From: a virus
Virus record (IMG/VR): IMGVR_UViG_3300019758_000009
Span: 1 to 64,000 of that record
Strand: one strand, 5' to 3'
Length of the DNA: 64,000 nt
In this document: positions 1-64,000 of the stretch, one piece after another
Numbering within the stretch: the stretch's first letter is position 1
Layout: each line of letters begins with the position of its first letter
Translations under genes and position numbers: made by a program
Notes under the pieces: generated by a model
Told to the model about the DNA's origin: nothing
Databases searched by the model: none
The model's input: the letters and a program-made list of their open reading frames with translations, nothing else

Positions 1-837
1 GTGTTATGTATGGTGTTGAGTGTGAGCGTGGTATGGTGTGTGTTTGGGTGTTGGTGGGGCGGTGTTTGGGGCGGTGAGCTGGTAAAGGTGGCGTGACTAC
101 ATTCATGTATTATTACTTTCAAAATATCCAGCTTACTATAAACGACACTCAAACAGGGGTTATTCTTAAGGCGCTTACATTGAAGCCATTCGTTAACACT
201 CTCCACAGGTGAGTATAAAAGCTATTCCTATAAATTTAAACTTGTTTCACTTATATACAAAGTGAAACAAACATGTGTATTGATGTATGTATCAGTGTGT
301 TACGTGCTATATTGTGCAGTTATTCAATATTTCACCCATATACAAGAACATATCTACTTATCTACATATAAAAATAAAAAGATGGGGGTACACCCCCTTT
401 GTGGTGCGGAAGCCATTCGTGTTGGGCGGCCTTTTTCTAGACATTGATTTTTGTAACTCGGTGCTAGTCAGCACCTTGCCCCACCCCAACGACACCCAAC
501 CAAGGCCCCACTAAGGCCCGAACGAAGCTTTTGACGGAGCGTTTGATAAGTATTGAATATATAGGGATCGGTTTTTGTACTCGCCCGTGAGAACACCTAA
601 CCAAACGCAGTGGTGGCGCGGTCCGGAGAAATTTGGTAGTTTTGATTGAAATTTATAGGAAGAGGGGTCGGGGCCTTTATATAGAGAAATCGAAATTTTT
701 CGGGGACCCTTTTTTGAGAAGTTGATTTTTGAAAATCGTTGAGGCGTCGATCGTAAATATGGGCCTCGTTCGATTTATGGAGGTAATTGTTACCCTCGTA
801 TATTGAAAAGGATATAATGAGGTTGATATTTCCAGGA

Positions 838-1020
838 TTATATCTGAAGTGATATAGTTGTTATGGGAGATGCGCATGATACATCCAGCATAGATTTACC
901 ATAGGCTGATGCTGGAGATGCATGCGTGAGGTAATTTGTCCAGTTTTTTACACAATAAATTGGATGTAGCGCGTCATTATATACTAAAAGAGCCACACCG
1001 TTTTCACGATGCAGCTCCAT
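838..1020 (-). CDS. hypothetical protein
   Basis: 60-aa ATG ORF, last gene of the co-directional minus-strand run. Confidence 0.4.
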   Translation of the reverse strand: MELHRENGVALLVYNDALHPIYCVKNWTNYLTHASPASAYGKSMLDVSCASPITTISLQI

Positions 1021-1049
1021 TAATAACTACTTTTCACGGCAAATAACCA

Positions 1050-1256
1050 TTATTCGCCAACCAATCTCTTATTGAGTTCTTCTATTTCCGTACTCAAGGT
1101 TCTAATCTCTGGATCTGTTTCCCGGAGTTTGTCGATATCGCTTGAGCTTACAGCTCTAAACTCTTTCTCGAATTCTTCCAGCTTATCTGCAAAGGGTATT
1201 CCTAGGTCAAGTATTTCCCGGGAGATAGCCTTAAATTTCTTTATGTTTATGCTCAT
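1050..1256 (-). CDS. hypothetical small helical/coiled-coil protein
   Basis: 68 aa, E/K-rich amphipathic sequence, co-directional with neighbours. Confidence 0.6.
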   Translation of the reverse strand: MSINIKKFKAISREILDLGIPFADKLEEFEKEFRAVSSSDIDKLRETDPEIRTLSTEIEELNKRLVGE

Positions 1257-1268
1257 AAAAAGAAGTTC

Positions 1269-1460
1269 TTATTGAGACAATTTTAAAAACAAAGCCCACC
1301 ATTTAGGTTTGCTATACGTGTAAATATGTGCGTTTTCTTTACATTGTCGCCTAACCTCTTCGAGCTTCCAGCCCTTAAGTCCTAGCTCGTTAATTTCTTG
1401 TAAATTGGGCTCTGGAGACGGTCCGTGTACCTTAATAATTTTTGTCTTAAATTTTACCAT
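1269..1460 (-). CDS. DUF4177-like small protein (start moved to ATG 1460)
   Basis: MVKFKTKIIKV...EINELGLKGWKLEEV resembles the LNELGxEGWEL motif; the upstream extension to 1616 looks non-coding. Confidence 0.5.
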   Translation of the reverse strand: MVKFKTKIIKVHGPSPEPNLQEINELGLKGWKLEEVRRQCKENAHIYTYSKPKWWALFLKLSQ

Positions 1461-1640
1461 CGATATTTCGTTTTTTATAAAGTTTCTATTGGGTATATTG
1501 GTTTTGTGCTTTAAAAACATTTCTCTAACCTTGGTGCTTATGTACTTGTTTACATCTTTAGGTTCTAATCTCTGGATCTGTTTCCTGGAGTATGCGCGTG
1601 GCAAAATCGAACACATACAACAATCTCGTTGTGCCTAATA

Positions 1641-2297
1641 CTAAAGAAGTTTCAGTTCAACTTTATCTCCACATTCATTAAGTTTCAACTTGCGACCTTT
1701 CCAGCTACTCCATTTTTGTAAAGCGCAAGGGTAATTCATGCAATTATCACAATCATATAAAGTACTAGGTACAACACTTTGCATAGGTAATACTAGTTCG
1801 TTCTTCGTTCGAGTGTCGTAAGCTTGTTTTGCGAGGTTGTAAATCTCTATCATTGCATCATTCAGCTTATCTGCTTCATCCTCATCGTAGTTACTCATAT
1901 TCAATTCTGGGGCGTCGCCAGCAATCTGGAAGATTCCTGATAATATTTGCTCTATTTTTACCACACTATCTAGCAATTGTTCTGGTATTACTGCTCTTTT
2001 ATTGGTGCCAGGTAATAAGGCGTTGTTTTCGGCGTTTGCATCATCCCCATTCTTTTTCACCTCTTTCCAATTAAAACTAGTTTGGTTAGTTGCGCCAAGT
2101 TCAGTGCCGCCGCGCGTATTCCACTTTTCAATAACATTAGCTCTTGCATCATAGCCTTTCTCTTCCCACCGCATATCGTCAAGTATCTGTAATCCACAAC
2201 CGCCACAGCTTACCACGTAGTCGCATCCTTCTGTTTCATGTAGTTCTGCCACCCCATCGCAGCAGGGGCATGGTTTTAATATTTCCTTCGTACTCAT
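1641..2297 (-). CDS. Lar-family (restriction alleviation) zinc-finger protein with C-terminal extensions
   Basis: LKPCPCCDG...CGGCG...IEKWNTR pattern at the N-terminus. Confidence 0.7.
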   Translation of the reverse strand: MSTKEILKPCPCCDGVAELHETEGCDYVVSCGGCGLQILDDMRWEEKGYDARANVIEKWNTRGGTELGATNQTSFNWKEVKKNGDDANAENNALLPGTNKRAVIPEQLLDSVVKIEQILSGIFQIAGDAPELNMSNYDEDEADKLNDAMIEIYNLAKQAYDTRTKNELVLPMQSVVPSTLYDCDNCMNYPCALQKWSSWKGRKLKLNECGDKVELKLL

Positions 2298-2371
2298 AAT
2301 TTCATCTTTAGTTATCCGTTTGTAGTTTAATGGGCTTTTAACCGTAAAAGAAAAAGCCCGCGCACTTAGAA

Positions 2372-2746
2372 CTATTCAATATCTATATTTGGGGCAATTA
2401 CAGAAGGTTTAAATATTACTCTGTACTGCCCTGTGCTTACATGATCAGGCTGTAGTTGTTCTGAAAAATAAGTAACGTTATCGGAAAGCCCTAAATTATG
2501 CTTTAAAAAGCTTCCATCTTTCATTTTTACCAAAACAACCAATTGCCCCCCAGTATTACTAATAGAGCAGTACCCTTCAACTTGCAAAATATACTTGTCT
2601 GTTATACCGTTGTAAAATACAACTCTTCTGTAAATTTCAAACTGATCTGCTGCCTGCCTTAAATTACTCGACGCAACATCGGCATCTGTACAACTTGTAA
2701 TTGTCAAGCTAATTAAAGCCACTAATAGAATTAATACTTTTTTCAT
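2372..2746 (-). CDS. conserved phage lipoprotein
   Basis: Signal peptide and lipobox (ITS-C); ADVASSNL...FEIYRRVVFYNGITDKY motif of a widespread phage family. Confidence 0.75.
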   Translation of the reverse strand: MKKVLILLVALISLTITSCTDADVASSNLRQAADQFEIYRRVVFYNGITDKYILQVEGYCSISNTGGQLVVLVKMKDGSFLKHNLGLSDNVTYFSEQLQPDHVSTGQYRVIFKPSVIAPNIDIE

Positions 2747-2754
2747 CTTGTTTT

Positions 2755-3105
2755 TTATTTTAAATTGGGTTCATATTTTGCCACTATTTCAGCCTTACCC
2801 GCTTCACCTTCATCATACTTTTGCACAACTAATGCACCGTATTTTGAGCCTATCACAACCTTACTGGGTTCAATGTCGTACTGTTCGGCAATTGAGATAA
2901 TAAAACGGTGGGTAGCACGTTGTAAATGTAGCCCGCTGCTTCTTTGGGTTACATCATTCGCTAAGTCTCTAATGATATTATCAAGATCTTTTAGGTCGTC
3001 TGTAAAGTTTTCTAGGGCTACCTTGTTGCAGTTACCTTTAGCTGCACCTATGCTGCTGTCAAGCTCTTCTCTAAATTGCTCAAGTCTATATTTTAAGTCG
3101 TTCAT
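2755..3105 (-). CDS. hypothetical protein
   Basis: 116-aa ORF with A-rich leader. Confidence 0.65.
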   Translation of the reverse strand: MNDLKYRLEQFREELDSSIGAAKGNCNKVALENFTDDLKDLDNIIRDLANDVTQRSSGLHLQRATHRFIISIAEQYDIEPSKVVIGSKYGALVVQKYDEGEAGKAEIVAKYEPNLK

Positions 3106-3187
3106 TGTTTTGTATTTTTAATTGTTTTGTTAAAGCCTTAACGCCATCAGACCACATCGCCTAATAGCCAGCCTTAGCGGTAGGCTA

Positions 3188-3742
3188 TTACAGCTTAAAG
3201 TGCGTTGCTTTAGCGAGTGGCCATGTTTGGCTAAATCCTCTTATCTCACCGTTATCGAATTTCACTAGCATAGTGCTTTGGTTGGCTGCGTTATATAATT
3301 CCTCATTTCCTTCAATTAAAAGCCAGCCACTAACACTATGCGGTAAAGTACTTTTACCAGCGCCATTCGCTTGCCTAACGCATAAGGATGCATTGCTATC
3401 TAAGTATTGTTCAGCTATCTCGTAATCTATTATGGCTGTAGGGTGGTTTATGTAACCTTTCTTAAGTAGCCATTCAGTGTATTTGAGTAGCGTTCCTCGT
3501 AATAGTTTATCGCTCATTAATTCTGGATTTAATTCTTTAGCTTCCATCCGGTACTTCTTACCATCCATCTCAAACTCCAGCGATTCTTGTTTATGCACTA
3601 AATGTTGCGCTACTGTCCAAACTGCCGCATCTGTTACACCTTGTTTATTTGCGCTCCACCTTTTGCCGTCGCTCAATAATGTTCCCTCGAATATTGCTGC
3701 AGTCAAAAGGCTGCGTTCTGTAGTCATTTTATTTTTTGCCAT
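3188..3742 (-). CDS. hypothetical multi-module protein
   Basis: 184-aa ORF in the operon. Confidence 0.65.
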   Translation of the reverse strand: MAKNKMTTERSLLTAAIFEGTLLSDGKRWSANKQGVTDAAVWTVAQHLVHKQESLEFEMDGKKYRMEAKELNPELMSDKLLRGTLLKYTEWLLKKGYINHPTAIIDYEIAEQYLDSNASLCVRQANGAGKSTLPHSVSGWLLIEGNEELYNAANQSTMLVKFDNGEIRGFSQTWPLAKATHFKL

Positions 3743-3791
3743 AGTTCCATTTCATAAGTTAGTAATCTCTGTCAATCCTGTTCGGTTAGCG

Positions 3792-4352
3792 CTAATCAAA
3801 ACCATCACCCCCGTCACCACCAGCGCAATAAATGTTGGTATCGTATATTGTTCTGTAGTTACTATCACCTCCAAGCCTAACTGATAATCTTCCGCTTCCA
3901 AATAGATTTAATCTACCCGTTTTTAATTTTTCAAGTCTTTTTATGGCTCTAAGGTAAGTTTCTTCATCCTTAGTTAGCTCAAATTCCTCTCCGTTATTAT
4001 TGGTTACTATTTGCCCTATATCGCATCAGAGGTCGGATTGTTTAGCTTTGCGCCTACACTTAGGGCAATCATGCTCTACTATATTATTACTCATCATCCC
4101 AGTTCCGTGACATAAATAGCAAGCTCCCGCCCCTTCGTTACTGGCCACAGCATCATTAATACTTGGCTCTTTTCCGGTAAGAGTCTCTATTTTGAATGAT
4201 CCGCTGCTAGTGATGGCATCGTGAATATTTTCTTCTATAAGGTCTCTTATTTCCTCTTTGGTTTCCGCATTAAGCTTTCTGCCTTTAAGTAGATCGCTAA
4301 AGCCCCACGTTTTGTCTTCTAGGTGGGCTGTAATTGTCATCTTTAAATCCAT
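3792..4352 (-). pseudogene. hypothetical gene with internal TGA (4028-4026); frame stays open 77 more codons to TAG 3794-3792
   Basis: Manual translation past the stop: SDL*CDIGQIVTNNNGEEFELTKDEETYLRAIKRLEKL...IYCAGGDGGDGFD*; upstream part has a CxxC...CxxC zinc finger. Confidence 0.5.
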
Positions 4353-4378
4353 ACGCTATATTTTATATATTCTTATTA

Positions 4379-5086
4379 TTAAATTTCCTTCAGCTCTTCA
4401 ATAATTTCCTCCCTTGTTAATTGGGTGTACTGGAATTCATAACTTTTGTCGCCATATACATTCATCAAGCGCCTCACCATGTCTTTTTGACCTCCAGTAA
4501 GCCTTTTTCTGTATAGATAGTGAAATCTCTTGCTAGACACCTTCATCCAGCCTCTATTCTCAAGAACGACCTCAGCATCCTTGTATTTTTCCGATTCAGT
4601 CTTGGTGAGGGTTTTAGATAGAAACAACTCCTCCGCATTATACCGGTGTGTTTCGAAGCCACACTCATAGAAATTGCCTTCAGGATCAACCCATCCGTGC
4701 TGATGGTCCTTGGTTAATCTGGTTGGCATTACTGGATTGATTTTAACTAATGGTTTAGTTAGGGTGTCGCAGTTAAATACTAGCTTCTTGTCTTTGTAGA
4801 ATGAGTAATTATATCTACCCCTTACGTCAGGGATGTCGTTTTCGCGACCAATAACTACTGTGTTGACTGTCAAATCTCTGGCATCAACCAGAAATGACAG
4901 TTGCGCATTGTAACGGGAATAGAAATACTTTATAGCCTCTACAGCAGTATCTCCAGATAGTCTTATGTATCTACCGGCATAGCGACCTACCCAATACCTC
5001 TTGTATTTTTCATATCCGTCATCCTTTCTGGCAGATATTATTTCTCTTTGTAGCTCTTGGTATAGCTTTTTAGCTTTTTGGCTCAT
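4379..5086 (-). CDS. hypothetical protein (GWVDPEGNFY...H motif)
   Basis: 235-aa ORF. Confidence 0.7.
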   Translation of the reverse strand: MSQKAKKLYQELQREIISARKDDGYEKYKRYWVGRYAGRYIRLSGDTAVEAIKYFYSRYNAQLSFLVDARDLTVNTVVIGRENDIPDVRGRYNYSFYKDKKLVFNCDTLTKPLVKINPVMPTRLTKDHQHGWVDPEGNFYECGFETHRYNAEELFLSKTLTKTESEKYKDAEVVLENRGWMKVSSKRFHYLYRKRLTGGQKDMVRRLMNVYGDKSYEFQYTQLTREEIIEELKEI

Positions 5087-5156
5087 ACGATTGGTGTTTT
5101 ATTATTAATTTTCCCGCAAGATAGTAAACATTTTTGAAAACGCAAACTATTTTAAC

Positions 5157-5188
5157 AAAAAAGCCACCTAGATTTCTCTAGATGGCTT
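5157..5188 (-). terminator. intrinsic terminator
   Basis: AAGCCA-CTAGA / TCTAG-TGGCTT stem with U-run on the minus strand. Confidence 0.65.
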
Positions 5189-5191
5189 GAT

Positions 5192-5644
5192 TTATAACTG
5201 TTTTTCATTTAAAATAACCACATGTACAAGATAGCGCTTATCGTCTACGTCGCACACAATATCTCCAGCGGTAACAGGAGAAGGGTTTTTTATTATGTCT
5301 TTATGCGTAGGCGTGGCCCAAAGAAAGCCCTCAAGAACACAGTCTCTGCTCGGATTATATATTCCATTAACTACATACCATATATTTCTATCACTCTCTT
5401 TCCATAAAGAAAGCGTAACGGGACCTACCTGGTGTACGGTATCAGTACTGGTTACGGCTTTAAATACTGCGCTCTCTACGTCGGAACTGCTCCATCCTGC
5501 ATATTTTTTTAAAATCCTTAATAGGTCATCTTTGTCGTGGTCTACCCCTTCCATAGCCTCGTCGATCATATCTTGGCCTGGGCAGAAATCGAACTCTGAT
5601 GCTAGCCTATGGACAATCTGAAGGTCTTTTAGTTTTTGTTTCAT
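5192..5644 (-). CDS. hypothetical protein
   Basis: 150-aa ORF followed by a terminator hairpin. Confidence 0.7.
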   Translation of the reverse strand: MKQKLKDLQIVHRLASEFDFCPGQDMIDEAMEGVDHDKDDLLRILKKYAGWSSSDVESAVFKAVTSTDTVHQVGPVTLSLWKESDRNIWYVVNGIYNPSRDCVLEGFLWATPTHKDIIKNPSPVTAGDIVCDVDDKRYLVHVVILNEKQL

Positions 5645-5653
5645 GTTATATAT

Positions 5654-6196
5654 TTAAGATTTTATTAGGTCAAACAATAGTTTTCGGTTTGTTCCAGTAT
5701 CAAAGAAGACGTCGTATATTTTGCAGTCATCTAATTTATTCATGTTAGATTTAGAGAAAAAATGTTTACGGCGAACAAAGGTCTCACAATCTAAAAGGGC
5801 GGCCAACTTATCGTATAGCTTCATCGCGAGTTTATTTTCAACCGATACACTAAACTCTAATTTTACAAAACCGGAACGGACCAAGCCTTCTATAGCTACT
5901 AAAATGTCATTCAAAAATACAGAACTGGATGGGCCATGGATCTTGAATATGTTAAGGTTCTCCATAACCCTCGCTGATCGATCTATTGATATTTCAATAT
6001 AGCCAAGAAGCTTGCCTTCATCATTGACAGAAACATACTGCACTTTCTCCCAGTTATTTTTGCTTATAACTAGCTCAAAATTAGAGAATTGGCTATTTTT
6101 ATAGTGATCGAATTCCGTAGACGATCCATTCTCTAAAAACCACTGTATGAGCTCAGCTTCACGTGTTATTGCTTGCTTTATCATGTCGTTACCCAT
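5654..6196 (-). CDS. GNAT-fold N-acetyltransferase-like protein
   Basis: GKLLGYIEI beta strand and LEFSVSVENKLAMKLYDKL (NxxAxxLY) GNAT motif B. Confidence 0.6.
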   Translation of the reverse strand: MGNDMIKQAITREAELIQWFLENGSSTEFDHYKNSQFSNFELVISKNNWEKVQYVSVNDEGKLLGYIEISIDRSARVMENLNIFKIHGPSSSVFLNDILVAIEGLVRSGFVKLEFSVSVENKLAMKLYDKLAALLDCETFVRRKHFFSKSNMNKLDDCKIYDVFFDTGTNRKLLFDLIKS

Positions 6197-6644
6197 TGTT
6201 ATGGAGAGCTAACTCATCTATAACTTTTTGGGTTGTAAAACGTAAAGCTTTCACAAGATCATCTGGGGACACTCCAGAATTATCAAGGTTGAGATATTCA
6301 CCGCCTAATGATGATATATTTACAACCACATTAACACCTGAAGGTGCATCTCCGTGCTTTTTGTCAGTGCTTATACCTGTATAACCGGGGCTACTGATAG
6401 CTTCCAGCATCCGAACACACATAGCTGCTGTTTGTATTAGCTCATCTTTAACATCCTGAAGAGGGCGTTTTTCCTGCTTGTATTTAAGAACAGCTTTCGC
6501 CACCTCTCCAGCCTCCTCTGTCATTATAGCTAATTGCTCAAAGATATCTTCAGGGAAGTTTGGATGTTGCTCTTCTGCTCTGTCTAGCTCATTCTCAATT
6601 AGAGAGTAAGAGCCATGTCTTGTTTCTTCAAATATTAAACCCAT
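6189..6644 (-). CDS. MazG-like nucleotide pyrophosphohydrolase
   Basis: IMTEEAGEVAKAV...VKDELIQTAAMC motif; start moved to ATG 6644 to remove the overlap with the upstream gene. Confidence 0.75.
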   Translation of the reverse strand: MGLIFEETRHGSYSLIENELDRAEEQHPNFPEDIFEQLAIMTEEAGEVAKAVLKYKQEKRPLQDVKDELIQTAAMCVRMLEAISSPGYTGISTDKKHGDAPSGVNVVVNISSLGGEYLNLDNSGVSPDDLVKALRFTTQKVIDELALHNNG

Positions 6645-6648
6645 ATTC

Positions 6649-7059
6649 TTATTTATTTTTACCCCATCCACCGTATATCCACCCGAAGGCGCGTACAGCA
6701 ATGTAGTAGATTTTAGCCCAATAAAAACCTCTCTCCTTGAGCATTTCATAAAATAATTGATCAGCCTGCTTCCTGGTTACTGGTACCGTTGACTTGTATT
6801 GGTATAGTGCGTCGTGAACCATAGATGCGTGGTAAGTGGCTGGTAGGCCGTCACCTCTGTTAGTGCCGTCAGGCGTTCCTAGTATCAGATCTTTCCAAAC
6901 AAACTTAGGGGAGCACCCATCCCAACTGTAACCTTTGGGTATGGTAACCGTTCCCCATATATTTATATGGAGATATTCAGCTGAAAATTTTTGAGTGAGG
7001 CATAGAGGCGTGGCTCTAAAGAATTCACTTTGATTGGTAAACTTATAAAATTTTTCCAT
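6649..7059 (-). CDS. DUF1353-family protein
   Basis: IPKGYSWDGCS, ASMVHDALY, RKQADQLF, YIAVRAFG motifs. Confidence 0.8.
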   Translation of the reverse strand: MEKFYKFTNQSEFFRATPLCLTQKFSAEYLHINIWGTVTIPKGYSWDGCSPKFVWKDLILGTPDGTNRGDGLPATYHASMVHDALYQYKSTVPVTRKQADQLFYEMLKERGFYWAKIYYIAVRAFGWIYGGWGKNK

Positions 7060-7062
7060 ATC

Positions 7063-7527
7063 TTATCCGCAAAATGGGTAGCCGTCGTCATCAAATCCTA
7101 CATTTGATACTGGCTCTACGTTATACCCTAGTTTCTCTATTTTTTCGATATCCTTATCATGTTTTGTTGGGTCTCCTAATGTCTGTTTTGAGTAAAGCTT
7201 CTTAGCTCTTAGAATAGGAGCTACTTTTGAGCATTTGATGCCATTTATGATATCAAATTCCTCTGTATCATTAGATAGTACATCTACTTTGCACCCATCA
7301 AAATCGAATTTAGCGCCCATACCGTCTGATGCTGTGCTGGTGATGTGTATACTATACAGGTCTGACGGCATCTTTATATTGGGGGCGTAATCATTAATTA
7401 ATATATCGATATCTCCAGGCTCCCGCCCCAGGTCAATGCCGTGCAGCTTTAAAGCTATTGTTCCAGTAACTAAAGAGTTTGGGTTGAGTTTCTGTATAGC
7501 TTTGATAATTTCCAATTGTTTTTCCAT
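7063..7527 (-). CDS. minimal nucleotidyltransferase (Pol-beta superfamily)
   Basis: VTGTIALKLHG...PGDIDIL (G[S/T]...DxD) and KVDVL third acid. Confidence 0.75.
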   Translation of the reverse strand: MEKQLEIIKAIQKLNPNSLVTGTIALKLHGIDLGREPGDIDILINDYAPNIKMPSDLYSIHITSTASDGMGAKFDFDGCKVDVLSNDTEEFDIINGIKCSKVAPILRAKKLYSKQTLGDPTKHDKDIEKIEKLGYNVEPVSNVGFDDDGYPFCG

Positions 7528-7538
7528 ACGTTATCTAT

Positions 7539-8396
7539 TTAGTTGTTGTAAGTTATTTTTTCCGTCAACAAGATAGCCATTGCTGAATCCCGTAGAGTAT
7601 CGTTTCCATCAGTCATGTATTCTAAAGATGTTATCTTCTCTTCTATGTATAGACTAGCGAATTTCGGGTCATATTTTGATATACCCTTGACATTATGTAT
7701 TATGTCTGCATACTTTATGGTCTGTGAGTCACCACTTACAGTGCCTAATCTGTGGTTTTCTGCTGTTTTTCTGATGGCTCTGTTCAGTCCTGGGCAGCTT
7801 TTACCCGTAAAAACGTTCGTAAGCTCACTGACTGAGGTCTTGATGGCGAAAACTTCATAGCTAGCATACCCCATGAGATGTAAATCATCAGCTAATTCAT
7901 CAAGCGTCATATCTGTATCCTCTACGAGGTCATGAAGCAATGCGGCTGGAATGTTATAAGGGGTTACACAGCTCACTATTTTAGCCACAGCATAAGGGTG
8001 TGTCCAGTATTTATGTTTGCTGTACTTTCTCATTTGCTCGCCGTGTTTGCTCTTTACGTAATCCAAGAGTACTTTATCGGTGGCACAAAACTCAGATGGT
8101 GGCACTCCTGCGTTAACTAAGTTGGCGATAGCAATATCTTCCTGTTGCGATATCTGTTTTGTTACGATTTTATCTATATCTTCGCTTGGTAAATCCATAA
8201 ATCTATCTACATGCAGAACTCTTGGTACAGAATGCTTGTAGTTCATAGCGTTAAAAATTATCTCGGAGCAGTGACCGTCTAAGATTTCGTTATGTATTTC
8301 GGATATTTTTACCATCAGGTGCGAAGAACGCTCTCCAGAGCTTCCCTGGGTTGTGTGGGTCGATTTTTTAATACTAGATATATCCTGCACTACCAC
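7539..8396 (-). CDS. HD-domain hydrolase, RelA/SpoT-hydrolase (small alarmone hydrolase)-like
   Basis: HGEQMRKY..YWTHPYAVA, AALLHDLVEDT, IKYADIIHN motifs; extra ~110-aa N-terminus. Confidence 0.8.
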   Translation of the reverse strand: MVVQDISSIKKSTHTTQGSSGERSSHLMVKISEIHNEILDGHCSEIIFNAMNYKHSVPRVLHVDRFMDLPSEDIDKIVTKQISQQEDIAIANLVNAGVPPSEFCATDKVLLDYVKSKHGEQMRKYSKHKYWTHPYAVAKIVSCVTPYNIPAALLHDLVEDTDMTLDELADDLHLMGYASYEVFAIKTSVSELTNVFTGKSCPGLNRAIRKTAENHRLGTVSGDSQTIKYADIIHNVKGISKYDPKFASLYIEEKITSLEYMTDGNDTLRDSAMAILLTEKITYNN

Positions 8397-8719
8397 GCTT
8401 TGATCCTCCTTTTAGTTATTTTTATATACATCATACCATGAATAATGAAGGTTTCTCCGTCAACCGTCACCGTGTCTACCCCAGACGTAACCTTGTACGC
8501 TTTAAAGATAGTGTTCATCTTAATGTGCAGCAATACCGACCATCTAAACAACAGGCTGGTGTTGGTGGAGAAGGTCGTTATAGTTCTTAACAGCTCTCTC
8601 TTTTTGAGATTTGATAATGACTGCCAGTCAAACCTTGACCTGCCGCACTTATCTTCTGTGTGGTACCCAGGAAACAAGTCTTCTGAGAAGGTAAAGTAAA
8701 TTTCTTTTTTCTTTTTCAT
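8390..8719 (-). CDS. hypothetical protein
   Basis: 109 aa, AGCGT-ATG start, overlaps neighbours. Confidence 0.65.
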   Translation of the reverse strand: MKKKKEIYFTFSEDLFPGYHTEDKCGRSRFDWQSLSNLKKRELLRTITTFSTNTSLLFRWSVLLHIKMNTIFKAYKVTSGVDTVTVDGETFIIHGMMYIKITKRRIKAW

Positions 8720-9267
8720 ACGCTATAATTTAACTGGTCATTATTGATTGCTTCATCCCTGTACTTTTTGTCGTACTCCTCAGCAAGTTTATCGCGATTA
8801 GGTTGTGATGGCTCCATCTCTATGGTTGTTAGGTGGTTTAACAATATTGAATTGTCAAATGCATAACTTAATGCATCGCCACCGTTCATATTATTGACGT
8901 AGTAACGTTGGTGGAATTTTTCAATAATCTTCTTGGCTTCGGATATCTCAATCTCTATTACTTTACCGTGATACTTAAACGCTATTGCTTGATATGGTGA
9001 CAGCTGAGATACTGAATGCTGGTTGTATGCTGTGGTTAACTTAACAAATAGGTAAGATATTTCAGGGAAGTACACGCGGTCCTTCCATATCTGTATGCGT
9101 TTATTCCAGTCATCCATATCTACCTCGTACCGCTTATCAACCCATTCGAGCTTCATAATGTCGTTACGCTTCTTTATGGCGTTGGCCCTGCCTTCATCTG
9201 ACATACCGGCTATTGCTATGAGGAAATCTATCTTCCCTTCGATCCTATCTAATTGTGGATTTACCAT
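8716..9267 (-). CDS. hypothetical protein
   Basis: 183-aa ORF in the operon. Confidence 0.7.
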   Translation of the reverse strand: MVNPQLDRIEGKIDFLIAIAGMSDEGRANAIKKRNDIMKLEWVDKRYEVDMDDWNKRIQIWKDRVYFPEISYLFVKLTTAYNQHSVSQLSPYQAIAFKYHGKVIEIEISEAKKIIEKFHQRYYVNNMNGGDALSYAFDNSILLNHLTTIEMEPSQPNRDKLAEEYDKKYRDEAINNDQLNYSV

Positions 9268-9647
9268 GGGTTACTTTTTAGTTGTTCGTAAAATTCGGGA
9301 TCATCCTCCTTCAGCTTTCGCATCTCTTCGGCGAGCTTCTGGGATTGCTTGAGTAAATCATCTGGAAGGGTAATCGGATCTGTTTGGCTTGACCTCCAGT
9401 GTACCCACTTAGCCCTCCACCAATTCCACAATCTCCAGTACCAAACACGATCACGGTGCGCTTCAATAAGTTCATCCTTAATGTAATCTATAGCTACCGA
9501 ACAATGTTGCCCTTCACACACGTAAAGCTGTGTACAGCTACTGCCACCGATGATCAGTTCTTCGCAAAGCTCACACATGCGTTCTTGCTGTTCATCGGTG
9601 ATGTCGCCGTTATCGAGTGCTTTTAAAGATCGCCGTAGTCTTGCCAT
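9261..9647 (-). CDS. hypothetical Cys-containing protein
   Basis: 128-aa ORF in the operon. Confidence 0.65.
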   Translation of the reverse strand: MARLRRSLKALDNGDITDEQQERMCELCEELIIGGSSCTQLYVCEGQHCSVAIDYIKDELIEAHRDRVWYWRLWNWWRAKWVHWRSSQTDPITLPDDLLKQSQKLAEEMRKLKEDDPEFYEQLKSNPW

Positions 9648-9987
9648 AGCTAAAATTAATAGACATAGTATTGTTAATATTCGCTAAATGCGCTGCAAAA
9701 TTGCCAGATAAATCGCCTAGCATGCCGCTGATGCGGCCAGCAATGAATTCTGACGTTCGAGCGATACAGGGGCTCTTGCTTGACACTTCTAAATATGCTC
9801 GGTTAACAGTAGCTGTCAGGCTCCTTTTGGCGTCTGGGAAGAGTACTAATCCTCGCGGTAATTGACGCAATTCAGCGCCTAGTACTCTGTCTACAATTAA
9901 GTTAAGCATTGCTGCTCCTGCTTTGCTTTCATCCGCAGCGTCAATGATCGCTTGATCTACTACTGCTAAAATTTGTTCTTTTTTCAT
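9610..9987 (-). CDS. hypothetical protein
   Basis: 125 aa, AGCGT-ATG start. Confidence 0.65.
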   Translation of the reverse strand: MKKEQILAVVDQAIIDAADESKAGAAMLNLIVDRVLGAELRQLPRGLVLFPDAKRSLTATVNRAYLEVSSKSPCIARTSEFIAGRISGMLGDLSGNFAAHLANINNTMSINFSYGKTTAIFKSTR

Positions 9988-10103
9988 ACGCTAACAATAA
10001 TAATTTGGTGGTTTATTTTGATCGTCATCACCTTCTCTTGTGGATATCCAGATATAGGGAGCTTAGCTCTCTATAATCAGAACTCCAATTGAATATGGCA
10101 ATA

Positions 10104-10460
10104 TCATCGTACACGGCTCCTTACTGCATCGATCAATACTGGAAAGTTACAGTTTTGTTCTGCGCCCTTCATTACGATGAAATGCTTAATCTCCATCCCC
10201 ATCACGTGCTCGGGCCTGTAGACTATACGGGCGTTGCTGTGTAGAAATAATTCAAAAGCTCTTTCTACTTCACGGGTCCCGCGCATATCTCCGGCAACTA
10301 TCACAAGATCAACTACTTCCGCTTCTGACGCTTTTCGTCGATATTGTATTTGGCTCAGGATCTGATCCTGGTTGCCGCTGATGATGGCTAACTGAGAAAG
10401 GGTTTTAGTCCTCCAGTCTCTTACCCATTTGGGTACTAATGTGAATTTATTAAATTTCAT
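10104..10460 (-). CDS. hypothetical protein
   Basis: 118 aa, own TACATTTG promoter element at 10490-10483. Confidence 0.7.
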   Translation of the reverse strand: MKFNKFTLVPKWVRDWRTKTLSQLAIISGNQDQILSQIQYRRKASEAEVVDLVIVAGDMRGTREVERAFELFLHSNARIVYRPEHVMGMEIKHFIVMKGAEQNCNFPVLIDAVRSRVR

Positions 10461-10531
10461 AGGCTATCCTTTAAGTTCTCTGCAAATGTAAATAAAAAAC
10501 CCGAATAAACAAGAGTCTACTCGGATTTATT

Positions 10532-10897
10532 TTATTTTTTCTTCAATATTGTCAATTTCGCGAACATGACGCCTCCACCTTCTGGGCCATATGGATCTTC
10601 CTGGGTGGTAAATTCGATATGTTTATCTTTATAGATCCCCTCACTAAGCTTCGCGGCCAGATGACGTTTAGCGTCTTCTATGTACATTTCGCGATTATGC
10701 TCGGGCACTACCGGTATCCTGGTATCAGCTACATATCTCGCTTCATCCATGACTGTTTCATCTATATGTACTTCGCGATGGATAGATGGAGATATCGCTT
10801 TATCAAACTTATTGTTCACGCGAGCCAGTCTATCTGTTAGCTCCTTTGATTTGGGGTCTACCGATATTAGATCCATCAATTTTTCTATTAGTTTCAT
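10532..10897 (-). CDS. hypothetical protein
   Basis: 121-aa ORF downstream of rtcB. Confidence 0.7.
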   Translation of the reverse strand: MKLIEKLMDLISVDPKSKELTDRLARVNNKFDKAISPSIHREVHIDETVMDEARYVADTRIPVVPEHNREMYIEDAKRHLAAKLSEGIYKDKHIEFTTQEDPYGPEGGGVMFAKLTILKKK

Positions 10898-10947
10898 ACA
10901 CTATAATTTTGCTCAAGACAAAATGCCCTTCTTATTTCTTATTTAAG

Positions 10948-12126
10948 CTACCCTTTAATCACAGCCAATGGCTGTAACTCTACCGTCGGCATAACCAGAT
11001 CGGTTTGGTTAGCCATAACTACATCGATAGATTTATATGCGCCAGGCGCTTCATCCAGCGCTTTTGTAGATGTCATGCCGTGGACAATTCCTTGGCTGTC
11101 TAGCATTTCTTTCTGGGCGGCAAAATCCAGGTTTTTCTTAGCTTGTGTTCGGCTCATCAGCCTCCCAGCTCCATGCGAACAGGAGTTGAACGACTCAGGG
11201 TTGCCCTTTCCAAATCCAAAATACGACTTAGTACCTTGTGAGCCCGGGATGATCACTGGAGTTCCGCTCTCTGCCTTTACAGCGCCTTTACGGTGAACTA
11301 ATACGTACTCACCAAAATGTTCTTCTACAGCGACATAGTTGTGCGTTACATCGTGCGAGGCTGTTACTTCTACTTCTGGGAAGTACGCCTTAAGAGAATC
11401 CATTACAAGATCACCCATTGTCTTGCGATTCAGTTTTGCGTACACTTTACACGTTATCATATCGCTAACATAGTTCTTAGCCTCCGTCGTATTCGTTGGC
11501 AGGAATGCTAACTTTAATTCAGAGTCAACTGCAGAATGCCAGTTTTTATTTAGTTTTACAGCGATCTTATCATGAGCCTGAGCGACTGTATGGCCAAGAT
11601 TCCTTGACCCAGAATGGATCATTATCCATATAAACCCATCGCTACCTTCCTGAATCTCTAAGAAGTGGTTTCCACCCCCGAGGGTCCCTAATTGCATCTC
11701 TGCATTTTCAATATGGTTCGACATAATTTCAGAGTTGGCCATCTCAAGCATTAATTTTTCGGGAATTTCAACAACTGGTGATTTACGCTTTGAGAATCCT
11801 GTCGGGATTTTATGCTTGGTATCATTTACCAAAGCCTTCAATGTCTGTAGGTCTATGCTAGTTAAATTAGTTCTAATTCCCAGCATACCGCAACCAATAT
11901 CTACTCCGACAGCATTAGGTATCACAACATCTCTAGTAGCTAAAACACCTCCAATAGGCACCCCCATTCCACCATGGACATCTGGCATGAGCGCTACGTG
12001 TTTGTATACAAATGGCAGCTTAGATAAATTGGTGGCCTGCTCAAGGGCTAGTTTATCAATATCTGACGATACGTTCTCAACCCATGCTTTAATCGGGACA
12101 GCTCCCGTTTCTTTCCAAATTTTCAT
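10948..12126 (-). CDS. rtcB: RtcB RNA 2',3'-cyclic phosphate/5'-OH ligase
   Basis: MPDVHGGMG.PIG, VGVDIGCGM, GTLGGGNHFLE, HSGSRNLG, HNY, VHRKGA, HGAGR, DEAPGAYK motifs. Confidence 0.97.
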   Translation of the reverse strand: MKIWKETGAVPIKAWVENVSSDIDKLALEQATNLSKLPFVYKHVALMPDVHGGMGVPIGGVLATRDVVIPNAVGVDIGCGMLGIRTNLTSIDLQTLKALVNDTKHKIPTGFSKRKSPVVEIPEKLMLEMANSEIMSNHIENAEMQLGTLGGGNHFLEIQEGSDGFIWIMIHSGSRNLGHTVAQAHDKIAVKLNKNWHSAVDSELKLAFLPTNTTEAKNYVSDMITCKVYAKLNRKTMGDLVMDSLKAYFPEVEVTASHDVTHNYVAVEEHFGEYVLVHRKGAVKAESGTPVIIPGSQGTKSYFGFGKGNPESFNSCSHGAGRLMSRTQAKKNLDFAAQKEMLDSQGIVHGMTSTKALDEAPGAYKSIDVVMANQTDLVMPTVELQPLAVIKG

Positions 12127-12148
12127 ACGCTATAATTTTTGTTCAGAG

Positions 12149-12179
12149 CAAAGTTAATTCAATATTCCTGAAATGCAAA
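12149..12179 (-). promoter_or_regulatory. Bacteroidota host-sigma promoter for rtcB (TTTG-N19-TAACTTTG)
   Basis: Equivalent -7 elements at 10483, 14534, 17556, 18942, 20127, 20569, 22382 (minus) and 51463, 55015, 55091, 63553 (plus). Confidence 0.8.
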
Positions 12180-12188
12180 CTTTTAAGC

Positions 12189-12226
12189 AAAAAAAAAGAC
12201 GCCACCTTAATTGATGACGTCTTTTT
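12189..12226 (-). terminator. intrinsic terminator
   Basis: AAAAGACG / CGTCTTTT stem with long U-run on the minus strand. Confidence 0.7.
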
Positions 12227-12240
12227 ACATGTTAACTAGC

Positions 12241-12432
12241 CTATGCTTTTAGTTGAGCTAGTGTATCCATCTTCTTTTTCTCTTCTGAGTGGGTGGTTTG
12301 ACTGCTTTTAAGGGTTAAGAAGTGATCGTACCACCCATCTAAGTGCCAAAGTATAGGCGTAACCCCCATCTCTTTACATAGTTCACTATATGTACTATGG
12401 TCCTCTATTGATTTCTTTAGTCCGTATGACAT
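12241..12432 (-). CDS. hypothetical protein
   Basis: 63 aa, AGCGC-ATG start. Confidence 0.55.
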   Translation of the reverse strand: MSYGLKKSIEDHSTYSELCKEMGVTPILWHLDGWYDHFLTLKSSQTTHSEEKKKMDTLAQLKA

Positions 12433-12452
12433 GCGCTTTGTTTTAGTTTTCG

Positions 12453-12773
12453 TTACGCGTTATCCGCATATTTATTTAAAAAGTAAACCTTTGAAACAGT
12501 GTAGGCGTAACTAAGGGCGTCTACGTGAGGCTTGAGTACTTGGGCCGCAAAAAATTCCTTCGGTAAAGTACCCCAGAATGGATGATTTTGATCAGGTAAT
12601 ATTATTTTGACTTTTTTGTTTTTTACTTCAAGAATATGCTGTTCTACTACATGGCACATCTCATCTGTATGAACCCCTTGATCATCTGGGGTGTTGATTA
12701 TTTTTTTTATATGTTCGCTCATGATGTTGCTTTTATTTATTTCTTGAGGACATTTCCACCATTTTGTACCCAT
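12453..12773 (-). CDS. hypothetical protein (start may be ATG 12722)
   Basis: ORF in the operon. Confidence 0.6.
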   Translation of the reverse strand: MGTKWWKCPQEINKSNIMSEHIKKIINTPDDQGVHTDEMCHVVEQHILEVKNKKVKIILPDQNHPFWGTLPKEFFAAQVLKPHVDALSYAYTVSKVYFLNKYADNA

Positions 12774-13203
12774 TAATATTTAAACTTATCCAGTCTTTAT
12801 CATGTATGACTTCTGAGTGGAATGGTAATACATTTAGATGTTTTGCTGACCATATATTTACATCGACAACAGTAAGGGGTCGATTAAATACGGCATCATC
12901 ATACAGATCTTTATTCCTGGACATTTCTGACCTGATCTCCGTGGCCAAAAACACCATCATCTCTTCATGGGTTTTGGCTCTCTTTTTCGCTTTTTTTACT
13001 CTTTTTTCGAGTAAGAATTTGTTGATTTTTGAAAAAATAACACTCATAGGGGTATGTTTTTTGGTTAAATAGTACTTAAATCTCCTGTAGCTGTGCAGCC
13101 ACACCATATGGTCACGTTCCACTGTAATCCTGAACCACCATTTACTTCTACTGTAAAAGTCCTGGTTTTCGATAAACCCTTCTGCTGGCGCCCAACCTAT
13201 CAT
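12733..13203 (-). CDS. hypothetical protein
   Basis: 156 aa, start coupled to the upstream stop. Confidence 0.6.
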   Translation of the reverse strand: MIGWAPAEGFIENQDFYSRSKWWFRITVERDHMVWLHSYRRFKYYLTKKHTPMSVIFSKINKFLLEKRVKKAKKRAKTHEEMMVFLATEIRSEMSRNKDLYDDAVFNRPLTVVDVNIWSAKHLNVLPFHSEVIHDKDWISLNINGYKMVEMSSRNK

Positions 13204-13886
13204 TACCCCGGTAACTTTACAGGGTTGATGGTTCTCATAGTCAAATCAAGGATATCCTTGCTTTGTTTGACTGATTGGTTGTATATAGCTTCTATAACCT
13301 GGTGTGGCGTTGAATGGCCTGACATAAGTGCCGAATAGATATATCTGGCTAATGGGTTCTTATTCACGTCACCCATAAACTTTCCAGAAAACCCAGACAT
13401 AACGCTGTACTTATCATTTGAGTGATGAAAAGCCTCTTTGCTTGGATTACAGTCCTCGTCTAAGTGTGGTATGTTTTCGTTTAGCTTATATGCGCCTCCT
13501 ATTTGGGTTTTTACTAAATTATAAATATCCTCAAAATCACCAGGGACCCCGCCGAGGTTTCTGTCATCAATGTAAATATCAGCGGATATTTTTCTTACAT
13601 CACCATAATAATTTATTCTAGACGGATCATTCTCGTTGTATAGGGTGTAGGGGATATTAAAATAGTCCAGGTACCCTCTAGCCGCTGATTCCCAATCGGG
13701 ATTTACACGTGAAGACATACTGGAATCCCTTAAGGTATTTACTATTACTATGTACCCTTCATCGATCCATCTCTTCATTACTTGGGGTACATTTTTACGT
13801 GGTGGAGGGATGTCGTGTATTGACGATTTATCCTTAGATGTAATACAGCCGTCAAAGTCAACTGAAATTGTTTTTTGGAATATCAT
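13203..13886 (-). CDS. HAD-superfamily phosphatase with C-terminal extension
   Basis: ISVDFDGCI (DxD) and KISADIYIDDRNLGG motifs. Confidence 0.85.
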   Translation of the reverse strand: MIFQKTISVDFDGCITSKDKSSIHDIPPPRKNVPQVMKRWIDEGYIVIVNTLRDSSMSSRVNPDWESAARGYLDYFNIPYTLYNENDPSRINYYGDVRKISADIYIDDRNLGGVPGDFEDIYNLVKTQIGGAYKLNENIPHLDEDCNPSKEAFHHSNDKYSVMSGFSGKFMGDVNKNPLARYIYSALMSGHSTPHQVIEAIYNQSVKQSKDILDLTMRTINPVKLPG

Positions 13887-13896
13887 ACGCTAAAAT

Positions 13897-14511
13897 TTAA
13901 AATTCAAAACTAGAATACACTCCAGCAATCTCTTCTGATGTGATTCCTAAATATTTTTTAGTCATAGCTATTGATGAGTGGTTAAGTACATCCATCAAAA
14001 GTATAAGTGACTCTGATGATTTATTATTCATCTCCCAATAGTGCCTAGCAAATGTTTTTCTGAACGAGTGGGTGCTGAAATTGTTAATCTGAAGAGAGTA
14101 TTTCGCTTTTATTCTTTTCAGTTCAGCATTTATGTACTGTTTTGAAACAGACTTTCCGGGGTTCTTTTTGCTTGGAAATATGAGCTCAGTTAGCGTTGGA
14201 GAGCCAAGTTTTATATAAAGGAAATCGATTCTATCAGCAACACTTGGCGAGAAACTTATCTCTCGCGTTTTACCGGTTTTTTGCTCCTTCTTTACGAATT
14301 TCCTTTTAACTTTCAGTCCTTCAGGGGTTACCTCAAAGATATCTCTCCATGCTGTACTGGTAACATCAACAACTCTCAGGGCCGTAACCATGGAAAACAT
14401 CAAATAAAACTCCCATTGCCAATTCTCATCCTTTTCAAGGTTTTTAAGTAACCCCTTAAAGATGTCCATTGGGATGTAATCAGCTTTCGTTAATTGTCCA
14501 GGTAATGCCAT
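13897..14511 (-). CDS. tyrosine recombinase, catalytic domain only
   Basis: ALRVVD (R), EQKTGK (K), STHSFRKTF (HxxR), LNHSS (H), TKKYLG (Y). Confidence 0.92.
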   Translation of the reverse strand: MALPGQLTKADYIPMDIFKGLLKNLEKDENWQWEFYLMFSMVTALRVVDVTSTAWRDIFEVTPEGLKVKRKFVKKEQKTGKTREISFSPSVADRIDFLYIKLGSPTLTELIFPSKKNPGKSVSKQYINAELKRIKAKYSLQINNFSTHSFRKTFARHYWEMNNKSSESLILLMDVLNHSSIAMTKKYLGITSEEIAGVYSSFEF

Positions 14512-14623
14512 AGTTCTTTCGTTTTTGTTATAACAAATGTATAATTAATAATTGATATAAACAAAAAAGGAGACACAAAATATTGCATCTCCTTTATAAG
14601 TCATTGATTCACAGTAATAAAAA

Positions 14624-16567
14624 TTACAAATCTTTAAACTGCTCTATTGTCAATACATGGCAATTAGGGTCCTCTTTAGCCTTCACAACTTTACTGTTTG
14701 TGGAATTTGGGTTAGCTACTATGAGGTGGGTAATCTTCTTACTGTAAGATTTTTTAACCTCACCGCCCTCTTCTGTGATAGCTTTCTCAAGATCCTTATC
14801 CCTTACGCCACTGAAGCATGCTGTAACACCTAAATACTTACTGCCTTTAGGTTCCTGGGCCGGTGTTTTGATGTATTTGGGGTCTATGTGTGTACTAGCA
14901 TACCAGCTCGGGAAGTATTTGATACCTGCTTCAAATATAGCGATAGTCTTATCTGCCAGCCCTTTAACCTTGTTAAGGTTCGCAATATGCGAGTGGTCGA
15001 GTCCAGCGTAGTTGTCATACGTCATTATCTCTGTGATATAATCTGCAGGCAAATTATCCAGTATTAGCTGGAGTTTTGTTGAGCCGATGCCCGTGAACTC
15101 TCCAGACGCATGCATAATTTTCGCTAACGATTTTGAGCCGCTACGTAATGTTCGTACCTGATCGATTAGCTGCGATGCCGTGGCGTCTCCAAGGCCGTCT
15201 ACGGCTACCACTTCGTCGTGGGTTAAATTCAGTATCCTCGCAACTATCTGATAACCAGCGTTGAACAATTTCTCGATCGCGCTTTCTGCAAATTCTTCAA
15301 ATCCAAGGATTTCGAAGAATGAAACGATCTTCGCTAACTGCGCCCCTTTGCATCTTTCGTTTGAACACATAAGCTCTACGTAACTGCTGTTCCACTCGGT
15401 GCTGCTACCGCATGCTGGGCAAGTGTCAAATTCAGCTAGCATTTCACCCATAGCTTCTTCGTCGTAGCTTACTGTCTCTATAATTTTCGGGATTACCTCT
15501 CCAGATCTTTTTACCACAACCTTTGATCCCTTAGCTATGTTATTATCCACAATCCACTTCATGTTATAGCCAGTTGGGTTAGATACTTCTGCCCCTGATA
15601 AAATAACTCTTTCTAGAGCTACTGTAGGCTTTAAGAATCTCTGCTTGGATACCTTACAGTTTACAGAATTAACAGTTGTTTCGATACGCTCTTCAAAATC
15701 ACCTTTGTACGCCATAGCGTAATTAGGGTTACCTGTCCGTTCATCTCTTCCTAGCCTCTGCCTATCTTCTGCTGTTACAACGTTAATGACTAAACCATCG
15801 ATCTCGTAATCCTTATTCCATGAACTGTAAAGGCTATTCATTAGTTCGTCAGTTAAGTACTGAGCTCTAATGTAATACTGAGGGACATCAATAGCGTTGA
15901 TTTTGTTTAGTTCATCCATCATAGTTCTGAAATCCCCCATTTCTAACTCATCAGAGTAATACCTGAAGTAGTCCACATGTTTCAATAATAAACTTGGGGT
16001 ATCATTATTAAGCAGGCCAAGAACAGTGCCTCTAAGGGTTTTATATTCTTTGCCATCGCGAGGATTGGTCTGGCCCTTCCAGTAAGTATCCCAGTTTGCC
16101 CTGGAAATGATAAATTCTCCACCTGTAAATCTTAACGGGCCATTGTTTGGAGCGTTAATGATTTTTAAATGGTTATCGCTTCTTTGTCCTTCGTTCTCGT
16201 CACCTCCCCTTGTAAAGGCGGCTCCAGTGATTGAGTCATCCAATAATGATCCCCCGTCAAATTTAGGTCCTATCGCGATATAATCTGTTTCTGACAGGTT
16301 ATTCTTCCTTAGCCACTCGCTTACCTCTTTGAGGGTCTTTAGCTTTTTAAGGCTACGCATTGGTATTGGTAGCTTTTGTTTTCGTTCTCCTCGAAATGTA
16401 AATGGCTCAATATTTACGACGAAGGGGTGATTAGGGTGTTTTTCTGCGAATGCAACCTTATGTGCATCATACACTTCATCCGATATATCAGCTTCTCCGG
16501 TTCTGTACGACTTATTCCACGCCTTAAGCTTGTCAAGTAACTCTTTGTCTTTTAATGTTAATTCCAT
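14624..16567 (-). CDS. ligA: NAD-dependent DNA ligase
   Basis: PKFDG (KxDG), TRGG, EIDGLV, AMAYK, RSGEVIPKI, CPACG zinc finger, HhH repeats, C-terminal BRCT. Confidence 0.95.
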   Translation of the reverse strand: MELTLKDKELLDKLKAWNKSYRTGEADISDEVYDAHKVAFAEKHPNHPFVVNIEPFTFRGERKQKLPIPMRSLKKLKTLKEVSEWLRKNNLSETDYIAIGPKFDGGSLLDDSITGAAFTRGGDENEGQRSDNHLKIINAPNNGPLRFTGGEFIISRANWDTYWKGQTNPRDGKEYKTLRGTVLGLLNNDTPSLLLKHVDYFRYYSDELEMGDFRTMMDELNKINAIDVPQYYIRAQYLTDELMNSLYSSWNKDYEIDGLVINVVTAEDRQRLGRDERTGNPNYAMAYKGDFEERIETTVNSVNCKVSKQRFLKPTVALERVILSGAEVSNPTGYNMKWIVDNNIAKGSKVVVKRSGEVIPKIIETVSYDEEAMGEMLAEFDTCPACGSSTEWNSSYVELMCSNERCKGAQLAKIVSFFEILGFEEFAESAIEKLFNAGYQIVARILNLTHDEVVAVDGLGDATASQLIDQVRTLRSGSKSLAKIMHASGEFTGIGSTKLQLILDNLPADYITEIMTYDNYAGLDHSHIANLNKVKGLADKTIAIFEAGIKYFPSWYASTHIDPKYIKTPAQEPKGSKYLGVTACFSGVRDKDLEKAITEEGGEVKKSYSKKITHLIVANPNSTNSKVVKAKEDPNCHVLTIEQFKDL

Positions 16568-16632
16568 ATGCTATACTTTAAATGGGTATTGGTAATTCAG
16601 TGCGAAAATAATACTAATAATTGATAAAACCA

Positions 16633-16672
16633 AAAAATGAGGACAACTTTTTACGGCTGCCCTCATTTTTTT
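16633..16672 (-). terminator. intrinsic terminator
   Basis: AAAAAATGAGG / CCTCATTTTTT stem. Confidence 0.7.
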
Positions 16673-17531
16673 AGAAATTAAGATCTATTATTGATTTTAT
16701 TTGATCAATATCTTTTTGCCTTCCCATATCTTTTTTAGCCTTAATGATATCAAAAACTGGCTGTATGCCAACCTCTTGTCCGGATAACGTGAATACAGAA
16801 ACATTATACTCAGAAGCCCTGTTAACTGTGTCTATAAGAATATCTACCTTTTTACCGCCATGCTCTAATCCTATCACGATCTTATCCAAGGTTTCGATAT
16901 ACTCGCTATCATTGAATTTATATACATTCAGATTGTGTAAAGCCTGTATAATGCTCATCTGTTCAGAGCTTGGTTGATAGATAATTATATCTACATCTTC
17001 AGGGGGATTAGGGAGTTTTAGCCCATGCATATCAAGAGCTACAGAGCCACCTATTCTAATGTTATCATGCCCGGACAAGCTATCGATTATACCTAAAACA
17101 AAATCCGGTATGTAAGTATAAATGGATGACCTTTGCTTTGCATCTACATTAATTAATGTATCGATTGAAGTTACCGGTTTCGCCGCTGTTTTAGGTGTCC
17201 CCTTACTTTCTTCTTTTTGAGATGCATATAAATCTATAAAGCTCTCCATTGATATTGAGGTAAGAACGTCTCCGTTATCGTCTTTGCCGATAAAGGATAT
17301 ACGAACATTACCTTGCGATGTTAACCAGATGTTAGCTGTAGCGGGATATGCGGCTCTTCCTCTTCCTGGGAGGCCGATTTCAACATTTGAGTCTCCGTAT
17401 AAAGATTTTAATCTAGATACTATAGTCTCCCAATCAGTCCTGCTGTAAGCTTCTACCAGCACTCCGTATTCACTTGCGTCAAAACGATTTCCACGCAATT
17501 TATCCGTTAATTTACATTTTTGTAATTCCAT
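16671..17531 (-). CDS. protein with C-terminal minimal nucleotidyltransferase domain
   Basis: IGGSVALDMHG...EDVDIII...KVDIL...AKKDMGRQKD. Confidence 0.75.
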   Translation of the reverse strand: MELQKCKLTDKLRGNRFDASEYGVLVEAYSRTDWETIVSRLKSLYGDSNVEIGLPGRGRAAYPATANIWLTSQGNVRISFIGKDDNGDVLTSISMESFIDLYASQKEESKGTPKTAAKPVTSIDTLINVDAKQRSSIYTYIPDFVLGIIDSLSGHDNIRIGGSVALDMHGLKLPNPPEDVDIIIYQPSSEQMSIIQALHNLNVYKFNDSEYIETLDKIVIGLEHGGKKVDILIDTVNRASEYNVSVFTLSGQEVGIQPVFDIIKAKKDMGRQKDIDQIKSIIDLNF

Positions 17532-17651
17532 ACGCTGTAATTTTTTAATTTAGGTCAAATGTAATACTAATAATTAACAAAAGCAAAAAAGAGAAGCAAC
17601 TTTTTACGGTTACTTCTCTTTTTATAAGTTATATTATTGCCTTTGTATATT

Positions 17652-18104
17652 TTACGATACACCGCTGTGACCAAAGCCCCCTGCACCCCTTTCGGTGTTA
17701 TCCAGGGTATCAGTAAGGTCAAAAGACGCCTTACATACTGGAGCGAATACCATTTGACATATCCTGTCTCCAGGTTGTATCCTAAAGTCATCTAGGCCTA
17801 GATTTTTCAAAATTACCTTAACCTCTCCCCTGTAGTCGGCATCTATAGTTCCCGGTGTGTTCAGCACGGTTATACTATGCTTGGCAGCTAGGCCACTTCT
17901 AGGCCTAATTTGCCCCTCATATCCTGGCGGGATAGCCATAAATAGCCCGGTAGGTATAATAATTGACTGCATCGGCTTGCAGTATAGCTCGTCAACACTG
18001 AAAGAGCTAAGGTCAGCCCTTAAATCCATTCCTGATGAATTTTCGGTAGAATATTCCGGTAACGGGTTGTTTGATTTGTTTACTATCTTAATTTTTAGAT
18101 CCAT
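17652..18104 (-). CDS. dut: dUTPase (trimeric)
   Basis: SGMDL, RPRSGLA, PGTIDADYRGE, GDRICQ, RGAGGFGHSG (all five motifs). Confidence 0.97.
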   Translation of the reverse strand: MDLKIKIVNKSNNPLPEYSTENSSGMDLRADLSSFSVDELYCKPMQSIIIPTGLFMAIPPGYEGQIRPRSGLAAKHSITVLNTPGTIDADYRGEVKVILKNLGLDDFRIQPGDRICQMVFAPVCKASFDLTDTLDNTERGAGGFGHSGVS

Positions 18105-18438
18105 ACTCAATAACTTTTGCGTTTTTTAATGATAGCGTTCTTTTACCTTTTATTTTTCGAGATGGTAAATATTCTCGGTCAATACCGCATAGCTTGTCGT
18201 ACTCCTCAATTCTAAGTACGCCGATGTCGGATGTCTCGATTTCAACATCTGGATGCATATGCCTCCAATAAAACCCAGCAGCCGTATAAACTTTGCCGTT
18301 ACATGTATTCGATATACCTTGAGGCATTGATGCTGTAAGTTCAGCAGCGGCCCTTACCGATTTAAATACACCAACAAGTATTCGAGCTGGGTTGAAAGCT
18401 AAGACTATTTTTGACTCTGGTAGGTTTAATCCAGTCAT
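18088..18438 (-). CDS. NUMOD1-type helix-turn-helix DNA-binding protein
   Basis: VFKSVRAAAE...ISNTCNGK..TAAGFYWR. Confidence 0.7.
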   Translation of the reverse strand: MTGLNLPESKIVLAFNPARILVGVFKSVRAAAELTASMPQGISNTCNGKVYTAAGFYWRHMHPDVEIETSDIGVLRIEEYDKLCGIDREYLPSRKIKGKRTLSLKNAKVIEYGSKN

Positions 18439-18477
18439 ATAATTTATTTTAAAGCAAAAGCCCCCGAAGGGGCTTGG

Positions 18478-18924
18478 TTATGCTTGGTTAACGTCTTCCT
18501 GTTTTGGTAAACGGGCATCAGATGCTTCTGACAAGTATCTGTCACTAACAGTGAATCCATTAATGAATACTTCATGCAATCTCTCGTAAGAGTAAAACAA
18601 CAGGCTAGGAACAGCCCAGCATGCGAAATCAAATCCAAGAATAGCGCTGATCATTGATGGCTGGCCTTCTAGTTTTAAATGGATATGCTTTTTGTCAATC
18701 TCAAGTCTTTCACATACGAAATCAATCTGTTTCTCTCTTTCCTCAAGGTAACCTTGAACAGTTAGCCCCTTTCCGGCCTCACCTAGCGACTCAATGAAGT
18801 GTTCCGCATTGAACACTCGGTTGCTACCGATATTTGAAAAAAGTAACCCTGGAAGCTCTTTATAGGTGGCTTCACCCTCTTGTTTTACTTGCCCTAAATC
18901 GCAAGCTTCTTCGTTTTCTTTCAT
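18478..18924 (-). CDS. hypothetical protein, possibly KilA-N-like
   Basis: VFNAEHF...DFACW pattern; own promoter element at 18949-18942. Confidence 0.5.
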   Translation of the reverse strand: MKENEEACDLGQVKQEGEATYKELPGLLFSNIGSNRVFNAEHFIESLGEAGKGLTVQGYLEEREKQIDFVCERLEIDKKHIHLKLEGQPSMISAILGFDFACWAVPSLLFYSYERLHEVFINGFTVSDRYLSEASDARLPKQEDVNQA

Positions 18925-18973
18925 AAGCAAATATTATTATGCAAAGATATTAAAATAATTGAAATTTACAACA

Positions 18974-19540
18974 CTATGGATTAATTAATCCATTTCTCAC
19001 CAATATTTCATGGAGCTTCATCGGGTCATTAGCATAAACCCTTGTAGGGTTAGCTCCACTTCTAAGCTGGAAGTGTGGTGAATCTACAAATTTCTTCCAG
19101 TATCCTCCCACCTCTAAACCTAAGTCAGCGCCGCACTTCATCATGGTTTCCCATTCATACTTATGCTCCTTTAAAGTCCAAACTAAATCTAAATCTCCAT
19201 CATTGTCAAGGTCTAGTCTAGGAACTGCGTCGAACGCCTCCCCTAGATTATGGAACGACTCTGCTGGGCCGGCGTTGGTGACAATGTTGGGACCCGACTG
19301 TGGTCCTACGTTAATGAGGATGTCTGCAAGAAAATGATATCCTCTTTGGCGGTATTTATGGGCCTTTTCTTTCACCTGAAAGTAAGACCTTCCTTTTCTG
19401 TAAAGCTTCGCTTGCTCCTCAAGCGTTCTAGTTGTGCTGTAAATTAACACATCAAGACCTCTTGCTTTGGTTAGCTTCAGGAACTCATAAGCTTTATCCC
19501 TCATCTGAGGGACTAGTAAGTCAATCTTTTTATTCGACAT
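18974..19540 (-). CDS. M15-family peptidoglycan peptidase (endolysin)
   Basis: RTLEEQAKLY, VTNA..AESFHNLGEAFD (SxHxxGxAxD), DSPHFQ. Confidence 0.9.
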   Translation of the reverse strand: MSNKKIDLLVPQMRDKAYEFLKLTKARGLDVLIYSTTRTLEEQAKLYRKGRSYFQVKEKAHKYRQRGYHFLADILINVGPQSGPNIVTNAGPAESFHNLGEAFDAVPRLDLDNDGDLDLVWTLKEHKYEWETMMKCGADLGLEVGGYWKKFVDSPHFQLRSGANPTRVYANDPMKLHEILVRNGLINP

Positions 19541-19551
19541 ATGACCCTGTA

Positions 19552-20103
19552 TTAGTTATCGTCTTCCTCTTCCTCTAAATTAATAGGTAGATTAGCTTTG
19601 GTAGCTAATGCTACGTGCGTTATCTTTGTAATGAGAGCAGAATAAAGGTCCGTTACTTTACCGTTCACAATTTTATATGTGAAAGTAACATTTTTCAACT
19701 CATCCTCCAGCCTGATGATTGCATCTTTCTGCGATGATGCCGGCATGATGAATTTTTCCTTTACAACTTTTACCTTGTTTTTACCAGCTTCTTCCTCAAA
19801 AGCTACTGTTAACTCCCAGAACATATCCTCAAACTCGTAAGGAATATACTCCACGAATGAACCGGCCGTGTCCGGGGTATAGGCGATAACGTCGTTAAGA
19901 CTGACACCTGAAAATTGAACTCTTTCAATTTTATCGACAACTGTATTGTCTGTGTAGTTGGTTAGGGTGTTAAGGTAATCCTGAGCTACAACCTCAGCTT
20001 CCGTAAATGAAGAAACCTCCAATAATACAACGCGTTTTCTAACGCTTAACTCTCCTTCTGAGTTTTCAGCCGTGATACGGCCTGTGATTTTAAATAAATT
20101 CAT
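19552..20103 (-). CDS. DUF4494-like protein
   Basis: LLEVSSFTEAE motif and duplicated-domain layout typical of this Bacteroidota family. Confidence 0.7.
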   Translation of the reverse strand: MNLFKITGRITAENSEGELSVRKRVVLLEVSSFTEAEVVAQDYLNTLTNYTDNTVVDKIERVQFSGVSLNDVIAYTPDTAGSFVEYIPYEFEDMFWELTVAFEEEAGKNKVKVVKEKFIMPASSQKDAIIRLEDELKNVTFTYKIVNGKVTDLYSALITKITHVALATKANLPINLEEEEDDN

Positions 20104-20137
20104 ACGCTATAATTTTAAATTCGATGCAAAGGTAACA

Positions 20138-20524
20138 TTATTTTTTAATATACCAAAAAACATCTGGGTTTTCTTTAAATTTTCTTTCGTACCCATTGTT
20201 TTTCATGAGTTTTATAATCTCATCGGATTTCCATGTGTCTGTAATTTTCGAGAAGCCATCTATGGTGACATTCTGATTGCAGAGCAATTTAACCCTTTCC
20301 TTTTCTATAAGGAACTGAGCGCAGATCTCTTCAGCTTTGTTTTGCTCCAAGGTACATTTATACCTCCAGAAATGCTGAATGAAACCTCGTGGTGATTCGA
20401 TAGTGTGCTTACCATTCCATTCCCAGTAATCGTATTTTTCGCCGTGTGCCTTAGCAAAAGCAACAAGATCCGTGACTAAGAGCTTGTTTTTGCGTGCTAT
20501 TTCAGATATTAACTTTTGTGCCAT
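20138..20524 (-). CDS. hypothetical protein
   Basis: 128 aa, own promoter element at 20576-20569. Confidence 0.65.
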   Translation of the reverse strand: MAQKLISEIARKNKLLVTDLVAFAKAHGEKYDYWEWNGKHTIESPRGFIQHFWRYKCTLEQNKAEEICAQFLIEKERVKLLCNQNVTIDGFSKITDTWKSDEIIKLMKNNGYERKFKENPDVFWYIKK

Positions 20525-20603
20525 AATGCGCGTTTTAGATTCATAAGCGAGTAATTATTTATTAAGTGCAAATATAAAATAAATAATTGACATATGCAAG
20601 TTT

Positions 20604-21467
20604 TTACTTGACAAATTTAAATTCACCATCCCAGCTAGATAGCATCGGTAATTTCTCTGACTTGTATAAGCGGTAAATTTTCTCCATACCGATTTTAGTT
20701 AACGTTAGAACAGACTCTCTTCTGTAAAACCATTTACCTTGCCGCGTTTTAGCTACAGGTTCATCAGATTCAAGAAAATTAATCTGGAACCAATCTCTGG
20801 TGTAGCCAGTTGGTAAGTACCCAACCTGCTGGAAGAGTTGATCCCCAGACTCTACCCACACCTTTGAATGCATTTTAATCTTTTTCTTAGCAATCAAATG
20901 AGACAATAACCCTTTCTGTTTAACGCCATTAAGCTGTAACACGGCTTGGGTGAGAGTTATTCCAGCTTTGAAGTTGTCTATCAAATCGTCTACGTGACTT
21001 TCTGATTTTGTCAACTTCTCTTGTAGCTGCCTATTTTCTTCGAGTTGCTTAGACATGAATAAAACTTCAGTTTCAGACAGACTGGGAAAGTATGTCTTTA
21101 TGAATTGAAGAGATGAGTTTTCCGCAACGAATCCACCAGTACGCCTGATTGTTGGTAGTACAAGATCAGTTATCCAATCTTGAAAGTCTTCTGCTGAAGG
21201 AGAATTAGACTTTATTGTTGCTCTATAAAGTTGCTTTTCTGATATGAAATCAGACTTATGTAAAGGTGGCGTTTCTGCCGCCTCGCTAACTTTCAGTGCT
21301 TTACGTAACTTATTCATATCTGGAAGCTTGTTCCCGCTCGTCGTAACTTTTGTCGGAGCCCACAATTTTAAAGCTACCTCACCAGCGTTAAACATTGGCT
21401 TTTCTGATGTTCCATACACGCTAAAATCACCAAACATACGATGTTTGAAATTCTTTAATTTTTCCAT
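20604..21467 (-). CDS. BRO-N domain antirepressor-like DNA-binding protein
   Basis: PMFNAGEVA, ISEKQLYRATIKS..PSAEDFQDWITDLVLPTIRRTGGF. Confidence 0.85.
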   Translation of the reverse strand: MEKLKNFKHRMFGDFSVYGTSEKPMFNAGEVALKLWAPTKVTTSGNKLPDMNKLRKALKVSEAAETPPLHKSDFISEKQLYRATIKSNSPSAEDFQDWITDLVLPTIRRTGGFVAENSSLQFIKTYFPSLSETEVLFMSKQLEENRQLQEKLTKSESHVDDLIDNFKAGITLTQAVLQLNGVKQKGLLSHLIAKKKIKMHSKVWVESGDQLFQQVGYLPTGYTRDWFQINFLESDEPVAKTRQGKWFYRRESVLTLTKIGMEKIYRLYKSEKLPMLSSWDGEFKFVK

Positions 21468-21583
21468 AAGCTTTTATTTTAATTGTACATAATATAATTT
21501 ATTCTCCCGCACGATATCGTGCGGGAGCTAATGGACAGTGTGTTACGTTATTTATTTAAATTGCCCGTAAACATAACTGTTCA

Positions 21584-22342
21584 TCAAGAGGTTTTTATAA
21601 TTCGATCCCCTTCAAGCTTGAAGTCCCCAGCTTTCGGCTTTTGATATACTGGATAGTCGCCACGTTTACCTCCTAACATTTTGAATCTAGCCCAAATATC
21701 ATCCTCGTATTGCCATAAAGCATTTATAGCTGATAGATCTATGGAGATGCCATTATCATCTCGCATTTTGATGATATTAACAAACCCGCTATCTGGATTT
21801 GATAACTCGGACAGCCTCTTGTATGTTGCGCGTTTTGAGATACCTATCAACTCAAGATCCCCGGCTATTTTTGTAGAGGAATGGTATGTGCTGATTGTTT
21901 TTAGATCTCCATCGATGTAAAATATTTTCCATAACAGCGCTAGGAATAGCTTCTGGTAGACGGTAAGTACAGAGGTGGTAAGAATTACACTGGGGATTCG
22001 CTCAGCTTTTTCTTGTTTGCTTTCCAGTATATCTACTGTTATGTGTACTTTTTTACCGTCTTCGCTCATTTTTCTCATTACAGAAATAGCGTTCGCCTGC
22101 TCTAATTCAAGTAATGCTTTCTGGTAGGTGTTTGAGCTTATCGCGAACTTTTTCTTCATGAAGGTATAACTTGGGTCAAACCTCTTGTTTTCTGTTTCCA
22201 GAACCCCCTTTGTCCATCTGATGGCTAGGTACACAAATTTAGATGCTGGAGATATAGCGTCATTGCCTACGGTTCTTAATTTTCTAATTCTTTCTGGGAG
22301 TGGTGTCTCCCCTCCTTTAAACTCTATAAAGTTCTTCTTCAT
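21584..22342 (-). CDS. putative replication initiator (two winged-helix domains)
   Basis: Two repeats of a LSxxxKxxYxxL...HTH pattern (ISPASKFVYLAI...ISSNTYQKALLELEQ; LTVYQKLFLAL...ISKRATYKRLSEL); adjacent to iterons. Confidence 0.6.
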   Translation of the reverse strand: MKKNFIEFKGGETPLPERIRKLRTVGNDAISPASKFVYLAIRWTKGVLETENKRFDPSYTFMKKKFAISSNTYQKALLELEQANAISVMRKMSEDGKKVHITVDILESKQEKAERIPSVILTTSVLTVYQKLFLALLWKIFYIDGDLKTISTYHSSTKIAGDLELIGISKRATYKRLSELSNPDSGFVNIIKMRDDNGISIDLSAINALWQYEDDIWARFKMLGGKRGDYPVYQKPKAGDFKLEGDRIIKTS

Positions 22343-22453
22343 AAGCTAGCTTGTTTGTTTATCGATTTTTACTTTATGGTGCAAATATATAAAAAAAACT
22401 TTAAATAGCAAATAAAGCGCTCTTTATTTCTAATTTCACTGCATAAATAAACC

Positions 22454-22534
22454 ACTGCACAGAAAGAGTGGGTTTACTGCACAGAAAGAGTGGGTTTACT
22501 GCACAGAAAGAGTGATCTACTGCACAGAAAGAGT
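22454..22534. repeat. four iteron-like direct repeats ACTGCACAGAAAGAGT(G), putative replication origin
   Basis: Copies start at 22454, 22476, 22498, 22519 (period 22, 22, 21). Confidence 0.8.
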
Positions 22535-22736
22535 ACAGTAAAAACCCAAGCGTAAAATCCAATAGTGAAAACCCAAGATAAAACCCTTTGTAAAAAAAAT
22601 GTTCGCTACGCTCACTGAATTTCGCTTCGCATTTTTAACACCTTTTTAAAAACACCCAAACAATTCCCCATACATCCAGATTAATTGCAATAACATTCTA
22701 CGCAATTGCAATTCGCGAATCAAGGATTGCAATTAA

Positions 22737-22768
22737 AACCAATAAAAGAACCTTCCAGCTATTCTTAA
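22737..22768 (+). promoter_or_regulatory. putative phage late promoter AACCA-N17-CTATTCTTAA (portal operon)
   Basis: Same bipartite motif recurs at 26061, 26171, 26878, 30989, 31688. Confidence 0.7.
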
Positions 22769-22798
22769 TTATGTAATCGATAATCAAAAAACAAGCAT

Positions 22799-24100
22799 AT
22801 GCCAGAAATAAAATCAAAAGACTTTTCTACCGCCGACAACCCAGTAGTCGGAATGGATGAGGCCACCCTGCATTCGGTGTACAAGACTTCAAAGAAAGTC
22901 ATACAGGAGTATGTAAGGGAAATAGAACGACACAATAGATACAAAACGGCCAGAGCAGATTTTTCTACGAAGGTAATTATGGATAACCGCGCGGCCCTAA
23001 TCGATCTTTACGAGGCATGCATGCAGCAGGATGCCCATATGAAAAGCGTTATTGAGACATTAGAATCTCAGGTTCTCGGAGAGCGCTATATGATGGCCAG
23101 ACAAACTCAAAGTGGCCAATATGTCAAAAATATTGACGAAACGAAGAAAATTCAAGGCACCCAGTTCATAAAAATAATTAAAGGCATCCTAGAGTCGAAG
23201 CTTTATGGTTATACGTTGATCGAGCTAGGAAGAGGCACTCATCCTATTACAGGGAAATTGACTGATGTAAAACTTGTTGAAAGGAGAAACGTGTTAGCGG
23301 ACCAGCATTACGTTGTGAAACGCCAAGGTCAGTACTACCCAGGGTGGGATATAAATGAACCAGCTTATGTTGATGATTATGTTCTGGTAAAAAATGATGA
23401 TCTGGGTATGTTCTCAGCAACCACTCCGCTTATACTCGCGAAGAAATTCACATTCGCTAATTACGTTAGCTTTGCACAAACGTACGGCCAGCCAATAATT
23501 CAAGGAAAAACAGCCGATGAGGGCACTACGGCCAGGCAACAATTGGCAAATGAAATTGCCACGGCCTCAGCTCAGCGGATAATTGTTACCGGCCTACAAG
23601 ATGAGTTAAGTGTTCACGCTTTAGCTATGTCTAATTCAGAAAAGATATACACAAGTTTGGTGGATATGGTAAATGCTGAAGTTTCAAACTTAGTCTTAGG
23701 GTCAGAATCTATGGCTGGAGCTACACAGAGTTATGTTGGATCATCCAATGCCCATCAGGATATATTCAGAGATAGAATTGAGGTTTATCGTGAATACATT
23801 GAGAACATAATGAATGAAGAGATAATTCCAAGACTTGTTAAGAAAGGCATGCTTGAGCCTGGCAATGAATTTAAATACGCCAACAAACTTGAGATGTCTA
23901 ACGAGGACCGGATCAAACTTTACAACTTCATAACCGACAAATACAATGTTACTCCTGAAGAAATAGAAAAAGAATTTGGTATAGTCGTTGGTTCCCAGTT
24001 CAACGCGGCAATCGCTGCTGCTACTAACGAAAACCAAAAGCCAGCCACAACGAAATTGAAAAAAGTTGAGGCCAAGGTAAATTTTCTGACGAGGAAGTAG
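22799..24100 (+). CDS. portal protein (Mu gp29/DUF935-like)
   Basis: DLYEACMQQDAH, LYGYTLIEL, FAQTYGQP, NAEVSNLVLG motifs; first gene of the head module. Confidence 0.85.
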   Translation: MPEIKSKDFSTADNPVVGMDEATLHSVYKTSKKVIQEYVREIERHNRYKTARADFSTKVIMDNRAALIDLYEACMQQDAHMKSVIETLESQVLGERYMMARQTQSGQYVKNIDETKKIQGTQFIKIIKGILESKLYGYTLIELGRGTHPITGKLTDVKLVERRNVLADQHYVVKRQGQYYPGWDINEPAYVDDYVLVKNDDLGMFSATTPLILAKKFTFANYVSFAQTYGQPIIQGKTADEGTTARQQLANEIATASAQRIIVTGLQDELSVHALAMSNSEKIYTSLVDMVNAEVSNLVLGSESMAGATQSYVGSSNAHQDIFRDRIEVYREYIENIMNEEIIPRLVKKGMLEPGNEFKYANKLEMSNEDRIKLYNFITDKYNVTPEEIEKEFGIVVGSQFNAAIAAATNENQKPATTKLKKVEAKVNFLTRK

Positions 24101-24159
24101 ACGGGTCTACTGCTTCCTCTATTGAATCGATCACAGCCAAGATCTCAGATTTTTACAAT

Positions 24160-25014
24160 GTGCAGGCTGAAGCATCGAAAAATGACCTTGATGGAATAAA
24201 GGACATCACAAACGACGAGTACGTTACCTTATTAGCTATTTTAAGAGGGTTTTTAGAGGATTTCTATAACAATCCATCTCTATATATGACCCATACAGAA
24301 TTAATGGAACAGAGGGCTGTATTCGCTCTTAATCATGCATTCAATGGTTACGGGTTATCTTTTGAGAGAGCTATGAACATCGTGAAGCTTGAAAATAACG
24401 ACGGTTTAACGGATATCCAAATCGAAGAACGGGACATGCTTATAGGCCTGATAGATAACATCATAAACTTCTCGGTTGCCGCTGAGCATCAAACGTTAAT
24501 GAGTATATCTGAAGACAGAGAAAAGTCTGTAGATATGGAAGAATTTATGATTACGGCCATCAATACATTTTCCAAATACAACAAGACTTACGCAGGTATT
24601 GAGAATGAAGATATTTTCTTTGCATTAGGATTGGCAGCTGAATGGCTTAGGTTCGATGCTGAAACGATACTTCAATTCACAACTCAAGGCGATGAGAGAG
24701 TAAGGGATTCTCACAACGCCATAAATGGGCTAAGATACAGGAAGAAGGACTTCCCAGCTGCTTTGATACCCCCAATTGACCATGGGTGCAGGTGCTATTT
24801 GATTGATACAGGATCGACCGATGGTCGCAAGCTTACTAATAAGCCGAATGTATCAAAACTAATAGACGACGCTACAAACCCAGCCTTTAAATACAACGTG
24901 GCCACTTCTGGCCAAATGTTTGGTGAAGACCATCCGTATTTTGAGATTGGTAGCTCATATTTATCTATACTGGGAGCTACGGTGACCAAGATAAAAAGCA
25001 ACTTAGGTTTATGA
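24160..25014 (+). CDS. head morphogenesis protein (Mu gpF / SPP1 gp7-like); probably also made as a -1 frameshift fusion to portal
   Basis: TQGDERVRDSH...PPIDHGCRC motif; frame open back through the slippery site at 24079. Confidence 0.85.
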   Translation: MQAEASKNDLDGIKDITNDEYVTLLAILRGFLEDFYNNPSLYMTHTELMEQRAVFALNHAFNGYGLSFERAMNIVKLENNDGLTDIQIEERDMLIGLIDNIINFSVAAEHQTLMSISEDREKSVDMEEFMITAINTFSKYNKTYAGIENEDIFFALGLAAEWLRFDAETILQFTTQGDERVRDSHNAINGLRYRKKDFPAALIPPIDHGCRCYLIDTGSTDGRKLTNKPNVSKLIDDATNPAFKYNVATSGQMFGEDHPYFEIGSSYLSILGATVTKIKSNLGL

Positions 25015-25451
25015 GAATGTTAAAGCCTGACCAATTTCTGCGTGAGCTCCGGAATATGCAAAGTAAATTCGAAACAGAGCTATTCCGGGCCAGACAAGAA
25101 ATCGGAACCTATGCCGTAAACCACTTCCAGTCATCCTTCAGTAAAGGAGGATTTGCTGGAGGAGGTAGTTCCTGGAGAGATAGAGAACATTCTTATTCTC
25201 ATAAAATGCTAGACAAAACAGGAAGTATGAAAGAGGCTATTAATTTTAGAGCTTACAATACGTCTAACAATATTGTCGTATCAGCCACTAAGTCGTATGC
25301 AAGATTCCATAACGATCCGGATGGGTCATGGGCTAGAAATCAACACACAAGCAAGACCACACTGCAAAGGCAGTTTATAGGCAACTCAAGGCCTATGGAG
25401 CTGTGGATCAAAAGCAGATTGCAGGCGATGCTAACAAATACATTTAGATAA
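25011..25451 (+). CDS. virion morphogenesis protein (Mu gpG-like)
   Basis: LDKTGSM, YARFHN, QRQFIG motifs. Confidence 0.75.
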   Translation: MRMLKPDQFLRELRNMQSKFETELFRARQEIGTYAVNHFQSSFSKGGFAGGGSSWRDREHSYSHKMLDKTGSMKEAINFRAYNTSNNIVVSATKSYARFHNDPDGSWARNQHTSKTTLQRQFIGNSRPMELWIKSRLQAMLTNTFR

Positions 25452-26062
25452 TGAAGGAATTATATTTAGCGATAAAAGAAATCATCTTAAACATACCCGA
25501 TATATCGGACCCTACTCAAAAAATGTTTAAGACAGTAAAGATAGACAAAGGACAATTCCAGAGAGTGATCAGTAACGTGGAGAACGAAGAGATGGGCATA
25601 ATTTTCCCTGCTGTATTTATACATTTTGTAAATGTATCTTATCTTGTAAGTCAGAACCATATAGGGGAAGGCAGAGGTACAATGAGAGTTAGGTTTGTAC
25701 TAGATAGATTGAATGACCAGGAGGATGAATTCGAGACAGAAATCTTTGACTACGCAGCAATAATCAACGCTGCAATTCAGGATGCTAGGAACACCAACGC
25801 CCAACTAGGAGAAAGGTGTGACCTCCAATATTTCGACATGCCAGAATCAGTTTCCAGAGGACTACAACCATGCTGGCTTGATTACGGTGTTAATTTTAGA
25901 GATATGTCCGCGTTCACGTTCAGAGATTATATCAAAAAGACTATCGCAACACCAGCCCATACAAACTTCTCAGACATGACAGAGGAAAATAGAGACGGTA
26001 GAGTAGATGTGATAGTAGATATACCGACTCAATCAAAGATGAGAGACGAAATATCTGAATAA
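25451..26062 (+). CDS. putative head-tail connector / tail terminator
   Basis: FPAVFIHF motif and position. Confidence 0.55.
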   Translation: MKELYLAIKEIILNIPDISDPTQKMFKTVKIDKGQFQRVISNVENEEMGIIFPAVFIHFVNVSYLVSQNHIGEGRGTMRVRFVLDRLNDQEDEFETEIFDYAAIINAAIQDARNTNAQLGERCDLQYFDMPESVSRGLQPCWLDYGVNFRDMSAFTFRDYIKKTIATPAHTNFSDMTEENRDGRVDVIVDIPTQSKMRDEISE

Positions 26063-26094
26063 CCATTTAGCCTATGGTGGCTCTATTATAAAGA

Positions 26095-26163
26095 AAGGGT
26101 TTTCCATACGCTATACAATAAATCCTAAAAATGCTCATCCATTGTCTTGGGTGGGCATTTTTA
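26095..26163 (+). ncRNA. putative late small RNA antisense to the AGCGT-AUG start context of early/middle genes
   Basis: Late promoter at 26061-26092; hairpin 26096-26126 with loop UCCAUACGCUAUACAAU; terminator hairpin 26127-26162; 5' end approximate. Confidence 0.65.
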
Positions 26164-26228
26164 CTTTGTAAACTATTTGCAATAAGCGTATCTATTATTA
26201 AATATAAAAACACTATAAATATTTGCCG

Positions 26229-27548
26229 ATGGATATAAAGAAATTCCAATTTATCGAAGGCAGTATCGCGACAGGTGAAGTAGCGACTATTAGATTTTTT
26301 GATTCTGTTGACGCATGGTCAGTAAGTTCGTTTGTTGACGAATTTCATTGGCTTGAGAATTATGTAAAACCTTCAAAAATTAAGATCCTAATCAATTCAG
26401 AGGGTGGGTCAGTTTTAAGAGGTATGGGGGCGTTCTCCGCTATCATAAACTCAGAGGTACCAACAGAAACAATTGTCGAGGGTCTTGCAGCATCTATGGG
26501 ATCTGTCCTATTGGCAGCTGGTGGCGTAGCTAAAATGCGCGACTACGGTATTATTATGCTTCATAATCCATTTGGGGGTAATGACCCAAATGATCCAATG
26601 GTCCTGGCTTTTAAAGACCAGTTGAAGGTAATCTATAAAAAACGATGGGGGTTCAGCGATGAACGTATCACTGAAATTATGGATGGCCCAGAGGATGCGG
26701 ATGGGACATATATGAATGCTGAAGCTGCTGTCGAATATGGTATAATGCATCAGGACAATGTAATACAAACTCCACTACAGGATAAAGAGTCGATACTAGC
26801 TAAACTAGACACTTCAAACTCAACTGTTAATTACGGAGAGGTATTTTCATGCTCATGCCCTGTTAACTCAAACATTAAACCATCTCTTGATAATTTATCT
26901 AATATTAAGAGTGAAGGGAATACAGTTCCCAATGATAACAATAATAACCAACAAAATTCCAACACTATGGAAAACAATTTTGAAGCGGTAGTAGCTACTC
27001 TTGAATTAGCTAAGAATTCTACTCCAGCTGATGTTATGGCTAAAATTGTTGCTTTGAATAAAGTTGAAGCAAAAGTAGCAGCCTTAACTCAGGATAATGC
27101 AACCCTAACTCAGGATAATGCAGACCTTGTAATTGCTAAAACAGGATTACAAACAAGCCTAGAAACAGTAACTGGTCAGTTAACCGACAAAGAGACTGAG
27201 CTTACTTCGGTAAAAGCAGAATTGCAGGCTTTTCAAGATGAAAAGATCGCCAAAGTAAAAGCTGAGCAAGAGGCCGTTATTGACGACGCGATCAAAGCAG
27301 GTAAAATCAAAGCTGAATCCAAAGATCAGTGGGTATCTATGGCCAACATGAATTTCGACACTGTAAAATCTACCTTAGATTCTATGCCAGGTAAAACTGT
27401 TATTTCTCAAGAGATTGTAGCAGACGCTGGATCAACATTCGTAAGCGAGGGTGGGGTACAGCTAACAGACGAAGAGGTAAAAGCTAAAGAGCATGCCGAT
27501 AAAATCAAAGCAGTGGTTGGCGATATCACATACACAAAATTAGCTTAA
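26229..27548 (+). CDS. ClpP-type prohead protease fused to coiled-coil scaffold
   Basis: INSEGGSV, EGLAASMGS (Ser), IMLHNP (His), YMNAEAAVEYG; C-terminal coiled coil. Confidence 0.9.
   Translation: MDIKKFQFIEGSIATGEVATIRFFDSVDAWSVSSFVDEFHWLENYVKPSKIKILINSEGGSVLRGMGAFSAIINSEVPTETIVEGLAASMGSVLLAAGGVAKMRDYGIIMLHNPFGGNDPNDPMVLAFKDQLKVIYKKRWGFSDERITEIMDGPEDADGTYMNAEAAVEYGIMHQDNVIQTPLQDKESILAKLDTSNSTVNYGEVFSCSCPVNSNIKPSLDNLSNIKSEGNTVPNDNNNNQQNSNTMENNFEAVVATLELAKNSTPADVMAKIVALNKVEAKVAALTQDNATLTQDNADLVIAKTGLQTSLETVTGQLTDKETELTSVKAELQAFQDEKIAKVKAEQEAVIDDAIKAGKIKAESKDQWVSMANMNFDTVKSTLDSMPGKTVISQEIVADAGSTFVSEGGVQLTDEEVKAKEHADKIKAVVGDITYTKLA
26967..27548 (+). CDS. nested in-frame scaffold protein (internal start)
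   Basis: In-frame ATG after an A-rich leader; internal late promoter AACCA-N16-CTAATATTAA at 26878-26908. Confidence 0.6.
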   Translation: MENNFEAVVATLELAKNSTPADVMAKIVALNKVEAKVAALTQDNATLTQDNADLVIAKTGLQTSLETVTGQLTDKETELTSVKAELQAFQDEKIAKVKAEQEAVIDDAIKAGKIKAESKDQWVSMANMNFDTVKSTLDSMPGKTVISQEIVADAGSTFVSEGGVQLTDEEVKAKEHADKIKAVVGDITYTKLA

Positions 27549-27567
27549 TCAATAAAAGAAACACGAT

Positions 27568-28578
27568 ATGGCAGTAAATTTTTCTACTAACACATACTCT
27601 GGTGAAGTTCTTGAGGATTTAATCTCTCACGCAGTACAAGGCAACGACACCATGAATGAAGGCTTGGTCCACGTTAAAAGTGGCATCCAGCACAAATATG
27701 TCCTACCTACAATCAAATTAGGTGAAATCATCCAGGACAACGTAGCGACTCCGGTTAGTCCTACTAATTCCAAAGGTACATACACTTTAGGGGAACGTTA
27801 CCTAGAGCCTGAAGAGTTCATGGTATACCTTGAGTTTAACCCACGCGATTTCGAAGAGTACTGGAGACCTTTCCAGCCAACTGGAAACTTAGTGTTCCGC
27901 GAACTCGATCCTTTTGTACAAACTAAGATGTTACGCCTATTGATTGAGCGTAAAAACGAATACTTAGGAGAGTCAATCTGGATGTCAACAAAAGGTGGCG
28001 GCACAGCAGCTTACACTGGACCTGTTGGATTAAATGCATTAGGTACAGGAATGAACAAGTACCACCAAGGCTTCATGGCCCGTTTGTTAGATTCTATCAA
28101 ATCTGGCGTAGGTACTGAAAAAGTAATTTCAGCAGGTACTACCGCTCTTGACACTGGAGCTAAAGTTGAAGCAGCTTTATACGCTATCTGGAAGCAATTT
28201 CCTAAGCAGTTACGCAAAAGCCGTAAGCTTAAGTTCGTTATGGACATGGAAATTTGGGATCTTTACGACGAATATTTGACAGCTAAGGATGTTAAATACA
28301 AAGAGAACAAAGATGTTAATGAGCACAAATTCAAAGGTAAGCCAATTATCCCTATTAACGGAATGCCAGAACAAACTATTGTATTAGCTGAGCTAAGCAC
28401 TGGTGCTGATTCTAACTTCTGGATGGGTGTTGATTACGCTAATGATACTGAGGTTGTTAAAATCGACCAATTGCAATCAAATTCTGAGCTATACTTCTTC
28501 CAAATGAGAATGAAGATCGATGTTAACATCGTTAAGCCTGGCGAGATTGCAGTACACACCCCATGGGTACCAGTATAA
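27568..28578 (+). CDS. major capsid protein
   Basis: 336 aa directly after protease/scaffold, followed by a strong terminator. Confidence 0.8.
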   Translation: MAVNFSTNTYSGEVLEDLISHAVQGNDTMNEGLVHVKSGIQHKYVLPTIKLGEIIQDNVATPVSPTNSKGTYTLGERYLEPEEFMVYLEFNPRDFEEYWRPFQPTGNLVFRELDPFVQTKMLRLLIERKNEYLGESIWMSTKGGGTAAYTGPVGLNALGTGMNKYHQGFMARLLDSIKSGVGTEKVISAGTTALDTGAKVEAALYAIWKQFPKQLRKSRKLKFVMDMEIWDLYDEYLTAKDVKYKENKDVNEHKFKGKPIIPINGMPEQTIVLAELSTGADSNFWMGVDYANDTEVVKIDQLQSNSELYFFQMRMKIDVNIVKPGEIAVHTPWVPV

Positions 28579-28603
28579 TAGACAGATAATAACTGAAACA
28601 TAT

Positions 28604-28640
28604 AAGAGGAATGGGACCGATTCCATTCCTCTTTTTTTTT
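28604..28640 (+). terminator. intrinsic terminator after capsid gene
   Basis: AAGAGGAATGG / CCATTCCTCTT followed by a T-run. Confidence 0.85.
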
Positions 28641-28654
28641 AAAACTATTGTAGT

Positions 28655-29206
28655 ATGGTAAAAATAAAAGACAACACCAATATCGACAGCGCAAAAGCTG
28701 GAGAAACACCGCAGCAAAAAGCAGCGAAAACCAGAAAAGCTAATGCTAAAAAAGTAAACGCTGAGGTAAAGCCTGAAGTTAAAGCTGAAGAGGTAAAGCC
28801 TGAAGTTAAAGCTAAAGAGGTTGAAGTTGAAGAGGTAAAGCCTGAAGTTAAAGCTAAAGAGGTTGAAGTTGAAGAGGTAAAGCCTGAAGTTAAAGCTGAA
28901 GAGGTAAAGCCTGAAGTTAAAGCTAAAGAGGTTGAAGTTGAAGAGGTAAAGCCTGAAGAAGCGATCAATATAACCGTAACACCACCCGTGCAGCCACCAG
29001 CAGACGCGGACCTCAACGAAACAAAAGAAGAGACTCCAATCTTTCCAGAAGACGGGAACGGGAGAACCCACCAGGCATTAAAGCTTCATAGTGACACCGA
29101 AGAAGTGTACATCAATAAGGCTGGTAGCCTGTTCGAGGTTTCTACTTACTCAGAAAAGTTTTTCGGTAAAGCAGTAAAGTACAAGAATCCACACTTTAAA
29201 AAATAA
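28655..29206 (+). CDS. low-complexity EVKPEVKA-repeat protein
   Basis: Coding tandem repeats at about 28763-28958. Confidence 0.75.
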   Translation: MVKIKDNTNIDSAKAGETPQQKAAKTRKANAKKVNAEVKPEVKAEEVKPEVKAKEVEVEEVKPEVKAKEVEVEEVKPEVKAEEVKPEVKAKEVEVEEVKPEEAINITVTPPVQPPADADLNETKEETPIFPEDGNGRTHQALKLHSDTEEVYINKAGSLFEVSTYSEKFFGKAVKYKNPHFKK

Positions 29207-29212
29207 AAATAT

Positions 29213-30484
29213 ATGGCATTATCAAAAATATCGTTTAGTAGAAAATACGGTAATCTATCTACCCCATTAGCGGGAGAGGACCATATCTCGGCGATGGTAT
29301 TCGACGTTACGAACTTTCCAGGCACTACAAGTGATGGAGATGTTCATGAAATATTCAGCTTAAACGACGCTGAAACGCTAGGAGTAACAGCATACGATGA
29401 CTCTGGCAGCGCAGCTAATTACGAGCTAGGTATCCCTCACTTGCATATTTCTGAGTTCTTCAGATTAAACCCTGGAGGTAGTTTATTTGTAGCTTTCGCT
29501 GACTGTTCAGCTAATTGGAATATCATTTCAGATATCCAGAGTTTAGCCCAAGGAAAAGTAAGACAAGCAGGTGTATGGACACGTCAAAAGTTACTACAAC
29601 CAGGAGCTGCTGTTTCCGACCCTTATGAATTAAGATTGGTGGCCGACTTACATTCAAAAGCTGATGAGTTAGCTAAAGTTAATCAACCTATTTCTGTGCT
29701 TTTATCAGCAAATCTGGTATCTATCGATGCCGCTGGCAACACAACAGGATTAACCCAATTGCCAGATATTAGTGGCAGCTCATACGATAGAGTGACAGCG
29801 TTAATTGGCCAAGGTAACTCACCTACTGTAAAGGCTATCCAATTAGCAGATGTGTCACATAACACAGTAGGATGTGTTGGGGCAGCGTTAGGCTTAGTGG
29901 CTAGATCGTCTGTCGGAGACTCAATTGCTCACGTAGCTCAGTTCGATATGTCTGGTGGCCACATGAACACCGTAGCATTAGGATTTGGCGATGTATCTAT
30001 AACAGATCTAAAGCTAACCAATACCTACGCCCTTGACACTATGACTCAAGCACAAAAAGACGGTATTGAATCAAAAGGTTACGTATTTCCAATGAAGTAC
30101 ACAGGCTTAACAGGAACCTATATGAGCTCAAGTAAAACTGTATCTAACACAGATTACAGAACTATTGAGCGAAACAGGGTGATCGACAAATCAAGACGTA
30201 ACATGAGAACTCGATTACTACCTTTCCTTAACGGAACTGTAGATATAGCCCCTTCCACTGGAACTATTTCTGTAGCCCAGATAAAGGTATACAAAGTAGC
30301 ATGCGAAAGCGTTTTGCAAAACATGCAGGATGCCGGAGAGATCAGTGGATTTCAAGTTAGAATCGATCCAGCTCAAAATATATTATTAACGGATACATTA
30401 GCGATTAATTACATTATAGTTCCTAATGGTAAGTCTGCTAATATTACCGTTACCGAAGGATTCGCATTAACAACAACTGAATAA
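29213..30484 (+). CDS. tail sheath protein (DUF2586-like)
   Basis: HISEFFR, GAALG, KGYVF..KY, YRTIERNRVIDK motifs; precedes the tube gene. Confidence 0.85.
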   Translation: MALSKISFSRKYGNLSTPLAGEDHISAMVFDVTNFPGTTSDGDVHEIFSLNDAETLGVTAYDDSGSAANYELGIPHLHISEFFRLNPGGSLFVAFADCSANWNIISDIQSLAQGKVRQAGVWTRQKLLQPGAAVSDPYELRLVADLHSKADELAKVNQPISVLLSANLVSIDAAGNTTGLTQLPDISGSSYDRVTALIGQGNSPTVKAIQLADVSHNTVGCVGAALGLVARSSVGDSIAHVAQFDMSGGHMNTVALGFGDVSITDLKLTNTYALDTMTQAQKDGIESKGYVFPMKYTGLTGTYMSSSKTVSNTDYRTIERNRVIDKSRRNMRTRLLPFLNGTVDIAPSTGTISVAQIKVYKVACESVLQNMQDAGEISGFQVRIDPAQNILLTDTLAINYIIVPNGKSANITVTEGFALTTTE

Positions 30485-30495
30485 ATTTACAGCAC

Positions 30496-30936
30496 ATGGC
30501 ATTAATTAACGGTAGATCTTATGATTGGAGCATGATTCGCTTCAACTTTAGCAATATATCTGGAGAGGAGATTGCGGGTATTTCAGGTATCAAGTATAAC
30601 AGAGATAGAAAGATAGAAAACAAGTACGGAGTAGGCTCAAAACCTGTAAGCAGGGGCTTTGGCAACATTACCTTTACCGCTTCTATCACTATGGATATGA
30701 ACGCCTCTGAACAGATTAAATCACTGGTGCCTTCTGGAGTTTTGGAAGACTTAGGTGAATTTGATTTAATTGTCTCTTACATCCACCCAGAATCAGGGGC
30801 GACTGTTATTGACACGATTAAGTCTTGCATTTTCTCAGAACAAGGAACAGATGCATCTCAGGATGATACAAGCCTTGAAAAAGAGTACAACCTTAATCCA
30901 GGAGATATTGAATTTGGTGATTCATCACTTATTTAA
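30496..30936 (+). CDS. tail tube protein
   Basis: INGRSYDWS...YGVGSKPVSRGFGN. Confidence 0.85.
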   Translation: MALINGRSYDWSMIRFNFSNISGEEIAGISGIKYNRDRKIENKYGVGSKPVSRGFGNITFTASITMDMNASEQIKSLVPSGVLEDLGEFDLIVSYIHPESGATVIDTIKSCIFSEQGTDASQDDTSLEKEYNLNPGDIEFGDSSLI

Positions 30937-30945
30937 TAGACATAC

Positions 30946-30978
30946 AAAAAAGGAGGTCATTATTGACCTCCTTTTTTT
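30946..30978 (+). terminator. intrinsic terminator after tube gene
   Basis: AGGAGGTCA / TGACCTCCT followed by a T-run. Confidence 0.85.
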
Positions 30979-31053
30979 GTACCTTTTAAACCATATTTGT
31001 TCCGCTGTACCTATTATTAAGAAAAGGATTTATAATAACTTATACTTATTGTT

Positions 31054-31446
31054 ATGGCAGAATTTAATGAAGACCAAGAGCAGGAGCTATTGATTAGCGC
31101 CTCATTGCAAAAAGACATCAAAGCTAAAGTAGAAGAGCTACAAAAGGTAAAGAAAGTAAAAAAGGTATTCCCTATTGCCGTAGAAGGTGACGAGGATGAC
31201 GAGAAAGACCTTTACGTCGCGTACTTTAAAGAGCCTACGTTCGCAGATTTCTCGAAGTTCACAGCTATGGGAAAATCAAACGAAACTCAGGCCTTACGCC
31301 AATTAGGCCGTGACTGCTTGCTGGATGGCGACAAAGAATTACTTGATGACGACTCATTATTCCTATTTGGATTAATGCCTCAGTTATCATCTATTGTTAG
31401 ATTCAGAAGAAGTCGAATCGTAAATTTATCAAAAGCTGGGAAGTAA
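31054..31446 (+). CDS. tail assembly chaperone (G)
   Basis: Between tube and tape measure; ends just after slippery heptamer AAATTTA. Confidence 0.8.
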   Translation: MAEFNEDQEQELLISASLQKDIKAKVEELQKVKKVKKVFPIAVEGDEDDEKDLYVAYFKEPTFADFSKFTAMGKSNETQALRQLGRDCLLDGDKELLDDDSLFLFGLMPQLSSIVRFRRSRIVNLSKAGK

Positions 31447-31613
31447 AAAAGTGGCAGACACTTCGACAATATGAAGCGTATGTCAGGCATTTTTTTCCCG
31501 GCGTTGACCTCTCCAATATAAGCGATGAAGAATTCGCAAAACTGGCCCAAGACGCTGTATGGTTAAAAGCTGATTTGAACCCATTTGGTAAAATGGAAGG
31601 AGCTACCCAATAA
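31422..31613 (+). CDS. tail assembly chaperone -1 frameshift extension (GT)
   Basis: Open -1 frame with no usable start: IKSWEVKKWQTLRQYEAYVRHFFPGVDLSNISDEEFAKLAQDAVWL... Confidence 0.8.
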   Translation, partial: KFIKSWEVKKWQTLRQYEAYVRHFFPGVDLSNISDEEFAKLAQDAVWLKADLNPFGKMEGATQ

Positions 31614-31640
31614 CACCATAGCGCTTGCACTAGTAAGTAT

Positions 31641-31671
31641 AAAAGCCTCACAGTTCTGTGGGGCTTTTTTT
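31641..31671 (+). terminator. intrinsic terminator after the chaperone extension
   Basis: AAGCCTCACAG / CTGTGGGGCTT followed by a T-run. Confidence 0.8.
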
Positions 31672-31755
31672 GTATATATACGCAGACAACCAATGTCTTT
31701 TGTAATATCCTATTATTAAGTGTATACACAATATTCATTTAAATGAAATAAGCGC

Positions 31756-34686
31756 ATGAATTATGGAGTTAGCTATAAAATAGACATAAATGGCAGCGCT
31801 GCATCACGAGAGCTTACTAGCTTCTTAAAAACAGCAAACACCGTCATCCCAAAGGTGAATGGTAAGTTTGACAGTATGAATAAGAAGATTAGAAAGACAA
31901 TTGAAAATGTAGAAAAGCTGCAAAGAGAGCTAAAGGAACTTAGCAAAATAAAGATTGATCTGAACTCAAAGTCGGCAATTAGAGACATCAGGGAAATCAA
32001 AAGAGAGCTTGATAAGATTAGAAATAAAAGAGTAAGAGTAACCATTGATCAGAGAAATCAATCAGGGGGTAGATCTACTAGCTCAAGACCAAGAGGGGTA
32101 TCAGCTTCCAGGCCAACAGCTATGGGAAGAGCATTCTCTCCTACATCAATGATGTCCGCTGGAGGGATACCGTTCGCTACTACCATAGGAGCAGGTCTTA
32201 TCGGTATGGGATTACGTTCTGTAATATCAGAAGCTTCTCAGTTTCAACATACAATGGTAAGTGTTAACGCTATACTAAGAACAACAGATAAAGACGCCGC
32301 CACCTTTAACCAGAGATTTGAATCTATGTCCTCTAATATGAGGCAGTTAGGTGTAGATACAAAATTCTCAGCAGTGGAAATCGGCAACGCTTCCAGGTTC
32401 TTATCTATGGCAGGCATGGGCATCGCTCAAATCGATGGATCGATGAAGGCTATCACAAATATGGCGGCCATTGGAGACACCGACTTAGGGGCCATGGCTG
32501 ATGTTGTGACAAACATAATGACCGGCTACGGTATAGGCCATGAAAGAATAAATGACGCCAGTGACTCTATGACCTCTATTACGTCACGAGCAAATGTAAA
32601 TATCATGGAAATGGGAGAGTCCATGAAGTACGCATCTAACTATATGCGTATGGCAGGTATAGATTTCAGTGAAGGAGCTGCAGCTGTAGGTGTTTTAGGT
32701 AATGCTGGTATGAAAGGAACTTTGGCTGGTACAGCACTTAGAGCTATGATAATCAGGTTAATAGCGCCAACCAAGAAAGCTCAGAAAGTAATCGACAGAT
32801 TAGGTGTATCCTTCACCAGAATGGTACCAGACGGCAAAGGAGGCATGAAAGAGGCAGTTAAACCGCTACATACAATATTTTCAGAGTTAAAAGGTGCTGG
32901 GGCATCTATGGAAGATCTGAAGTTAATATTTGACAAAATCGGTGGTGGTGGAGCTATGGCGCTTGTCAATAATCTAGACAAACTAAAAAGTCTTACCACA
33001 TCCGCAAGCTTTGCTGGTGGAGAAGCTGATTTTCTAGCAGAAGAAAAAATGAAGACGGTAGTAGGTTTGAGTCAACAGATAAGATCTAAATTTTTGGACT
33101 TAGGTCAAACGCTATTTGATAAATTATCACCTAAGCTGTCGCAAATGATGACAGACCTTCTTGGATGGCTAAAAGGAGATGATGCCAGTAAAATGTTCGA
33201 CTCTACAACAGAGGGGATAAGTGACTTGCTTGATGGACTCAAGAAAACCGCCATATTCGTAAAAGGTAATTGGCATTGGTTAAAATATGTTCTAGGCGGC
33301 ATGGCCGTTAAAAGTATAGCTGGAAGAGTTATTGGCATGGGATCGTCTATGGTCGGAGGACTAAGGGGAACTGGCAGTATGCTGGGGTCTGTAGGCAGAT
33401 TCGCTTTAGGTAGATCAGGAGCTGCTGCAGGAGCAGGTATAGCTGGTAGAGGCTTAGGAATGCTAGGTGGATTAAGTTCAGCAGGAGGAGCAGCAGCGAC
33501 AAGTGTTGGGGCCATGGCAGCGTCTTTAACTGCCTTAGTTGCAGGAGGAGCTATTGTTGCAGGAGTAGGAGCTATAGCTTATGCTGTATGGGATGTACAT
33601 AAAGCTTCGCAGGCAGTACAAGAGTCAAGGTCTGCAGTAGCTGATTGGTCTATGAAAACAGTAGGGGCCAACACGGAGTCCTTAGACATCATCCAGCAAA
33701 AACTAAACGGTATATATTACACCCAGAATAAAATATCTGGAGAGAAAAAAACTACCACTAAATCGTTCGGACAGACCAAATGGGACCAGTCAATCAAAGG
33801 TTGGAGAAAAACCAATAAGTGGTCATGGTTACCATGGGCATCTGGGGATGAAAGGAACAAAGATTTAACTGGCACTGTTAAGGATTTAGCTATATCCGGC
33901 AAAAGGGGCGAGCAGATCCGCAATATCTGGAAAGACGCTATGACAGGTGGCCCTGGAGGTATCAACGCTAACATCCAGAGAATAATGTCACTGAGAGGAC
34001 AATATGCCTCTATGAGTCAAGGAAAAACTCCATTATCAAGTATGATGGAAACAGGTATATATGGCGGGGGAAAGGGATACAACCAAGTCCTCCAGTCTAG
34101 AGATGCCTATCAGTCATTAATTGGTTTTGCGGACACAATGATCGATCAACTACAAAGCATGAGCAATGCTCTAGGCTTTGAAGGGAAAGGTCAAAATATA
34201 CATGTCTTAAAGTCACTAGACGCCTTACTTGGAGGCAAGATGAACTTAGGTGGCTTTATAGAGGATATGAAAACCGGCAGATATACAACTGGCGAGGACA
34301 TAAAAAACAGACTTGGAGTCAACAAACTAAGTGTTTCTGGTATCAAAACGACTCTGGCCAGCATGGGTATAGGGTCAGGTATGATAGACACGATAATACA
34401 AAAATCAGGCCTGCTACCATCCGTAAATACAAACATAAAGGGTGAGTCAGATATCAAAAAACTTACCAACGAAAGGGGCGTAGATGACCTGGATGGAGGC
34501 ATAGGAGGTTTAAGTGGTACCGGAAGAACGGGTAACAAAACCGGCAAGATGCTTATAGTAAATATAGACAGCTTGATGAATGTTGAAAATGCCAACTTCG
34601 CGAACGAAGAAGACATGGACTCTATGAAGGAGAAAATGGCTCAAGCATTAATGGATGTAGTAAAAGATTTTGAAATAGGTTACTAA
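31756..34686 (+). CDS. tape measure protein (TP901-type core)
   Basis: 976 aa; TKFSAVE, LSMAG, MGESMKY, GMKGTLAGTALR motifs; G/A-rich hydrophobic stretch. Confidence 0.92.
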   Translation: MNYGVSYKIDINGSAASRELTSFLKTANTVIPKVNGKFDSMNKKIRKTIENVEKLQRELKELSKIKIDLNSKSAIRDIREIKRELDKIRNKRVRVTIDQRNQSGGRSTSSRPRGVSASRPTAMGRAFSPTSMMSAGGIPFATTIGAGLIGMGLRSVISEASQFQHTMVSVNAILRTTDKDAATFNQRFESMSSNMRQLGVDTKFSAVEIGNASRFLSMAGMGIAQIDGSMKAITNMAAIGDTDLGAMADVVTNIMTGYGIGHERINDASDSMTSITSRANVNIMEMGESMKYASNYMRMAGIDFSEGAAAVGVLGNAGMKGTLAGTALRAMIIRLIAPTKKAQKVIDRLGVSFTRMVPDGKGGMKEAVKPLHTIFSELKGAGASMEDLKLIFDKIGGGGAMALVNNLDKLKSLTTSASFAGGEADFLAEEKMKTVVGLSQQIRSKFLDLGQTLFDKLSPKLSQMMTDLLGWLKGDDASKMFDSTTEGISDLLDGLKKTAIFVKGNWHWLKYVLGGMAVKSIAGRVIGMGSSMVGGLRGTGSMLGSVGRFALGRSGAAAGAGIAGRGLGMLGGLSSAGGAAATSVGAMAASLTALVAGGAIVAGVGAIAYAVWDVHKASQAVQESRSAVADWSMKTVGANTESLDIIQQKLNGIYYTQNKISGEKKTTTKSFGQTKWDQSIKGWRKTNKWSWLPWASGDERNKDLTGTVKDLAISGKRGEQIRNIWKDAMTGGPGGINANIQRIMSLRGQYASMSQGKTPLSSMMETGIYGGGKGYNQVLQSRDAYQSLIGFADTMIDQLQSMSNALGFEGKGQNIHVLKSLDALLGGKMNLGGFIEDMKTGRYTTGEDIKNRLGVNKLSVSGIKTTLASMGIGSGMIDTIIQKSGLLPSVNTNIKGESDIKKLTNERGVDDLDGGIGGLSGTGRTGNKTGKMLIVNIDSLMNVENANFANEEDMDSMKEKMAQALMDVVKDFEIGY

Positions 34687-34696
34687 TAATTAACAT

Positions 34697-35569
34697 ATGG
34701 GAAGATTTAAAATTGATACCGCTAACCCTCTGTCTTTAAAGCAGGGGGTTAGACAAATAAAGCTTATAAAATCAGCTGGGCTAGGCTCTGTCAAATCGCA
34801 GGTACGGAAACTCGTATCTGGAGACATCTCCCCAGCTGATTTAATGGATCCAGGAAAGTATATATCTGACAAAAGTAAGATAGCTACCTTACTGGGTAGG
34901 TCAGACGAAAGACAGAGACCGAGGTATTTCACGCATTTTGGTGCTGGAGTCACAGATTATTTGGTTCTTAGCTTAAAATATGTAGTAGAAACAGTTACTG
35001 AGGTGCCTGTACAGAATGAACTGGTTATGGGTAGTGAAAACTTAGACCCAGACCCATTTCTTAGCGAGACAGAACAAACAGTTACAAAAACAGAAGGGAT
35101 AGATTCTTTTGTTGATTTATCGGCAACCGTAGCTATTTCTAAGAAGAAGAACGTACTCATGACAACAGTAGCGGGTAGGGATCGGTCCAGAAAAGAGTAT
35201 ATATCATCAGGTGATTTTATTGTAGATATCGAAGGAGTGATAGCCAGCAAACTTCCAGAGCAGTATCCAGAGGATGAAGTGGAGATGTTGATCAAGATGC
35301 TAGAATCCAAAGAGACCCTATCTGTAGAGAATCCCCTGTTGAATAGATTCGGGATAAACGGATTGATAATTCTAGACTACAAAATACCGCAAGGTAGAGC
35401 TACAAAAAATACCCAAGTATACCAAATCAAAGCTGTTTATGAGCCACCTATTGAATTCTTAGAGGCTGAAGCCGTTGATAATTCAACTAAATTACAAAAA
35501 AGACTCAAAGCAATCAATGAGTGGGTAGCCCTGGATAACTTAACAACCGGAGCTGCATCTAGAATATAA
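34697..35569 (+). CDS. DUF6046-like baseplate/tube-initiator protein
   Basis: KKNVLMTTVAGRDRSRKEYISSGDF...YPEDEV. Confidence 0.7.
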   Translation: MGRFKIDTANPLSLKQGVRQIKLIKSAGLGSVKSQVRKLVSGDISPADLMDPGKYISDKSKIATLLGRSDERQRPRYFTHFGAGVTDYLVLSLKYVVETVTEVPVQNELVMGSENLDPDPFLSETEQTVTKTEGIDSFVDLSATVAISKKKNVLMTTVAGRDRSRKEYISSGDFIVDIEGVIASKLPEQYPEDEVEMLIKMLESKETLSVENPLLNRFGINGLIILDYKIPQGRATKNTQVYQIKAVYEPPIEFLEAEAVDNSTKLQKRLKAINEWVALDNLTTGAASRI

Positions 35570-36885
35570 TGGAAGAAAATCAAGTTTTTAGCTACAATGT
35601 ACTAACATGCAAAATTCAAATAGGGGATTTCGATTTGAATGCAGATAGGTACATCAACACAAAATATATCTTTACAGAACTTGTGAATGTAAAGATAAGG
35701 GACTCTTACGAGACATTGACAAATACAGCTGACATCACCCTCCCCAGAGATATACTTCTATCCCTGGGAGAGAAGTCAGACGATGGCTTCAGAGAGAATT
35801 CAGTGCTGTATGACGCTTCTTCTATAATACAGAAAGGGCAGAGGATATCTATATTCTTAGGGTACGACGACAACGACAAACTAATGTTCGATGGCTTCGT
35901 AACATCGATAGAGGCTAAGTCTCCATTTGTTCTTCATTGCGAAGACTTTGGGTACAATCTAAAGAAAACATCCATACCAAGACTTGTGACATCTAAAAGT
36001 GGCACATATATTAACGATATCCTCCCAGATATCCTGGAACCGACAGGAGTTACGCTTCACCCTTCCACAGTAGATATGAATATCAAGATAGGTCAAGTAA
36101 ATATAGAAAAAGCAAAATCGCTAAGCGAGATACTGGAGCAATGGAAAAGAAATTATGGGCTTATGTCTTTTATAAAATTCCACAATTCTAAACCATGCCT
36201 GGCTTTATCTAGAACGTATTTTTCTACGAATGAAGACAAAACACTGATAGATGGAGATTCAAGCATACCGTCACTTATAGACTTTCAAGACAATGTAGCT
36301 AATGACAAACTGAAGTTTTCATATCTTGATTATGATACATTGGCACTAGAAGCGACAACTCTATACCCAGAAAATAACAGTAGATTAAGACTTACTCTTA
36401 TCACGAATAAGTCATACGCAAAAGAAAAGGCTAAATGGGATAACCTAAGTGATTCAGAGAAGGCCGGCACTCCACCGCCTGATGAATATGAGATAGTCAA
36501 TGAAAGTACTATAAGTAAAAAAGAAGCAAAGAAGAACTTTAAGGCCGCCATGAGTATAAAGGATAACATTGCCAATGTAAAAAACATCCAAGATAGATTC
36601 AATCTTGCTGAATACAACGTGAGAACTTATCACGAGTTTAACGTTGACAGAGATACCCTTATAGCTAATGCAAAAGCTAAGTTTACAGAGATCTCGCAAA
36701 CAGGGATTGATGGCACCGTCACTATCTTTGGCGACTACGGCTTAAGGTCGTCATCTATGGTCAGACTTTACGACAGGAGATCACCAGAGAAAAATGGCGT
36801 GTATATATCAAGCGAGGTAATCACAACTTTCGGTACAAAAGGATACAGGCAAGAATTGAAAATACCGCATAAAAGAGGAGACTAA
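35569..36885 (+). CDS. baseplate hub (late control D-like)
   Basis: LTNTADITLP, ISIFLGY..MFDGFV, CEDFGYNLK motifs. Confidence 0.75.
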   Translation: MEENQVFSYNVLTCKIQIGDFDLNADRYINTKYIFTELVNVKIRDSYETLTNTADITLPRDILLSLGEKSDDGFRENSVLYDASSIIQKGQRISIFLGYDDNDKLMFDGFVTSIEAKSPFVLHCEDFGYNLKKTSIPRLVTSKSGTYINDILPDILEPTGVTLHPSTVDMNIKIGQVNIEKAKSLSEILEQWKRNYGLMSFIKFHNSKPCLALSRTYFSTNEDKTLIDGDSSIPSLIDFQDNVANDKLKFSYLDYDTLALEATTLYPENNSRLRLTLITNKSYAKEKAKWDNLSDSEKAGTPPPDEYEIVNESTISKKEAKKNFKAAMSIKDNIANVKNIQDRFNLAEYNVRTYHEFNVDRDTLIANAKAKFTEISQTGIDGTVTIFGDYGLRSSSMVRLYDRRSPEKNGVYISSEVITTFGTKGYRQELKIPHKRGD

Positions 36886-36887
36886 AA

Positions 36888-37727
36888 ATGGACAATAACG
36901 CTAAAATCAAACAGGCAATCAGAAAAATTTCAGCTGCTGGAGAGATAAAGGCCATTCAAATACTAACCGGATATGTTACCACAGTATATCCGGTTGGAGA
37001 TGAAAAATATGGCCTTGTTGACTTCGCTAGTCTGGATGGGTCTAGATATATAACAGGAGTATCATTATCATCAATTGATAATAACTCAAGAGGGGATATA
37101 ACCTTGCCAGCTGAAGATTCAGAGATCACTATTATGGTCTTGAATAATGTAGACGCTTACGTACTGTTATACACACATATAGACACTAGGCTGATAGATG
37201 TAAATAGTTCATTTAAGGTCATAGCTACAGGTGTAAAACCGATGGATGACAACACAGACTATGACGAAGTAGAAGTCACTGGAGAGTCATCATTTACAGA
37301 GCATACGCCTACAGGTATATCGTCAAGCGTAATAGATGTTTCTGGAAGTAACGATAAAATAAATGCCAGCATAAAAACATCATCATCATCCAGTAATACT
37401 GTAACCGACAACGGCACAGGCAAAAGTACAGCTATAACACAAACACCTGATGATGTAATGATAACGTCAGGCAATGTAACCTTTAAACAGACAGAGACAG
37501 GAACAGAAGTTGTAGCCCCTCAAATAAAGCTAGGGAATGGAAATGCATCAGAAAAAGCTGTTCTCGGGAATGTACTGAAAACAGTACTCGGGGATTTTAT
37601 TGATCAGGTAGCTCAAATAAAAACTACCACAGCAATAGGTCCTCAGCCAATACTTAATATTCCAACAGTTATGGCCTTGAAGAGTAGGCTAGATACAATA
37701 TTATCACAAGTAAACCTAATCGAATAA
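36888..37727 (+). CDS. baseplate spike (gpV/Mu gp45-like)
   Basis: OB-fold-like N-terminus, beta-rich stretch, IKLG...AVLG C-terminus; position after hub. Confidence 0.65.
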   Translation: MDNNAKIKQAIRKISAAGEIKAIQILTGYVTTVYPVGDEKYGLVDFASLDGSRYITGVSLSSIDNNSRGDITLPAEDSEITIMVLNNVDAYVLLYTHIDTRLIDVNSSFKVIATGVKPMDDNTDYDEVEVTGESSFTEHTPTGISSSVIDVSGSNDKINASIKTSSSSSNTVTDNGTGKSTAITQTPDDVMITSGNVTFKQTETGTEVVAPQIKLGNGNASEKAVLGNVLKTVLGDFIDQVAQIKTTTAIGPQPILNIPTVMALKSRLDTILSQVNLIE

Positions 37728-37728
37728 T

Positions 37729-39234
37729 ATGGCAACACTACAAGAGAACATAGATGCTATGGATTTAGCGTTTTCTACGCACATGAAGAATAAAAACCCT
37801 GGCGTAGATACAGCTACAATTCAAAATATTGAAGACTTCTCATTAGCCTACGCTACAGCCATAGCTAATGCCATTGGAGCCGGAAGCTCTGGGGATACAG
37901 GTGTCTCTGGTGATTACGTAAAAAAGACAGGAGGGGCTGACGGCGTTATGGCCGGCAGCCTAAGCGCTAACTTTGGATTCAAAGCCGGATGGAATGCCAC
38001 TAACCAGATAGACACAACTATAAATGGGTTAATGCTAAACGGAGCGATAGATCACCAGACAGGCGTATTTAAGGGGCACGGAAAAGAATTGATTGAACAC
38101 AGCTCATTATGGGTAAATATAAACGGTAACGACGAATTCACTTCCGGAGTTACATTAGGGGGCGCTGAGACAAAAGTAAAGACTAGGTTACTCGTAGGGC
38201 AATCCCCAAGCACGGGACTAGTCGCCGATGGCTCGATCTTAAACTATAAAAATTTCGCCATTTACCATGCTGGTAATTCCAATAAATCAGACGTAAACTG
38301 GAGTATGCGCGACGCCGTTGTGTCTGCCACCTTAAGTGTCTCTGGTATATCATCTTTTACAGGGGGTGTATCTGCCAATAGCGGTTTTAGCGCCGGTGTT
38401 TCGGGAGCGAAAAGCTTAGAGGTATTAGCTGATGGTGTAAATATCTACAACGATATCATACTTTCCAGCAACAAAGGTATAAAAAGCGGCTTTAATAACG
38501 ATTACATACTCAAAGACTTTAATGATGGCAATGTAGGGGTATCGGCCGCAGGGGAAAATATTATACTCGGCTATTCAAATACAAAGAAAATAACTCTATC
38601 TACCGACATATACAATAACAACGGTTCAAGATTACTAATAGATAAGTTCGGGGTAGGTAGCTTCCTATGGGGATTTAATGCCGGATATGAGGGAAACAAA
38701 TGGTTTGAGACCACCCAGTTAGGAGCTCAAGTCAATGGTAAGTTGTTTTTCAATGACACTAACTCATACATACAAGAAGGAGCTGGTAATTCCATGAGAT
38801 TCAGTACTGCGCATGGGTATGTAGATATAGGACCCAAAAATACCGCGTATGCACACATAGAAACGGACAGAGGTAAATTCTTCTTTAACAAAAATACCGA
38901 GACTAATGGAACTGTAGGTATATACAATTCAGAAACCCATTTAGCTAACGGGAAGCTATTCTTAACTGCAAGCAATTACCTATTGAACACCACAGACGGC
39001 ATAGCTCACTACGGTAATTCATACATCAAAGGAAGTATTGGGACATCCTCTTTTTCTACAGGATTTTCCGGTAACGGGTGGCAAATAACGCAAAACGCTG
39101 AAGCCACATTCACTGACCTTACAGTAAGAAATAAATTACATGTGTATGAATTCGAAGTACAGAAAATAACAGCCGTCAATGGATCATTCTGGGTATCAGC
39201 TAATTGCTCTGGATCTACAGTAACAAAACTTTAA
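37729..39234 (+). CDS. tail/baseplate structural protein
   Basis: G/S/N-rich beta protein; FSTGFSGNGW...LTVRNKLHVYEFEVQKI..VNGSFWVS tail motif. Confidence 0.65.
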   Translation: MATLQENIDAMDLAFSTHMKNKNPGVDTATIQNIEDFSLAYATAIANAIGAGSSGDTGVSGDYVKKTGGADGVMAGSLSANFGFKAGWNATNQIDTTINGLMLNGAIDHQTGVFKGHGKELIEHSSLWVNINGNDEFTSGVTLGGAETKVKTRLLVGQSPSTGLVADGSILNYKNFAIYHAGNSNKSDVNWSMRDAVVSATLSVSGISSFTGGVSANSGFSAGVSGAKSLEVLADGVNIYNDIILSSNKGIKSGFNNDYILKDFNDGNVGVSAAGENIILGYSNTKKITLSTDIYNNNGSRLLIDKFGVGSFLWGFNAGYEGNKWFETTQLGAQVNGKLFFNDTNSYIQEGAGNSMRFSTAHGYVDIGPKNTAYAHIETDRGKFFFNKNTETNGTVGIYNSETHLANGKLFLTASNYLLNTTDGIAHYGNSYIKGSIGTSSFSTGFSGNGWQITQNAEATFTDLTVRNKLHVYEFEVQKITAVNGSFWVSANCSGSTVTKL

Positions 39235-39243
39235 ATAAATTGT

Positions 39244-42200
39244 ATGGCACTAATAACATCAGACAGATTTAAAATAGCGATAGGCCCTGACTCTAACAAA
39301 GTTCAGGGCCTACACGTTGGCGATGTAGTATTGCGTAAATATTACAATAACACCACGCAATTCTATTCTTTATTAATAGTAGACGAGATCGGCACCAACC
39401 CAACCGAAGGAGATTTCTTTATAGGTAAACTAATAGATGGCATGGAGCCTGGAGCTACTGGTACTGAGCTACTAGATTTTGTTAGAGTTACTAGCGTGAT
39501 GGATACAGATAGAATGGGGGCCCTGTATATGACGGGATCGGAATCTAATGCTCCATTTTTGGATGTAGTAGATAATCTTGGTAGAGACGCCTCTGTGTTC
39601 TGGCCAGAAGGAAAAGATGAAAATGTTGGCTATTTTATGCCGGATAACGCGTACGCTTCTAGCTACTACAACTCAACAGATAGGCACTTTTATATCATCA
39701 AAACATCAGCCACTCCAGATTCTAATTCGATTCAGGTAAAAATGAAACTTGAAGACAAACTATCTGTAGGTACAAAATATTTGATATCATACAAATATCT
39801 ATGTACAACCCCAGCCAGTATTACATCAAGGATATCAAACAGCGACTCCAGTCAGCCAAGCGCTATGTGGACAGACGACTACATTAACGAATGGAAGTAT
39901 AAGGCAGAAGTCTTTGAATGTACATATGTAGGGGCTGATACGCATTTTATATTATCTACGGGAACAGCAGGCGTGGGTAGCAGACTATCGATATCAGACT
40001 TTAATATCATACCAGTTGATTCATTGATTAACAGGAAGTCCGATTTAAAATCAAGAATAGGCAAGCTGTACGGCGTCAATGACAATGTGTTCGGGGAAAT
40101 ACAAGGGTACGGCGGTTATTTTAAAAGATTATACGCTACTCAAGATGTAAATATAGCCGGCACACTAACGGCTGGCGATGCAAATGGTTTTGGTAACACA
40201 TTTATGGCCGGTAGAATTAGAAAAAACTTACTAGCTAACAGCGAGACAGTGTTAGGGGCTGGAGTCAGAGCTGTTGGCGCTGTAATAAACACTAAAGCTC
40301 CCACAAAACTAACCGATAACGCAACCAGGTATACAATATCTACGGGAACGTCATCCCCACAGATAACAACCACCGCTGAAATACAGGCAGGAAAAACATA
40401 CACTTTTTCAGTATGGATAAAGCCATCCTCTTCTTTAGGTGTAAGCTGTGATAGGTTTAAAGTTATATTTCACGCCCCACCCTTAAAAGGTCTTTACGAT
40501 TCTAATTACAAGATATCTAGTGGAGATTTAAAATTTGAAGAATGGTCCCGTATCTCCGTTACAGGAACATTCTCAGGAACAGGAATCCATCCAGCTCAAT
40601 GTATAATAGATATCGATAGATTAGCCGCGGAGAATGGAACCATAGATGTATGGGGTTGGCAAGTCGAAGAAGGTGACCTTGCTACGTCATACCAAAAAAC
40701 AGACAACGTTATATCATCAAGTGATGATTACGGAATGTGGGCCAACAGAGGTGGTTTTGGAGGTACCATGCAAAACCCGTTACTGAAGCTAAATAGTGAC
40801 GGAACAATAATTGGTGGTGATAATAAATTGATACTAAGGCCTGACGGGTCAGCCGAGTTTAATGGAGAGGTAGTTATAAAGGATTCTTTAGGTAATCCTA
40901 TGGATGTTGAGGCGGTCATGGATAGCAAGATATCGACGTATGATACTAGCCTTGGAGCTTTAGCCAAAAAGGATTCAGTAACAGAAGCTTTTATCGATAA
41001 CAATGCTATATCATTATCTAAATTGGGAGTCACTGTAATTTCCGGGGGCAAGATAAAAACAGACATCCTGAACGCAGTAGAAATCCAGACAGCTACAGTA
41101 ACAGCCGCCAAAATAAATGGATTAACATGTACTTTTGGCCAAGGAACAATAGGAGGGTGGGATATATCTCCTACCAGCTTATCTAAGGGCAATATCGTTA
41201 TATCAAGTGATGGCGAAATAAGGAACACAACTGGGGCTTGGATGTTCAGGAATTTAGGCTCAGGAATTATCGCTAATGGTAATATATCATGGGACAACGC
41301 CGGCAATGTAACCTTTACGGATGCTGTAAAACTAAACTGGGCTAATTCAGCCAATGGTATAGAATTCAGATACATAAGAGATTGGCAGAATGGATCTACA
41401 GTTAATACCGGTAACTACTGGTACAATGTAAGTGTATTTTCTGGCTCAGAAGACATAGCAATAGGGGCAACCATTATCGCTAGTGCCACGAGCGGTAATC
41501 TGGAAAGAATAGTTGACGGAGTAACAGATGGGAGCACGGGGTACGGGGGTATGCCAGGAATAACTAAGCCGGAATACATCCAAATAGATTTAGGCTCTAT
41601 CCGCAAAGATATCGACTACATCCAGCTATATCCATACTTTAATGACGGCAGGACATTTCACGATACCAAAACTGAAGTATCTAAAGATGGCGTTACATGG
41701 GTGACTGTTTTAGATAGTAAAGTTAGCGGCACATGGGCTACATCACCTCTTGGCAAGCGCATATCTATAAATGATAATAGCAGATTAACTAAAATAACAA
41801 ACGCAGGAATATATACTGGGTCAATCACAGCTGACCAAGTAAATGCAGCCAGAGTCACTGTGCTAGGTGATGTTACTGCAGGATCTTTTAATATTGGGAC
41901 AGGGAAGTTTTCTGTGACAAGCGAAGGAGCCTTAACGGCATCTGGCGCTGATATATCTGGAAAGATAACAGCATCAAGCGGTAAAATAGCTAATTGGAAT
42001 ATCTTAGATAACGAACTAAGGTATGAGGATAACTCAGACGGTCTAGGGGTAAGGAGGATATCATTAAAAGCCGTACCTCCAGGCCAGCCAGTGTCCGGCA
42101 CGGGGGGCGCTGGGTTGTCGTTTTACAGTGGCGCACCAGCACCGGGTATGAGAGCTATGCAGGTAGGCCAGGTATGTAATAAGGGCACTTTTGGCAATTA

Positions 42201-44235
42201 TAGCAATAATGATTTTGGAATAAACATAACCGCTGTAACCGGATCTACTTTATTTAGAGCGGCTACAGACAGCGCTCTTATAGCTGGATGGGAATTTAAC
42301 ACCGAAAAGATGTGGGGTGGGGCCGAATTTAGGTCTGGAGCAGGCGTGGAGATAAGTAACATCGATAAGCGTTTCATGACGTATAAAGATGCTAACAATT
42401 ACTCAAAGATGTACTACCAAGACCAGGATAACTGGGGTGTGCAGGGCGTGAATAATAACAGTGAGATATTCCATCTTGGAAGTAAAAATATAATAGGTGG
42501 ATGGCTCTTTTCAGACACAAAACTATCTAAAACTCTTCCAGACGGCAACTCTATGGCGCTTGGTGAATCAATAAGTTCACCGCTATATCAGGGGCTAGAG
42601 CTAAAAACACCAACTGGTGACGGCATTATTTTAGCCATGATGAGTACAGGCGGTGACTTTATATTTTCCGTTAAGAAAAACGGGGAAAGTATAATGAATA
42701 TAAGTCCGTTTGGAGCTAAAATAGCCGGATGGGATCTTAGTAGTTCAGGATTGTCATCCGGAGCCATAGAATTATCCAGCTCTGGCATGATAAGGCATGC
42801 GTTTGATGCATGGAGATTCAATTCAGATGGTTCAGGTGTGCTGGCCAGAGGTAATATATCATGGGATGCTAGCGGCAATGTATCTTTTTCTCCAAACGTA
42901 AAACTTGGATGGGGGCAAGTAGAAGATATGGGGATTAATAAGCCTATGATATTCAAAGATGACACCGTCAGAACGGTCCCAAAAGCTACAGATTTCGCCG
43001 GAGGTGTCAAATACACTATTACTACAAATACATCAGGTAAGGGGTTAATTAAGGTTCAATCGTCTGGAGATGGAGGTGAGATATTTGTAGGTCTTAATGG
43101 TTCTGAAGTAGGTATTATGAACGAAAATCTTGCCGATGAGACGAAATGGTACGGTTTTGAAGTAGACCTAGTGAAGGGCAGTAATTTAGTGTCTGTATGG
43201 ACAAAGGATGTCTATAGTGGGGGTCAAGTTATATCTGTAAAAATTTATGGTGATGGCGATTCTAAATTCTTAACACAGATAGATAGTAACGGTATATATA
43301 CAGGGACATTAACAGCTGACCAAGTAAACGCCGTTAGCATTAATGCTGACAGCATAAAAGCTGGAACTATATCAGCTAGCAGGATCGATACAGGAAGCAT
43401 AACCTCGTTGGGCAACATCACATCTGGATCTTTCAGCTTGGGAAGCGGTAAGTTTTCCGTCTCTGATGCTGGATTTTTAACAGCTAAAGAAGGAACAATA
43501 GGGGGGTTCAGGATTACAAGCTGGGAAATTGCAACATCCAACTTTTACACAGGTGGAGCGGACAACAGAATGGGTCTCAACGCATCAAACGGAACTTTAT
43601 ACATGCTAGATAGCGACAACAGGATGTCATCTGTCTCATCAGACGGTATACTAGCTAACAACGCAAAGATCCAGAACATATCAGGCACAAGCGGCATAAA
43701 ACTTAGATCATCACTGTCAGGCAGGGGGTATTCTACAGCAACTGAAGTATGGGAAGGCAACTCTCATAAAGAGTACATAGCTGGTGTGTATTGCTCTACA
43801 AATACACCGACTACTAACTCAGCTCCAGCTTACTCTATGTGGTCAGAAGGCACTTCAAGGCTTAATGGCGCTATAGTTAGTAGAGCTAGATTTTTGTCTG
43901 TCGCTAGCAATTCAAGTATCGATAAAGAGGATATAATGCGAAGTAATGTTATGGTAGTAAAATGTACCGGCACTACTGATCCATATCTGTACCTACCTTC
44001 ATCTTCGCAGATGAACAGATGGTTCGGGACCAGCTTAGGAGATATAACGTACAGGTTAACTATTATCAGCGAGCATGACTCAACTAGAAACTTCAGGCCA
44101 GCTAGATATTACCACTGGAATGGGGCGTACAGCGCTAATGGTGAGTTTTGGTTAGCCCAAGGAGATAGTGCGGAGTTTATCTACATATCACAAGGCACTG
44201 GCGGCTATTGGCAATACATAAATCACAGATCATAA
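39244..44235 (+). CDS. large modular tail fibre / receptor-binding protein
   Basis: 1663 aa; repeated GxIGGW and ITADQVNA fibre motifs; galactose-binding/discoidin-like inserts. Confidence 0.75.
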   Translation: MALITSDRFKIAIGPDSNKVQGLHVGDVVLRKYYNNTTQFYSLLIVDEIGTNPTEGDFFIGKLIDGMEPGATGTELLDFVRVTSVMDTDRMGALYMTGSESNAPFLDVVDNLGRDASVFWPEGKDENVGYFMPDNAYASSYYNSTDRHFYIIKTSATPDSNSIQVKMKLEDKLSVGTKYLISYKYLCTTPASITSRISNSDSSQPSAMWTDDYINEWKYKAEVFECTYVGADTHFILSTGTAGVGSRLSISDFNIIPVDSLINRKSDLKSRIGKLYGVNDNVFGEIQGYGGYFKRLYATQDVNIAGTLTAGDANGFGNTFMAGRIRKNLLANSETVLGAGVRAVGAVINTKAPTKLTDNATRYTISTGTSSPQITTTAEIQAGKTYTFSVWIKPSSSLGVSCDRFKVIFHAPPLKGLYDSNYKISSGDLKFEEWSRISVTGTFSGTGIHPAQCIIDIDRLAAENGTIDVWGWQVEEGDLATSYQKTDNVISSSDDYGMWANRGGFGGTMQNPLLKLNSDGTIIGGDNKLILRPDGSAEFNGEVVIKDSLGNPMDVEAVMDSKISTYDTSLGALAKKDSVTEAFIDNNAISLSKLGVTVISGGKIKTDILNAVEIQTATVTAAKINGLTCTFGQGTIGGWDISPTSLSKGNIVISSDGEIRNTTGAWMFRNLGSGIIANGNISWDNAGNVTFTDAVKLNWANSANGIEFRYIRDWQNGSTVNTGNYWYNVSVFSGSEDIAIGATIIASATSGNLERIVDGVTDGSTGYGGMPGITKPEYIQIDLGSIRKDIDYIQLYPYFNDGRTFHDTKTEVSKDGVTWVTVLDSKVSGTWATSPLGKRISINDNSRLTKITNAGIYTGSITADQVNAARVTVLGDVTAGSFNIGTGKFSVTSEGALTASGADISGKITASSGKIANWNILDNELRYEDNSDGLGVRRISLKAVPPGQPVSGTGGAGLSFYSGAPAPGMRAMQVGQVCNKGTFGNYSNNDFGINITAVTGSTLFRAATDSALIAGWEFNTEKMWGGAEFRSGAGVEISNIDKRFMTYKDANNYSKMYYQDQDNWGVQGVNNNSEIFHLGSKNIIGGWLFSDTKLSKTLPDGNSMALGESISSPLYQGLELKTPTGDGIILAMMSTGGDFIFSVKKNGESIMNISPFGAKIAGWDLSSSGLSSGAIELSSSGMIRHAFDAWRFNSDGSGVLARGNISWDASGNVSFSPNVKLGWGQVEDMGINKPMIFKDDTVRTVPKATDFAGGVKYTITTNTSGKGLIKVQSSGDGGEIFVGLNGSEVGIMNENLADETKWYGFEVDLVKGSNLVSVWTKDVYSGGQVISVKIYGDGDSKFLTQIDSNGIYTGTLTADQVNAVSINADSIKAGTISASRIDTGSITSLGNITSGSFSLGSGKFSVSDAGFLTAKEGTIGGFRITSWEIATSNFYTGGADNRMGLNASNGTLYMLDSDNRMSSVSSDGILANNAKIQNISGTSGIKLRSSLSGRGYSTATEVWEGNSHKEYIAGVYCSTNTPTTNSAPAYSMWSEGTSRLNGAIVSRARFLSVASNSSIDKEDIMRSNVMVVKCTGTTDPYLYLPSSSQMNRWFGTSLGDITYRLTIISEHDSTRNFRPARYYHWNGAYSANGEFWLAQGDSAEFIYISQGTGGYWQYINHRS

Positions 44236-44247
44236 CAAAGCAAACAC

Positions 44248-44271
44248 AGGGGCGGGTAACTGCCCCTTTTT
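44248..44271 (+). terminator. intrinsic terminator after the large fibre gene
   Basis: AGGGGCGG / CTGCCCCT followed by a T-run. Confidence 0.8.
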
Positions 44272-44318
44272 GCGCTTTTTACCACTACTTATTATTATAA
44301 CAAAAACATACTTACAGC

Positions 44319-44954
44319 ATGAGAAAAGATATAGTAATGGACATCGATAACGGCGACATAGCCCTAAGAGACAAGCCTCCGGCTTACTCCACATCTTTAA
44401 AGTGGGTAAATGAGGATGATTTCTTTATATACGGCGACTGCACGCTTGAGGCGCCAGCAACACTCCAAAATCTAACAGGAGGGATCGGTGTTTATGTGCC
44501 ACAAAAAGACTCACTGAAACCCATAAAAATAAAATTCACAACAGTATCAGGCAGAGGGGACGTGGAAAGCACAGGATATTTAAGTGTAAATAATTTAAAA
44601 AAAGAGACCATTACCGGAGCATCTATGGTAATAGTTTCCAATGATTTATTCTTCAGGGTCTACCTAACTCCTGGCAGCGAAGTGTTTACACTTACATCAG
44701 GATACCTGCATGATCTAACCGTAGACGAATCAATGATACAGAACGAGTATTTTTTACTAGTATCTGACCCATCTGCTCTTTATCAGTACCCCTTAACAGG
44801 AGTAGGGATAAGGAAATTTTTAAATGGTAACATCCGGCGATCTAGCTTACCACAGAAGATACAGTCTGAATTCACTCTAGATGGTATGAATGTAGAAAAA
44901 ATACAATACAACGAAGAAACAGACGAGATAATAACCCAATCAACTGAGAACTAA
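44319..44954 (+). CDS. baseplate wedge / sheath initiator-like protein
   Basis: QYPLTGVGI...IQSEFTLDG motif. Confidence 0.55.
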   Translation: MRKDIVMDIDNGDIALRDKPPAYSTSLKWVNEDDFFIYGDCTLEAPATLQNLTGGIGVYVPQKDSLKPIKIKFTTVSGRGDVESTGYLSVNNLKKETITGASMVIVSNDLFFRVYLTPGSEVFTLTSGYLHDLTVDESMIQNEYFLLVSDPSALYQYPLTGVGIRKFLNGNIRRSSLPQKIQSEFTLDGMNVEKIQYNEETDEIITQSTEN

Positions 44955-47326
44955 TGGAAACATATGAAGTAAAATACGGACAAACAATATTTGACGTAGC
45001 ACTCCAGGTTTATGGAGATATATCAGGGATTGGGGATTTGCTGAAAAATAACAAAACACTAAATTTCGGTTCAGTGTTAAGCGAAGGAGATAAGATCCTG
45101 TATGACGCCAACAACGCTATAAACTCTACAGTGGTTAAGTATTTCGATAAAAATAACCTTACTGTATCAAACGGTGAGGGCTATATTTATTTTAAAGAAA
45201 CAGAAGAAACTATTAGGGCGCTTGTATTTATCGATCAAGAACTAATGAGTATCAACTGGCAGCTATCAGGCACTGGAACTATACTATTTGACTGGGGAGA
45301 TGACACCGACATAGAGGCCATTCCTTTATCCAGCGCCCCAAAATACATCACTCACAGCATGAACTCTCTTGTGTCCGCGAATTACGATTTTAGAAAAATT
45401 AGAATATACGGGAATTTTACACTGACTACATTCAACGCTGAAGGCAGCGGCATAGAAAAGTTATTCGCAATAAACGAATTCAGTACCGAACATATTGACC
45501 TATCAAACAACAGCAAATGCACAAACATAGGGTTCGCCAGCATCGCTAAAGACGCGACAACTATTAAGCTATCAAGAATAAAAGTTGGCGACTTACTGCC
45601 TTTGGTATCTCAAGAAAAAATGTCTAATTTATGGATTGATAACGCAACAATAACGCAGGACACTTTAGATAATTACTTTATTGGATTGGTCAAAAATTAC
45701 CAATCTAGGCCAGCGTGCAATGTGAGGATGTGGGGCAATGCATCGCCATCCGGAATATATCAAAAGCCGGATGTGTTATATGACCCACAGACCGGACTTG
45801 AAGCCATGTGGGTCTTAGAAAACGAAAGGGGTTGGTCCATACAGGAAATAATTTCACCACCTAAAGAAGAAAGTATAAATAGAAGGCTAGATAGTAGAGT
45901 GGGTGCTAACATAATAGATAGTGCTGGAGGCCAAAACGCGCTATTATGCTTACCTGTCAGCAAATTCACCAGCTCACAACTAAGCGATGTGATTACAAAC
46001 ATAAACGCAGCCACTATAAATCACATAAAGCTAAAAGTGATGATAGAGGCCTTGCCTGTGTCCAGAGGGACTATAATTGGAGCTTTAGATGACACGAACG
46101 GCAGTTTCTTTTCTGTGGACATCTTACCTGATGGAAGAATAGAGTTCTCTCATGGCCCAGCTGTGTTCACCACTACAGCTTCAATACATGATGGCAGTGA
46201 TCATTTGATAGAAATAGACGCCTCAAGTGGAGAAGGCATGGTATGTTCTATAGACGAAGAGGTATTATCGCAGCTACCCCCTCAAGGGGATAACACGAAC
46301 TCATTCGTATCTATAGGATGCCTATATAGTTCATCAGGCACCAAAACTAAACATATTGACGCTTTGGTCTGGGATGTTGAATTATCATTTGGTAACTACA
46401 AACTGCCATTACCTCACCTTATGTATGATGTGATGACAAAAACTAAGTACACCGCAAATGCAGTAACAGAAAGGATTATATCTCCAATTATAAGTGGAGT
46501 ACCTAACAACGGTGGGAGCGAATACATGTTGCTTCACGGAGCTATAGCTAGGCGGCCTAACAGCTTACTTACTGGGTATTCGGAAAAAATTGGTGACGGT
46601 ACACTTAATCCGTTCTGGAGTGAAGCTAATATTTCTGTAGTTAAACATGCTTCAAAAAAGATGTTATTAACAGGACTGATGAAGGTCACTCAAGCTGCCA
46701 AAGATATGGGCGCGTCAGCCGTAATTAGGTGCGAGTACTTCAACGCGGCCAACGTAAGTTTAGGTAGCAGTGAATTATTATCAACATCAACAAGTTACAG
46801 CAGGCATTCTACAGAGATACTGCTACCAGCCACTACTGATTATGTGACTCTAACGTCACATCATAATCCTGACATCATAACAGATGGGACAGCTTATGTA
46901 AAAGAAGTATCGCTGACGCCTGTAATTCCAGAGTTCATACCTAACTCCGTAGACGGAGAAATACTTATACCTCTACTTACAGGAGATACACCGATACCCG
47001 GCGGTGAATTTTTAAACTTGACACCATTAGATATAATTTTCGGGGAAGGAGCTAGTATACAGAACTACATATGGGATAAGTCCAGAACCGATATATGGTC
47101 AAACAACGTCAGAAGCTCAGAATGCTATGACCCCGCAGATAAAACGCGGTGGTGCATGCCTGAGTTAAGCCAGAAGTTCATATATAACAATATTGAAACG
47201 TCATTCTTGTACATACCATGGATCAAGGTGTCGGGAGGGAAAATAGAAGATATATTCCAATACCCAGAGCCATTGACTGGAGACGATAAGAACCGATGCA
47301 ACAGATACGTTCACTTAACAACATAA
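44954..47326 (+). CDS. baseplate protein with N-terminal LysM-like domain and LamG-like domain
   Basis: YEVKYGQTIFDVALQVYG; IHDGSDHLIEI. Confidence 0.65.
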   Translation: METYEVKYGQTIFDVALQVYGDISGIGDLLKNNKTLNFGSVLSEGDKILYDANNAINSTVVKYFDKNNLTVSNGEGYIYFKETEETIRALVFIDQELMSINWQLSGTGTILFDWGDDTDIEAIPLSSAPKYITHSMNSLVSANYDFRKIRIYGNFTLTTFNAEGSGIEKLFAINEFSTEHIDLSNNSKCTNIGFASIAKDATTIKLSRIKVGDLLPLVSQEKMSNLWIDNATITQDTLDNYFIGLVKNYQSRPACNVRMWGNASPSGIYQKPDVLYDPQTGLEAMWVLENERGWSIQEIISPPKEESINRRLDSRVGANIIDSAGGQNALLCLPVSKFTSSQLSDVITNINAATINHIKLKVMIEALPVSRGTIIGALDDTNGSFFSVDILPDGRIEFSHGPAVFTTTASIHDGSDHLIEIDASSGEGMVCSIDEEVLSQLPPQGDNTNSFVSIGCLYSSSGTKTKHIDALVWDVELSFGNYKLPLPHLMYDVMTKTKYTANAVTERIISPIISGVPNNGGSEYMLLHGAIARRPNSLLTGYSEKIGDGTLNPFWSEANISVVKHASKKMLLTGLMKVTQAAKDMGASAVIRCEYFNAANVSLGSSELLSTSTSYSRHSTEILLPATTDYVTLTSHHNPDIITDGTAYVKEVSLTPVIPEFIPNSVDGEILIPLLTGDTPIPGGEFLNLTPLDIIFGEGASIQNYIWDKSRTDIWSNNVRSSECYDPADKTRWCMPELSQKFIYNNIETSFLYIPWIKVSGGKIEDIFQYPEPLTGDDKNRCNRYVHLTT

Positions 47327-47330
47327 AAAC

Positions 47331-47561
47331 ATGAAACAAACTTTAAAATCTTTACTTAGCAATAACCCCAACGTATCCAGCAAAAGAGTTGCTGGATTTG
47401 GTGGGTGGGTTATTTTTTGTGGTATTATCCTCGGGTCATTTATATTCAGTTTAAATATAAACGACAAACAGGAATCATTAATGGAAACATTAGCATATTC
47501 ATCTGTAGTACTTATAGCTGGAGGGACTCTGGAAACTGTTTTTAGAAGAAAACAAAAGTAA
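47331..47561 (+). CDS. holin-like two-TM membrane protein
   Basis: SSKRV motif, two hydrophobic segments, basic C-terminus. Confidence 0.6.
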   Translation: MKQTLKSLLSNNPNVSSKRVAGFGGWVIFCGIILGSFIFSLNINDKQESLMETLAYSSVVLIAGGTLETVFRRKQK

Positions 47562-47601
47562 CAATTAAATACTACTTTTAAATATAACAAAAACACTTTT
47601 T

Positions 47602-48486
47602 ATGGCAACACCAATCAAGACTATTCAAGATACAATAATCGCAGCAAAAAACTCCAAGCTTGAATTATCAGAAATAGAGAGCGATTCTAAGGTCTCTATA
47701 TTCAACGCGTGGGCATATGCTGTGGCTGTAGCTATACACTCACTTGAGGTTATACTAGATCTATTTAAAAATGAGATAAATTCTATTCTTGATTCAAAAG
47801 AAATGGGCGTGCCTCAATATTACGTGAACAAAGCGTACTCTTTTCAGGATGGGGACACAATTGAAGTGTCTGCAGACGGGCTAACAGTAGCTTATCCCGT
47901 CGAAGACGTATCAAAGCAGATAATTACAAGAGCTTCGTACGAGGAAACAAACATATCTGCCCAGAACAACGATAAATTATTATTGCTTAAAGTAGCAAAG
48001 GGCGATGTAGGAGCTCTTGAGCCTCTTTCTTCAGAACAAATGGTAAGGTTCACAGCTTATATTAATGCTATGAAATTTGCAGGAACGAACATTCAGCCTG
48101 TAAGTAAAATAGGAGATATATTACTGCCGAGGTTCACAGTATATCATGACGGGACACTTCCAGACTCAGTTATTTTAGCAGGAGTGGAAGAAGCGATACA
48201 TAACTTCTTGATAAATCTATCGTTTGATTCAGCAATGTACGTGTCTAAATTATTCGATGCAGTACAAGGAGTTAGTAATGTTACAGACGTGTATGTAGAC
48301 CAATCTGCAGTTCCGGCCCAAGGGGTGTTCTTAAGGGATTTCGATGATAATGGAGTAATGCAAGCAGAGAAAAAAATAGAAAGGTACACGCACCTCACTT
48401 CCGGATATATGAGGGAATCGACTAAAAAGGGCCAAGAGCTAACGGTCGGGAACTTCAGTGATTCATTAATCATAAAATCGGAATAA
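47602..48486 (+). CDS. baseplate J-like protein
   Basis: YYVNKAYSFQDGD, LKVAK, KFAGT, DAVQGVSNV motifs. Confidence 0.75.
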   Translation: MATPIKTIQDTIIAAKNSKLELSEIESDSKVSIFNAWAYAVAVAIHSLEVILDLFKNEINSILDSKEMGVPQYYVNKAYSFQDGDTIEVSADGLTVAYPVEDVSKQIITRASYEETNISAQNNDKLLLLKVAKGDVGALEPLSSEQMVRFTAYINAMKFAGTNIQPVSKIGDILLPRFTVYHDGTLPDSVILAGVEEAIHNFLINLSFDSAMYVSKLFDAVQGVSNVTDVYVDQSAVPAQGVFLRDFDDNGVMQAEKKIERYTHLTSGYMRESTKKGQELTVGNFSDSLIIKSE

Positions 48487-49022
48487 TGAGCAGATTTAAA
48501 TTATATGTTGACAGGATTATCAATATGGTAACCCCGCCACCTATGAGAGGTAGGGACAATATACTCTGGATTCAGAGTATGGTGTCCCCCTTAAAGACTA
48601 TTAATGACGCCTTTCAAGTATTTGCCAGAGAAAAGAAGATAGAGGCCAGTGTAACTTCCGTGGTTATCCATTTCGAGTGGTATCTTAACTACAAATTTAG
48701 TAAGTACTTCACAAATCAGAATGACAAAATCACGCTTGCTCACTACGGGGATTTGGGGGTACCTGTTTTTGATGACGGAGAAACCGGAGAGATACCTGAT
48801 TTGGTATGGGGAGAGAACGAAGACTGGTCATTAGCTCCAGAGGATGAAAAACCGAACCCGTATTACGATGAATTTGAATCACTAGCAGCTATCGGGGCCT
48901 CCTTTAAGGTGCTAGTTCCTGAAGTATCTATACTGCATCACCAGTTTGACATTATGCTGAGAGCAGAAATAGACAAATACAGATTAAGCGGCAAGACTTA
49001 TAACATAGAACATAATTTATAA
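48486..49022 (+). CDS. baseplate wedge (P2 gpI-like) protein
   Basis: EWYLN..F and IDKYRLSGKTY motifs; follows the J-like gene. Confidence 0.65.
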   Translation: MSRFKLYVDRIINMVTPPPMRGRDNILWIQSMVSPLKTINDAFQVFAREKKIEASVTSVVIHFEWYLNYKFSKYFTNQNDKITLAHYGDLGVPVFDDGETGEIPDLVWGENEDWSLAPEDEKPNPYYDEFESLAAIGASFKVLVPEVSILHHQFDIMLRAEIDKYRLSGKTYNIEHNL

Positions 49023-49031
49023 AATAAACAT

Positions 49032-50912
49032 ATGAAGGAATACGAAGCGCTGGTAGGCGGTAGGTTTACCTACAAACAAGACTGGAGGCATATCCAAGAC
49101 CTTGCTTTATCCATCTCACAGATATTTACAGATTGCGACAGCTTTATCGTATCAGGATGCGAGATAACTGGAGCCATTGGAAATAGATCCATAGCCCCAG
49201 GTTATATTTGGATGAATAAAAAAATAAGGTACTTCGAAGGTAAGGCCAATATAAATTTAGCTGACCCTAATTACCTCGTTGAAGACACAGTGGCTATACC
49301 TATAAAATATAGCGGAGGAGGAACAAAGGTAGGTGGGTACGATCATAGAGTAATATGGTCTGACATTACCCCTGGAGCCGGCACCGAATTCATTCCAGTT
49401 CCAGTGGACGGGGCATTGCCTACGTTAAATGATAAGTTTTTTGGAAAGTACGCCATACTATCTAATACCTCATCTTCTCAGCAGACAATAGCTAAACTCT
49501 TAGTGTTACAGGATAGCTTAAGCGTAAAAGGGGCTGTAAACATAGGTAATGGGGCGATAGGTAAAGACTTAAGTGTTCACAGAACAGATTCAAGCGGGAA
49601 AGTATCTAAGATCGTAAACTCAATCAGTACCGATGGCGTTGGGGCTATCCAGGCTCACTATGATAATAAAAAAATAGGAGAGATGGCATTTAACCCAACA
49701 GCCAAAGAGTATACGCTTAAGATAAATGACGTAAGCCAAATATCTGTAACAGAGTCAGCTATAGTGCTAAAATCCTTAACAAGTGAAGGAGTTATTAAAA
49801 ACGCCGATATTTCCATAAGTGGGAATTCAATAAATAAAACTAGCGGCGACAATGACACCAGCGATCTAAGGTTAAATTACTCAGGATATAATGGCGGGGT
49901 AACTAGATTCAGAGATACATCGCTTTATGATGGTAAAAATGGCTTAATAGCCAAATTTTCTGGCTCTACAAAAACATTTACTCACTATGGCACTGTAGTT
50001 CAAGCCAGCAGTGATCAAATAGGGGTAAAGATACAGGAAAAAACAAAAATAAAAACTGACGCCAGCCTACTGAAGTCCATTGATTGGTACGATAAAGATG
50101 ATGCGGTAATGTTTAGGTTTGGGTATATCTCAAATTCAGATCAGAATATTACATTAGATAATTCTGGCGTTGGAGATATAGTTATCGCTCCTAAGCAATA
50201 TCTAAAATCAACCACTCCAATTATGGAGCAGGGTGAGTTATTGTCCAATAGGTACGCGTCAAAAACTGACTTACCTACCAGTTTAGATACAAAGGTAGAT
50301 AAGGTGGCTGGGTACTCATTGACAAAAAACGATTTCACTGATACCCTTAAAGCCAAGCTCGATGACTTCAATTATGGAGCCGTAGGAATAGGTAATCCGG
50401 GATTAGTGACAGGAGGGCAGGTATCTAATGAAATTAGAAAAAGACTTGTTATAGCTGAAAATCTTAATGATATACCTGATAAGACCACAGCAAGAAACAA
50501 CTTGGATGTACCAAGAAAGGGGGACTCATACCTTAAAAGCCAGACATACTCAAAAGGGGAGACGTACTCACGCTCAGAAGCTGACACGAAATTCCAAACA
50601 GCCTTAGTTGATACTGGATGGATAGATGCCGGAAACCCTGGAACCACCTCTGAGATGCATGTCAAAGTGAGGCAAATAGGGAACATTGTAAATATCACTG
50701 GAGTGAGTGGTTCAAATACTTTCGGGACAACATTATTCTCCATACCAGATGCAATTGCCCCTCCTCCATTTACGACAGGATTAAAATTAGGAAGCCCTAT
50801 ATCTGGCTCAGAACTAACACTTGTATGCATAGCTAACGGTAGAAACTTCCAGGTCATGCAAGCAGGGTCATCTTTAGCAATACAATATATAAACATAACT
50901 TACTTCGTATGA
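49032..50912 (+). CDS. tail fibre protein
   Basis: KVDKVAGYSLTKNDFTD, NLNDIPDKTTARNNL, YSRSEAD, DTGW..RQIGNIV fibre motifs. Confidence 0.8.
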   Translation: MKEYEALVGGRFTYKQDWRHIQDLALSISQIFTDCDSFIVSGCEITGAIGNRSIAPGYIWMNKKIRYFEGKANINLADPNYLVEDTVAIPIKYSGGGTKVGGYDHRVIWSDITPGAGTEFIPVPVDGALPTLNDKFFGKYAILSNTSSSQQTIAKLLVLQDSLSVKGAVNIGNGAIGKDLSVHRTDSSGKVSKIVNSISTDGVGAIQAHYDNKKIGEMAFNPTAKEYTLKINDVSQISVTESAIVLKSLTSEGVIKNADISISGNSINKTSGDNDTSDLRLNYSGYNGGVTRFRDTSLYDGKNGLIAKFSGSTKTFTHYGTVVQASSDQIGVKIQEKTKIKTDASLLKSIDWYDKDDAVMFRFGYISNSDQNITLDNSGVGDIVIAPKQYLKSTTPIMEQGELLSNRYASKTDLPTSLDTKVDKVAGYSLTKNDFTDTLKAKLDDFNYGAVGIGNPGLVTGGQVSNEIRKRLVIAENLNDIPDKTTARNNLDVPRKGDSYLKSQTYSKGETYSRSEADTKFQTALVDTGWIDAGNPGTTSEMHVKVRQIGNIVNITGVSGSNTFGTTLFSIPDAIAPPPFTTGLKLGSPISGSELTLVCIANGRNFQVMQAGSSLAIQYINITYFV

Positions 50913-50954
50913 GACATTTAGGAAATATCAGAAAACAAAACAAAAGCATAGAAA

Positions 50955-51380
50955 ATGCCGACAAAGCCAAGCAAGCTGCAAGGAACGCGGACAACAAGCC
51001 CCGGGCTAAGAAAAAGCCAACTGAAGGGAAGGCCTCCGGGAACAAGGCTTAAGAGGCAGTTCGAAGAAACAAGACTGGGGTTCATGCTAAAGTATGAGAC
51101 CCCACTTGAGTTCGAGCTAATCATGCAGGCAACAAAAAAGGCGGTTTTCAAAAAGCCAGATATTAACCTTATTGAGGCGGTATGCTCCGCATCTGACGAC
51201 ATTTCATTTAATAAGGCTAAATTCAAAAAGTACCTACAAGAATACCGTGATCATGGTATCCATTGCGACAGACCAAAAGTCATAACTCCAGAACGAGAAA
51301 GGTATTACGAATTACTTCGTAGAAACAAAACGAAGGCGTATATGGTAGGAAAAAAGAAAATGTTAAAAAAATTACAATAA
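50955..51380 (+). CDS. basic hypothetical protein (GRPPG, possibly DNA-binding)
   Basis: 141 aa, K/R-rich, followed by a terminator. Confidence 0.65.
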   Translation: MPTKPSKLQGTRTTSPGLRKSQLKGRPPGTRLKRQFEETRLGFMLKYETPLEFELIMQATKKAVFKKPDINLIEAVCSASDDISFNKAKFKKYLQEYRDHGIHCDRPKVITPERERYYELLRRNKTKAYMVGKKKMLKKLQ

Positions 51381-51383
51381 AAT

Positions 51384-51418
51384 AAGGAGCTCCCTATCAA
51401 TGGGTTGCTCCTTTTTTT
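51384..51418 (+). terminator. intrinsic terminator ending the virion module
   Basis: AAGGAGC..CC / GG..GCTCCTT followed by a T-run. Confidence 0.75.
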
Positions 51419-51493
51419 GTCAAAAACATTAAATTAGCTATTGTATATATGGATTTTTTATCTACTTTTGCACTACACAAAAACAAATAATAT

Positions 51494-52195
51494 ATGGAAA
51501 ATTTTAGTATTGATATCACCAAGCATACAGACAGGTCACTAATGTTAGAGGCGGCAGAAGCCACCTTTGCTGGCAACAGCAATCAGACCCTTGCTTCGAT
51601 GTACAGGTCCGAGCACTCACCCGCAAGAACCCAGATGTTTATGATAAAGCTCGAAGATATCCCTCTGTATGTATCGACGCACCTACTTCGTCATCATGTA
51701 GGCTCCCAACCATTCGCCTTAACTCACCGTACAGACAGGAATGGTGGAGGCTTTGATTTACCTACACAGGTAAAGAGCCTTAAGTCTATGTTTAACGAAT
51801 ACACTGAGCTATTGACGGCTGGAGAAGTGGGAACTGAGGTGCAGACGAGGATATTTGATGAATTAACGAGGATTTCCGATAAAGGGGGCCGTATGACGCC
51901 AACTAATCTGTCGTTATTTATCAACGCTCAATCGCTAATAGATATGGCGAGGCTTAGGATCTGTAACAAAGCATCGCTACATACTAGGGTTACGTTTAAC
52001 GCTATCAGGGAAGAACTTAAGAAGCATGATGCTGAACTGGTGCCGTTTTTAGTTAGAACGTGCGTGTACAGAAATGGCATCTGCAACGAGACCCCATGTG
52101 GCTTTACAAGAACAAAAGAATGGGATACGGAGATGTCTGAATACCTGAAGAATTTCACGAAGAAACAGCAACCCCCTAGCTCTGTACCTCTTTAA
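51494..52195 (+). CDS. thyX: FAD-dependent thymidylate synthase ThyX-like
   Basis: SEHSPAR, VSTHLLRH, INAQSLI..ARLRIC..AS motifs. Confidence 0.75.
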   Translation: MENFSIDITKHTDRSLMLEAAEATFAGNSNQTLASMYRSEHSPARTQMFMIKLEDIPLYVSTHLLRHHVGSQPFALTHRTDRNGGGFDLPTQVKSLKSMFNEYTELLTAGEVGTEVQTRIFDELTRISDKGGRMTPTNLSLFINAQSLIDMARLRICNKASLHTRVTFNAIREELKKHDAELVPFLVRTCVYRNGICNETPCGFTRTKEWDTEMSEYLKNFTKKQQPPSSVPL

Positions 52196-52653
52196 TGAAT
52201 TACTCTTACATTGGCGTGATGCTCGATGAAACGCCAAATGAAATAGCGCTAACATTTAAGATAACCGGGTGCCAATTGGCGTGTCCCGGCTGCCAGGCTG
52301 CGGAGTTCTGGGGAGAAGGAACAGGAGAGGTCTTAACTCAAGATATTTTCTTTCAAAATCTGAAAAAGTACAAAGGGTCAGCTTCTGCTGTTTTATTTAT
52401 GGGGGGAGAGTGGCACGAGGGTGAGCTCATAGGCAAGCTCAGAATTGCTAAATTGATGGGGTACAAAACAATACTTTACACAGGCCTAGAAAAAAAGAAC
52501 TTAAGCAGCGAGTTACTTGACGTATTAGATTACCTAAAGTACGGGCCATACAATGAAGAGGCGGGGCCAATAACTAGCAAGACAACAAATCAGGTGTACG
52601 AGAACCTGCACACAGGAGAGAGCATGAATCATTATTTTATAAAATCTATTTAG
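52195..52653 (+). CDS. nrdG: anaerobic ribonucleotide reductase activase (radical SAM)
   Basis: GCQLACPGC, FMGGE, LYTG, LKYGPY, TTNQ. Confidence 0.92.
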   Translation: MNYSYIGVMLDETPNEIALTFKITGCQLACPGCQAAEFWGEGTGEVLTQDIFFQNLKKYKGSASAVLFMGGEWHEGELIGKLRIAKLMGYKTILYTGLEKKNLSSELLDVLDYLKYGPYNEEAGPITSKTTNQVYENLHTGESMNHYFIKSI

Positions 52654-52661
52654 AGGGGCTT

Positions 52662-54440
52662 ATGATTGAATTAAGTGAAAAACAAATTGAACAAAAGACA
52701 GATTTCATCAAGCAGTATATGGAAGCATTTAATCCTGCTGATGGGTCAAAATTAGATGCTAACGCTAATGTAACTCAAAAGAATCTAGTAACACTAGCCG
52801 GCGAACTACATAAAGGCGATAACATCCAGCTCAACAGAGCTATGATGATGCAAAGAATAAGCGAAATGTTCGGCCCATCGCTGGCTGACGAATACAAAAG
52901 ACAGATTGAAGACCATGAGATATATATCCATGACGAAACAAGCCTGTTACCGTATTGCGTATCTATAAATATGTTCCCATTTCTATTGAACGGAATGAAG
53001 GATCTAGGAGGAGAGTCTATTGCCCCTAAACACTTATACACGTACGTAGGCCAATTCCAGAACTTGATGTTCGCCGTAGCCTCTCAATTCGCTGGAGCTG
53101 TAGCATCTGTTGAATGGTTAATGTATTTCGATTACTTCGCACGCAAGGATTTTGGCGACAATTACCTAGCTACTCATATGGACAGGGTTACCGAGCACTT
53201 TGAAAGTACGGTATATACACTCAATCAACCAGCAGCGGCCAGAAGCTACCAGTCAATTTTTTGGAACATAAGTTTATTTGACAGGGGTTATTTTGAGGGG
53301 ATGTTCGGAGATTTTGTATTTCCAGACTTCTCAAAACCTAATTATGACTCAATATCAAAATTGCAAAACACCTTCATGGATTTCTTGCATAAGGAACGAA
53401 GGAGGGCGGTGCTTACATTTCCAATTGTTACAGCAAGCTACATCAACGATGGAGAAAGCCCGGTAGATAAAGATTTTGGTAACGATGTTGCTAAATGGAT
53501 GAATCGAGGAGACAGATTCTTTCAATACACGTCAGACACAGCTGATTCATTATCTAGTTGTTGCCGACTCAAGAATGATGTATCCGACAAACCAGACTTT
53601 TCCTTTACACTAGGAGCTGGAGGTGTGGCCACTGGTAGTATTAATGTGATCACTATCAATGCTAATAGATGGGAGCAGCTGGGGTTGTCATATGAAGATA
53701 ACATATCGAAGATACATAAGTATTTAGTGGCGTACAAGTCTATAATTTCAGACTTCATTGAAGCTAAAATGCTCCCTGTTTACGACGCCGGATATATCGA
53801 TATCGACAAGCAATTTTGCACCATCGGTATTAATGGCATGGTCGAGGCAGCAGAATGGCATCATATACACCCAGACAACAATCCAGAGTATATCGGCTTT
53901 TTATCCAACAGACTAAAAACCATATATGATCTCAATAGGCAGGCCAGCTTAGAGTACGAATGTAAATTCAATACAGAATTTGTCCCTGCTGAAAATTTAG
54001 CTATAAAAAACGCTAAATGGGACAAAGATGACAACTTATTTTCACCAAGAGATGCGTATAATTCATATTTCTACGCGGTGGAAGACGAGGTCATTAGCGT
54101 GATTGACAAACTTGAATTACATGGTGCGGAAACCACTAGGTTTTTAGATGGAGGGGCAGCTGTTCACCTAAATCTAACATCACACCCAACTCAGGATCAG
54201 GCAAAATATATTATGCATATAGCTATCAAGAAAGGGGTGCCGTTTTTCACCACGAACGTCTTAGAGACCAGCTGTAATAAGTGTGGATATATATCACCCG
54301 GTACTCATTTAAAATGCATAAATTGCGGATCAGAAGATATAGATCATTTGACCCGGATAATCGGGTACACCAAAAAGCTATCTAACTTCTCAGAAAAGAG
54401 AAGAATAGAAGCTAGCAGGAGATTTTACCACGAAAAATAA
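52662..54440 (+). CDS. nrdD: anaerobic ribonucleoside-triphosphate reductase
   Basis: IYIHD, PYC, FPI, SSCCRL, EFVPAEN, CxxC...CxxC, TRIIGY glycyl-radical loop. Confidence 0.95.
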   Translation: MIELSEKQIEQKTDFIKQYMEAFNPADGSKLDANANVTQKNLVTLAGELHKGDNIQLNRAMMMQRISEMFGPSLADEYKRQIEDHEIYIHDETSLLPYCVSINMFPFLLNGMKDLGGESIAPKHLYTYVGQFQNLMFAVASQFAGAVASVEWLMYFDYFARKDFGDNYLATHMDRVTEHFESTVYTLNQPAAARSYQSIFWNISLFDRGYFEGMFGDFVFPDFSKPNYDSISKLQNTFMDFLHKERRRAVLTFPIVTASYINDGESPVDKDFGNDVAKWMNRGDRFFQYTSDTADSLSSCCRLKNDVSDKPDFSFTLGAGGVATGSINVITINANRWEQLGLSYEDNISKIHKYLVAYKSIISDFIEAKMLPVYDAGYIDIDKQFCTIGINGMVEAAEWHHIHPDNNPEYIGFLSNRLKTIYDLNRQASLEYECKFNTEFVPAENLAIKNAKWDKDDNLFSPRDAYNSYFYAVEDEVISVIDKLELHGAETTRFLDGGAAVHLNLTSHPTQDQAKYIMHIAIKKGVPFFTTNVLETSCNKCGYISPGTHLKCINCGSEDIDHLTRIIGYTKKLSNFSEKRRIEASRRFYHEK

Positions 54441-54445
54441 ATCAC

Positions 54446-54497
54446 TCCCATAACCAATTAGGGTGGCCTAGCCGGTTCGATTCCGGCTATGGGGCAA
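54446..54497 (+). ncRNA. tRNA-like structure lacking an anticodon arm
   Basis: TCCCATA/TATGGGG acceptor-like stem and canonical T-arm GCCGG-TTCGATT-CCGGC. Confidence 0.45.
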
Positions 54498-54521
54498 TTA
54501 TTATTAACTAATACAAATAGT

Positions 54522-54986
54522 ATGGCGATAAAAATTAAGGAAAAGATTTTTGTAGACGACACAGGAAGGCTATCTTCCAGCCAATTTAAAATGTTTACAG
54601 ATCAAACAGCTCAGCTTTTGCCTGGAGAGTACAGTTTTTATGTTTTAGATTCTAAAAAGAATCGATCATTACAGCAAGGAAAATATCTATTTGGTGTCGT
54701 TTTAAAAATGATTAGCACAGAAACCGGTTATGACGCCAAAGATCTGTATGAGATATTTGAAAAAATGTTCTGCCCAGTTAAAGTTGTCAATTTCAAAGGA
54801 GAGGAGCACATCATACAAGACATGAAGCGCTTAGATACCAAGGAAATGGGCATAGTTATTGAAAAAATAATTAGATGGGCAGATGTTGAGTTAGGTGTTA
54901 TTGTGCCTTCACAAGAGCAAACAAAGGACCCTTTGGCCGCCGACTTCTATGTTGATGCGTACAACGATTCATGGATAAAAAAGTAA
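54522..54986 (+). CDS. NinB-like protein
   Basis: NRSLQQGKYLFGVV...LDTKEM..IEKI..W..ELGV.VP. Confidence 0.65.
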   Translation: MAIKIKEKIFVDDTGRLSSSQFKMFTDQTAQLLPGEYSFYVLDSKKNRSLQQGKYLFGVVLKMISTETGYDAKDLYEIFEKMFCPVKVVNFKGEEHIIQDMKRLDTKEMGIVIEKIIRWADVELGVIVPSQEQTKDPLAADFYVDAYNDSWIKK

Positions 54987-54990
54987 TAAA

Positions 54991-55099
54991 ATTTGGAAAT
55001 TAAAAAACTTTTATTACCTTTGTATTAGCAATTGAGATAGCAAATCTCAAAAATATATGCGACACTATTTGGAAATTAAAAAACTTTTATTACCTTTGT
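54991..55099 (+). promoter_or_regulatory. duplicated host-sigma promoter TTTG-N19-TACCTTTG
   Basis: 33-bp exact repeat at 54991-55023 and 55067-55099. Confidence 0.85.
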
Positions 55100-55143
55100 G
55101 TCGAAGAAAACAGAATAACAATTTAATAATTAAAATCAAGCGT

Positions 55144-56541
55144 ATGAGTACAGACACTAATTATTTGGATCAATTTGGAGGTGCTATTGAAACTTATGAA
55201 GAAGCATCAGAGAGAATGGCCGCAGAAGCAGCTTCGAAAGGTGGTTCAAAACTTAAAATGTTTAAAATACCTGAAGGCGAAAGCAAGCTGCGTTTAATCG
55301 TGCTCCACCCAGAGTCTCCGGTAAAAGGGTTTACTTATCCAGCGGCTCAATTTTTCATGCCTATTAATGTCCCTGGGCAAACAAAGCCTCGATACGTCAA
55401 GGTGTTAAGAGCTACAGACAATGGATTCGACAAAGACTTGATTCTTGAATTCAAGAAGTTAGCCAACGCAGCAGTAGAAGCTCAGATCGCAACAGCTAAG
55501 GGTGCGCGTAAAAAAGAGCTTGAAGCATTGAAGGATAATCTAAATAAAGGATCATACAATAACGACGATTCTTTACTGTATGACTTCAAGCAAGTGGCTT
55601 ACGCTCTTGATCTTGAGAGCTCAAAAACAAGAAAAGAAGGCTGGCAGGTTGTTGAGTTCTCCAACAAGCAAGCGACAGACCTTAAGCTTGTTATTAAAAA
55701 GCTATGGGACAAACGAGCTAAGAAAGAATTAGCTTGGGCTGATGATAATGACAAGGACCCACGACAAGCTAACATGGTATGCCCAGCAACTCACCCTGGA
55801 GGTGCTTTTGTTACGGAGATAGACAAAGGAAAGGTAAACAACAAAACCGAATACAGATTCAGCATTGACAACGATGTAGATAACATCATTGAGTTAACAG
55901 AGGCTGAAATCAAATCTTTCTTTGACGGTGAGCCTTTGCATAAAGCTTATAAAGGATATAATCGCTATCACTACGGGGCCACTATTGCCTTCTTGGATCA
56001 ATTCGATGCTCGCCTTAACTTGGGTGTATTTTCATCAGATGAATTCCAGGATATCGTTAAGGCATTCGAAGCACAGCTCGACCCTGCAGACACTCAAGAA
56101 TTTTCGCTTGAATCAAAGTCTAGCGATGACAGCTCAACAGAAGGAGAAGAAGCTGTAGATGGCTTGCTTCTTGATGATTTACTTGATGAATTCGATGAAT
56201 TGAGTGAATTCGATGAAGACTCAGAGGAGATTGAGGACTTCCGTAAAAAGCTACGCCTGTACATCGCTCAAGAAGGTCTTAAGGTTAAGATTGGTAGAAG
56301 AAAGTCTACAGAAGATGCAGTGCAAGAGATTGAGGAAGCTATCGACGAGAAAGGTGGAGAGAGAGGCGTTACTGACCGAGACGGTGGAGAGTCAACAGAA
56401 GCTGACACCAGCGGCGGCGCTCCAGAGCCAGAAGCTGAAACAGAAGCTGAAACAGAAGAAGAGGACAAACCAAGGGCTTCAAGATCCAGAAGAACAGGTA
56501 GTTCCAGAGCCGGCAGAACGAGTCGCGCTTCTAGATCGTAA
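55144..56541 (+). CDS. putative ssDNA-binding protein (gp32-like) with long acidic tail
   Basis: MFKIPEGESKLRL N-terminus, acidic C-terminal half; start moved to the AGCGT-ATG at 55144. Confidence 0.55.
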   Translation: MSTDTNYLDQFGGAIETYEEASERMAAEAASKGGSKLKMFKIPEGESKLRLIVLHPESPVKGFTYPAAQFFMPINVPGQTKPRYVKVLRATDNGFDKDLILEFKKLANAAVEAQIATAKGARKKELEALKDNLNKGSYNNDDSLLYDFKQVAYALDLESSKTRKEGWQVVEFSNKQATDLKLVIKKLWDKRAKKELAWADDNDKDPRQANMVCPATHPGGAFVTEIDKGKVNNKTEYRFSIDNDVDNIIELTEAEIKSFFDGEPLHKAYKGYNRYHYGATIAFLDQFDARLNLGVFSSDEFQDIVKAFEAQLDPADTQEFSLESKSSDDSSTEGEEAVDGLLLDDLLDEFDELSEFDEDSEEIEDFRKKLRLYIAQEGLKVKIGRRKSTEDAVQEIEEAIDEKGGERGVTDRDGGESTEADTSGGAPEPEAETEAETEEEDKPRASRSRRTGSSRAGRTSRASRS

Positions 56542-56557
56542 TACGCAAATATAAATT

Positions 56558-56580
56558 AAGGGGGTTAAGGCCCCCTTTTT
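56558..56580 (+). terminator. intrinsic terminator after the SSB-like gene
   Basis: AAGGGGG / CCCCCTT followed by a T-run. Confidence 0.75.
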
Positions 56581-56805
56581 ATGAGCTATACGGTTAAATT
56601 TCATTACGCAAGAGGGCAGAAGCCACTAGTGTTTGAGAATGTATCCAACGTCATCCCTCAAAAAGGAGATAATTCCGTGATGATGACACTTGAAAGATTC
56701 ACTCAAGCCCAGGTTACTGTACCGTTAAATGGATGCTTGTATTATACAAAATTTAGAACAGGAGAACATGAAAAAGCCATATCCGATAGGACTTTGCCTG
56801 AATGA
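56581..56805 (+). CDS. hypothetical protein
   Basis: 74-aa ORF upstream of the nuclease. Confidence 0.55.
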   Translation: MSYTVKFHYARGQKPLVFENVSNVIPQKGDNSVMMTLERFTQAQVTVPLNGCLYYTKFRTGEHEKAISDRTLPE

Positions 56806-57811
56806 TGCTCATGTAGGTAAAGAAACTATCACAGATTTTGAACAAAACTGGTACGAGGCAGTCGATTACGCTGTTGAGTATGACGTAAAAACACTATTTG
56901 TTGGAGGAGATACGTTTTTAAGCAGAGTCGCTCAAACGCTTCCTATTTTGCTTACTGTTCAAAAATGCATAAAGTACGCCACAGAAAAAGGCATTGACGT
57001 TGTAACCGCAAACGGTAATCACGACAAAGTAAGCCTTGAAGATATCAGGGGGTATTGCCATGTATTTTCGGACATACCTGGATACAAAGTAGTGGATGAG
57101 TACGAGAATTTTGTATATGGCGATGTCGCTATACATATGATGCCGTACTTCCCAGAAACAGGGTCCTTTAAAAAGAGATTAAAGGAAGTAAATACTATTC
57201 CTGGCAAGAAAAATATCCTATACATCCATCAGGGGATAAACGGCGGGTTAGGTCGCTCTGATGATACCAATAACAAGGAATTACCAACGCATATATTCGA
57301 GGAGTTTGACACCGTTTTAGTGGCCCATTATCACAATAGGTTACATTTGAAAGGTACAAACATCCACTATGTTGGATCTTCCAGGCAACATAACTTCGGC
57401 GAAGATATGGCCAAGGGGTATACCTTAATACACAGCGATGGGTCTTTTTCCTTTTTAGAGAACAAAGTCAATACTAAATACAAAACGCTCACTGAGGATT
57501 ATGCTGAAATAGACAAAGACTTCTTCTCAGATATTCGAGATTATGCGGATGGTGGGTATAAGGTACGAGTGATCATTCATTGTAAATCTACCGAAAGAAA
57601 ATCTATAAACAAGAGAGATTTCGTAGAGGCTGGAGCTTCTAAGGTTGAGATTATCGAAGAGAAAATTACAAAAGAAGGAGTGACTGTATCGTGCGGCACA
57701 TCAAGGTATAACAAAGAAGGACTGAAGGATGCATATGTTGAATTTTTAACGAAAAAAGACGATGTAGATGCAGAGTTCGGGCTTAAGTATTTAGATTTAA
57801 TAAGAATGTAA
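56768..57811 (+). CDS. sbcD: SbcD/Mre11-like metallophosphoesterase nuclease
   Basis: DAH, GGD, GNHD, HQG, AHYH, YVGS..QHNFGED..KG. Confidence 0.9.
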   Translation: MKKPYPIGLCLNDAHVGKETITDFEQNWYEAVDYAVEYDVKTLFVGGDTFLSRVAQTLPILLTVQKCIKYATEKGIDVVTANGNHDKVSLEDIRGYCHVFSDIPGYKVVDEYENFVYGDVAIHMMPYFPETGSFKKRLKEVNTIPGKKNILYIHQGINGGLGRSDDTNNKELPTHIFEEFDTVLVAHYHNRLHLKGTNIHYVGSSRQHNFGEDMAKGYTLIHSDGSFSFLENKVNTKYKTLTEDYAEIDKDFFSDIRDYADGGYKVRVIIHCKSTERKSINKRDFVEAGASKVEIIEEKITKEGVTVSCGTSRYNKEGLKDAYVEFLTKKDDVDAEFGLKYLDLIRM

Positions 57812-57822
57812 AACTATAGCGT

Positions 57823-60147
57823 ATGTATAGACCAGTGTCAATGGAATGCGATTACTTATTTTCATTCCAGAATTTAAAATATACATTCAATAATGGAGTA
57901 GCGGAGCTGGTGAATGGAGAAAACAGAGACAATAGCTCTCAAAAGTCCAACGGTTCAGGGAAATCTTCATTACTGGAGGTAATATCAATAGGCTTGACTG
58001 GCGCTCCTCTTCGGAAAGTAAAGCTGGAAGAGATCATCAACGACGATGCAGATGAAGGTGGTATGGTATTTGTGTTCGCTAACGATGTACTAAAAGAGCA
58101 GCTTGTCATCACCAGGAGATTTTTTAGAAAATCTGCTTCTACCGTATCAATGCAAATTTTCAGAGATAACGTAGCTGTAAAAGACCCATTACTGGAACAG
58201 TTATCTTCTGTAGACGAGTACAACAAAGCTATACTGGATCGAGTGGGTTTATCTAAGGTTGAAGTTTACAATAACTTCATATTATCTAGAACTAGGTTTA
58301 AAAACTTCCTAGATATGTCTGACAAGCTCAAGAAAGAAGCTATCAATAGATTTTCCAGAGGTAGCGCTGTTGACCAGGCTATAGCTGAATTATTGAAAGA
58401 TAAAAAATCCCCGCAGGCACAATTCGAAGTCGCGGAAAAGGTACTCGCTAAGCGTGTAGGACAACTTGAAATTATGGAAGCCCAGTTAGTTAAAGCCAAT
58501 GAAGAAAGTCGGGACAGAGCTTTAGCTATTGACGCTCAAATAGATGATGTAAAAACAAAAATAAAAAGCTCAAGAAAGTCTATTAGAGAGAACCTAAGCA
58601 CCATCAGTTCACTTGATGAGAGAGCTAATGAATTGGATTCGATTCTGGATGATATTGATGCCGTCATGGAAATAGAAGCCACGCCAGAAGATCACCTGAA
58701 CAAGCTTATTAAGCTTATTGAAGAGAAAAGCGTTGAATACACTCACTCTTTCAAAAAAGGTTTCGAAGACATAGCGGGAAGTGCAGATATTTACAACACC
58801 AGTATCGCAAAACATACCACCTCCATTGCCGAGTTAACAAAAAACTTGAACGATGCCACCAAATCTTTAAAAGATATCGAGTCAGACCCGGAAGCAAATG
58901 AGGATGAGCATATTAAAAAAACAGAAGGTATCGATAGTAAGGTTGAAAAGTTAAAGCTAACGGTCAAGAAGTTAAAATCTGATTTAAAAACAGCCAATGA
59001 AGATAGAGATACATTAGATCGTCAAATATCTACATTGTCCACAAAATTGGCAGGAACTATCGAGTGCCCTAAGTGTGGCCATAAATTTTTAGCTGCAGAA
59101 GAAGGTTTTGATGTACCTACAGCCAAGCTCGATATTGAAGCTTTGCGCAAAAAGTCCTCTAAATTTGATGAGTTGTCGATTAACGTTAACGAACAAATCA
59201 AGAAGTCAGAGAAAAACATCGGTTTAGCCGAGGATGAATTAGACGAGATAGAAGATAAGTTTGATAGCATTATTAAAAAAGCAGACGGTCTCGTTCTTGA
59301 AATGAAGAAGATAGATCTAGCTATTAAAGCTGAGAATGCAGCTATAACGGATAATTCACTTAAAATAAAGCAGATAGATTCGAAGATAGATGCCTATATC
59401 GACTCATGCTTCGCCTCTTATTCAGATACTGTCACCTCTATGCTGGATGGTATAGAAGATAATATATCTGAATTAGAGCATGGCAACAAAAGAATAGAAG
59501 GTACCATCGAAGCTTTAAATTTAAGGCTTGAAGATATCGAAAAGAACAAAAACCTGGATAACACGACCTCTATATCTGAAGAGATCACCAAATTAAAGGC
59601 AGCTAAACGAAAAGCTGAAAAGGATCTAGTGAAGCGGAAGATAGAGCTTGACAAGTACACTGCCCAGGAAAAAGTATTTATCGATTTTAAGACTGAACTG
59701 GCTAACTCTAAGATAGAAGCTCTTGGCGATATTACCAATGATTTCCTTGAAAGTATCGGAAGCGATTTACGTATCGAGCTTTCCGGATATTCAAAAACAG
59801 CCAAGGGGGATATTAAAGAAAAGATATCTGTAAAACTTCTTCGAGATGGCATTGACGCCGGTTCATTCGGAAAGTTTTCGGCAGGAGAACAGGCTAGGAT
59901 CAATCTAGCTACTATTTTAGCTATGTCAAAACTGATAAATATCAACTGTGATGAAGGCAAAGGCCTTGATCTGTTGGTATTGGATGAAATTCTTGATTCA
60001 GTCGATGAGAGTGGGTTAGCTAATATGCTGTCCACATTAAATTATCTTAAGACTACATCACTTGTTGTTTCGCATGGCTTAATAGCCGAAGGGTATGAGC
60101 ATAGACGTGTCGTGATTAAAGAAAATGGTTATTCAACTATAAATTAA
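57823..60147 (+). CDS. sbcC: SbcC/Rad50-like SMC ATPase
   Basis: SNGSGKS Walker A, coiled coils, CPKC zinc hook, FSAGE signature, LVLDE Walker B, VSH. Confidence 0.93.
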   Translation: MYRPVSMECDYLFSFQNLKYTFNNGVAELVNGENRDNSSQKSNGSGKSSLLEVISIGLTGAPLRKVKLEEIINDDADEGGMVFVFANDVLKEQLVITRRFFRKSASTVSMQIFRDNVAVKDPLLEQLSSVDEYNKAILDRVGLSKVEVYNNFILSRTRFKNFLDMSDKLKKEAINRFSRGSAVDQAIAELLKDKKSPQAQFEVAEKVLAKRVGQLEIMEAQLVKANEESRDRALAIDAQIDDVKTKIKSSRKSIRENLSTISSLDERANELDSILDDIDAVMEIEATPEDHLNKLIKLIEEKSVEYTHSFKKGFEDIAGSADIYNTSIAKHTTSIAELTKNLNDATKSLKDIESDPEANEDEHIKKTEGIDSKVEKLKLTVKKLKSDLKTANEDRDTLDRQISTLSTKLAGTIECPKCGHKFLAAEEGFDVPTAKLDIEALRKKSSKFDELSINVNEQIKKSEKNIGLAEDELDEIEDKFDSIIKKADGLVLEMKKIDLAIKAENAAITDNSLKIKQIDSKIDAYIDSCFASYSDTVTSMLDGIEDNISELEHGNKRIEGTIEALNLRLEDIEKNKNLDNTTSISEEITKLKAAKRKAEKDLVKRKIELDKYTAQEKVFIDFKTELANSKIEALGDITNDFLESIGSDLRIELSGYSKTAKGDIKEKISVKLLRDGIDAGSFGKFSAGEQARINLATILAMSKLININCDEGKGLDLLVLDEILDSVDESGLANMLSTLNYLKTTSLVVSHGLIAEGYEHRRVVIKENGYSTIN

Positions 60148-60151
60148 GCGT

Positions 60152-60643
60152 ATGGCAAAAAGAGTGAAAAAAATCCCAAAGGACCTCAAAAGAGAAGAGG
60201 TTCTTGGGCTGGATATCGCTGAACATTGCGGGTTCCATAGCATGTTAGATACCGGTACATGGGTATTAACTGAAAGTAAAAGTAGAAACGGGTTCAAGAA
60301 ACATAAGCACTTCAGGGACACATTAGTTAATTTCATAAAAGAAAATAACATAAGAATGATCGCTGCCGAGGATGTTAATGTCAAAACTCACTTCAGAGCA
60401 GTGGTAAGCTTATCAGAGCTAAGAGGCGTACTTCTTGAGGTATGTGATGAGATGGATCTCCCAGAACCTGAATTTATGAACGTAAGCTCCTTAAAGTTAT
60501 TCGCCACCGGAAACGGTCGAGCATCTAAGGAAGAGATGGTCCAGACATGCACTACGCGGTATAACTTCACCCCCGTAGATGACAACAATGCCGACGCATT
60601 TCATGTATTTAATTTCTTTTGTAGAAAATTTAATATCAAGTAA
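60152..60643 (+). CDS. ruvC: RuvC-like Holliday junction resolvase
   Basis: VLGLD, IAAED, LKLFATGNGRASKEEM, DDNNADA. Confidence 0.9.
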   Translation: MAKRVKKIPKDLKREEVLGLDIAEHCGFHSMLDTGTWVLTESKSRNGFKKHKHFRDTLVNFIKENNIRMIAAEDVNVKTHFRAVVSLSELRGVLLEVCDEMDLPEPEFMNVSSLKLFATGNGRASKEEMVQTCTTRYNFTPVDDNNADAFHVFNFFCRKFNIK

Positions 60644-60645
60644 GT

Positions 60646-60987
60646 ATGCCAGAAATAGAAGAACAAAAAGCAATAGAGACCACGAAACAGAGCCGTCAAA
60701 AGCTTTCAAGAAAAGACCGCAGAAAAACAGACGCTGTACAGGATAAATTCTTATCCATACTGGGAAGTTTTTATGGTACCATATCAAAAAAGGGGAAACA
60801 GCTTACAGATGACGAGTTAAGGTCTGAGTTTTCAAAGCATAACACAGCCTGGGTAAAGGTTTGCGTTAACAATAAGTTAGATAAAAAAGCGAAAGCATTA
60901 TTTGCATTGGAAATTCAACAGACATGGGAAAAGAAAAAAGCGAAGTCAGAAGCTGCTCAGAAGGAAACTGCAGAAGCACCTCAATAA
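60646..60987 (+). CDS. hypothetical protein
   Basis: 113-aa ORF in the operon. Confidence 0.65.
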   Translation: MPEIEEQKAIETTKQSRQKLSRKDRRKTDAVQDKFLSILGSFYGTISKKGKQLTDDELRSEFSKHNTAWVKVCVNNKLDKKAKALFALEIQQTWEKKKAKSEAAQKETAEAPQ

Positions 60988-61541
60988 CAGAAAAAGAAAG
61001 AAACGATTTATTCCTAAAGTACGTAATGCCTAATGAAGGGCTAATAAAGAAGATATGTCTAGAACTAACTAATAACCCAAGCAATGTTGACGATCACTTT
61101 CAAGAGTGCTTGGTTAATCTTTTTAGATATATCCACACTTATGATCCCGATAGAAAGCTGTTAACCTGGATATACATATGCACAAAGCGTCACGTTATCG
61201 AGCTCGAAAAGAAAGTAGCTCGGTACAAAGAGGACTTAATAGAACCCGCAAAGGTTCACAATAAGTTCACAATAATTGACGATGTCAGTAATGAGTTAAC
61301 TATGGAGAATTACACCAACGAGTTATCTGACGAGTGCATAGTGGCCCTTGACAGCATGCAGCCCATTTACAAGAATACATTCTTGATGAAATTGATGGGG
61401 TACAAACTGAAGGAAATAATGGATCATGAATACAAAAACGGCAATCTGAAGCACAGGAATATAGAAACTGTAAAAAGCAGATTATTCCTGGCCAGGAAAC
61501 ACCTTCAGAGGCATTTATCTGAATTCTATGACAAAGGATGA
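60924..61541 (+). CDS. ECF-like sigma70 factor (candidate late sigma)
   Basis: Region 2 DDHFQE..VNLFRYI.TYD..LLTWIY and region 4 GYKLKEI...ETVKSRLFLARK. Confidence 0.88.
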   Translation: MGKEKSEVRSCSEGNCRSTSITEKERNDLFLKYVMPNEGLIKKICLELTNNPSNVDDHFQECLVNLFRYIHTYDPDRKLLTWIYICTKRHVIELEKKVARYKEDLIEPAKVHNKFTIIDDVSNELTMENYTNELSDECIVALDSMQPIYKNTFLMKLMGYKLKEIMDHEYKNGNLKHRNIETVKSRLFLARKHLQRHLSEFYDKG

Positions 61542-62121
61542 GATTAAAAAGAAAACAGAGGAGGTTTTTACTTTCCTATACCGGAAGGGGGTTTCCCCTT
61601 CCTTTAGGTTCCCCAAGGGTTACGGTGCAAGCATAATAGATTCATTCGCTGATACTATACTTGAGAGAGAAAGAGGTATGGTTGGAGTTGGCATTATCGT
61701 CGATTACTGCATCCACCAGACCCACTTATGGAGGGATGCTGAAAGGTGGGATAGGTTTAATATTACATGGGCTTTTGGGCCGAAGGGTATTGATAGGTTT
61801 TACAACTCAAAAACAGGCACTAGATACTATCAGAACAGATGGTTAGATTACAACGATTGGGATCGAGACACTCTAAAATCTATGTTTACAGACATAAAGG
61901 ATCACCCATTAAAGAAGTTTGTATACATAGAGGCTGAGGATACGACTAAGGCTAGGTTTGTAAGCACAGAAGCTGGGTTAGGCCTATGCATTATACTGAC
62001 AACACTGTACACCCCCCACTCTCCGGTATGTGGAAAATGTAAAAACAAAGATCAGTGCGAAGCGATTTTAAAAAAGAGAGACCCTGAACTGCTTAGGGTA
62101 CGTAACACTACAGAAATATAG
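61528..62121 (+). CDS. hypothetical protein with C-terminal Cys cluster
   Basis: C...CGKC...C; lies between sigma and helicase. Confidence 0.65.
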   Translation: MTKDEIKKKTEEVFTFLYRKGVSPSFRFPKGYGASIIDSFADTILERERGMVGVGIIVDYCIHQTHLWRDAERWDRFNITWAFGPKGIDRFYNSKTGTRYYQNRWLDYNDWDRDTLKSMFTDIKDHPLKKFVYIEAEDTTKARFVSTEAGLGLCIILTTLYTPHSPVCGKCKNKDQCEAILKKRDPELLRVRNTTEI

Positions 62122-62124
62122 CGT

Positions 62125-63510
62125 ATGGCAAGAAAAGAAGAATATAGCCCCTTAACGGCGGCGTTTTTATATGAATTATTCAATATGGCATTTAAAAACA
62201 CATTAGTCGCCGGGATTGTGGCTACACACGTTAAAGAGCCATACTTACCATCAAAAGAATTTCAAGATATCCATAAAGCTATCGTGTCACACTTCAAAGC
62301 ATACAAAGAAAACCCTTCTTATGGCAAGATGATGCAGAAGTTTAAAGATGACGAGGATATTGTTGATTTAGTAGCTGAAATTAGAGACACCGATTACGAA
62401 GGGACTGTAGACAGCTTGATAGATGATCTTGAAAAGTATGTAATAGACGTCTCATCTTCCCAGCTTTATGAAAAGTTCGGTTCCCTGTATGACAAAGGAG
62501 CTAAAGATTTAGCTCAGCAAGAAATGATCGAGCATGCAGAGTTCCTTAAATCATTCACACTTAAAGCTGAGTCATTTACTGAGGTTCTTTCAACATTCGA
62601 AGAAAGGCATACTGAGAACAAAATAAAAGCCCAAGCAGAAAGGGTCGCCGGAATAAGGCCTGTTACTCGATTTTATATTGATGACCTGGATGTCCTTAAT
62701 AATGGGAAGAACCTAAGAACGCAAGTAGCCTGTATACTCGCTAGCTCAGGAGTAGGTAAGTCACACGCTGCTAGGCACATAGGTAAAGCAGCTGCTGTTG
62801 ATGGTCTTGATGTCCTACATCTACAGCTCGAAGGATCAAAAGACGAAGTTCTTGACGCGTACTCAGGCTCCTTGATCGAGGAAAATGCCAGCAGCTTTGA
62901 AAAGGCCCACATCACCAGCGGCCAAATGAAAGCCATCAAAGAACAACTTAAGGGGTATTCTGGAACAATCAGGGTCCGAGCTTTCCCAAGGTTTAACAAC
63001 CAGGTCAGCACAGTAGATGTTAGCAATGCTATTTCTGAGTACAGAAAATCAACTGGGAAGGTTCCAGATATACTTATTATTGACTCCATGGACCTATTGA
63101 CAGATGCATCTGGTAAGAACTGGAATGCTAGTGATGAACGCCATAAGCGCGTAGCAGTAGTTAACGACTTAAAAGATATCGCTGGCGATGAGAATTGCTT
63201 TATTGTAACAACCACACAGGCCAATATCAATGACAGGGAGTGGTTGAATGACCCTAAAAACGTTTTAACAGAATTTAACGCCGCCGAAGCTAAGGGTATT
63301 GTAAGACCTTTAACGTGGCTTATTTCATTAAATCAAACAGCGGATGAGAGCAGTGGAGATAGCATGAGACTTCATGTAGCTAAGTCAAGATTTACAAAAA
63401 AAGGAGGTACATTCAAGATAGCTACAGATTTTGATCGAGAAATATTCTATGACAAAGTCAGAACGATAGACATTCAGCGCAGAAACGAACTAGCTGATCG
63501 AGAAAGGTAA
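62125..63510 (+). CDS. dnaB: DnaB-like (SF4) replicative helicase
   Basis: ASSGVGKS Walker A, LQLE, ILIIDSMDL, TTTQAN, VAKSR. Confidence 0.88.
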   Translation: MARKEEYSPLTAAFLYELFNMAFKNTLVAGIVATHVKEPYLPSKEFQDIHKAIVSHFKAYKENPSYGKMMQKFKDDEDIVDLVAEIRDTDYEGTVDSLIDDLEKYVIDVSSSQLYEKFGSLYDKGAKDLAQQEMIEHAEFLKSFTLKAESFTEVLSTFEERHTENKIKAQAERVAGIRPVTRFYIDDLDVLNNGKNLRTQVACILASSGVGKSHAARHIGKAAAVDGLDVLHLQLEGSKDEVLDAYSGSLIEENASSFEKAHITSGQMKAIKEQLKGYSGTIRVRAFPRFNNQVSTVDVSNAISEYRKSTGKVPDILIIDSMDLLTDASGKNWNASDERHKRVAVVNDLKDIAGDENCFIVTTTQANINDREWLNDPKNVLTEFNAAEAKGIVRPLTWLISLNQTADESSGDSMRLHVAKSRFTKKGGTFKIATDFDREIFYDKVRTIDIQRRNELADRER

Positions 63511-63581
63511 AATTAATCCGGGGATCTACTTTGATTTCCGGATTTTTTGATTTATATTTGCATAAAATAAAAATGCAGCTT

Positions 63582-64000
63582 ATGAAGACATTAACAAAAG
63601 ACGAGGAAGCAGTATTAATTCAAGAGCTAATTGTTGAGTTAAAGGGCAAAATAGATGGAGGGCACAAGAACATTGTATCGGCATGCCCTTATTGCGGTAA
63701 ACCTGATAAGTTTGGCGTATTCATAGGTAAGGAGTATGCAAACAAAAAGAAATTTGCAGCCAACTGTTTTTCATGCGGTATGGGTGGTAGAGATTTAGCT
63801 AAATGGCTAAAAGATATAGACAGAGTAGACCTAATACCGGCAGCTACAACAGACATAGAAGCTCCTGTAACTCGCAAAAGTCTATTAACCAAAGAAGATG
63901 ATACCCTTGAAGTTGATGATGAGCTTTTTATAGCAGAACTTCCAGAGGGTTATAATCGGGTTTACAATTCTGATTACCTTGAAGAGAGAGGTTTTGAGGA
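63582..64000 (+). CDS. DNA primase, N-terminal zinc-binding region (runs off the window end)
   Basis: Manual translation MKTLTKDEE...ACPYCGKPDKF...NCFSCG...YLEERGF; follows the helicase. Confidence 0.75.
   Translation, partial: MKTLTKDEEAVLIQELIVELKGKIDGGHKNIVSACPYCGKPDKFGVFIGKEYANKKKFAANCFSCGMGGRDLAKWLKDIDRVDLIPAATTDIEAPVTRKSLLTKEDDTLEVDDELFIAELPEGYNRVYNSDYLEERGFE

Follow-up and report, generated by a model that had tools for sequence, protein, structure and literature searches.

A candidate late antisense RNA complementary to a tag at the start codons of early and middle genes in a metagenomic phage

We propose that a small antisense RNA, made late, base-pairs over the start codons of early and middle mRNAs of the phage in record IMGVR_UViG_3300019758_000009, a reading towards which we lean slightly. 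The tag at the starts, its complement, the anatomy of the unit that carries this complement and their conservation can be read, as far as sequence can tell, from the DNA itself; expression, timing, pairing in vivo and repression are inferred, as there are no RNA data for this metagenomic phage. A first-pass annotation of the window (the whole stretch of 64,000 nt analyzed here) had proposed that the tagged starts are targeted by a small RNA at 26095 or else by an RNA-binding regulator. Our results support this proposal, and the available computational tests favor the RNA.

Results

A tag abuts the start codons of non-structural genes

The exact tag AGCGTATG occurs 13 times in the window, against 1.27 copies expected, and none of 100 shuffles contained at least 13. 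The 79.8-kb genome holds 15 copies, 13 of which abut gene starts (two of them outside the window, at 72218 and 77318) while two are off-gene. When all 2926 ATGs of the genome were considered, AGCGT preceded 13 of the 90 gene starts and 2 of the 2836 other ATGs, and one-mismatch versions preceded 15/90 and 35/2836, respectively; the tag is about 200 times as frequent at gene starts as elsewhere. The first-pass claim that AGCGT-ATG is far above chance is borne out by these counts, and the result that would have refuted it, a motif equally common at non-start positions, was not obtained. All 11 exact sites reported at that stage (7 on the minus and 4 on the plus strand) were found again, each abutting a plausible start, and every site in the accompanying list of one-mismatch versions, including AGCATATG at the portal gene and AGCGCATG at the tape measure gene, was verified (Table 1). 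The copy at 31475-31482 (+) was rejected as a functional tag and is regarded as a chance copy.

The 13 starts with an exact tag belong to the leftward arm or the replication module and to no other module. Exact tags are present at 13/64 non-structural and 0/26 structural starts (Fisher p = 0.017), and tags with at most one mismatch at 26/64 and 2/26 (p = 0.002). The protease, capsid and sheath starts lack the tag, as had been stated before.

The tag UAUAGCGU spans positions -8 to -1 and is fused to AUG. Its extended consensus runs from an A-rich stretch through TATAGCGTATG to G or A, with A at -11 in 13/13 exact tags, and the complete 11-mer is present at 6 starts. The tag has no GGAG and does not meet the Shine-Dalgarno (SD) criterion of a purine-rich, GGAGG-like sequence about 5-10 nt upstream of AUG. 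Work on Flavobacterium johnsoniae reportedly describes a Kozak-like, A-rich context near the start, chiefly A at -3 and -6. This Bacteroidota context is not met either, since the tag bases at -3 and -6 are C and U, in agreement with the earlier view that the two differ. Bacteroidota ribosomes sequester the anti-SD sequence (PMC7797042). A comparison with host genes, which had also been suggested, revealed no enrichment of the 11-mer in 301 Bacteroidota genomes, and nine copies of AAAACAGCGTATG in one Bacteroides genome were discarded as copies of an IS transposase. We found no motif of early crAss-like phage transcripts in the literature. The tRNA-Met of the phage has a standard CUCAUAA anticodon loop.

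Table 1. Tags, promoters and small RNA elements in the 64,000-nt window
Feature	Position	Strand	Gene or remark
Exact tag AGCGTATG (full TATAGCGTATGG)	4350..4357	-	Start of gene 4026..4352, 108 aa, unknown function
Exact tag	8717..8724	-	Start of gene 8390..8719; ATGA overlaps stop of upstream gene
Exact tag	9985..9992	-	Start of gene 9610..9987
Exact tag	12124..12131	-	rtcB start (10948..12126); host-type TTTG/TAnnTTTG promoter ends 23 nt upstream
Exact tag	13884..13891	-	Start of gene 13203..13886, PHROG phosphoheptose isomerase-like
Exact tag	17529..17536	-	Start of gene 16671..17531; host-type promoter 25 nt upstream
Exact tag	20101..20108	-	DUF4494 gene start (19552..20103); host-type promoter 24 nt upstream
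Exact tag	55139..55146	+	Start of gene 55144..56541; two host-type promoters upstream
Exact tag	57818..57825	+	Start of SbcC-like gene 57823..60147
Exact tag	60147..60154	+	Start of RuvC-like gene 60152..60643
Exact tag	62120..62127	+	Start of DnaB-like helicase gene 62125..63510; internal TAG is stop of upstream gene
Off-gene copy of AGCGTATG	31475..31482	+	Inside frameshift extension of tail chaperone; not a gene start
Off-gene copy of AGCGTATG	26105-26112	-	Putative antisense RNA loop
One-mismatch tag ATCGTATG	5084..5091	-	Gene 4379..5086
One-mismatch tag AACGTATG, then GAAAAA	7525..7532	-	Gene 7063..7527; predicted duplex -15.5 kcal/mol
One-mismatch tag AGCCTATG	10458..10465	-	Gene 10104..10460
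One-mismatch tag AGTGTATG	10895..10902	-	Gene 10532..10897; G-U compatible change
One-mismatch tag AGCGCATG	12430..12437	-	Gene 12241..12432
One-mismatch tag TATAGCATATGG	16565..16572	-	NAD-dependent DNA ligase gene 14624..16567
One-mismatch tag AGCTTATG	21465..21472	-	Gene 20604..21467
One-mismatch tag AGCTTATG	22340..22347	-	Gene 21584..22342; host-type promoter upstream
One-mismatch tag AGCTTATG	63577..63584	+	Gene starting 63582; host-type promoter upstream
One-mismatch tag AGCATATG	22794..22801	+	Portal start
One-mismatch tag AGCGCATG	31751..31758	+	Tape measure start
Late-class promoter AACCA-N17-CTATT	22737..22763	+	Upstream of portal gene
Late-class promoter of small RNA	26061..26092	+	AACCA (26061-65), 17-nt spacer, CTATTATAAA (26083-92); conserved blocks
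Stem-loop 1	26096..26126	+	7-bp stem (26096-102 with 26120-126, one G-U pair), 17-nt loop
Anti-tag CCATACGCTATA	26104..26115	+	In loop of stem-loop 1; invariant in three lineages
Intrinsic terminator	26127..26162	+	15-bp stem (two U-G pairs), then U tract
Related promoter AACTA-N16-CTATTATTA	26171..26196	+	Upstream of head protease gene
Late-class promoter	30989..31015	+	Upstream of gene 31054
Late-class promoter	31688..31714	+	Upstream of tape measure gene
Phage sigma factor (Sigma70_r2)	60924..61541	+	Own start untagged

An intergenic unit carries the exact complement of the tag

An intergenic gap among the head genes contains a unit of about 67 nt, in which a hairpin lies between a promoter and a terminator. 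The anti-tag in the hairpin is the exact 12-nt complement of tag positions -8 to +4. Judged by these predicted elements, the putative small RNA meets the criterion of having its own transcription unit, its promoter and intrinsic terminator both being intergenic. AACCA-N17-CTATT occurs in six exact copies, all on the plus strand and all ahead of late genes, where about 0.3 copies would be expected by our own estimate from base composition; the phage sigma factor is the candidate reader of the late promoters and probably recognizes them.

The fold of the small RNA has a z-score of about -5 on the plus strand and about -1.5 to -2 on the minus strand in three lineages (this phage and two relatives, described below), and the G-U pairs of the hairpin are compatible with the plus strand only. 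The mini-ORFs that follow the inverted tag on the minus strand are short (11, 9 and 4 codons) and not conserved, and were therefore rejected as genes. No match in the window reached an Rfam gathering score, with just sub-threshold, terminator-like matches at 26000-26260. No RNA sequencing run is listed as containing this phage, and DNA contigs of four runs yielded sparse fragments, none of them across 26060-26170.

When the loop was matched against sense transcripts, 16 of the 33 predicted duplexes at or below -14 kcal/mol lay over a start codon, compared with 0 or 1 for each of eight shuffled loops. Six targets match the loop exactly over 11-12 nt. The small RNA also meets the criterion of complementarity to start regions beyond chance.

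The loop is invariant in relatives whose stems differ

The unit is retained in two diverged relatives, L002 and L008, whose head proteases are about 50% identical to that of this phage. The 12-nt core of the loop is invariant in the three lineages and unpaired in the minimum-energy fold of each, and stem 1 reads GGGUUU/AAAUCC, GGGC/GCCC or AGAAGU/ACUUCU, all different and all complementary. The terminator stems likewise differ in sequence and retain complementarity. Hence, the small RNA meets the criterion of a conserved unpaired seed within a conserved secondary structure. An RNAalifold analysis of a MAFFT alignment placed the stems out of register and was left out of the evidence. Because neither tag nor loop varies among the three lineages, the proposed intermolecular pairing itself shows no compensatory change. 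The sample of lineages is small, and their habitats may be similar.

Tag and unit co-occur in L008, the relative with visible early genes. There, AGCGT is present at 5 of 11 left-arm starts, including the orthologue of the DUF4494 gene, and this phage lacks homologues of 4 of the 5 tagged genes. In about 60 loci from more distant relatives, including Bacteroides phage BS-TP1, there was no repeated 5-mer at starts and neither the tag nor the small RNA unit, and in most of them the gap before the protease gene is too short for such a unit. A search of these distant relatives for other pairs of loops and complementary starts was crude, and low-complexity words dominated its output. Closer relatives by protease (P0002, P0003, P0005-P0010) are 43-60% identical. 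The two closest contig matches, L226 and L228, were dropped as comparison loci because they are not syntenic. Pattern scans of IMG/VR for the anti-tag returned only the two known lineages, the remaining matches being chance or coding, a covariance model of the small RNA detected no additional member when applied to 1.25 Mb of related and tag-bearing loci, and megablast of 12 kb against deposited phages gave no match.

Discussion

In the mechanism that we propose, UAUAGCGU and the adjoining AUG would mark early and middle mRNAs, which come from the leftward arm and the replication genes and have host-type TAnnTTTG promoters; only promoter classes underlie our inference of when the tagged genes are expressed. 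An RNA of about 67 nt (~26095-26165) would be made from the late strand, with the phage sigma factor as the probable reader of its promoter, which is of the AACCA-N17-CTATT class of the portal and tape measure genes. The 17-nt hairpin loop of this RNA would expose CCAUACGCUAUA and could cover the start codon of every tagged mRNA by pairing with positions -8 to +4. Such pairing would block 30S binding and probably speed decay from the onset of late transcription, with one-mismatch tags as weaker targets. More broadly, one fixed tag of 8-12 nt at AUG might enrol genes, including newly acquired, non-orthologous ones, in a phage-wide shut-off regulon read by a single RNA from a late promoter; for this tag/anti-tag switch we see the case as evenly poised.

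What recommends the small RNA as reader is its exact 12-nt complement of the tag, late-class promoter and terminator, covarying stems and invariant loop, together with the co-occurrence of tag and unit, their joint absence from the ~60 distant relatives and the duplexes over start codons. The tag could instead be the operator of a protein or host factor, such as a RegA-like repressor, an initiation factor or a ribosome-associated reader, with the antisense RNA secondary (for example, a late competitor) or irrelevant. T4 RegA is a precedent for a protein reader of numerous early start regions (PMC3014915). In an unrelated phage group, G302-G306, AGCGT marks 6 of 101 starts, an enrichment of the core (T)AGCGTATG, but neither an exact anti-tag nor a homologue of the small RNA was found there; the core tag can thus exist without this RNA and may have another reader. 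In G303, UCAUGCGCUA at 49921 was noted as a candidate. The one-mismatch tags, moreover, show no bias towards G-U compatible changes (only 1 of 15). However, no homologue of RegA, Hfq or S21 was found in the phage (for the RegA family, Pfam PF01818, a search of the 79.8-kb record, itself 72% complete, gave nothing at E <= 1), the two tag-bearing groups have no protein in common beyond a dUTPase-level match, and the tag is not enriched in host genomes. A protein reader would also leave unexplained the conserved exact complement in a covarying hairpin, and we consider it unlikely, albeit a serious contender. Its recurrence in an unrelated group is a hint that tagging of start codons may be more widespread among Bacteroidota phages, the readers possibly differing; what recurs is the core tag.

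That the tag is an endoribonuclease processing site just before AUG, yielding leaderless or monocistronic mRNAs from operons, would account for its exact abutment of AUG and its presence at internal operon genes. The phage encodes the RNA ligase RtcB, and T4 RegB cleaves within early start regions (PMC3014915). We nonetheless found no candidate nuclease, leaderless mRNAs are rare in Bacteroides (PMC7366714), and the conserved complementary loop would again be unexplained, which makes this reading very improbable in our view. Hardly any weight remains for a signal at the DNA level, whether the tag served a phage RNA polymerase as promoter or start site, bound a transcription factor or acted as a recombination linker where modules meet. 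The tags do lie at gene boundaries, non-orthologous genes are tagged, and the TATAG of the tag is similar to the end of T7-class promoters. Against this, no RNA polymerase gene was found (the large ORFs encode ligase, DnaE, NrdD and tail proteins), and several tags follow a host-type promoter by 19-25 nt and hence belong to the transcript. A DNA site would give no reason for the zero spacing to ATG in every copy, nor for an inverted copy inside a hairpin with strand-specific G-U pairs.

If the antisense reading is true, a single small RNA represses at least a dozen genes of the phage itself by an identical tag, a new and very economical design, and accessory genes with fast turnover could join the program by gaining some 8 nt. 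This would be a further example of RNA control in Bacteroidota, which lack Hfq and SD-led initiation, and the short, defined tag/anti-tag pair could serve as an orthogonal translational off-switch for these bacteria.

The shut-off of phage early genes is known mainly through proteins (T4 RegA, RegB) or changes in transcription. The P1/P7 c4 and P4 CI RNAs resemble our candidate in that they are small RNAs encoded by phages and block ribosome binding by pairing of their loops with short repeated targets. Their action is on two sites within a single immunity operon in temperate phages, whereas here 13 to 28 dispersed genes have a common target and the promoter is a late lytic one. Late microRNAs of SV40 are perfectly complementary to early T-antigen mRNAs and lower these early transcripts, as we propose for our late RNA, but they use the eukaryotic RISC and are cis-antisense to a single transcript, whereas our RNA would act in trans on many genes. 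Other phage-encoded small regulatory RNAs are cis-antisense to one gene or have host mRNAs as targets (lambda OOP, P22 sar, PreS, VpdS and DicF), the last three acting on host genes (PMC12197685), and a 2025 review describes no common start-codon tag across a phage's own genes (PMC12197685). GibS-type small RNAs of Bacteroides repress by start-codon pairing without Hfq (PMC7366714). GibS of Bacteroides thetaiotaomicron has, like our candidate, a conserved single-stranded seed directed at the start codons of several mRNAs; it is a host RNA with imperfect, target-specific pairing and few targets, in contrast to one fixed tag fused to AUG and an RNA without an Rfam family. T4 RegA, too, is a single phage factor that stops the translation of many early mRNAs by occupying the AUG region (PMC3014915). 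RegA is a protein with loose, AU-rich operators, whereas in this phage the operators hardly differ from one another and an RNA is the candidate reader.

A tag fused to the start codons of early and replication genes

The first-pass annotation had proposed that a short motif abuts ATG at early and middle genes far more often than chance allows. The window holds 13 copies of AGCGTATG versus 1.27 expected; the genome has 15, of which 13 adjoin gene starts. The tagged genes are rtcB, SbcC-like, RuvC-like, DnaB-like, guanylate-kinase-like and DUF4494 genes, and several without known function. When starts were compared with other sites, exact AGCGT preceded 13/90 curated starts versus 2/2836 other ATGs, and one-mismatch versions preceded 15/90 versus 35/2836. 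The consensus is an A-rich stretch, TATAGCGT-ATG, and then G or A. Structural genes lack the exact tag, as had been claimed for protease, capsid and sheath, with one-mismatch forms among them only at portal and tape measure. The motif is also not enriched in Bacteroidota: TATAGCGTATG occurs 0-5 times per genome in 301 Bacteroidota genomes, similar to the reversed control, and with a looser tag pattern the excess is no larger than A-rich start contexts would give, apart from IS copies.

The tag, exact or with one mismatch, stands at most genes that have a host-type promoter directly upstream, in many cases 19-25 nt past the -7 box, and it is present at internal operon genes as well. Because of this placement downstream of promoters and within operons, the tag, as judged from position, is part of the mRNA and independent of the promoter.

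One copy of AGCGTATG lies within the tail chaperone's frameshift extension and was set aside as a chance copy, not a gene start. The arrangement at this site looks like a G/GT-type frameshift (Table).

A putative small RNA ahead of the head protease gene

A 160-nt gap preceding the head protease gene contains the anti-tag, a stretch exactly complementary to the tag from -8 to +4, and reads as a small transcription unit. Exact matches to the pattern AACCA-N17-CTATT number six and are confined to the plus strand, where they lie upstream of portal, the small-RNA unit, gene 31054, tape measure and two right-end genes. Among the strongest predicted duplex sites of the loop on sense transcripts, 16/33 lie over a start codon, compared with 0 or 1 when the loop was shuffled.

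Two further tag-like sequences occur nearby. UAGCCUAUGG is predicted by folding to pair with the anti-tag in read-through transcripts and is not conserved in the relatives L002 or L008; AGCGTAT in the protease promoter spacer is complementary to the loop and shows no conservation in relatives.

Two further lineages have retained the unit in the same position: L002/L011, and L008 together with copies nearly identical to it. Their head proteases are ~50% identical to that of this phage. Neither the -10 box nor the loop core CCAUACGCUAUA varies. Stem 1 differs by lineage (GGGUUU/AAAUCC, GGGC/GCCC or AGAAGU/ACUUCU), and the terminator stems likewise differ among the three. Fold z-scores are ~-5 for the plus strand and ~-1.5 to -2 for the minus strand, and the G-U pairs of the stems are compatible with the plus strand only. 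Mini-ORFs on the minus strand at the unit are not conserved and were rejected. Rfam gave no family match.

In the leftward gene block of L008, 5/5 copies of AGCGTATG adjoin ORFs of at least 105 aa; the exact tag is at 5/11 starts and one-mismatch forms at 3 more. Since DUF4494 is the sole tagged L008 gene with an ortholog in this phage, the tag is, by this comparison, maintained across gene turnover. Among more distantly related loci (~60, protease identity ≤41%), no 5-mer was repeated >3 times at starts, and in most of them the gap is too short to hold the unit.

Features in and around the phage genome
Feature	Position	Strand	Remarks
Anti-tag	26104-26115	plus	CCATACGCTATA
Small-RNA promoter			AACCA-N17-CTATTATAAA, in gap before head protease
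Stem-loop		plus	7-bp stem around 17-nt loop containing anti-tag
Terminator			15-bp + U tract, end of small-RNA unit
UAGCCUAUGG	26067-26076		between -35 and -10 boxes of small-RNA promoter
AGCGTAT	26185-26191	plus	protease promoter spacer
Putative frameshift	31443-31613		AAAAAAG slippery site at end of gene 31054..31446; -1 frame open to 31613
NrdD (anaerobic ribonucleotide reductase)	52662-54440		E 7e-89; end of structural block
T-arm-like sequence	54463-54490		GGTTCGATTCC with flanks; upstream of gene 54522
Sigma factor gene	60924..61541		phage-encoded
DnaE, two neighbouring genes	L001:1386-3152, L001:3160-5361		same genome, beyond window
tRNA cluster and permuted tmRNA	L001:13968-15380 (genome 77968-79380)		beyond window; ARAGORN; Ser, Met, Pro, Glu, Ser, Leu
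Loci of unrelated tag-bearing group	L370-L373 (G303), L374-L377 (G302); L256, L262, L296, L301, L306, L327, L332, L333, L354		

Genome setting and host

The IMG/VR record, from a microbial mat metagenome, is 79,799 bp long and 72% complete (CheckV); the window covers its first 64 kb. Leftward genes run from ~22.4 kb down to 0.7 kb, and rightward genes from 22.8 kb form a structural block to ~55 kb, followed by replication and recombination genes. The head protease has distant relatives in Bacteroidales genomes and Bacteroides phage BS-TP1. Since the phage has host-type TTTG/TAnnTTTG promoters, a Bacteroidota host is likely.

DnaE (DNA polymerase III alpha subunit) is divided such that one gene holds the PHP and first part of the NTPase domain and the other the remainder plus finger and HHH domains. 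In the six-tRNA cluster, the tRNA-Met has three G-C pairs adjoining its anticodon loop and is mismatched at 1:72, and on these grounds looks initiator-like. The T-arm-like sequence, not called by ARAGORN, may be a tRNA remnant or attachment-site relic. The 16-mer CCATACGCTATACAAT stands right after a tRNA 3' end, before ATG, in two unrelated IMG/VR contigs (L003 8534, L005 1160), probably by chance.

Possible readers of the tag

We give slightly better than even weight to a reading in which a late-transcribed small RNA of ~67 nt would pair through its loop across the start codons of early and middle mRNAs that bear the tag, thereby blocking initiation. The first-pass annotation had inferred that the tagged genes are targets either of a small RNA at 26095 or of an RNA-binding regulator, and the small RNA gains support from the exact complement in the loop, the unit's conservation in two lineages and the concentration of duplexes on start codons. 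Those features and their conservation are observed; expression, timing and repression are inferred. Under this mechanism one fixed seed must span tag and AUG, hence the strict abutment, and a seed with many targets would be hard to change, hence the invariant loop.

The main rival, which we regard as possible but rather unlikely, is that a protein or the host reads the tag, with the small RNA a secondary player. No homologue of RegA, S21, Hfq or T7-type RNA polymerase was found in the phage record. A scan with the 15-mer AAATTATAGCGTATG led to an unrelated phage group (G302-G306) that shares only a dUTPase-level match with this phage. In its complete 74-kb member G303 (74,118 bp), AGCGT precedes 6/101 starts in the core form (T)AGCGTATG, five of the six being outside the search criterion. 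Outside gene starts the group has no exact anti-tag, and the small-RNA model gave no match and no homologue there; a single intergenic 10-mer pairs with the tag via one G-U pair (chance odds ~0.1 by our own estimate). Because the group is tagged and the small RNA was not found in it, the core tag can, on present sequence evidence, exist without the small RNA; either the group has another reader, or it has an imperfect antisense RNA that escaped detection. The group is further characterised by direct terminal repeats and an ORF of 4357 aa.

The phage small RNAs listed in a 2025 review (PMC12197685) include none that serves a start-codon tag shared by many genes of its own phage. In pairing mode, the proposed small RNA is similar to GibS of Bacteroides (PMC7366714) and to the antisense RNAs c4 and CI, and the proposed system would work like T4 RegA (PMC3014915), but act through RNA.

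Follow-up and report, generated by a model that had tools for sequence, protein, structure and literature searches.

Portal proteins and MuF/gp7-type minor head proteins are among the most widespread head proteins of phages, and the low copy number of MuF has been explained only for SPP1, where it depends on binding. SPP1 gp7, a member of the MuF family, binds the portal protein and is taken up into the procapsid in few copies (PMC6316719), which bears out for SPP1 what the earlier note on the present DNA had said of gp7-type proteins. In other phages MuF domains carry toxins into capsids (PMC6316719), and the route by which MuF is loaded therefore bears on cargo delivery. Another arrangement is found in the Microbacterium phages of clusters EA3, EA5, EA8 and EB, in which portal and MuF are encoded as in-frame fusion genes (PMC7302621); a portal-MuF fusion is therefore compatible with assembly.

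Recoding in virion assembly is represented by the tail chaperones G and GT, which lambda and most long-tailed phages produce by a −1 frameshift (Levin et al. 1993; Xu, Hendrix & Duda 2004, as cited in PMC8008677 and PMC7302621). Pseudoknots of IBV (avian infectious bronchitis virus) type and of IS3 type are two stimulators of such shifts used in reporters (PMC4066793).

Here, we describe the junction of a portal gene and a MuF-like gene (F) in a window of 64,000 nucleotides (positions 1 to 64,000 of IMG/VR record IMGVR_UViG_3300019758_000009). The junction very probably directs a canonical programmed −1 ribosomal frameshift, by which a 738-aa portal-MuF fusion would be made in a fraction of the portal subunits. 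The features concerned are as follows.

22799-24100, plus strand: portal gene of the Mu type, zero frame, 433 aa (ORF list and Pfam).
24079-24085, plus strand: slippery heptamer A_AAU_UUU, of the X_XXY_YYZ type, in phase with the portal frame (sequence).
24079-25014, plus strand: ORF of a minor head protein resembling MuF/SPP1 gp7; it runs for 311 codons from the heptamer and ends at TAA 25012-25014 (Pfam and AlphaFold2).
24085-24189, plus strand: transframe linker, read in the −1 frame as SDEEVDGSTASSIESITAKISDFYNVQAEASKNDL...; it is variable (alignment), with disorder predicted (AlphaFold2).
24086-24090, plus strand: spacer CUGAC, 5 nt (sequence and fold).
24091-24119, plus strand: predicted stimulatory stem-loop, with 5' arm 24091-24100, loop 24101-24109 and 3' arm 24110-24119 (ViennaRNA).
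24140-24145, plus strand: candidate 3' arm AGAUCU, which could pair with loop bases GGGUCU (24103-24108); weak in the window, where 48% of shuffles do as well.
24160-24162, plus strand: GTG, the sole early canonical codon at which a free F could start (ORF list).
31422-31428, plus strand: second heptamer A_AAU_UUA, at the 3' end of ORF 31054-31446 in the tail-chaperone position (sequence).

The upstream ORF matches Portal_Mu (PF06074) over the whole domain, from profile position 2 to 336 of 336 (E 2.9e-41; 142.4 bits against a curated cut-off of 23.9). Its 3' end reads GTA AAT TTT CTG ACG AGG AAG TAG, and the heptamer recognized there by the earlier note is indeed in phase with the portal codons. 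A_AA.U_UU.U falls in the H_HH.U_UU.Y class, which is among the most efficient −1 motifs when combined with a pseudoknot (PMC4066793); these efficiencies were measured in E. coli, the hosts of the relatives discussed below are mostly Bacteroidales, and the window comes from a microbial-mat metagenome. Over all six frames, the stop-to-stop ORFs of the window that reach 100 codons hold 120 in-phase X_XXW_WWZ heptamers, and on the plus strand only the portal and tail-chaperone sites are followed by a −1 frame that stays open for at least 60 codons.

The −1 frame is open from 24070, just after TGA 24067-24069, to the TAA at 25012-25014, so that the passage from the heptamer into ORF 24160-25014 is free of stops, as claimed. 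A slip at the heptamer would join 429 portal residues to 309 residues of the −1 frame. The predicted product has 738 aa against the 433 of the portal, with the junction ...VNF|SDEEVDGSTASSIESITAK and the junction peptide VNFSDEEVDGSTASSIESITAK; length and junction are those first predicted. The match of F to Phage_Mu_F (PF04233) is marginal (31.0 bits against a cut-off of 29.6) and confined to the C-terminal half of the profile. An AlphaFold2 model of the −1 ORF (pLDDT 84.8) matches BFVD proteins annotated as 'phage head morphogenesis domain' (E 2e-8 to 8e-8, TM 0.56-0.63) and weakly resembles in fold 'portal' proteins of 738-881 aa from haloarchaeal tailed viruses, and neither a sequence relative of F nor a Foldseek match was found in the PDB. 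The motif TQGDERVR...LIPPI.H.CRC is kept in the alignment of F. The linker is variable and gapped (alignment columns 10-45), and pLDDT is below 50 at residues 1-13, 15-17 and 22-32 of the −1 ORF.

Related loci were taken to bear the signal when an in-phase AAATTTT was followed by a zero-frame stop within 40 nt and by an ORF of 250 aa or more in the −1 frame. There are 169 such loci, with 93 distinct 110-nt junctions, carried mostly by Bacteroidales prophages and also by the cultured Bacteroides phage BS-TP1; their portal identity reaches down to 49%, in the deepest branch (L126). The heptamer is identical and in phase in all 169, 12-18 nt upstream of the portal stop. The MuF ORF in the −1 frame has 274-311 aa in 60 distinct relatives from the first two sets and 287-308 aa in the next set, except in one truncated locus. 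The codon before AAT may be GTA, GCA, CTA, GAA, GGA, ACA, TCA, AAA or ATA and always ends in A; every signal-bearing locus keeps AAT TTT with an A in the third codon position before it, whatever the amino acid encoded there. Relatives without the heptamer, in which F mostly has its own ATG, encode the same Asn-Phe as AAC TTC, AAT TTC or AAC TTT, after GCC, GCT, GTG or ACA, with a variable preceding base. The junction presents the sequence elements of a canonical cassette, namely an in-phase heptamer, a stable structure at about the canonical distance of 5-9 nt, an open −1 frame that encodes a conserved protein and conservation at synonymous sites. The earlier note had proposed a comparison of homologous portal-F pairs and had named loss of the heptamer or of the −1 overlap as grounds for rejection. 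The outcome was the opposite: both are kept in the 93 distinct junctions, together with a covarying hairpin.

The frame and the start codons of F were compared over 78 unique portals. F lies in the −1 frame for each of the 52 portals that have the heptamer and in which F is detectable, whereas for the 15 without the heptamer it lies in the +1 frame in ten, in frame 0 in one and in −1 in four. F has its own ATG in 14 of these 15. Among the 52, the stretch from the upstream stop in the −1 frame to the conserved F domain lacks ATG, GTG and TTG in 29, has GTG or TTG only in 16, and has an ATG in seven. Fisher tests give p = 1e-9 and 1.6e-8, with rows that are not independent; only three to five phylogenetically independent contrasts between lineages with and without the heptamer are available, all in the expected direction, and with so few a sign test is unable to reach significance.

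These data bear directly on the possibility that F is translated alone, from GTG 24160 in the window and from non-canonical codons or by termination-reinitiation in relatives, and that heptamer and hairpin serve coupling, mRNA stability or RNase processing without any fusion being made. This GTG is, as the earlier note had it, the only canonical start (ATG, GTG or TTG) before codon 69 of the −1 frame, and the predicted fold begins only about 12 residues beyond it. Moreover, the ATG of the seven unique relatives overlaps the portal stop or lies just past it, for example as ATGA in L039 and L072. Bacteroidales make little use of Shine-Dalgarno pairing, so that a missing ribosome-binding site for F is uninformative. 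On the other hand, the 29 unique relatives have no canonical start to use, and no column of the linker holds a conserved near-cognate one; in many loci the conserved F helices (EYxxILxxFRRL...LRASFLI) precede the first start codon. The earlier note would have given up the frameshift had the N-terminus of F mapped to GTG 24160 and no junction peptide been found. This GTG is not kept as a start in the closest relatives (L001-L004): the valine codon aligned to it is not GTG, and the first start is an ATG at codon 55 after the heptamer, within the conserved F domain. Independent translation also leaves unexplained both the −1 frame in 52 of 52 portals and the fixation of AAT TTT with its preceding A at synonymous sites, confined to loci in which F lacks its own ATG. 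We consider this reading improbable. Nevertheless, because of the GTG in the window and the seven relatives with an ATG just after the portal stop, a fusion need not be the sole route to F.

The heptamer is followed by a spacer of 5 nt and a stem of 10 bp with a loop of 9 nt (ViennaRNA, window), which confirms the short spacer and strong hairpin read earlier at 24091-24119. The inner pairing TAGA/TCTA written there is an alternative to the ViennaRNA fold with the same coordinates. The folding energy of the 47-nt hairpin segment is −14.9 kcal/mol, against −8.1 ± 2.1 in shuffled sequences (z −3.2; ViennaRNA), and none of 200 shuffles was as good. The portal stop TAG (24098-24100) sits within the 5' arm. 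In most relatives 3-5 nt separate the heptamer from the first stem pair. Across the relatives the equivalent stem has 89.6% of its cells paired, a share that drops to 38-61% on sliding the partner; changes on both sides are found at five of the ten stem pairs, with GC, AU, UA and CG exchanged for one another. More distant clades have stems of quite different sequence.

This conservation also speaks to slippage of RNA polymerase on the A3T4 run, by which a base would be lost or gained in some transcripts and the fusion then read in one frame. In many relatives the run is extended to six T (A AAT TTT TTG/C/A), and there are precedents for transcriptional slippage among the genes of phages and IS elements (PMC5009743). 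No more than T4 and A3 is present in the window and in most relatives. Known cases of slippage occur on longer tracts. Slipping of the polymerase would need neither a phase nor a hairpin, yet the motif always stands in the X_XXY_YYZ phase and the hairpin 5 nt downstream is conserved and covarying, and such an origin of the fusion is very improbable. Least probable of all is an artefact or decay, that is, an assembly or sequencing indel that splits a single portal-MuF gene, or F as a start-less pseudogene: a one-base difference would bring both ORFs in frame and homopolymer runs are error-prone, but the same −1 offset and zero-frame stop recur in 93 distinct junctions from independent assemblies, genomes of isolates and one cultured phage, positions 23981-24226 are identical in a contig from an independent sample of a second study, and the F ORF is intact and conserved, so that this reading is, for practical purposes, refuted by the comparative data.

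Other kinds of signal were looked for at the same place. No intrinsic terminator is predicted at the hairpin, which is followed by no T-run, and no relevant Rfam family matches the junction. Sigma-70-like promoter matches number 5, against 2.4 ± 1.8 in shuffled sequences, and are not above the shuffles. The −7 promoter element of Bacteroidetes is TAnnTTTG; it does not fit the heptamer site, which has varying bases before AAATTTT (GCA, GGA, ACA and others) and closes with T instead of G.

The loop of the hairpin may also pair downstream in some relatives. In the window's own sequence this pseudoknot is indistinguishable from chance. Among 88 junctions, however, a second helix beats 95% of shuffles in 22, where about four are expected. 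In a subset of 20 relatives chosen post hoc, 77.5% of its cells are paired, a share that sliding lowers to 16-42%, and changes on both sides occur at five of seven pairs; in this post-hoc subset the loop appears to pair with a segment 15-21 nt downstream, in an H-type topology with a long connecting loop. There is a further, tentative reading, somewhat less likely true than false in our estimation: in this large clade of Mu-type head modules MuF may have no start of its own and be made only as an extension of the portal, through an IBV-like pseudoknot frameshift with its second helix in the linker-coding region, so that the efficiency would be the sole determinant of the MuF-bearing share of the 12 subunits, and a prohead protease would later free MuF in the capsid. 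If this is true, virion assembly in tailed phages would have a third conserved recoding event, alongside the frameshifts of the tail chaperone and of the capsid extension.

The frameshift itself is proposed to proceed as follows. Ribosomes on the portal mRNA would come upon A_AAU_UUU, the P site then being occupied by tRNA-Asn and the A site by tRNA-Phe; there the stem-loop 5 nt downstream, perhaps a pseudoknot in some relatives, would resist unwinding. In a fraction of them both tRNAs would re-pair one base back (AAA UUU), and translation would continue in the −1 frame. The majority would terminate six codons later and yield the 433-aa portal, and those that slip would yield the 738-aa product, consisting of portal residues 1-429, a flexible linker of about 35 residues and the MuF/gp7-like protein. 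Because the C-terminus of the portal is proposed to face the capsid interior, the fusion would place a small number of MuF domains, set by the efficiency of slipping, inside the procapsid at the portal vertex. The efficiency may in this way fix the fraction of portal subunits that bear F, and the linker may later be cut by the prohead protease.

The gene order, portal then MuF, is that of SPP1 gp6-gp7, and we propose from the sequence that here, too, few MuF copies are brought inside the procapsid via the portal. Unlike the separate SPP1 proteins, which bind non-covalently, the two would be covalently linked through recoding. The Microbacterium fusions share with the predicted product the union of portal and MuF in one polypeptide in the same order. 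They differ in that they are constitutive, with MuF on every subunit, whereas only a fraction would be fused here, and their portals belong to a different family. The expectation that natural in-frame fusions would be found thus holds for the Microbacterium phages and fails within the present portal clade, in about 225 loci of which there is none; nor did any longer, fused relative of this F score in a set of 5.8 billion proteins, which is weak evidence. With the IBV- and IS3-type stimulators the junction shares the heptamer, a short spacer after it and a stem some 10-11 bp long. The apparent pairing of the loop with a downstream segment in the post-hoc subset of relatives would resemble these stimulators, and the second helix of the window is not above chance.

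If a sub-stoichiometric portal-MuF fusion is hard-wired by a conserved frameshift, the copy-number problem of MuF would have a new solution, and conserved recoding in the structural genes of phages a new class. The earlier note knew of no recoding reported for portal, and none was found in the openly accessible literature; the word 'portal' is absent from a 2016 review of recoding (PMC5009743) and from the PRFect paper (PMC10885494). A frameshift is annotated in neither of the only two GenBank phage records with this portal type, and that of BS-TP1 gives portal and MuF as separate genes. In these phages, BS-TP1 and the prophages of many gut Bacteroidales among them, gene callers cut MuF at an internal start or miss 25-80 codons. 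Cultured hosts exist, so that the prediction is directly testable; prophages with the signal are present in Phocaeicola coprophilus DSM 18228, Bacteroides gallinarum DSM 18171 and B. oleiciplenus YIT 12058, for example.

The same phage has a second site, at which the earlier note placed a frameshift with a shared core. ORF 31054-31446, between the tube and tape-measure genes, has an in-phase GTA AAT TTA as stated, with the −1 frame open to TAA 31611-13, and the sheath, tube and tape-measure context is confirmed. The portal site resembles the G/GT system in its conserved −1 slip at an X_XXY_YYZ heptamer, close to the 3' end of a gene for virion assembly, in a short major and a C-terminally extended minor product at a fixed ratio, as predicted here from sequence, and in being conserved by position rather than by sequence. 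It differs in its gene pair, portal and MuF instead of two chaperones, and in its extension, a whole folded protein of 270 aa that is a free-standing gene in other phages. No strong hairpin follows the tail-chaperone heptamer of this phage (−7.2 kcal/mol, z −0.5), unlike the portal site with its strong, covarying hairpin.

The plus strand of the window, which derives from a microbial-mat metagenome, carries a Mu-type head module, listed here with the stem-loop at its portal-MuF junction.

22799-24100, plus strand: portal (Pfam Portal_Mu, E 2.9e-41)
24091-24100 with 24110-24119, plus strand: 10-bp stem with a 9-nt loop, starting 5 nt after the heptamer (-14.9 kcal/mol)
ending at 25014, plus strand: MuF-like ORF, here F (Phage_Mu_F, 31.0 bits against a cut-off of 29.6)
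plus strand: gpG-like virion morphogenesis ORF (weak assignment)
26223-27548, plus strand: ClpP-type protease fused to a Mu gpI-like scaffold
plus strand: major head candidate

The portal 3' end reads GTA AAT TTT CTG ACG AGG AAG TAG, in which A_AAT_TTT (24079-24085) lies in X_XXY_YYZ phase relative to the portal frame. From 24070 the -1 frame stays open across the MuF ORF, and its earliest ATG, GTG or TTG is GTG 24160. A slip at the heptamer would join 429 portal residues to 309 others in a 738-aa product, the junction reading VNF followed by SDEEVDG... The portal stop codon is inside the 5' arm of the stem, and shuffled sequences folded to only -8.1 +/- 2.1 kcal/mol (z -3.2; 0 of 200 as good). 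Neither a terminator-like T-run after the portal hairpin nor an Rfam family match to the junction was found. The heptamer, spacer, stem, open -1 frame and fusion length claimed in the earlier note were all re-derived, and every coordinate and number was borne out.

This anatomy of heptamer, spacer and stem is that of a textbook -1 cassette. The class H_HH.U_UU.Y, to which A_AA.U_UU.U of the portal site belongs, is among the most efficient heptamers in Escherichia coli when a pseudoknot follows (Sharma et al.; PMC4066793). Stop-to-stop ORFs of at least 100 codons in the six frames of the window contain 120 in-phase X_XXW_WWZ heptamers, and only two on the plus strand are followed by a -1 frame open for at least 60 codons: the portal site and A_AAT_TTA at 31422-31428.

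31054-31446, plus strand: ORF at the tail-chaperone position, between tail tube and tape measure, with the in-phase A_AAT_TTA at its 3' end
31634-31670, plus strand: GC-rich hairpin and T-run (aaagcctcacagttctgtggggcttttttt), between the chaperone extension and the tape-measure gene

The -1 frame of the first ORF is open for 63 codons, ending at TAA 31611-13. Because this second site occupies the classical tail-chaperone frameshift position, the earlier remark that a GTAAATTT core is common to the portal site and the tail-chaperone frameshift is correct. The octamer is no rarity, with 8 copies where 6.1 are expected. In contrast to the portal site, no strong hairpin follows the heptamer at 31422-31428 (fold -7.2 kcal/mol, z -0.5). 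The hairpin at 31634-31670 looks like an intrinsic terminator within the tail operon.

Relatives were collected by scanning IMG/VR with the portal (258 relatives, best 80 kept), by searching species-representative genomes with a portal profile (50 loci) and by two further IMG/VR scans with distant members as queries. The four scans combined gave ~225 loci, the first contributing the best 80 of its 258, with portals 49-73% identical to that of the window. An in-phase AAATTTT 12-18 nt upstream of the portal stop, together with a -1 frame of at least 250 codons, was present in 169 of these, representing 93 distinct 110-nt junctions. The -1 ORF is 274-311 aa long in the first two sets (60 distinct junctions) and 287-308 aa in a further set, save one truncated locus. 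The named genomes are nearly all Bacteroidales (e.g., Bacteroides, Phocaeicola, Alistipes, Prevotella, Parabacteroides, Tannerella, Dysgonomonas, Butyricimonas, Muribaculaceae and others), and two MAGs are labelled Clostridiales and Erysipelotrichaceae. The one cultured member is BS-TP1, a temperate phage of Bacteroides salyersiae, in which portal (gp45) and MuF (gp44) are annotated as separate genes; 47 unannotated -1-frame codons separate the heptamer from the annotated MuF ATG, and the BS-TP1 paper makes no mention of frameshifting.

The codon preceding AAT is GTA, GCA, CTA, GAA, GGA, ACA, TCA, AAA or ATA, so that its amino acid varies while its third base is A in all signal-bearing loci. 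Relatives whose F has its own ATG keep Asn-Phe as AAC TTC, AAT TTC or AAC TTT, after GCC, GCT, GTG or ACA; they are without the hairpin, and their F is in the +1 or zero frame. These relatives serve as a natural control, showing the heptamer to be fixed only where it would be needed. Junctions reading A AAT TTT TTG/C/A (loci L161-L163, L169, L182, L186, L187, L190-L194 and L043) contain two overlapping slippery heptamers, A_AAT_TTT and T_TTT_TTN.

Frame of F and start codons before the F homology in 78 unique portal sequences
Heptamer present, 54 portals (F detected in 52): frame -1 in 52/52; start none in 29, GTG or TTG only in 16, ATG in 7
Heptamer absent, F present, 15 portals: frame +1 in 10, zero in 1, -1 in 4; start ATG in 14, TTG only in 1
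Other gene after portal, 9 portals: frame and start not applicable

Fisher tests on the frame and start rows, which are related, gave p values of 1e-9 and 1.6e-8. In many loci the first start codon comes only after the conserved N-terminal helices of F (EYxxILxxFRRL...LRASFLI); in the widespread L045 family, for instance, it is at codon 83. On the portal tree the signal is found on all major branches, the deepest included, and the own-start state requires ~5 changes; the 3-5 independent contrasts, too few for a sign test, are all in the expected direction. Three loci (L023, L046, L095) have lost the heptamer (TCT TTT or GAT TTT) and kept the hairpin, with an ATG for F directly after the stem and still in the -1 frame; this lineage looks to have acquired an independent start in place of frameshifting. 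In L023 the F homology is split across two frames. With the window's F as query, no homologue was found downstream of the portal in ten loci of the same portal family with a different 3' end, where the next ORF begins MRITLEQFCEQW... (L103, L107, L109, L110, L115, L130) or ...KITLDEFCNHW (L096, L106), the others being L044 and L061.

Independent initiation of F, possibly alongside the fusion, may occur in the window, which has GTG 24160, or in the seven unique relatives with an ATG. Among L001-L004, the relatives closest to the window, a non-start Val codon aligns with GTG 24160 and the first start is an ATG at codon 55. Independent initiation leaves the fixed phase, the fixed synonymous sites and the start-less majority unexplained. 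Transcriptional slippage at the A3T4 run is unlikely, and it would require neither phase nor hairpin. An assembly error is ruled out by the many independent sequences and an identical contig from a second study.

Programmed frameshifting also agrees with the covariation of the stem. In a gapless MAFFT alignment of 27 distinct junctions, 89.6% of cells in the 10-bp stem are paired, versus 38-61% with the partner slid, a conservative figure because the window and L001/L002, which have other loop lengths, were scored as unpaired. Both sides change at five pairs (AU/GC, GC/AU, CG/UA/AU), and none of 500 shuffles reached the covariation score. Distant clades have stems of differing sequence at the same position (GAGGTGCAT/ATGCACCTC, GGAGAGGGG/CCCCTCTCTCC, GGAAGAGGAA/TTCCTCTTCC, GGAGGAG/CTCCTCC). 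Many relatives have 5-7 loop nucleotides that could base-pair with a stretch 15-21 nt past the stem, with different loop/downstream pairs by lineage (GGCAG/CTGCC, GGTAG/CTACC, GGCGGC/GCCGCC, TGGTGAC/GTCACCG, CCGGCA/TGCCGG, GGCAACG/CGTTGCC). Across 20 junctions picked after the pairs had been seen, 77.5% of cells in this second helix are paired versus 16-42% when slid, with both-side changes at 5 of 7 pairs. Of the 88 junctions parsed, 22 outscored 95% of shuffles (~4 expected). Pairing was not above chance in GC-rich lineages or for the window's candidate (GGGUCU 24103-08 with AGAUCU 24140-45); a pseudoknot is therefore likely in part of the family and may or may not form in the window.

The MuF-family protein gp7 of SPP1 attaches to the portal and so enters the procapsid in few copies (PMC6316719), and several Microbacterium phage clusters have portal and MuF encoded by a single gene (PMC7302621). 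Frameshifting would be an intermediate solution, in which MuF is attached covalently but only to as many subunits as the slip efficiency dictates. Portal structures have their C-terminus towards the capsid interior. Since gpH, the portal of Mu, is trimmed as the virion matures, the linker might be cut here as well. Full-text literature searches, the PRFect paper (PMC10885494), the Hankyphage paper and the opening 300,000 characters of the 2016 recoding review (PMC5009743) yielded no account of recoding at a portal gene. This portal type occurs in only two GenBank phage records, with a frameshift annotated in neither. The mechanism is a canonical one, and the novelty lies in the gene pair and the proposed purpose.

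An AlphaFold2 model of F, built on 22 -1-frame ORFs (pLDDT 84.8), has a disordered transframe linker of ~32 residues, followed by a helical bundle and a small beta domain. It matches "phage head morphogenesis domain" proteins in BFVD (E ~2e-8, TM 0.56-0.63) and no solved structure. Weaker matches (E 1e-3 to 6e-3) are to parts of 738-881-aa "portal"-annotated proteins, from the haloarchaeal tailed viruses HSTV-1 (R9QT34) and HGTV-1 (R4TKY6) and an uncultured phage (A0A6J5N077, 817 aa); judging from the modelled fold, they probably represent naturally fused portal-MuF proteins outside Bacteria.

Elsewhere in the window, an in-phase T_TTA_AAA (2758-2764, minus strand) is found 6 nt ahead of the stop codon of ORF 2755..3105. 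The next ORF (2372..2746) occupies the -1 frame; it has an ATG of its own and a start resembling a signal peptide (MKKVLILLVALISLT), and the arrangement is probably a coincidence.

Follow-up and report, generated by a model that had tools for sequence, protein, structure and literature searches.

Our preferred reading of a short intergenic unit in the genome of an uncultured phage is that it encodes a small RNA, made late in infection, that would pair across a tagged start codon shared by many non-structural genes and block their translation, and we put the odds of this at about even (roughly 0.5). The source genome is a 79.8-kb assembly (40% G+C) from a microbial-mat metagenome, and the window, the whole stretch of DNA that was analysed, is its first 64 kb. 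A leftward non-structural arm starts at about 22.3 kb and includes RtcB, an NAD-dependent ligase and an Ant-like protein, the virion genes run rightward from 22.8 kb with portal, protease/scaffold (26229-27548) and sheath, and a second non-structural block from about 55 kb encodes an SbcC-like protein, a Sigma70_r2 protein, a primase, a DnaE-type polymerase and a lysozyme. What is new here is the comparative sequence evidence that the unit, its loop and the tag are conserved in relatives; full-text literature searches gave no published description of such a phage anti-start RNA.

The nearest cultured relative is the Bacteroides phage BS-TP1, with 37% identity in the protease. Distant homologues occur in Muribaculaceae, Bacteroides and Prevotella assemblies, and a scan of genome contigs returned distant relatives only, at no more than 39% identity. 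The host is likely a member of the Bacteroidota, because gene starts in this genome follow A-rich tracts instead of Shine-Dalgarno sequences.

The whole small-RNA unit is held in the 166-nt gap between the gene at 25451-26062 and the protease gene (Table 1). An earlier note on this DNA had described a miniature transcription unit in this gap between two head genes, and its promoter, stem, loop and terminator were all found where that note had placed them. Hairpin 1 has a 7-bp stem (AGGGUUU/AAAUCCU) and is thermodynamically weak, with a large loop; the terminator abuts it with zero spacer, and the promoter and gene of the protease follow directly downstream. The plus-strand fold of 26093-26170 has a minimum free energy of -24.7 kcal/mol (z -4.95, with none of 200 shuffles as good) against only -14.1 kcal/mol (z -1.65) for the minus strand, which bears out the plus-strand orientation previously argued from G-U pairs. 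The core of the loop, CCATACGCTATA, complements TATAGCGTATGG exactly, so that the proposed reverse complementarity between loop and start tag also holds.

Table 1. Positions of the small-RNA unit, the late promoters, the phage sigma factor and tagged gene starts (window coordinates unless marked otherwise).
Feature	Position	Strand	Basis or remark
-35-like box AACCA, late-class promoter	26061-26065	+	AACCA-N17-CTATT motif repeated before late genes
-10-like box CTATTATAAA	26083-26092	+	17 nt after AACCA
Hairpin 1 (arms 26096-26102 and 26120-26126, 17-nt loop 26103-26119)	26096-26126	+	RNA fold
Anti-tag core CCATACGCTATA, exact complement of TATAGCGTATGG	26104-26115	+	12 columns invariant across the window, L001 and L072
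Intrinsic terminator (stem 26132-26141 and 26148-26157, plus U tract)	26127-26167	+	RNA fold, plus-strand bias
Late promoter of the protease gene (26229-27548), AAACT-N17-CTATTATTAA	26170-26201	+	Motif match
Late-class promoter sites	22737, 26061, 26170, 30989, 31688; in genome coordinates 73879, 77674, 79484		
Phage sigma factor, Sigma70_r2	60924-61541	+	Pfam domain; own start untagged
Best predicted target, start of 108-aa gene	4348-4361	-	13 nt contiguous; predicted duplex -20.3 kcal/mol
Tagged start, 109-aa gene	8715-8728	-	11 nt; tag overlaps the end of the upstream ORF
Tagged start, RtcB RNA ligase	12122-12135	-	11 nt contiguous
Tagged start, NAD-dependent DNA ligase	16563-16576	-	13 of 14 nt (start 16567)
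Tagged start, 286-aa gene	17527-17540	-	11 nt
Tagged start, 183-aa gene	20099-20112	-	11 nt; L072 ortholog tagged too
Tagged start, 774-aa AAA_23 (SbcC-like) gene	57814-57827	+	11 nt
Tagged start, 461-aa gene	62116-62129	+	12 nt contiguous; Pfam finds no family

A search of positions 25000-27500 with Rfam cmscan at E values up to 10 returned three hits at chance level, with C4 (RF01695) not among them, and blastn of the small-RNA region against GenBank phages gave no match. Contigs from four other sequencing runs left 25776-26198 uncovered.

The late promoter that the earlier note had read in front of the hairpin was recovered, and it is one of a recurring class. Its strict form, AACC(A/T/C)-N17-CTATT(A/C/T)T, stands upstream of the portal, protease, 31054 and tape-measure genes, and beyond the window it precedes gene 73948, a gene at the end of the genome and the tRNA/tmRNA cluster; one copy falls inside gene 37729-39234. 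A looser AA[AC]C pattern has 16 matches against 2.2 in shuffles, a count that includes several overlapping, one-base-shifted matches at a single site, and all but one of them lie on the plus strand. The promoter class shows an AAC-containing -35 box, a spacer of about 17 nt, a conserved -10 box and recurrence in a genome that encodes a sigma factor, as is typical of ECF-sigma-type promoters. On the strength of the AAC-containing box and the Sigma70_r2 protein, we consider that a phage ECF-like sigma (60924-61541) probably reads these late promoters.

The complement of the loop core is found where the preferred reading needs it, at the starts of the non-structural genes. Genome-wide, AGCGTATG has 15 copies, of which 13 are at non-structural starts spanning both arms, one is the loop and one lies elsewhere, and it is present at none of the 26 structural-gene starts; the claim that this motif marks the starts of many non-structural genes is thereby upheld. 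The form TAGCGTATG has nine exact copies in the window, eight on ORF start codons and one as the complement of the loop, and with up to one mismatch it occurs 30 times against 11.9 expected, a count that none of 100 shuffles reached. This tag is the most over-represented start context of the genome, and at all 13 gene sites it stands on the sense strand in a fixed register with the ATG. It comprises 8-11 nt adjoining the ATG, frequently lies inside the preceding ORF and comes without promoter or hairpin; upstream of the tags nothing is conserved except an A-rich tract.

Wherever at least 11 nt are complementary to the loop, the match keeps register with a start ATG, and the ORFs concerned encode 108-774 aa. 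The longest contiguous matches are 13 nt at start 4352 and 12 nt at 62125, followed by 11 nt at starts 7527, 8719, 12126, 17531, 20103 and 57823. The matches that had been listed for 4352, rtcB, sbcC, 8719 and 20103 are all among these, and the near-match at ligA was recovered with a single mismatch in 14 nt. The start that had been assigned to a helicase does carry its 12-nt match; Pfam finds no family for this 461-aa gene. Predicted loop duplexes of -10 kcal/mol or stronger form at 28 start regions, where shuffled loops average 3, and those of -13 kcal/mol or stronger are found at 11 of 38 genes in the left arm and 7 of 27 in the right arm versus 1 of 26 late genes. Degenerate variants of the tag, read by eye, showed no bias towards G-U-compatible changes.

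Two other uses of the tag were considered and rejected. As a T7-like promoter it would call for a single-subunit RNA polymerase, and none was present among the proteins scanned, a scan that did not extend to some 10 ORFs of the left arm and several large ones, 39244-44235 among them; conservation upstream is limited to the A-rich tract. The idea that the tag is matched by an extended anticodon loop in a phage tRNA-Met was also discarded, as this loop is a normal CUCAUAA.

Searches based on the protease gave two further lineages for comparison, one consisting of L001/L075 (a 4.6-kb contig) and the other of the L072 group (L072-L074, L076-L079 and L145), in which the L072 contig extends to 66.8 kb. 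The flanking proteins are 50-65% identical between this phage and the two lineages, and the three-lineage comparison excludes the closer protease relatives P0002 (60%), P0003 and P0005-P0011. In the same gap, both L001 and L072 have a CTATTATTA(C/A) box, a hairpin and a plus-strand terminator, followed by the protease promoter, which fits the earlier expectation that the RNA would be kept upstream of the protease gene in related phages. The -10-like box sits 13-15 nt upstream of the stem in all three lineages. The -35 box of L001 is imperfect (AATCT), while the hairpin promoter of L072, AAACA-N18-CTATTATTAA, is of the same type as its portal-gene promoter, and the late bipartite motif is kept in L072 before orthologous genes as well as before the hairpin.

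Within this conserved layout the loop is the part that has held still. In a gap-free alignment of 31 columns (window, L001 and L072), the 12 loop bases CCATACGCTATA are invariant, while the neighbouring intergenic bases and the stems have diverged. The stems of the three lineages read AGGGUUU/AAAUCCU, GGGC/GCCC and AGAAGU/ACUUCU, and over these three lineages 85.7% of the cells in the stem alignment pair, with compensatory changes on both sides at 4 of the 7 pairs. Shuffles of the flanks yield equally good stems at p = 0.02, 0.04 and 0.05 per lineage. Folding favours the plus strand throughout, with -24.7, -24.8 and -23.3 kcal/mol where the minus strand reaches -15.6, -17.3 and -19.1 kcal/mol, an advantage of 4-9 kcal/mol, although extra 3' sequence in the L072 unit brings alternative folds. 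A G+C-rich hairpin and a U tract on the transcribed strand, the hallmarks of an intrinsic terminator, are present in all three lineages, and in L001 and L072 only the plus strand has the U tract behind the stem. The unit's own promoter and terminator, together with a conserved loop seed on a compensatory stem, are the features looked for in a trans-acting small RNA, the -35 box being weaker in L001; on the target side, the predicted sites stand at mRNA starts and are conserved in L072 and L074.

If the unit were an ordinary double-hairpin terminator whose loop matched the tag by accident, the coincidence would not have to be extreme, as one exact 9-mer is expected about 0.3-0.6 times per 160 kb of two-strand sequence on a base-composition estimate. 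Such an accident would, however, have to account for 12 bases that stay fixed in three lineages amid diverging surroundings, and for a match to precisely the start context that is most over-represented in the genome, and we find it scarcely credible. Nor does coding explain the conservation. No conserved ORF was found in the unit on either strand in the three lineages compared, and an ORF on the plus strand from an ATG in the terminator, with 35, 27 and 7 codons in the three lineages, was rejected as unconserved. The minus strand of the loop is a perfect tag with its ATG, so one could picture a tiny peptide translated from there, or an antisense decoy of the tag. The ORF in question has 11, 9 and 4 codons with unrelated residues in the three lineages, and we discarded it as a peptide gene on these grounds; the G-U pairs and the U tracts speak for the plus strand, and the sole recognisable promoter faces the plus direction; a minus-strand product of either kind is very improbable.

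The tag can be followed in L072 and L074, where the early arm was read for 11 genes. Seven or eight of these 11 carry (T)AGCGT-ATG or a one-base variant, and the exact tag was found on none of the late genes of L072/L074. Only two or three of the tagged-arm early genes are orthologous to genes of the phage studied here. The tagged genes being mostly non-orthologous, this comparison indicates that the tag belongs to the gene class and is not merely inherited with particular genes. Loop and tag are both invariant where read in the three lineages and so do not co-vary there, and differences at the periphery of the loop do not follow the flanks of the tag.

Beyond these lineages the signal stops, and hairpin and tag occur together in one clade. 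Among the relatives listed, about 40 (L080-L120, with 35-41% protease identity) have no hairpin before the protease gene and show only a CTATTCTTG-type box shortly upstream of the protease ATG. No recurrent start context was seen in the relatives' loci of at least 12 kb, a weak test since these loci are mostly late region, and the tag is absent from the whole 99.8-kb genome MT835494. In this distant gut relative (MT835494.1; L071:2870-3000) the protease gene is preceded by a gap of about 125 nt in which TTCCATAAAT(G/A)G stands twice and a CTATTATA box once, which may constitute a different small element. A scan of IMG/VR with a 15-mer of the loop gave 69 matches, all but L001 unrelated and mostly in one coding stretch of a marine phage family, and a search with the pattern CTATT-N(8-30)-CCATACGCTATA added only the L077/L079 group among the 80 listed of 111 stretches. 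As a separate observation, some 45 marine viral contigs (L002-L069), unrelated to this phage, share a highly conserved coding stretch that contains the 15-mer CCATACGCTATACAA.

The same tags also mark places where genes have been exchanged. L072 and L074 are 99.4% identical and differ by an early-gene cassette (L072:3899-5047 versus L074:1266-2953), and their homology stops exactly after '...ttatagcgtATG', the ATG of the tag, and restarts exactly at the next 'aattaagcgtATG'. Given this exact coincidence of tags with cassette-exchange breakpoints, part of the prevalence of the tag may reflect recombination and not regulation. There is a precedent in the PeSLs of T4-type phages, conserved regulatory sequences at early-gene boundaries that serve as cassette-exchange junctions (PMC2839356, PMC4122927). 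The tag resembles them in coinciding with such junctions in L072 and L074 and in behaving there as the breakpoint of a mobile cassette would; a PeSL, however, is an early promoter plus a terminator stem-loop of about 50-70 bp, whereas the tag spans 8-11 nt, includes the ATG and has neither an early promoter nor a stem-loop.

If the tag worked solely at the DNA level, either by linking shuffled cassettes through microhomology or by binding a protein, then the intergenic copy would simply be an inverted one and the hairpins would do nothing but terminate the upstream operon. The breakpoints that fall exactly on tags and the known regulatory cassettes at shuffling junctions of T4-type phages (PeSLs, PMC2839356, PMC4122927) are what such a model would lead one to expect. 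It leaves unexplained, however, why three different self-complementary stems bracket the motif, and why the gene sites keep a fixed sense-strand ATG register in 13 of 13 cases; an inverted repeat of a recombination linker would moreover invite inversions, yet it has been retained. A promoter role on DNA finds no support either, the incomplete protein scan having turned up no single-subunit RNA polymerase. We judge a purely DNA-level role to be decidedly improbable. The regulatory and recombination roles may instead coexist, and one can tentatively picture the tag as a start-codon 'address' in a clade of Bacteroidota-type phages, at once the docking site for a class-wide shut-off RNA and the microhomology for cassette swaps, an idea that we entertain as possible while rating it well below even odds. 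If this dual role were true, a gene acquired via the tag would automatically join the temporal programme.

For the late anti-start RNA itself, the predicted sequence of events is short. Transcription would start late from the AACCA-N17-CTATT promoter, probably through the phage's own ECF-like sigma, and would yield an RNA of about 70 nt, spanning roughly 26096-26167 on the plus strand as predicted from the motifs and folds, in which a 5' hairpin is followed directly by the intrinsic terminator. The 17-nt loop would present CCAUACGCUAUA, and its predicted partner is the tag UAUAGCGU-AUG-G(A), carried by about 18-25 non-structural genes of the two arms at their start codons, with 11-13 contiguous base pairs in the duplex. 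Since the host most likely does without Shine-Dalgarno pairing and the duplex would lie over the AUG, masking of the AUG would be expected to suffice to exclude the 30S subunit, and translation of the tagged class would stop during expression of the virion genes. A point against this reading is that a single RNA would need to titrate about 20 mRNA species. Instead of a separate RNA, the effector could also be the portal-operon transcript, whose 3' end would carry the same hairpin. The earlier proposal of one address silenced by one late RNA therefore stands in its conserved parts, namely unit, loop, promoter and tag, while its transcription, the pairing in vivo and the repression are things that we infer.

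Pairing between loop and tag could be real and still have a different outcome, such as activation or protection of the tagged mRNAs, guidance of a nuclease, or control of the terminator, and any such outcome draws on the same conservation and complementarity as repression does. In the terminator-control version, early tagged mRNAs would bind the nascent loop and modulate read-through into the protease and capsid genes. The arrangement is suggestive in this respect, as the hairpin abuts the terminator just upstream of the protease promoter and gene and would lie in the 3' end of the portal-operon transcript. Control of read-through seems unnecessary, however, because a late promoter between the terminator and the protease gene serves that gene in each of the three lineages. 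More generally, the predicted duplex covers the AUG, which blocks initiation in known cases, and we regard an outcome other than simple repression as unlikely, if less so than the alternatives at the DNA level.

The known cases in which phages shut off their early genes in time mostly involve proteins, such as RegA, RegB and Alc of T4. The sites of RegA overlap or abut the AUG of some 30 early mRNAs and RegA blocks formation of the initiation complex, and RegB cuts GGAG in the initiation regions of early genes (PMC3014915). Shut-off by the late anti-start RNA would be akin to both in silencing an early class through a feature common to its start sites, but RegA and RegB are proteins and the predicted effector here is an RNA. 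The address differs as well, in that the RegA site is loose and A/U-rich whereas the tag is a sharp 8-11 nt sequence that would be read by Watson-Crick pairing.

Phage RNAs with exposed antisense loops do exist. The c4 RNA of P1 and P7 and the CI RNA of P4 use exposed loops to pair with repeated sites in mRNA and so block a ribosome-binding site or transcription. The unit described here would likewise give a phage-encoded small RNA with an exposed loop complementary to repeated sites in phage mRNA, but c4 and CI serve immunity and have two or a few target sites within a single operon, whereas the targets predicted here number about 20 and are dispersed over two arms. Among cellular RNAs, RNAIII and the Rsa RNAs of Staphylococcus aureus use UCCC loops as seeds, and GibS of Bacteroides demonstrates that trans-acting small RNAs exist in Bacteroidota, which lack Hfq. 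A hairpin-loop seed followed by a terminator, and the reach to many mRNAs through a common motif of the initiation region, would be shared with these; their seeds address generic Shine-Dalgarno sequences or individual cellular targets, in contrast to a private tag that includes the start codon and belongs to one temporal class of phage genes.

If the late anti-start RNA proves true, one tiny RNA and a start-codon address would perform early-gene shut-off. Translation initiation in Bacteroidota is, to our knowledge, poorly understood and genetic tools for them are scarce, and the system would then amount to a simple, portable and programmable translational switch for this group. It would also tie regulation to genome plasticity, with the same tag marking the junctions of cassette exchange.

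Several observations on the genome stand apart from the small RNA. The HD-phosphohydrolase gene at 7539-8396 on the minus strand has a GTG start behind a classic AGGAGG Shine-Dalgarno sequence, the sole case seen in a genome whose other genes have A-rich leaders. In the strand-switch region at about 22380-22420, on the minus strand, TTTG-N19-TATATTTG fits the consensus of the Bacteroidota housekeeping promoter and fronts the leftward early arm. A cluster of six tRNAs at L346:14968-16380 (genome 77968-79380) has a late-class promoter upstream and includes a tRNA-Met whose anticodon stem has the three G-C pairs characteristic of initiators, and ARAGORN calls a permuted tmRNA within the same cluster.
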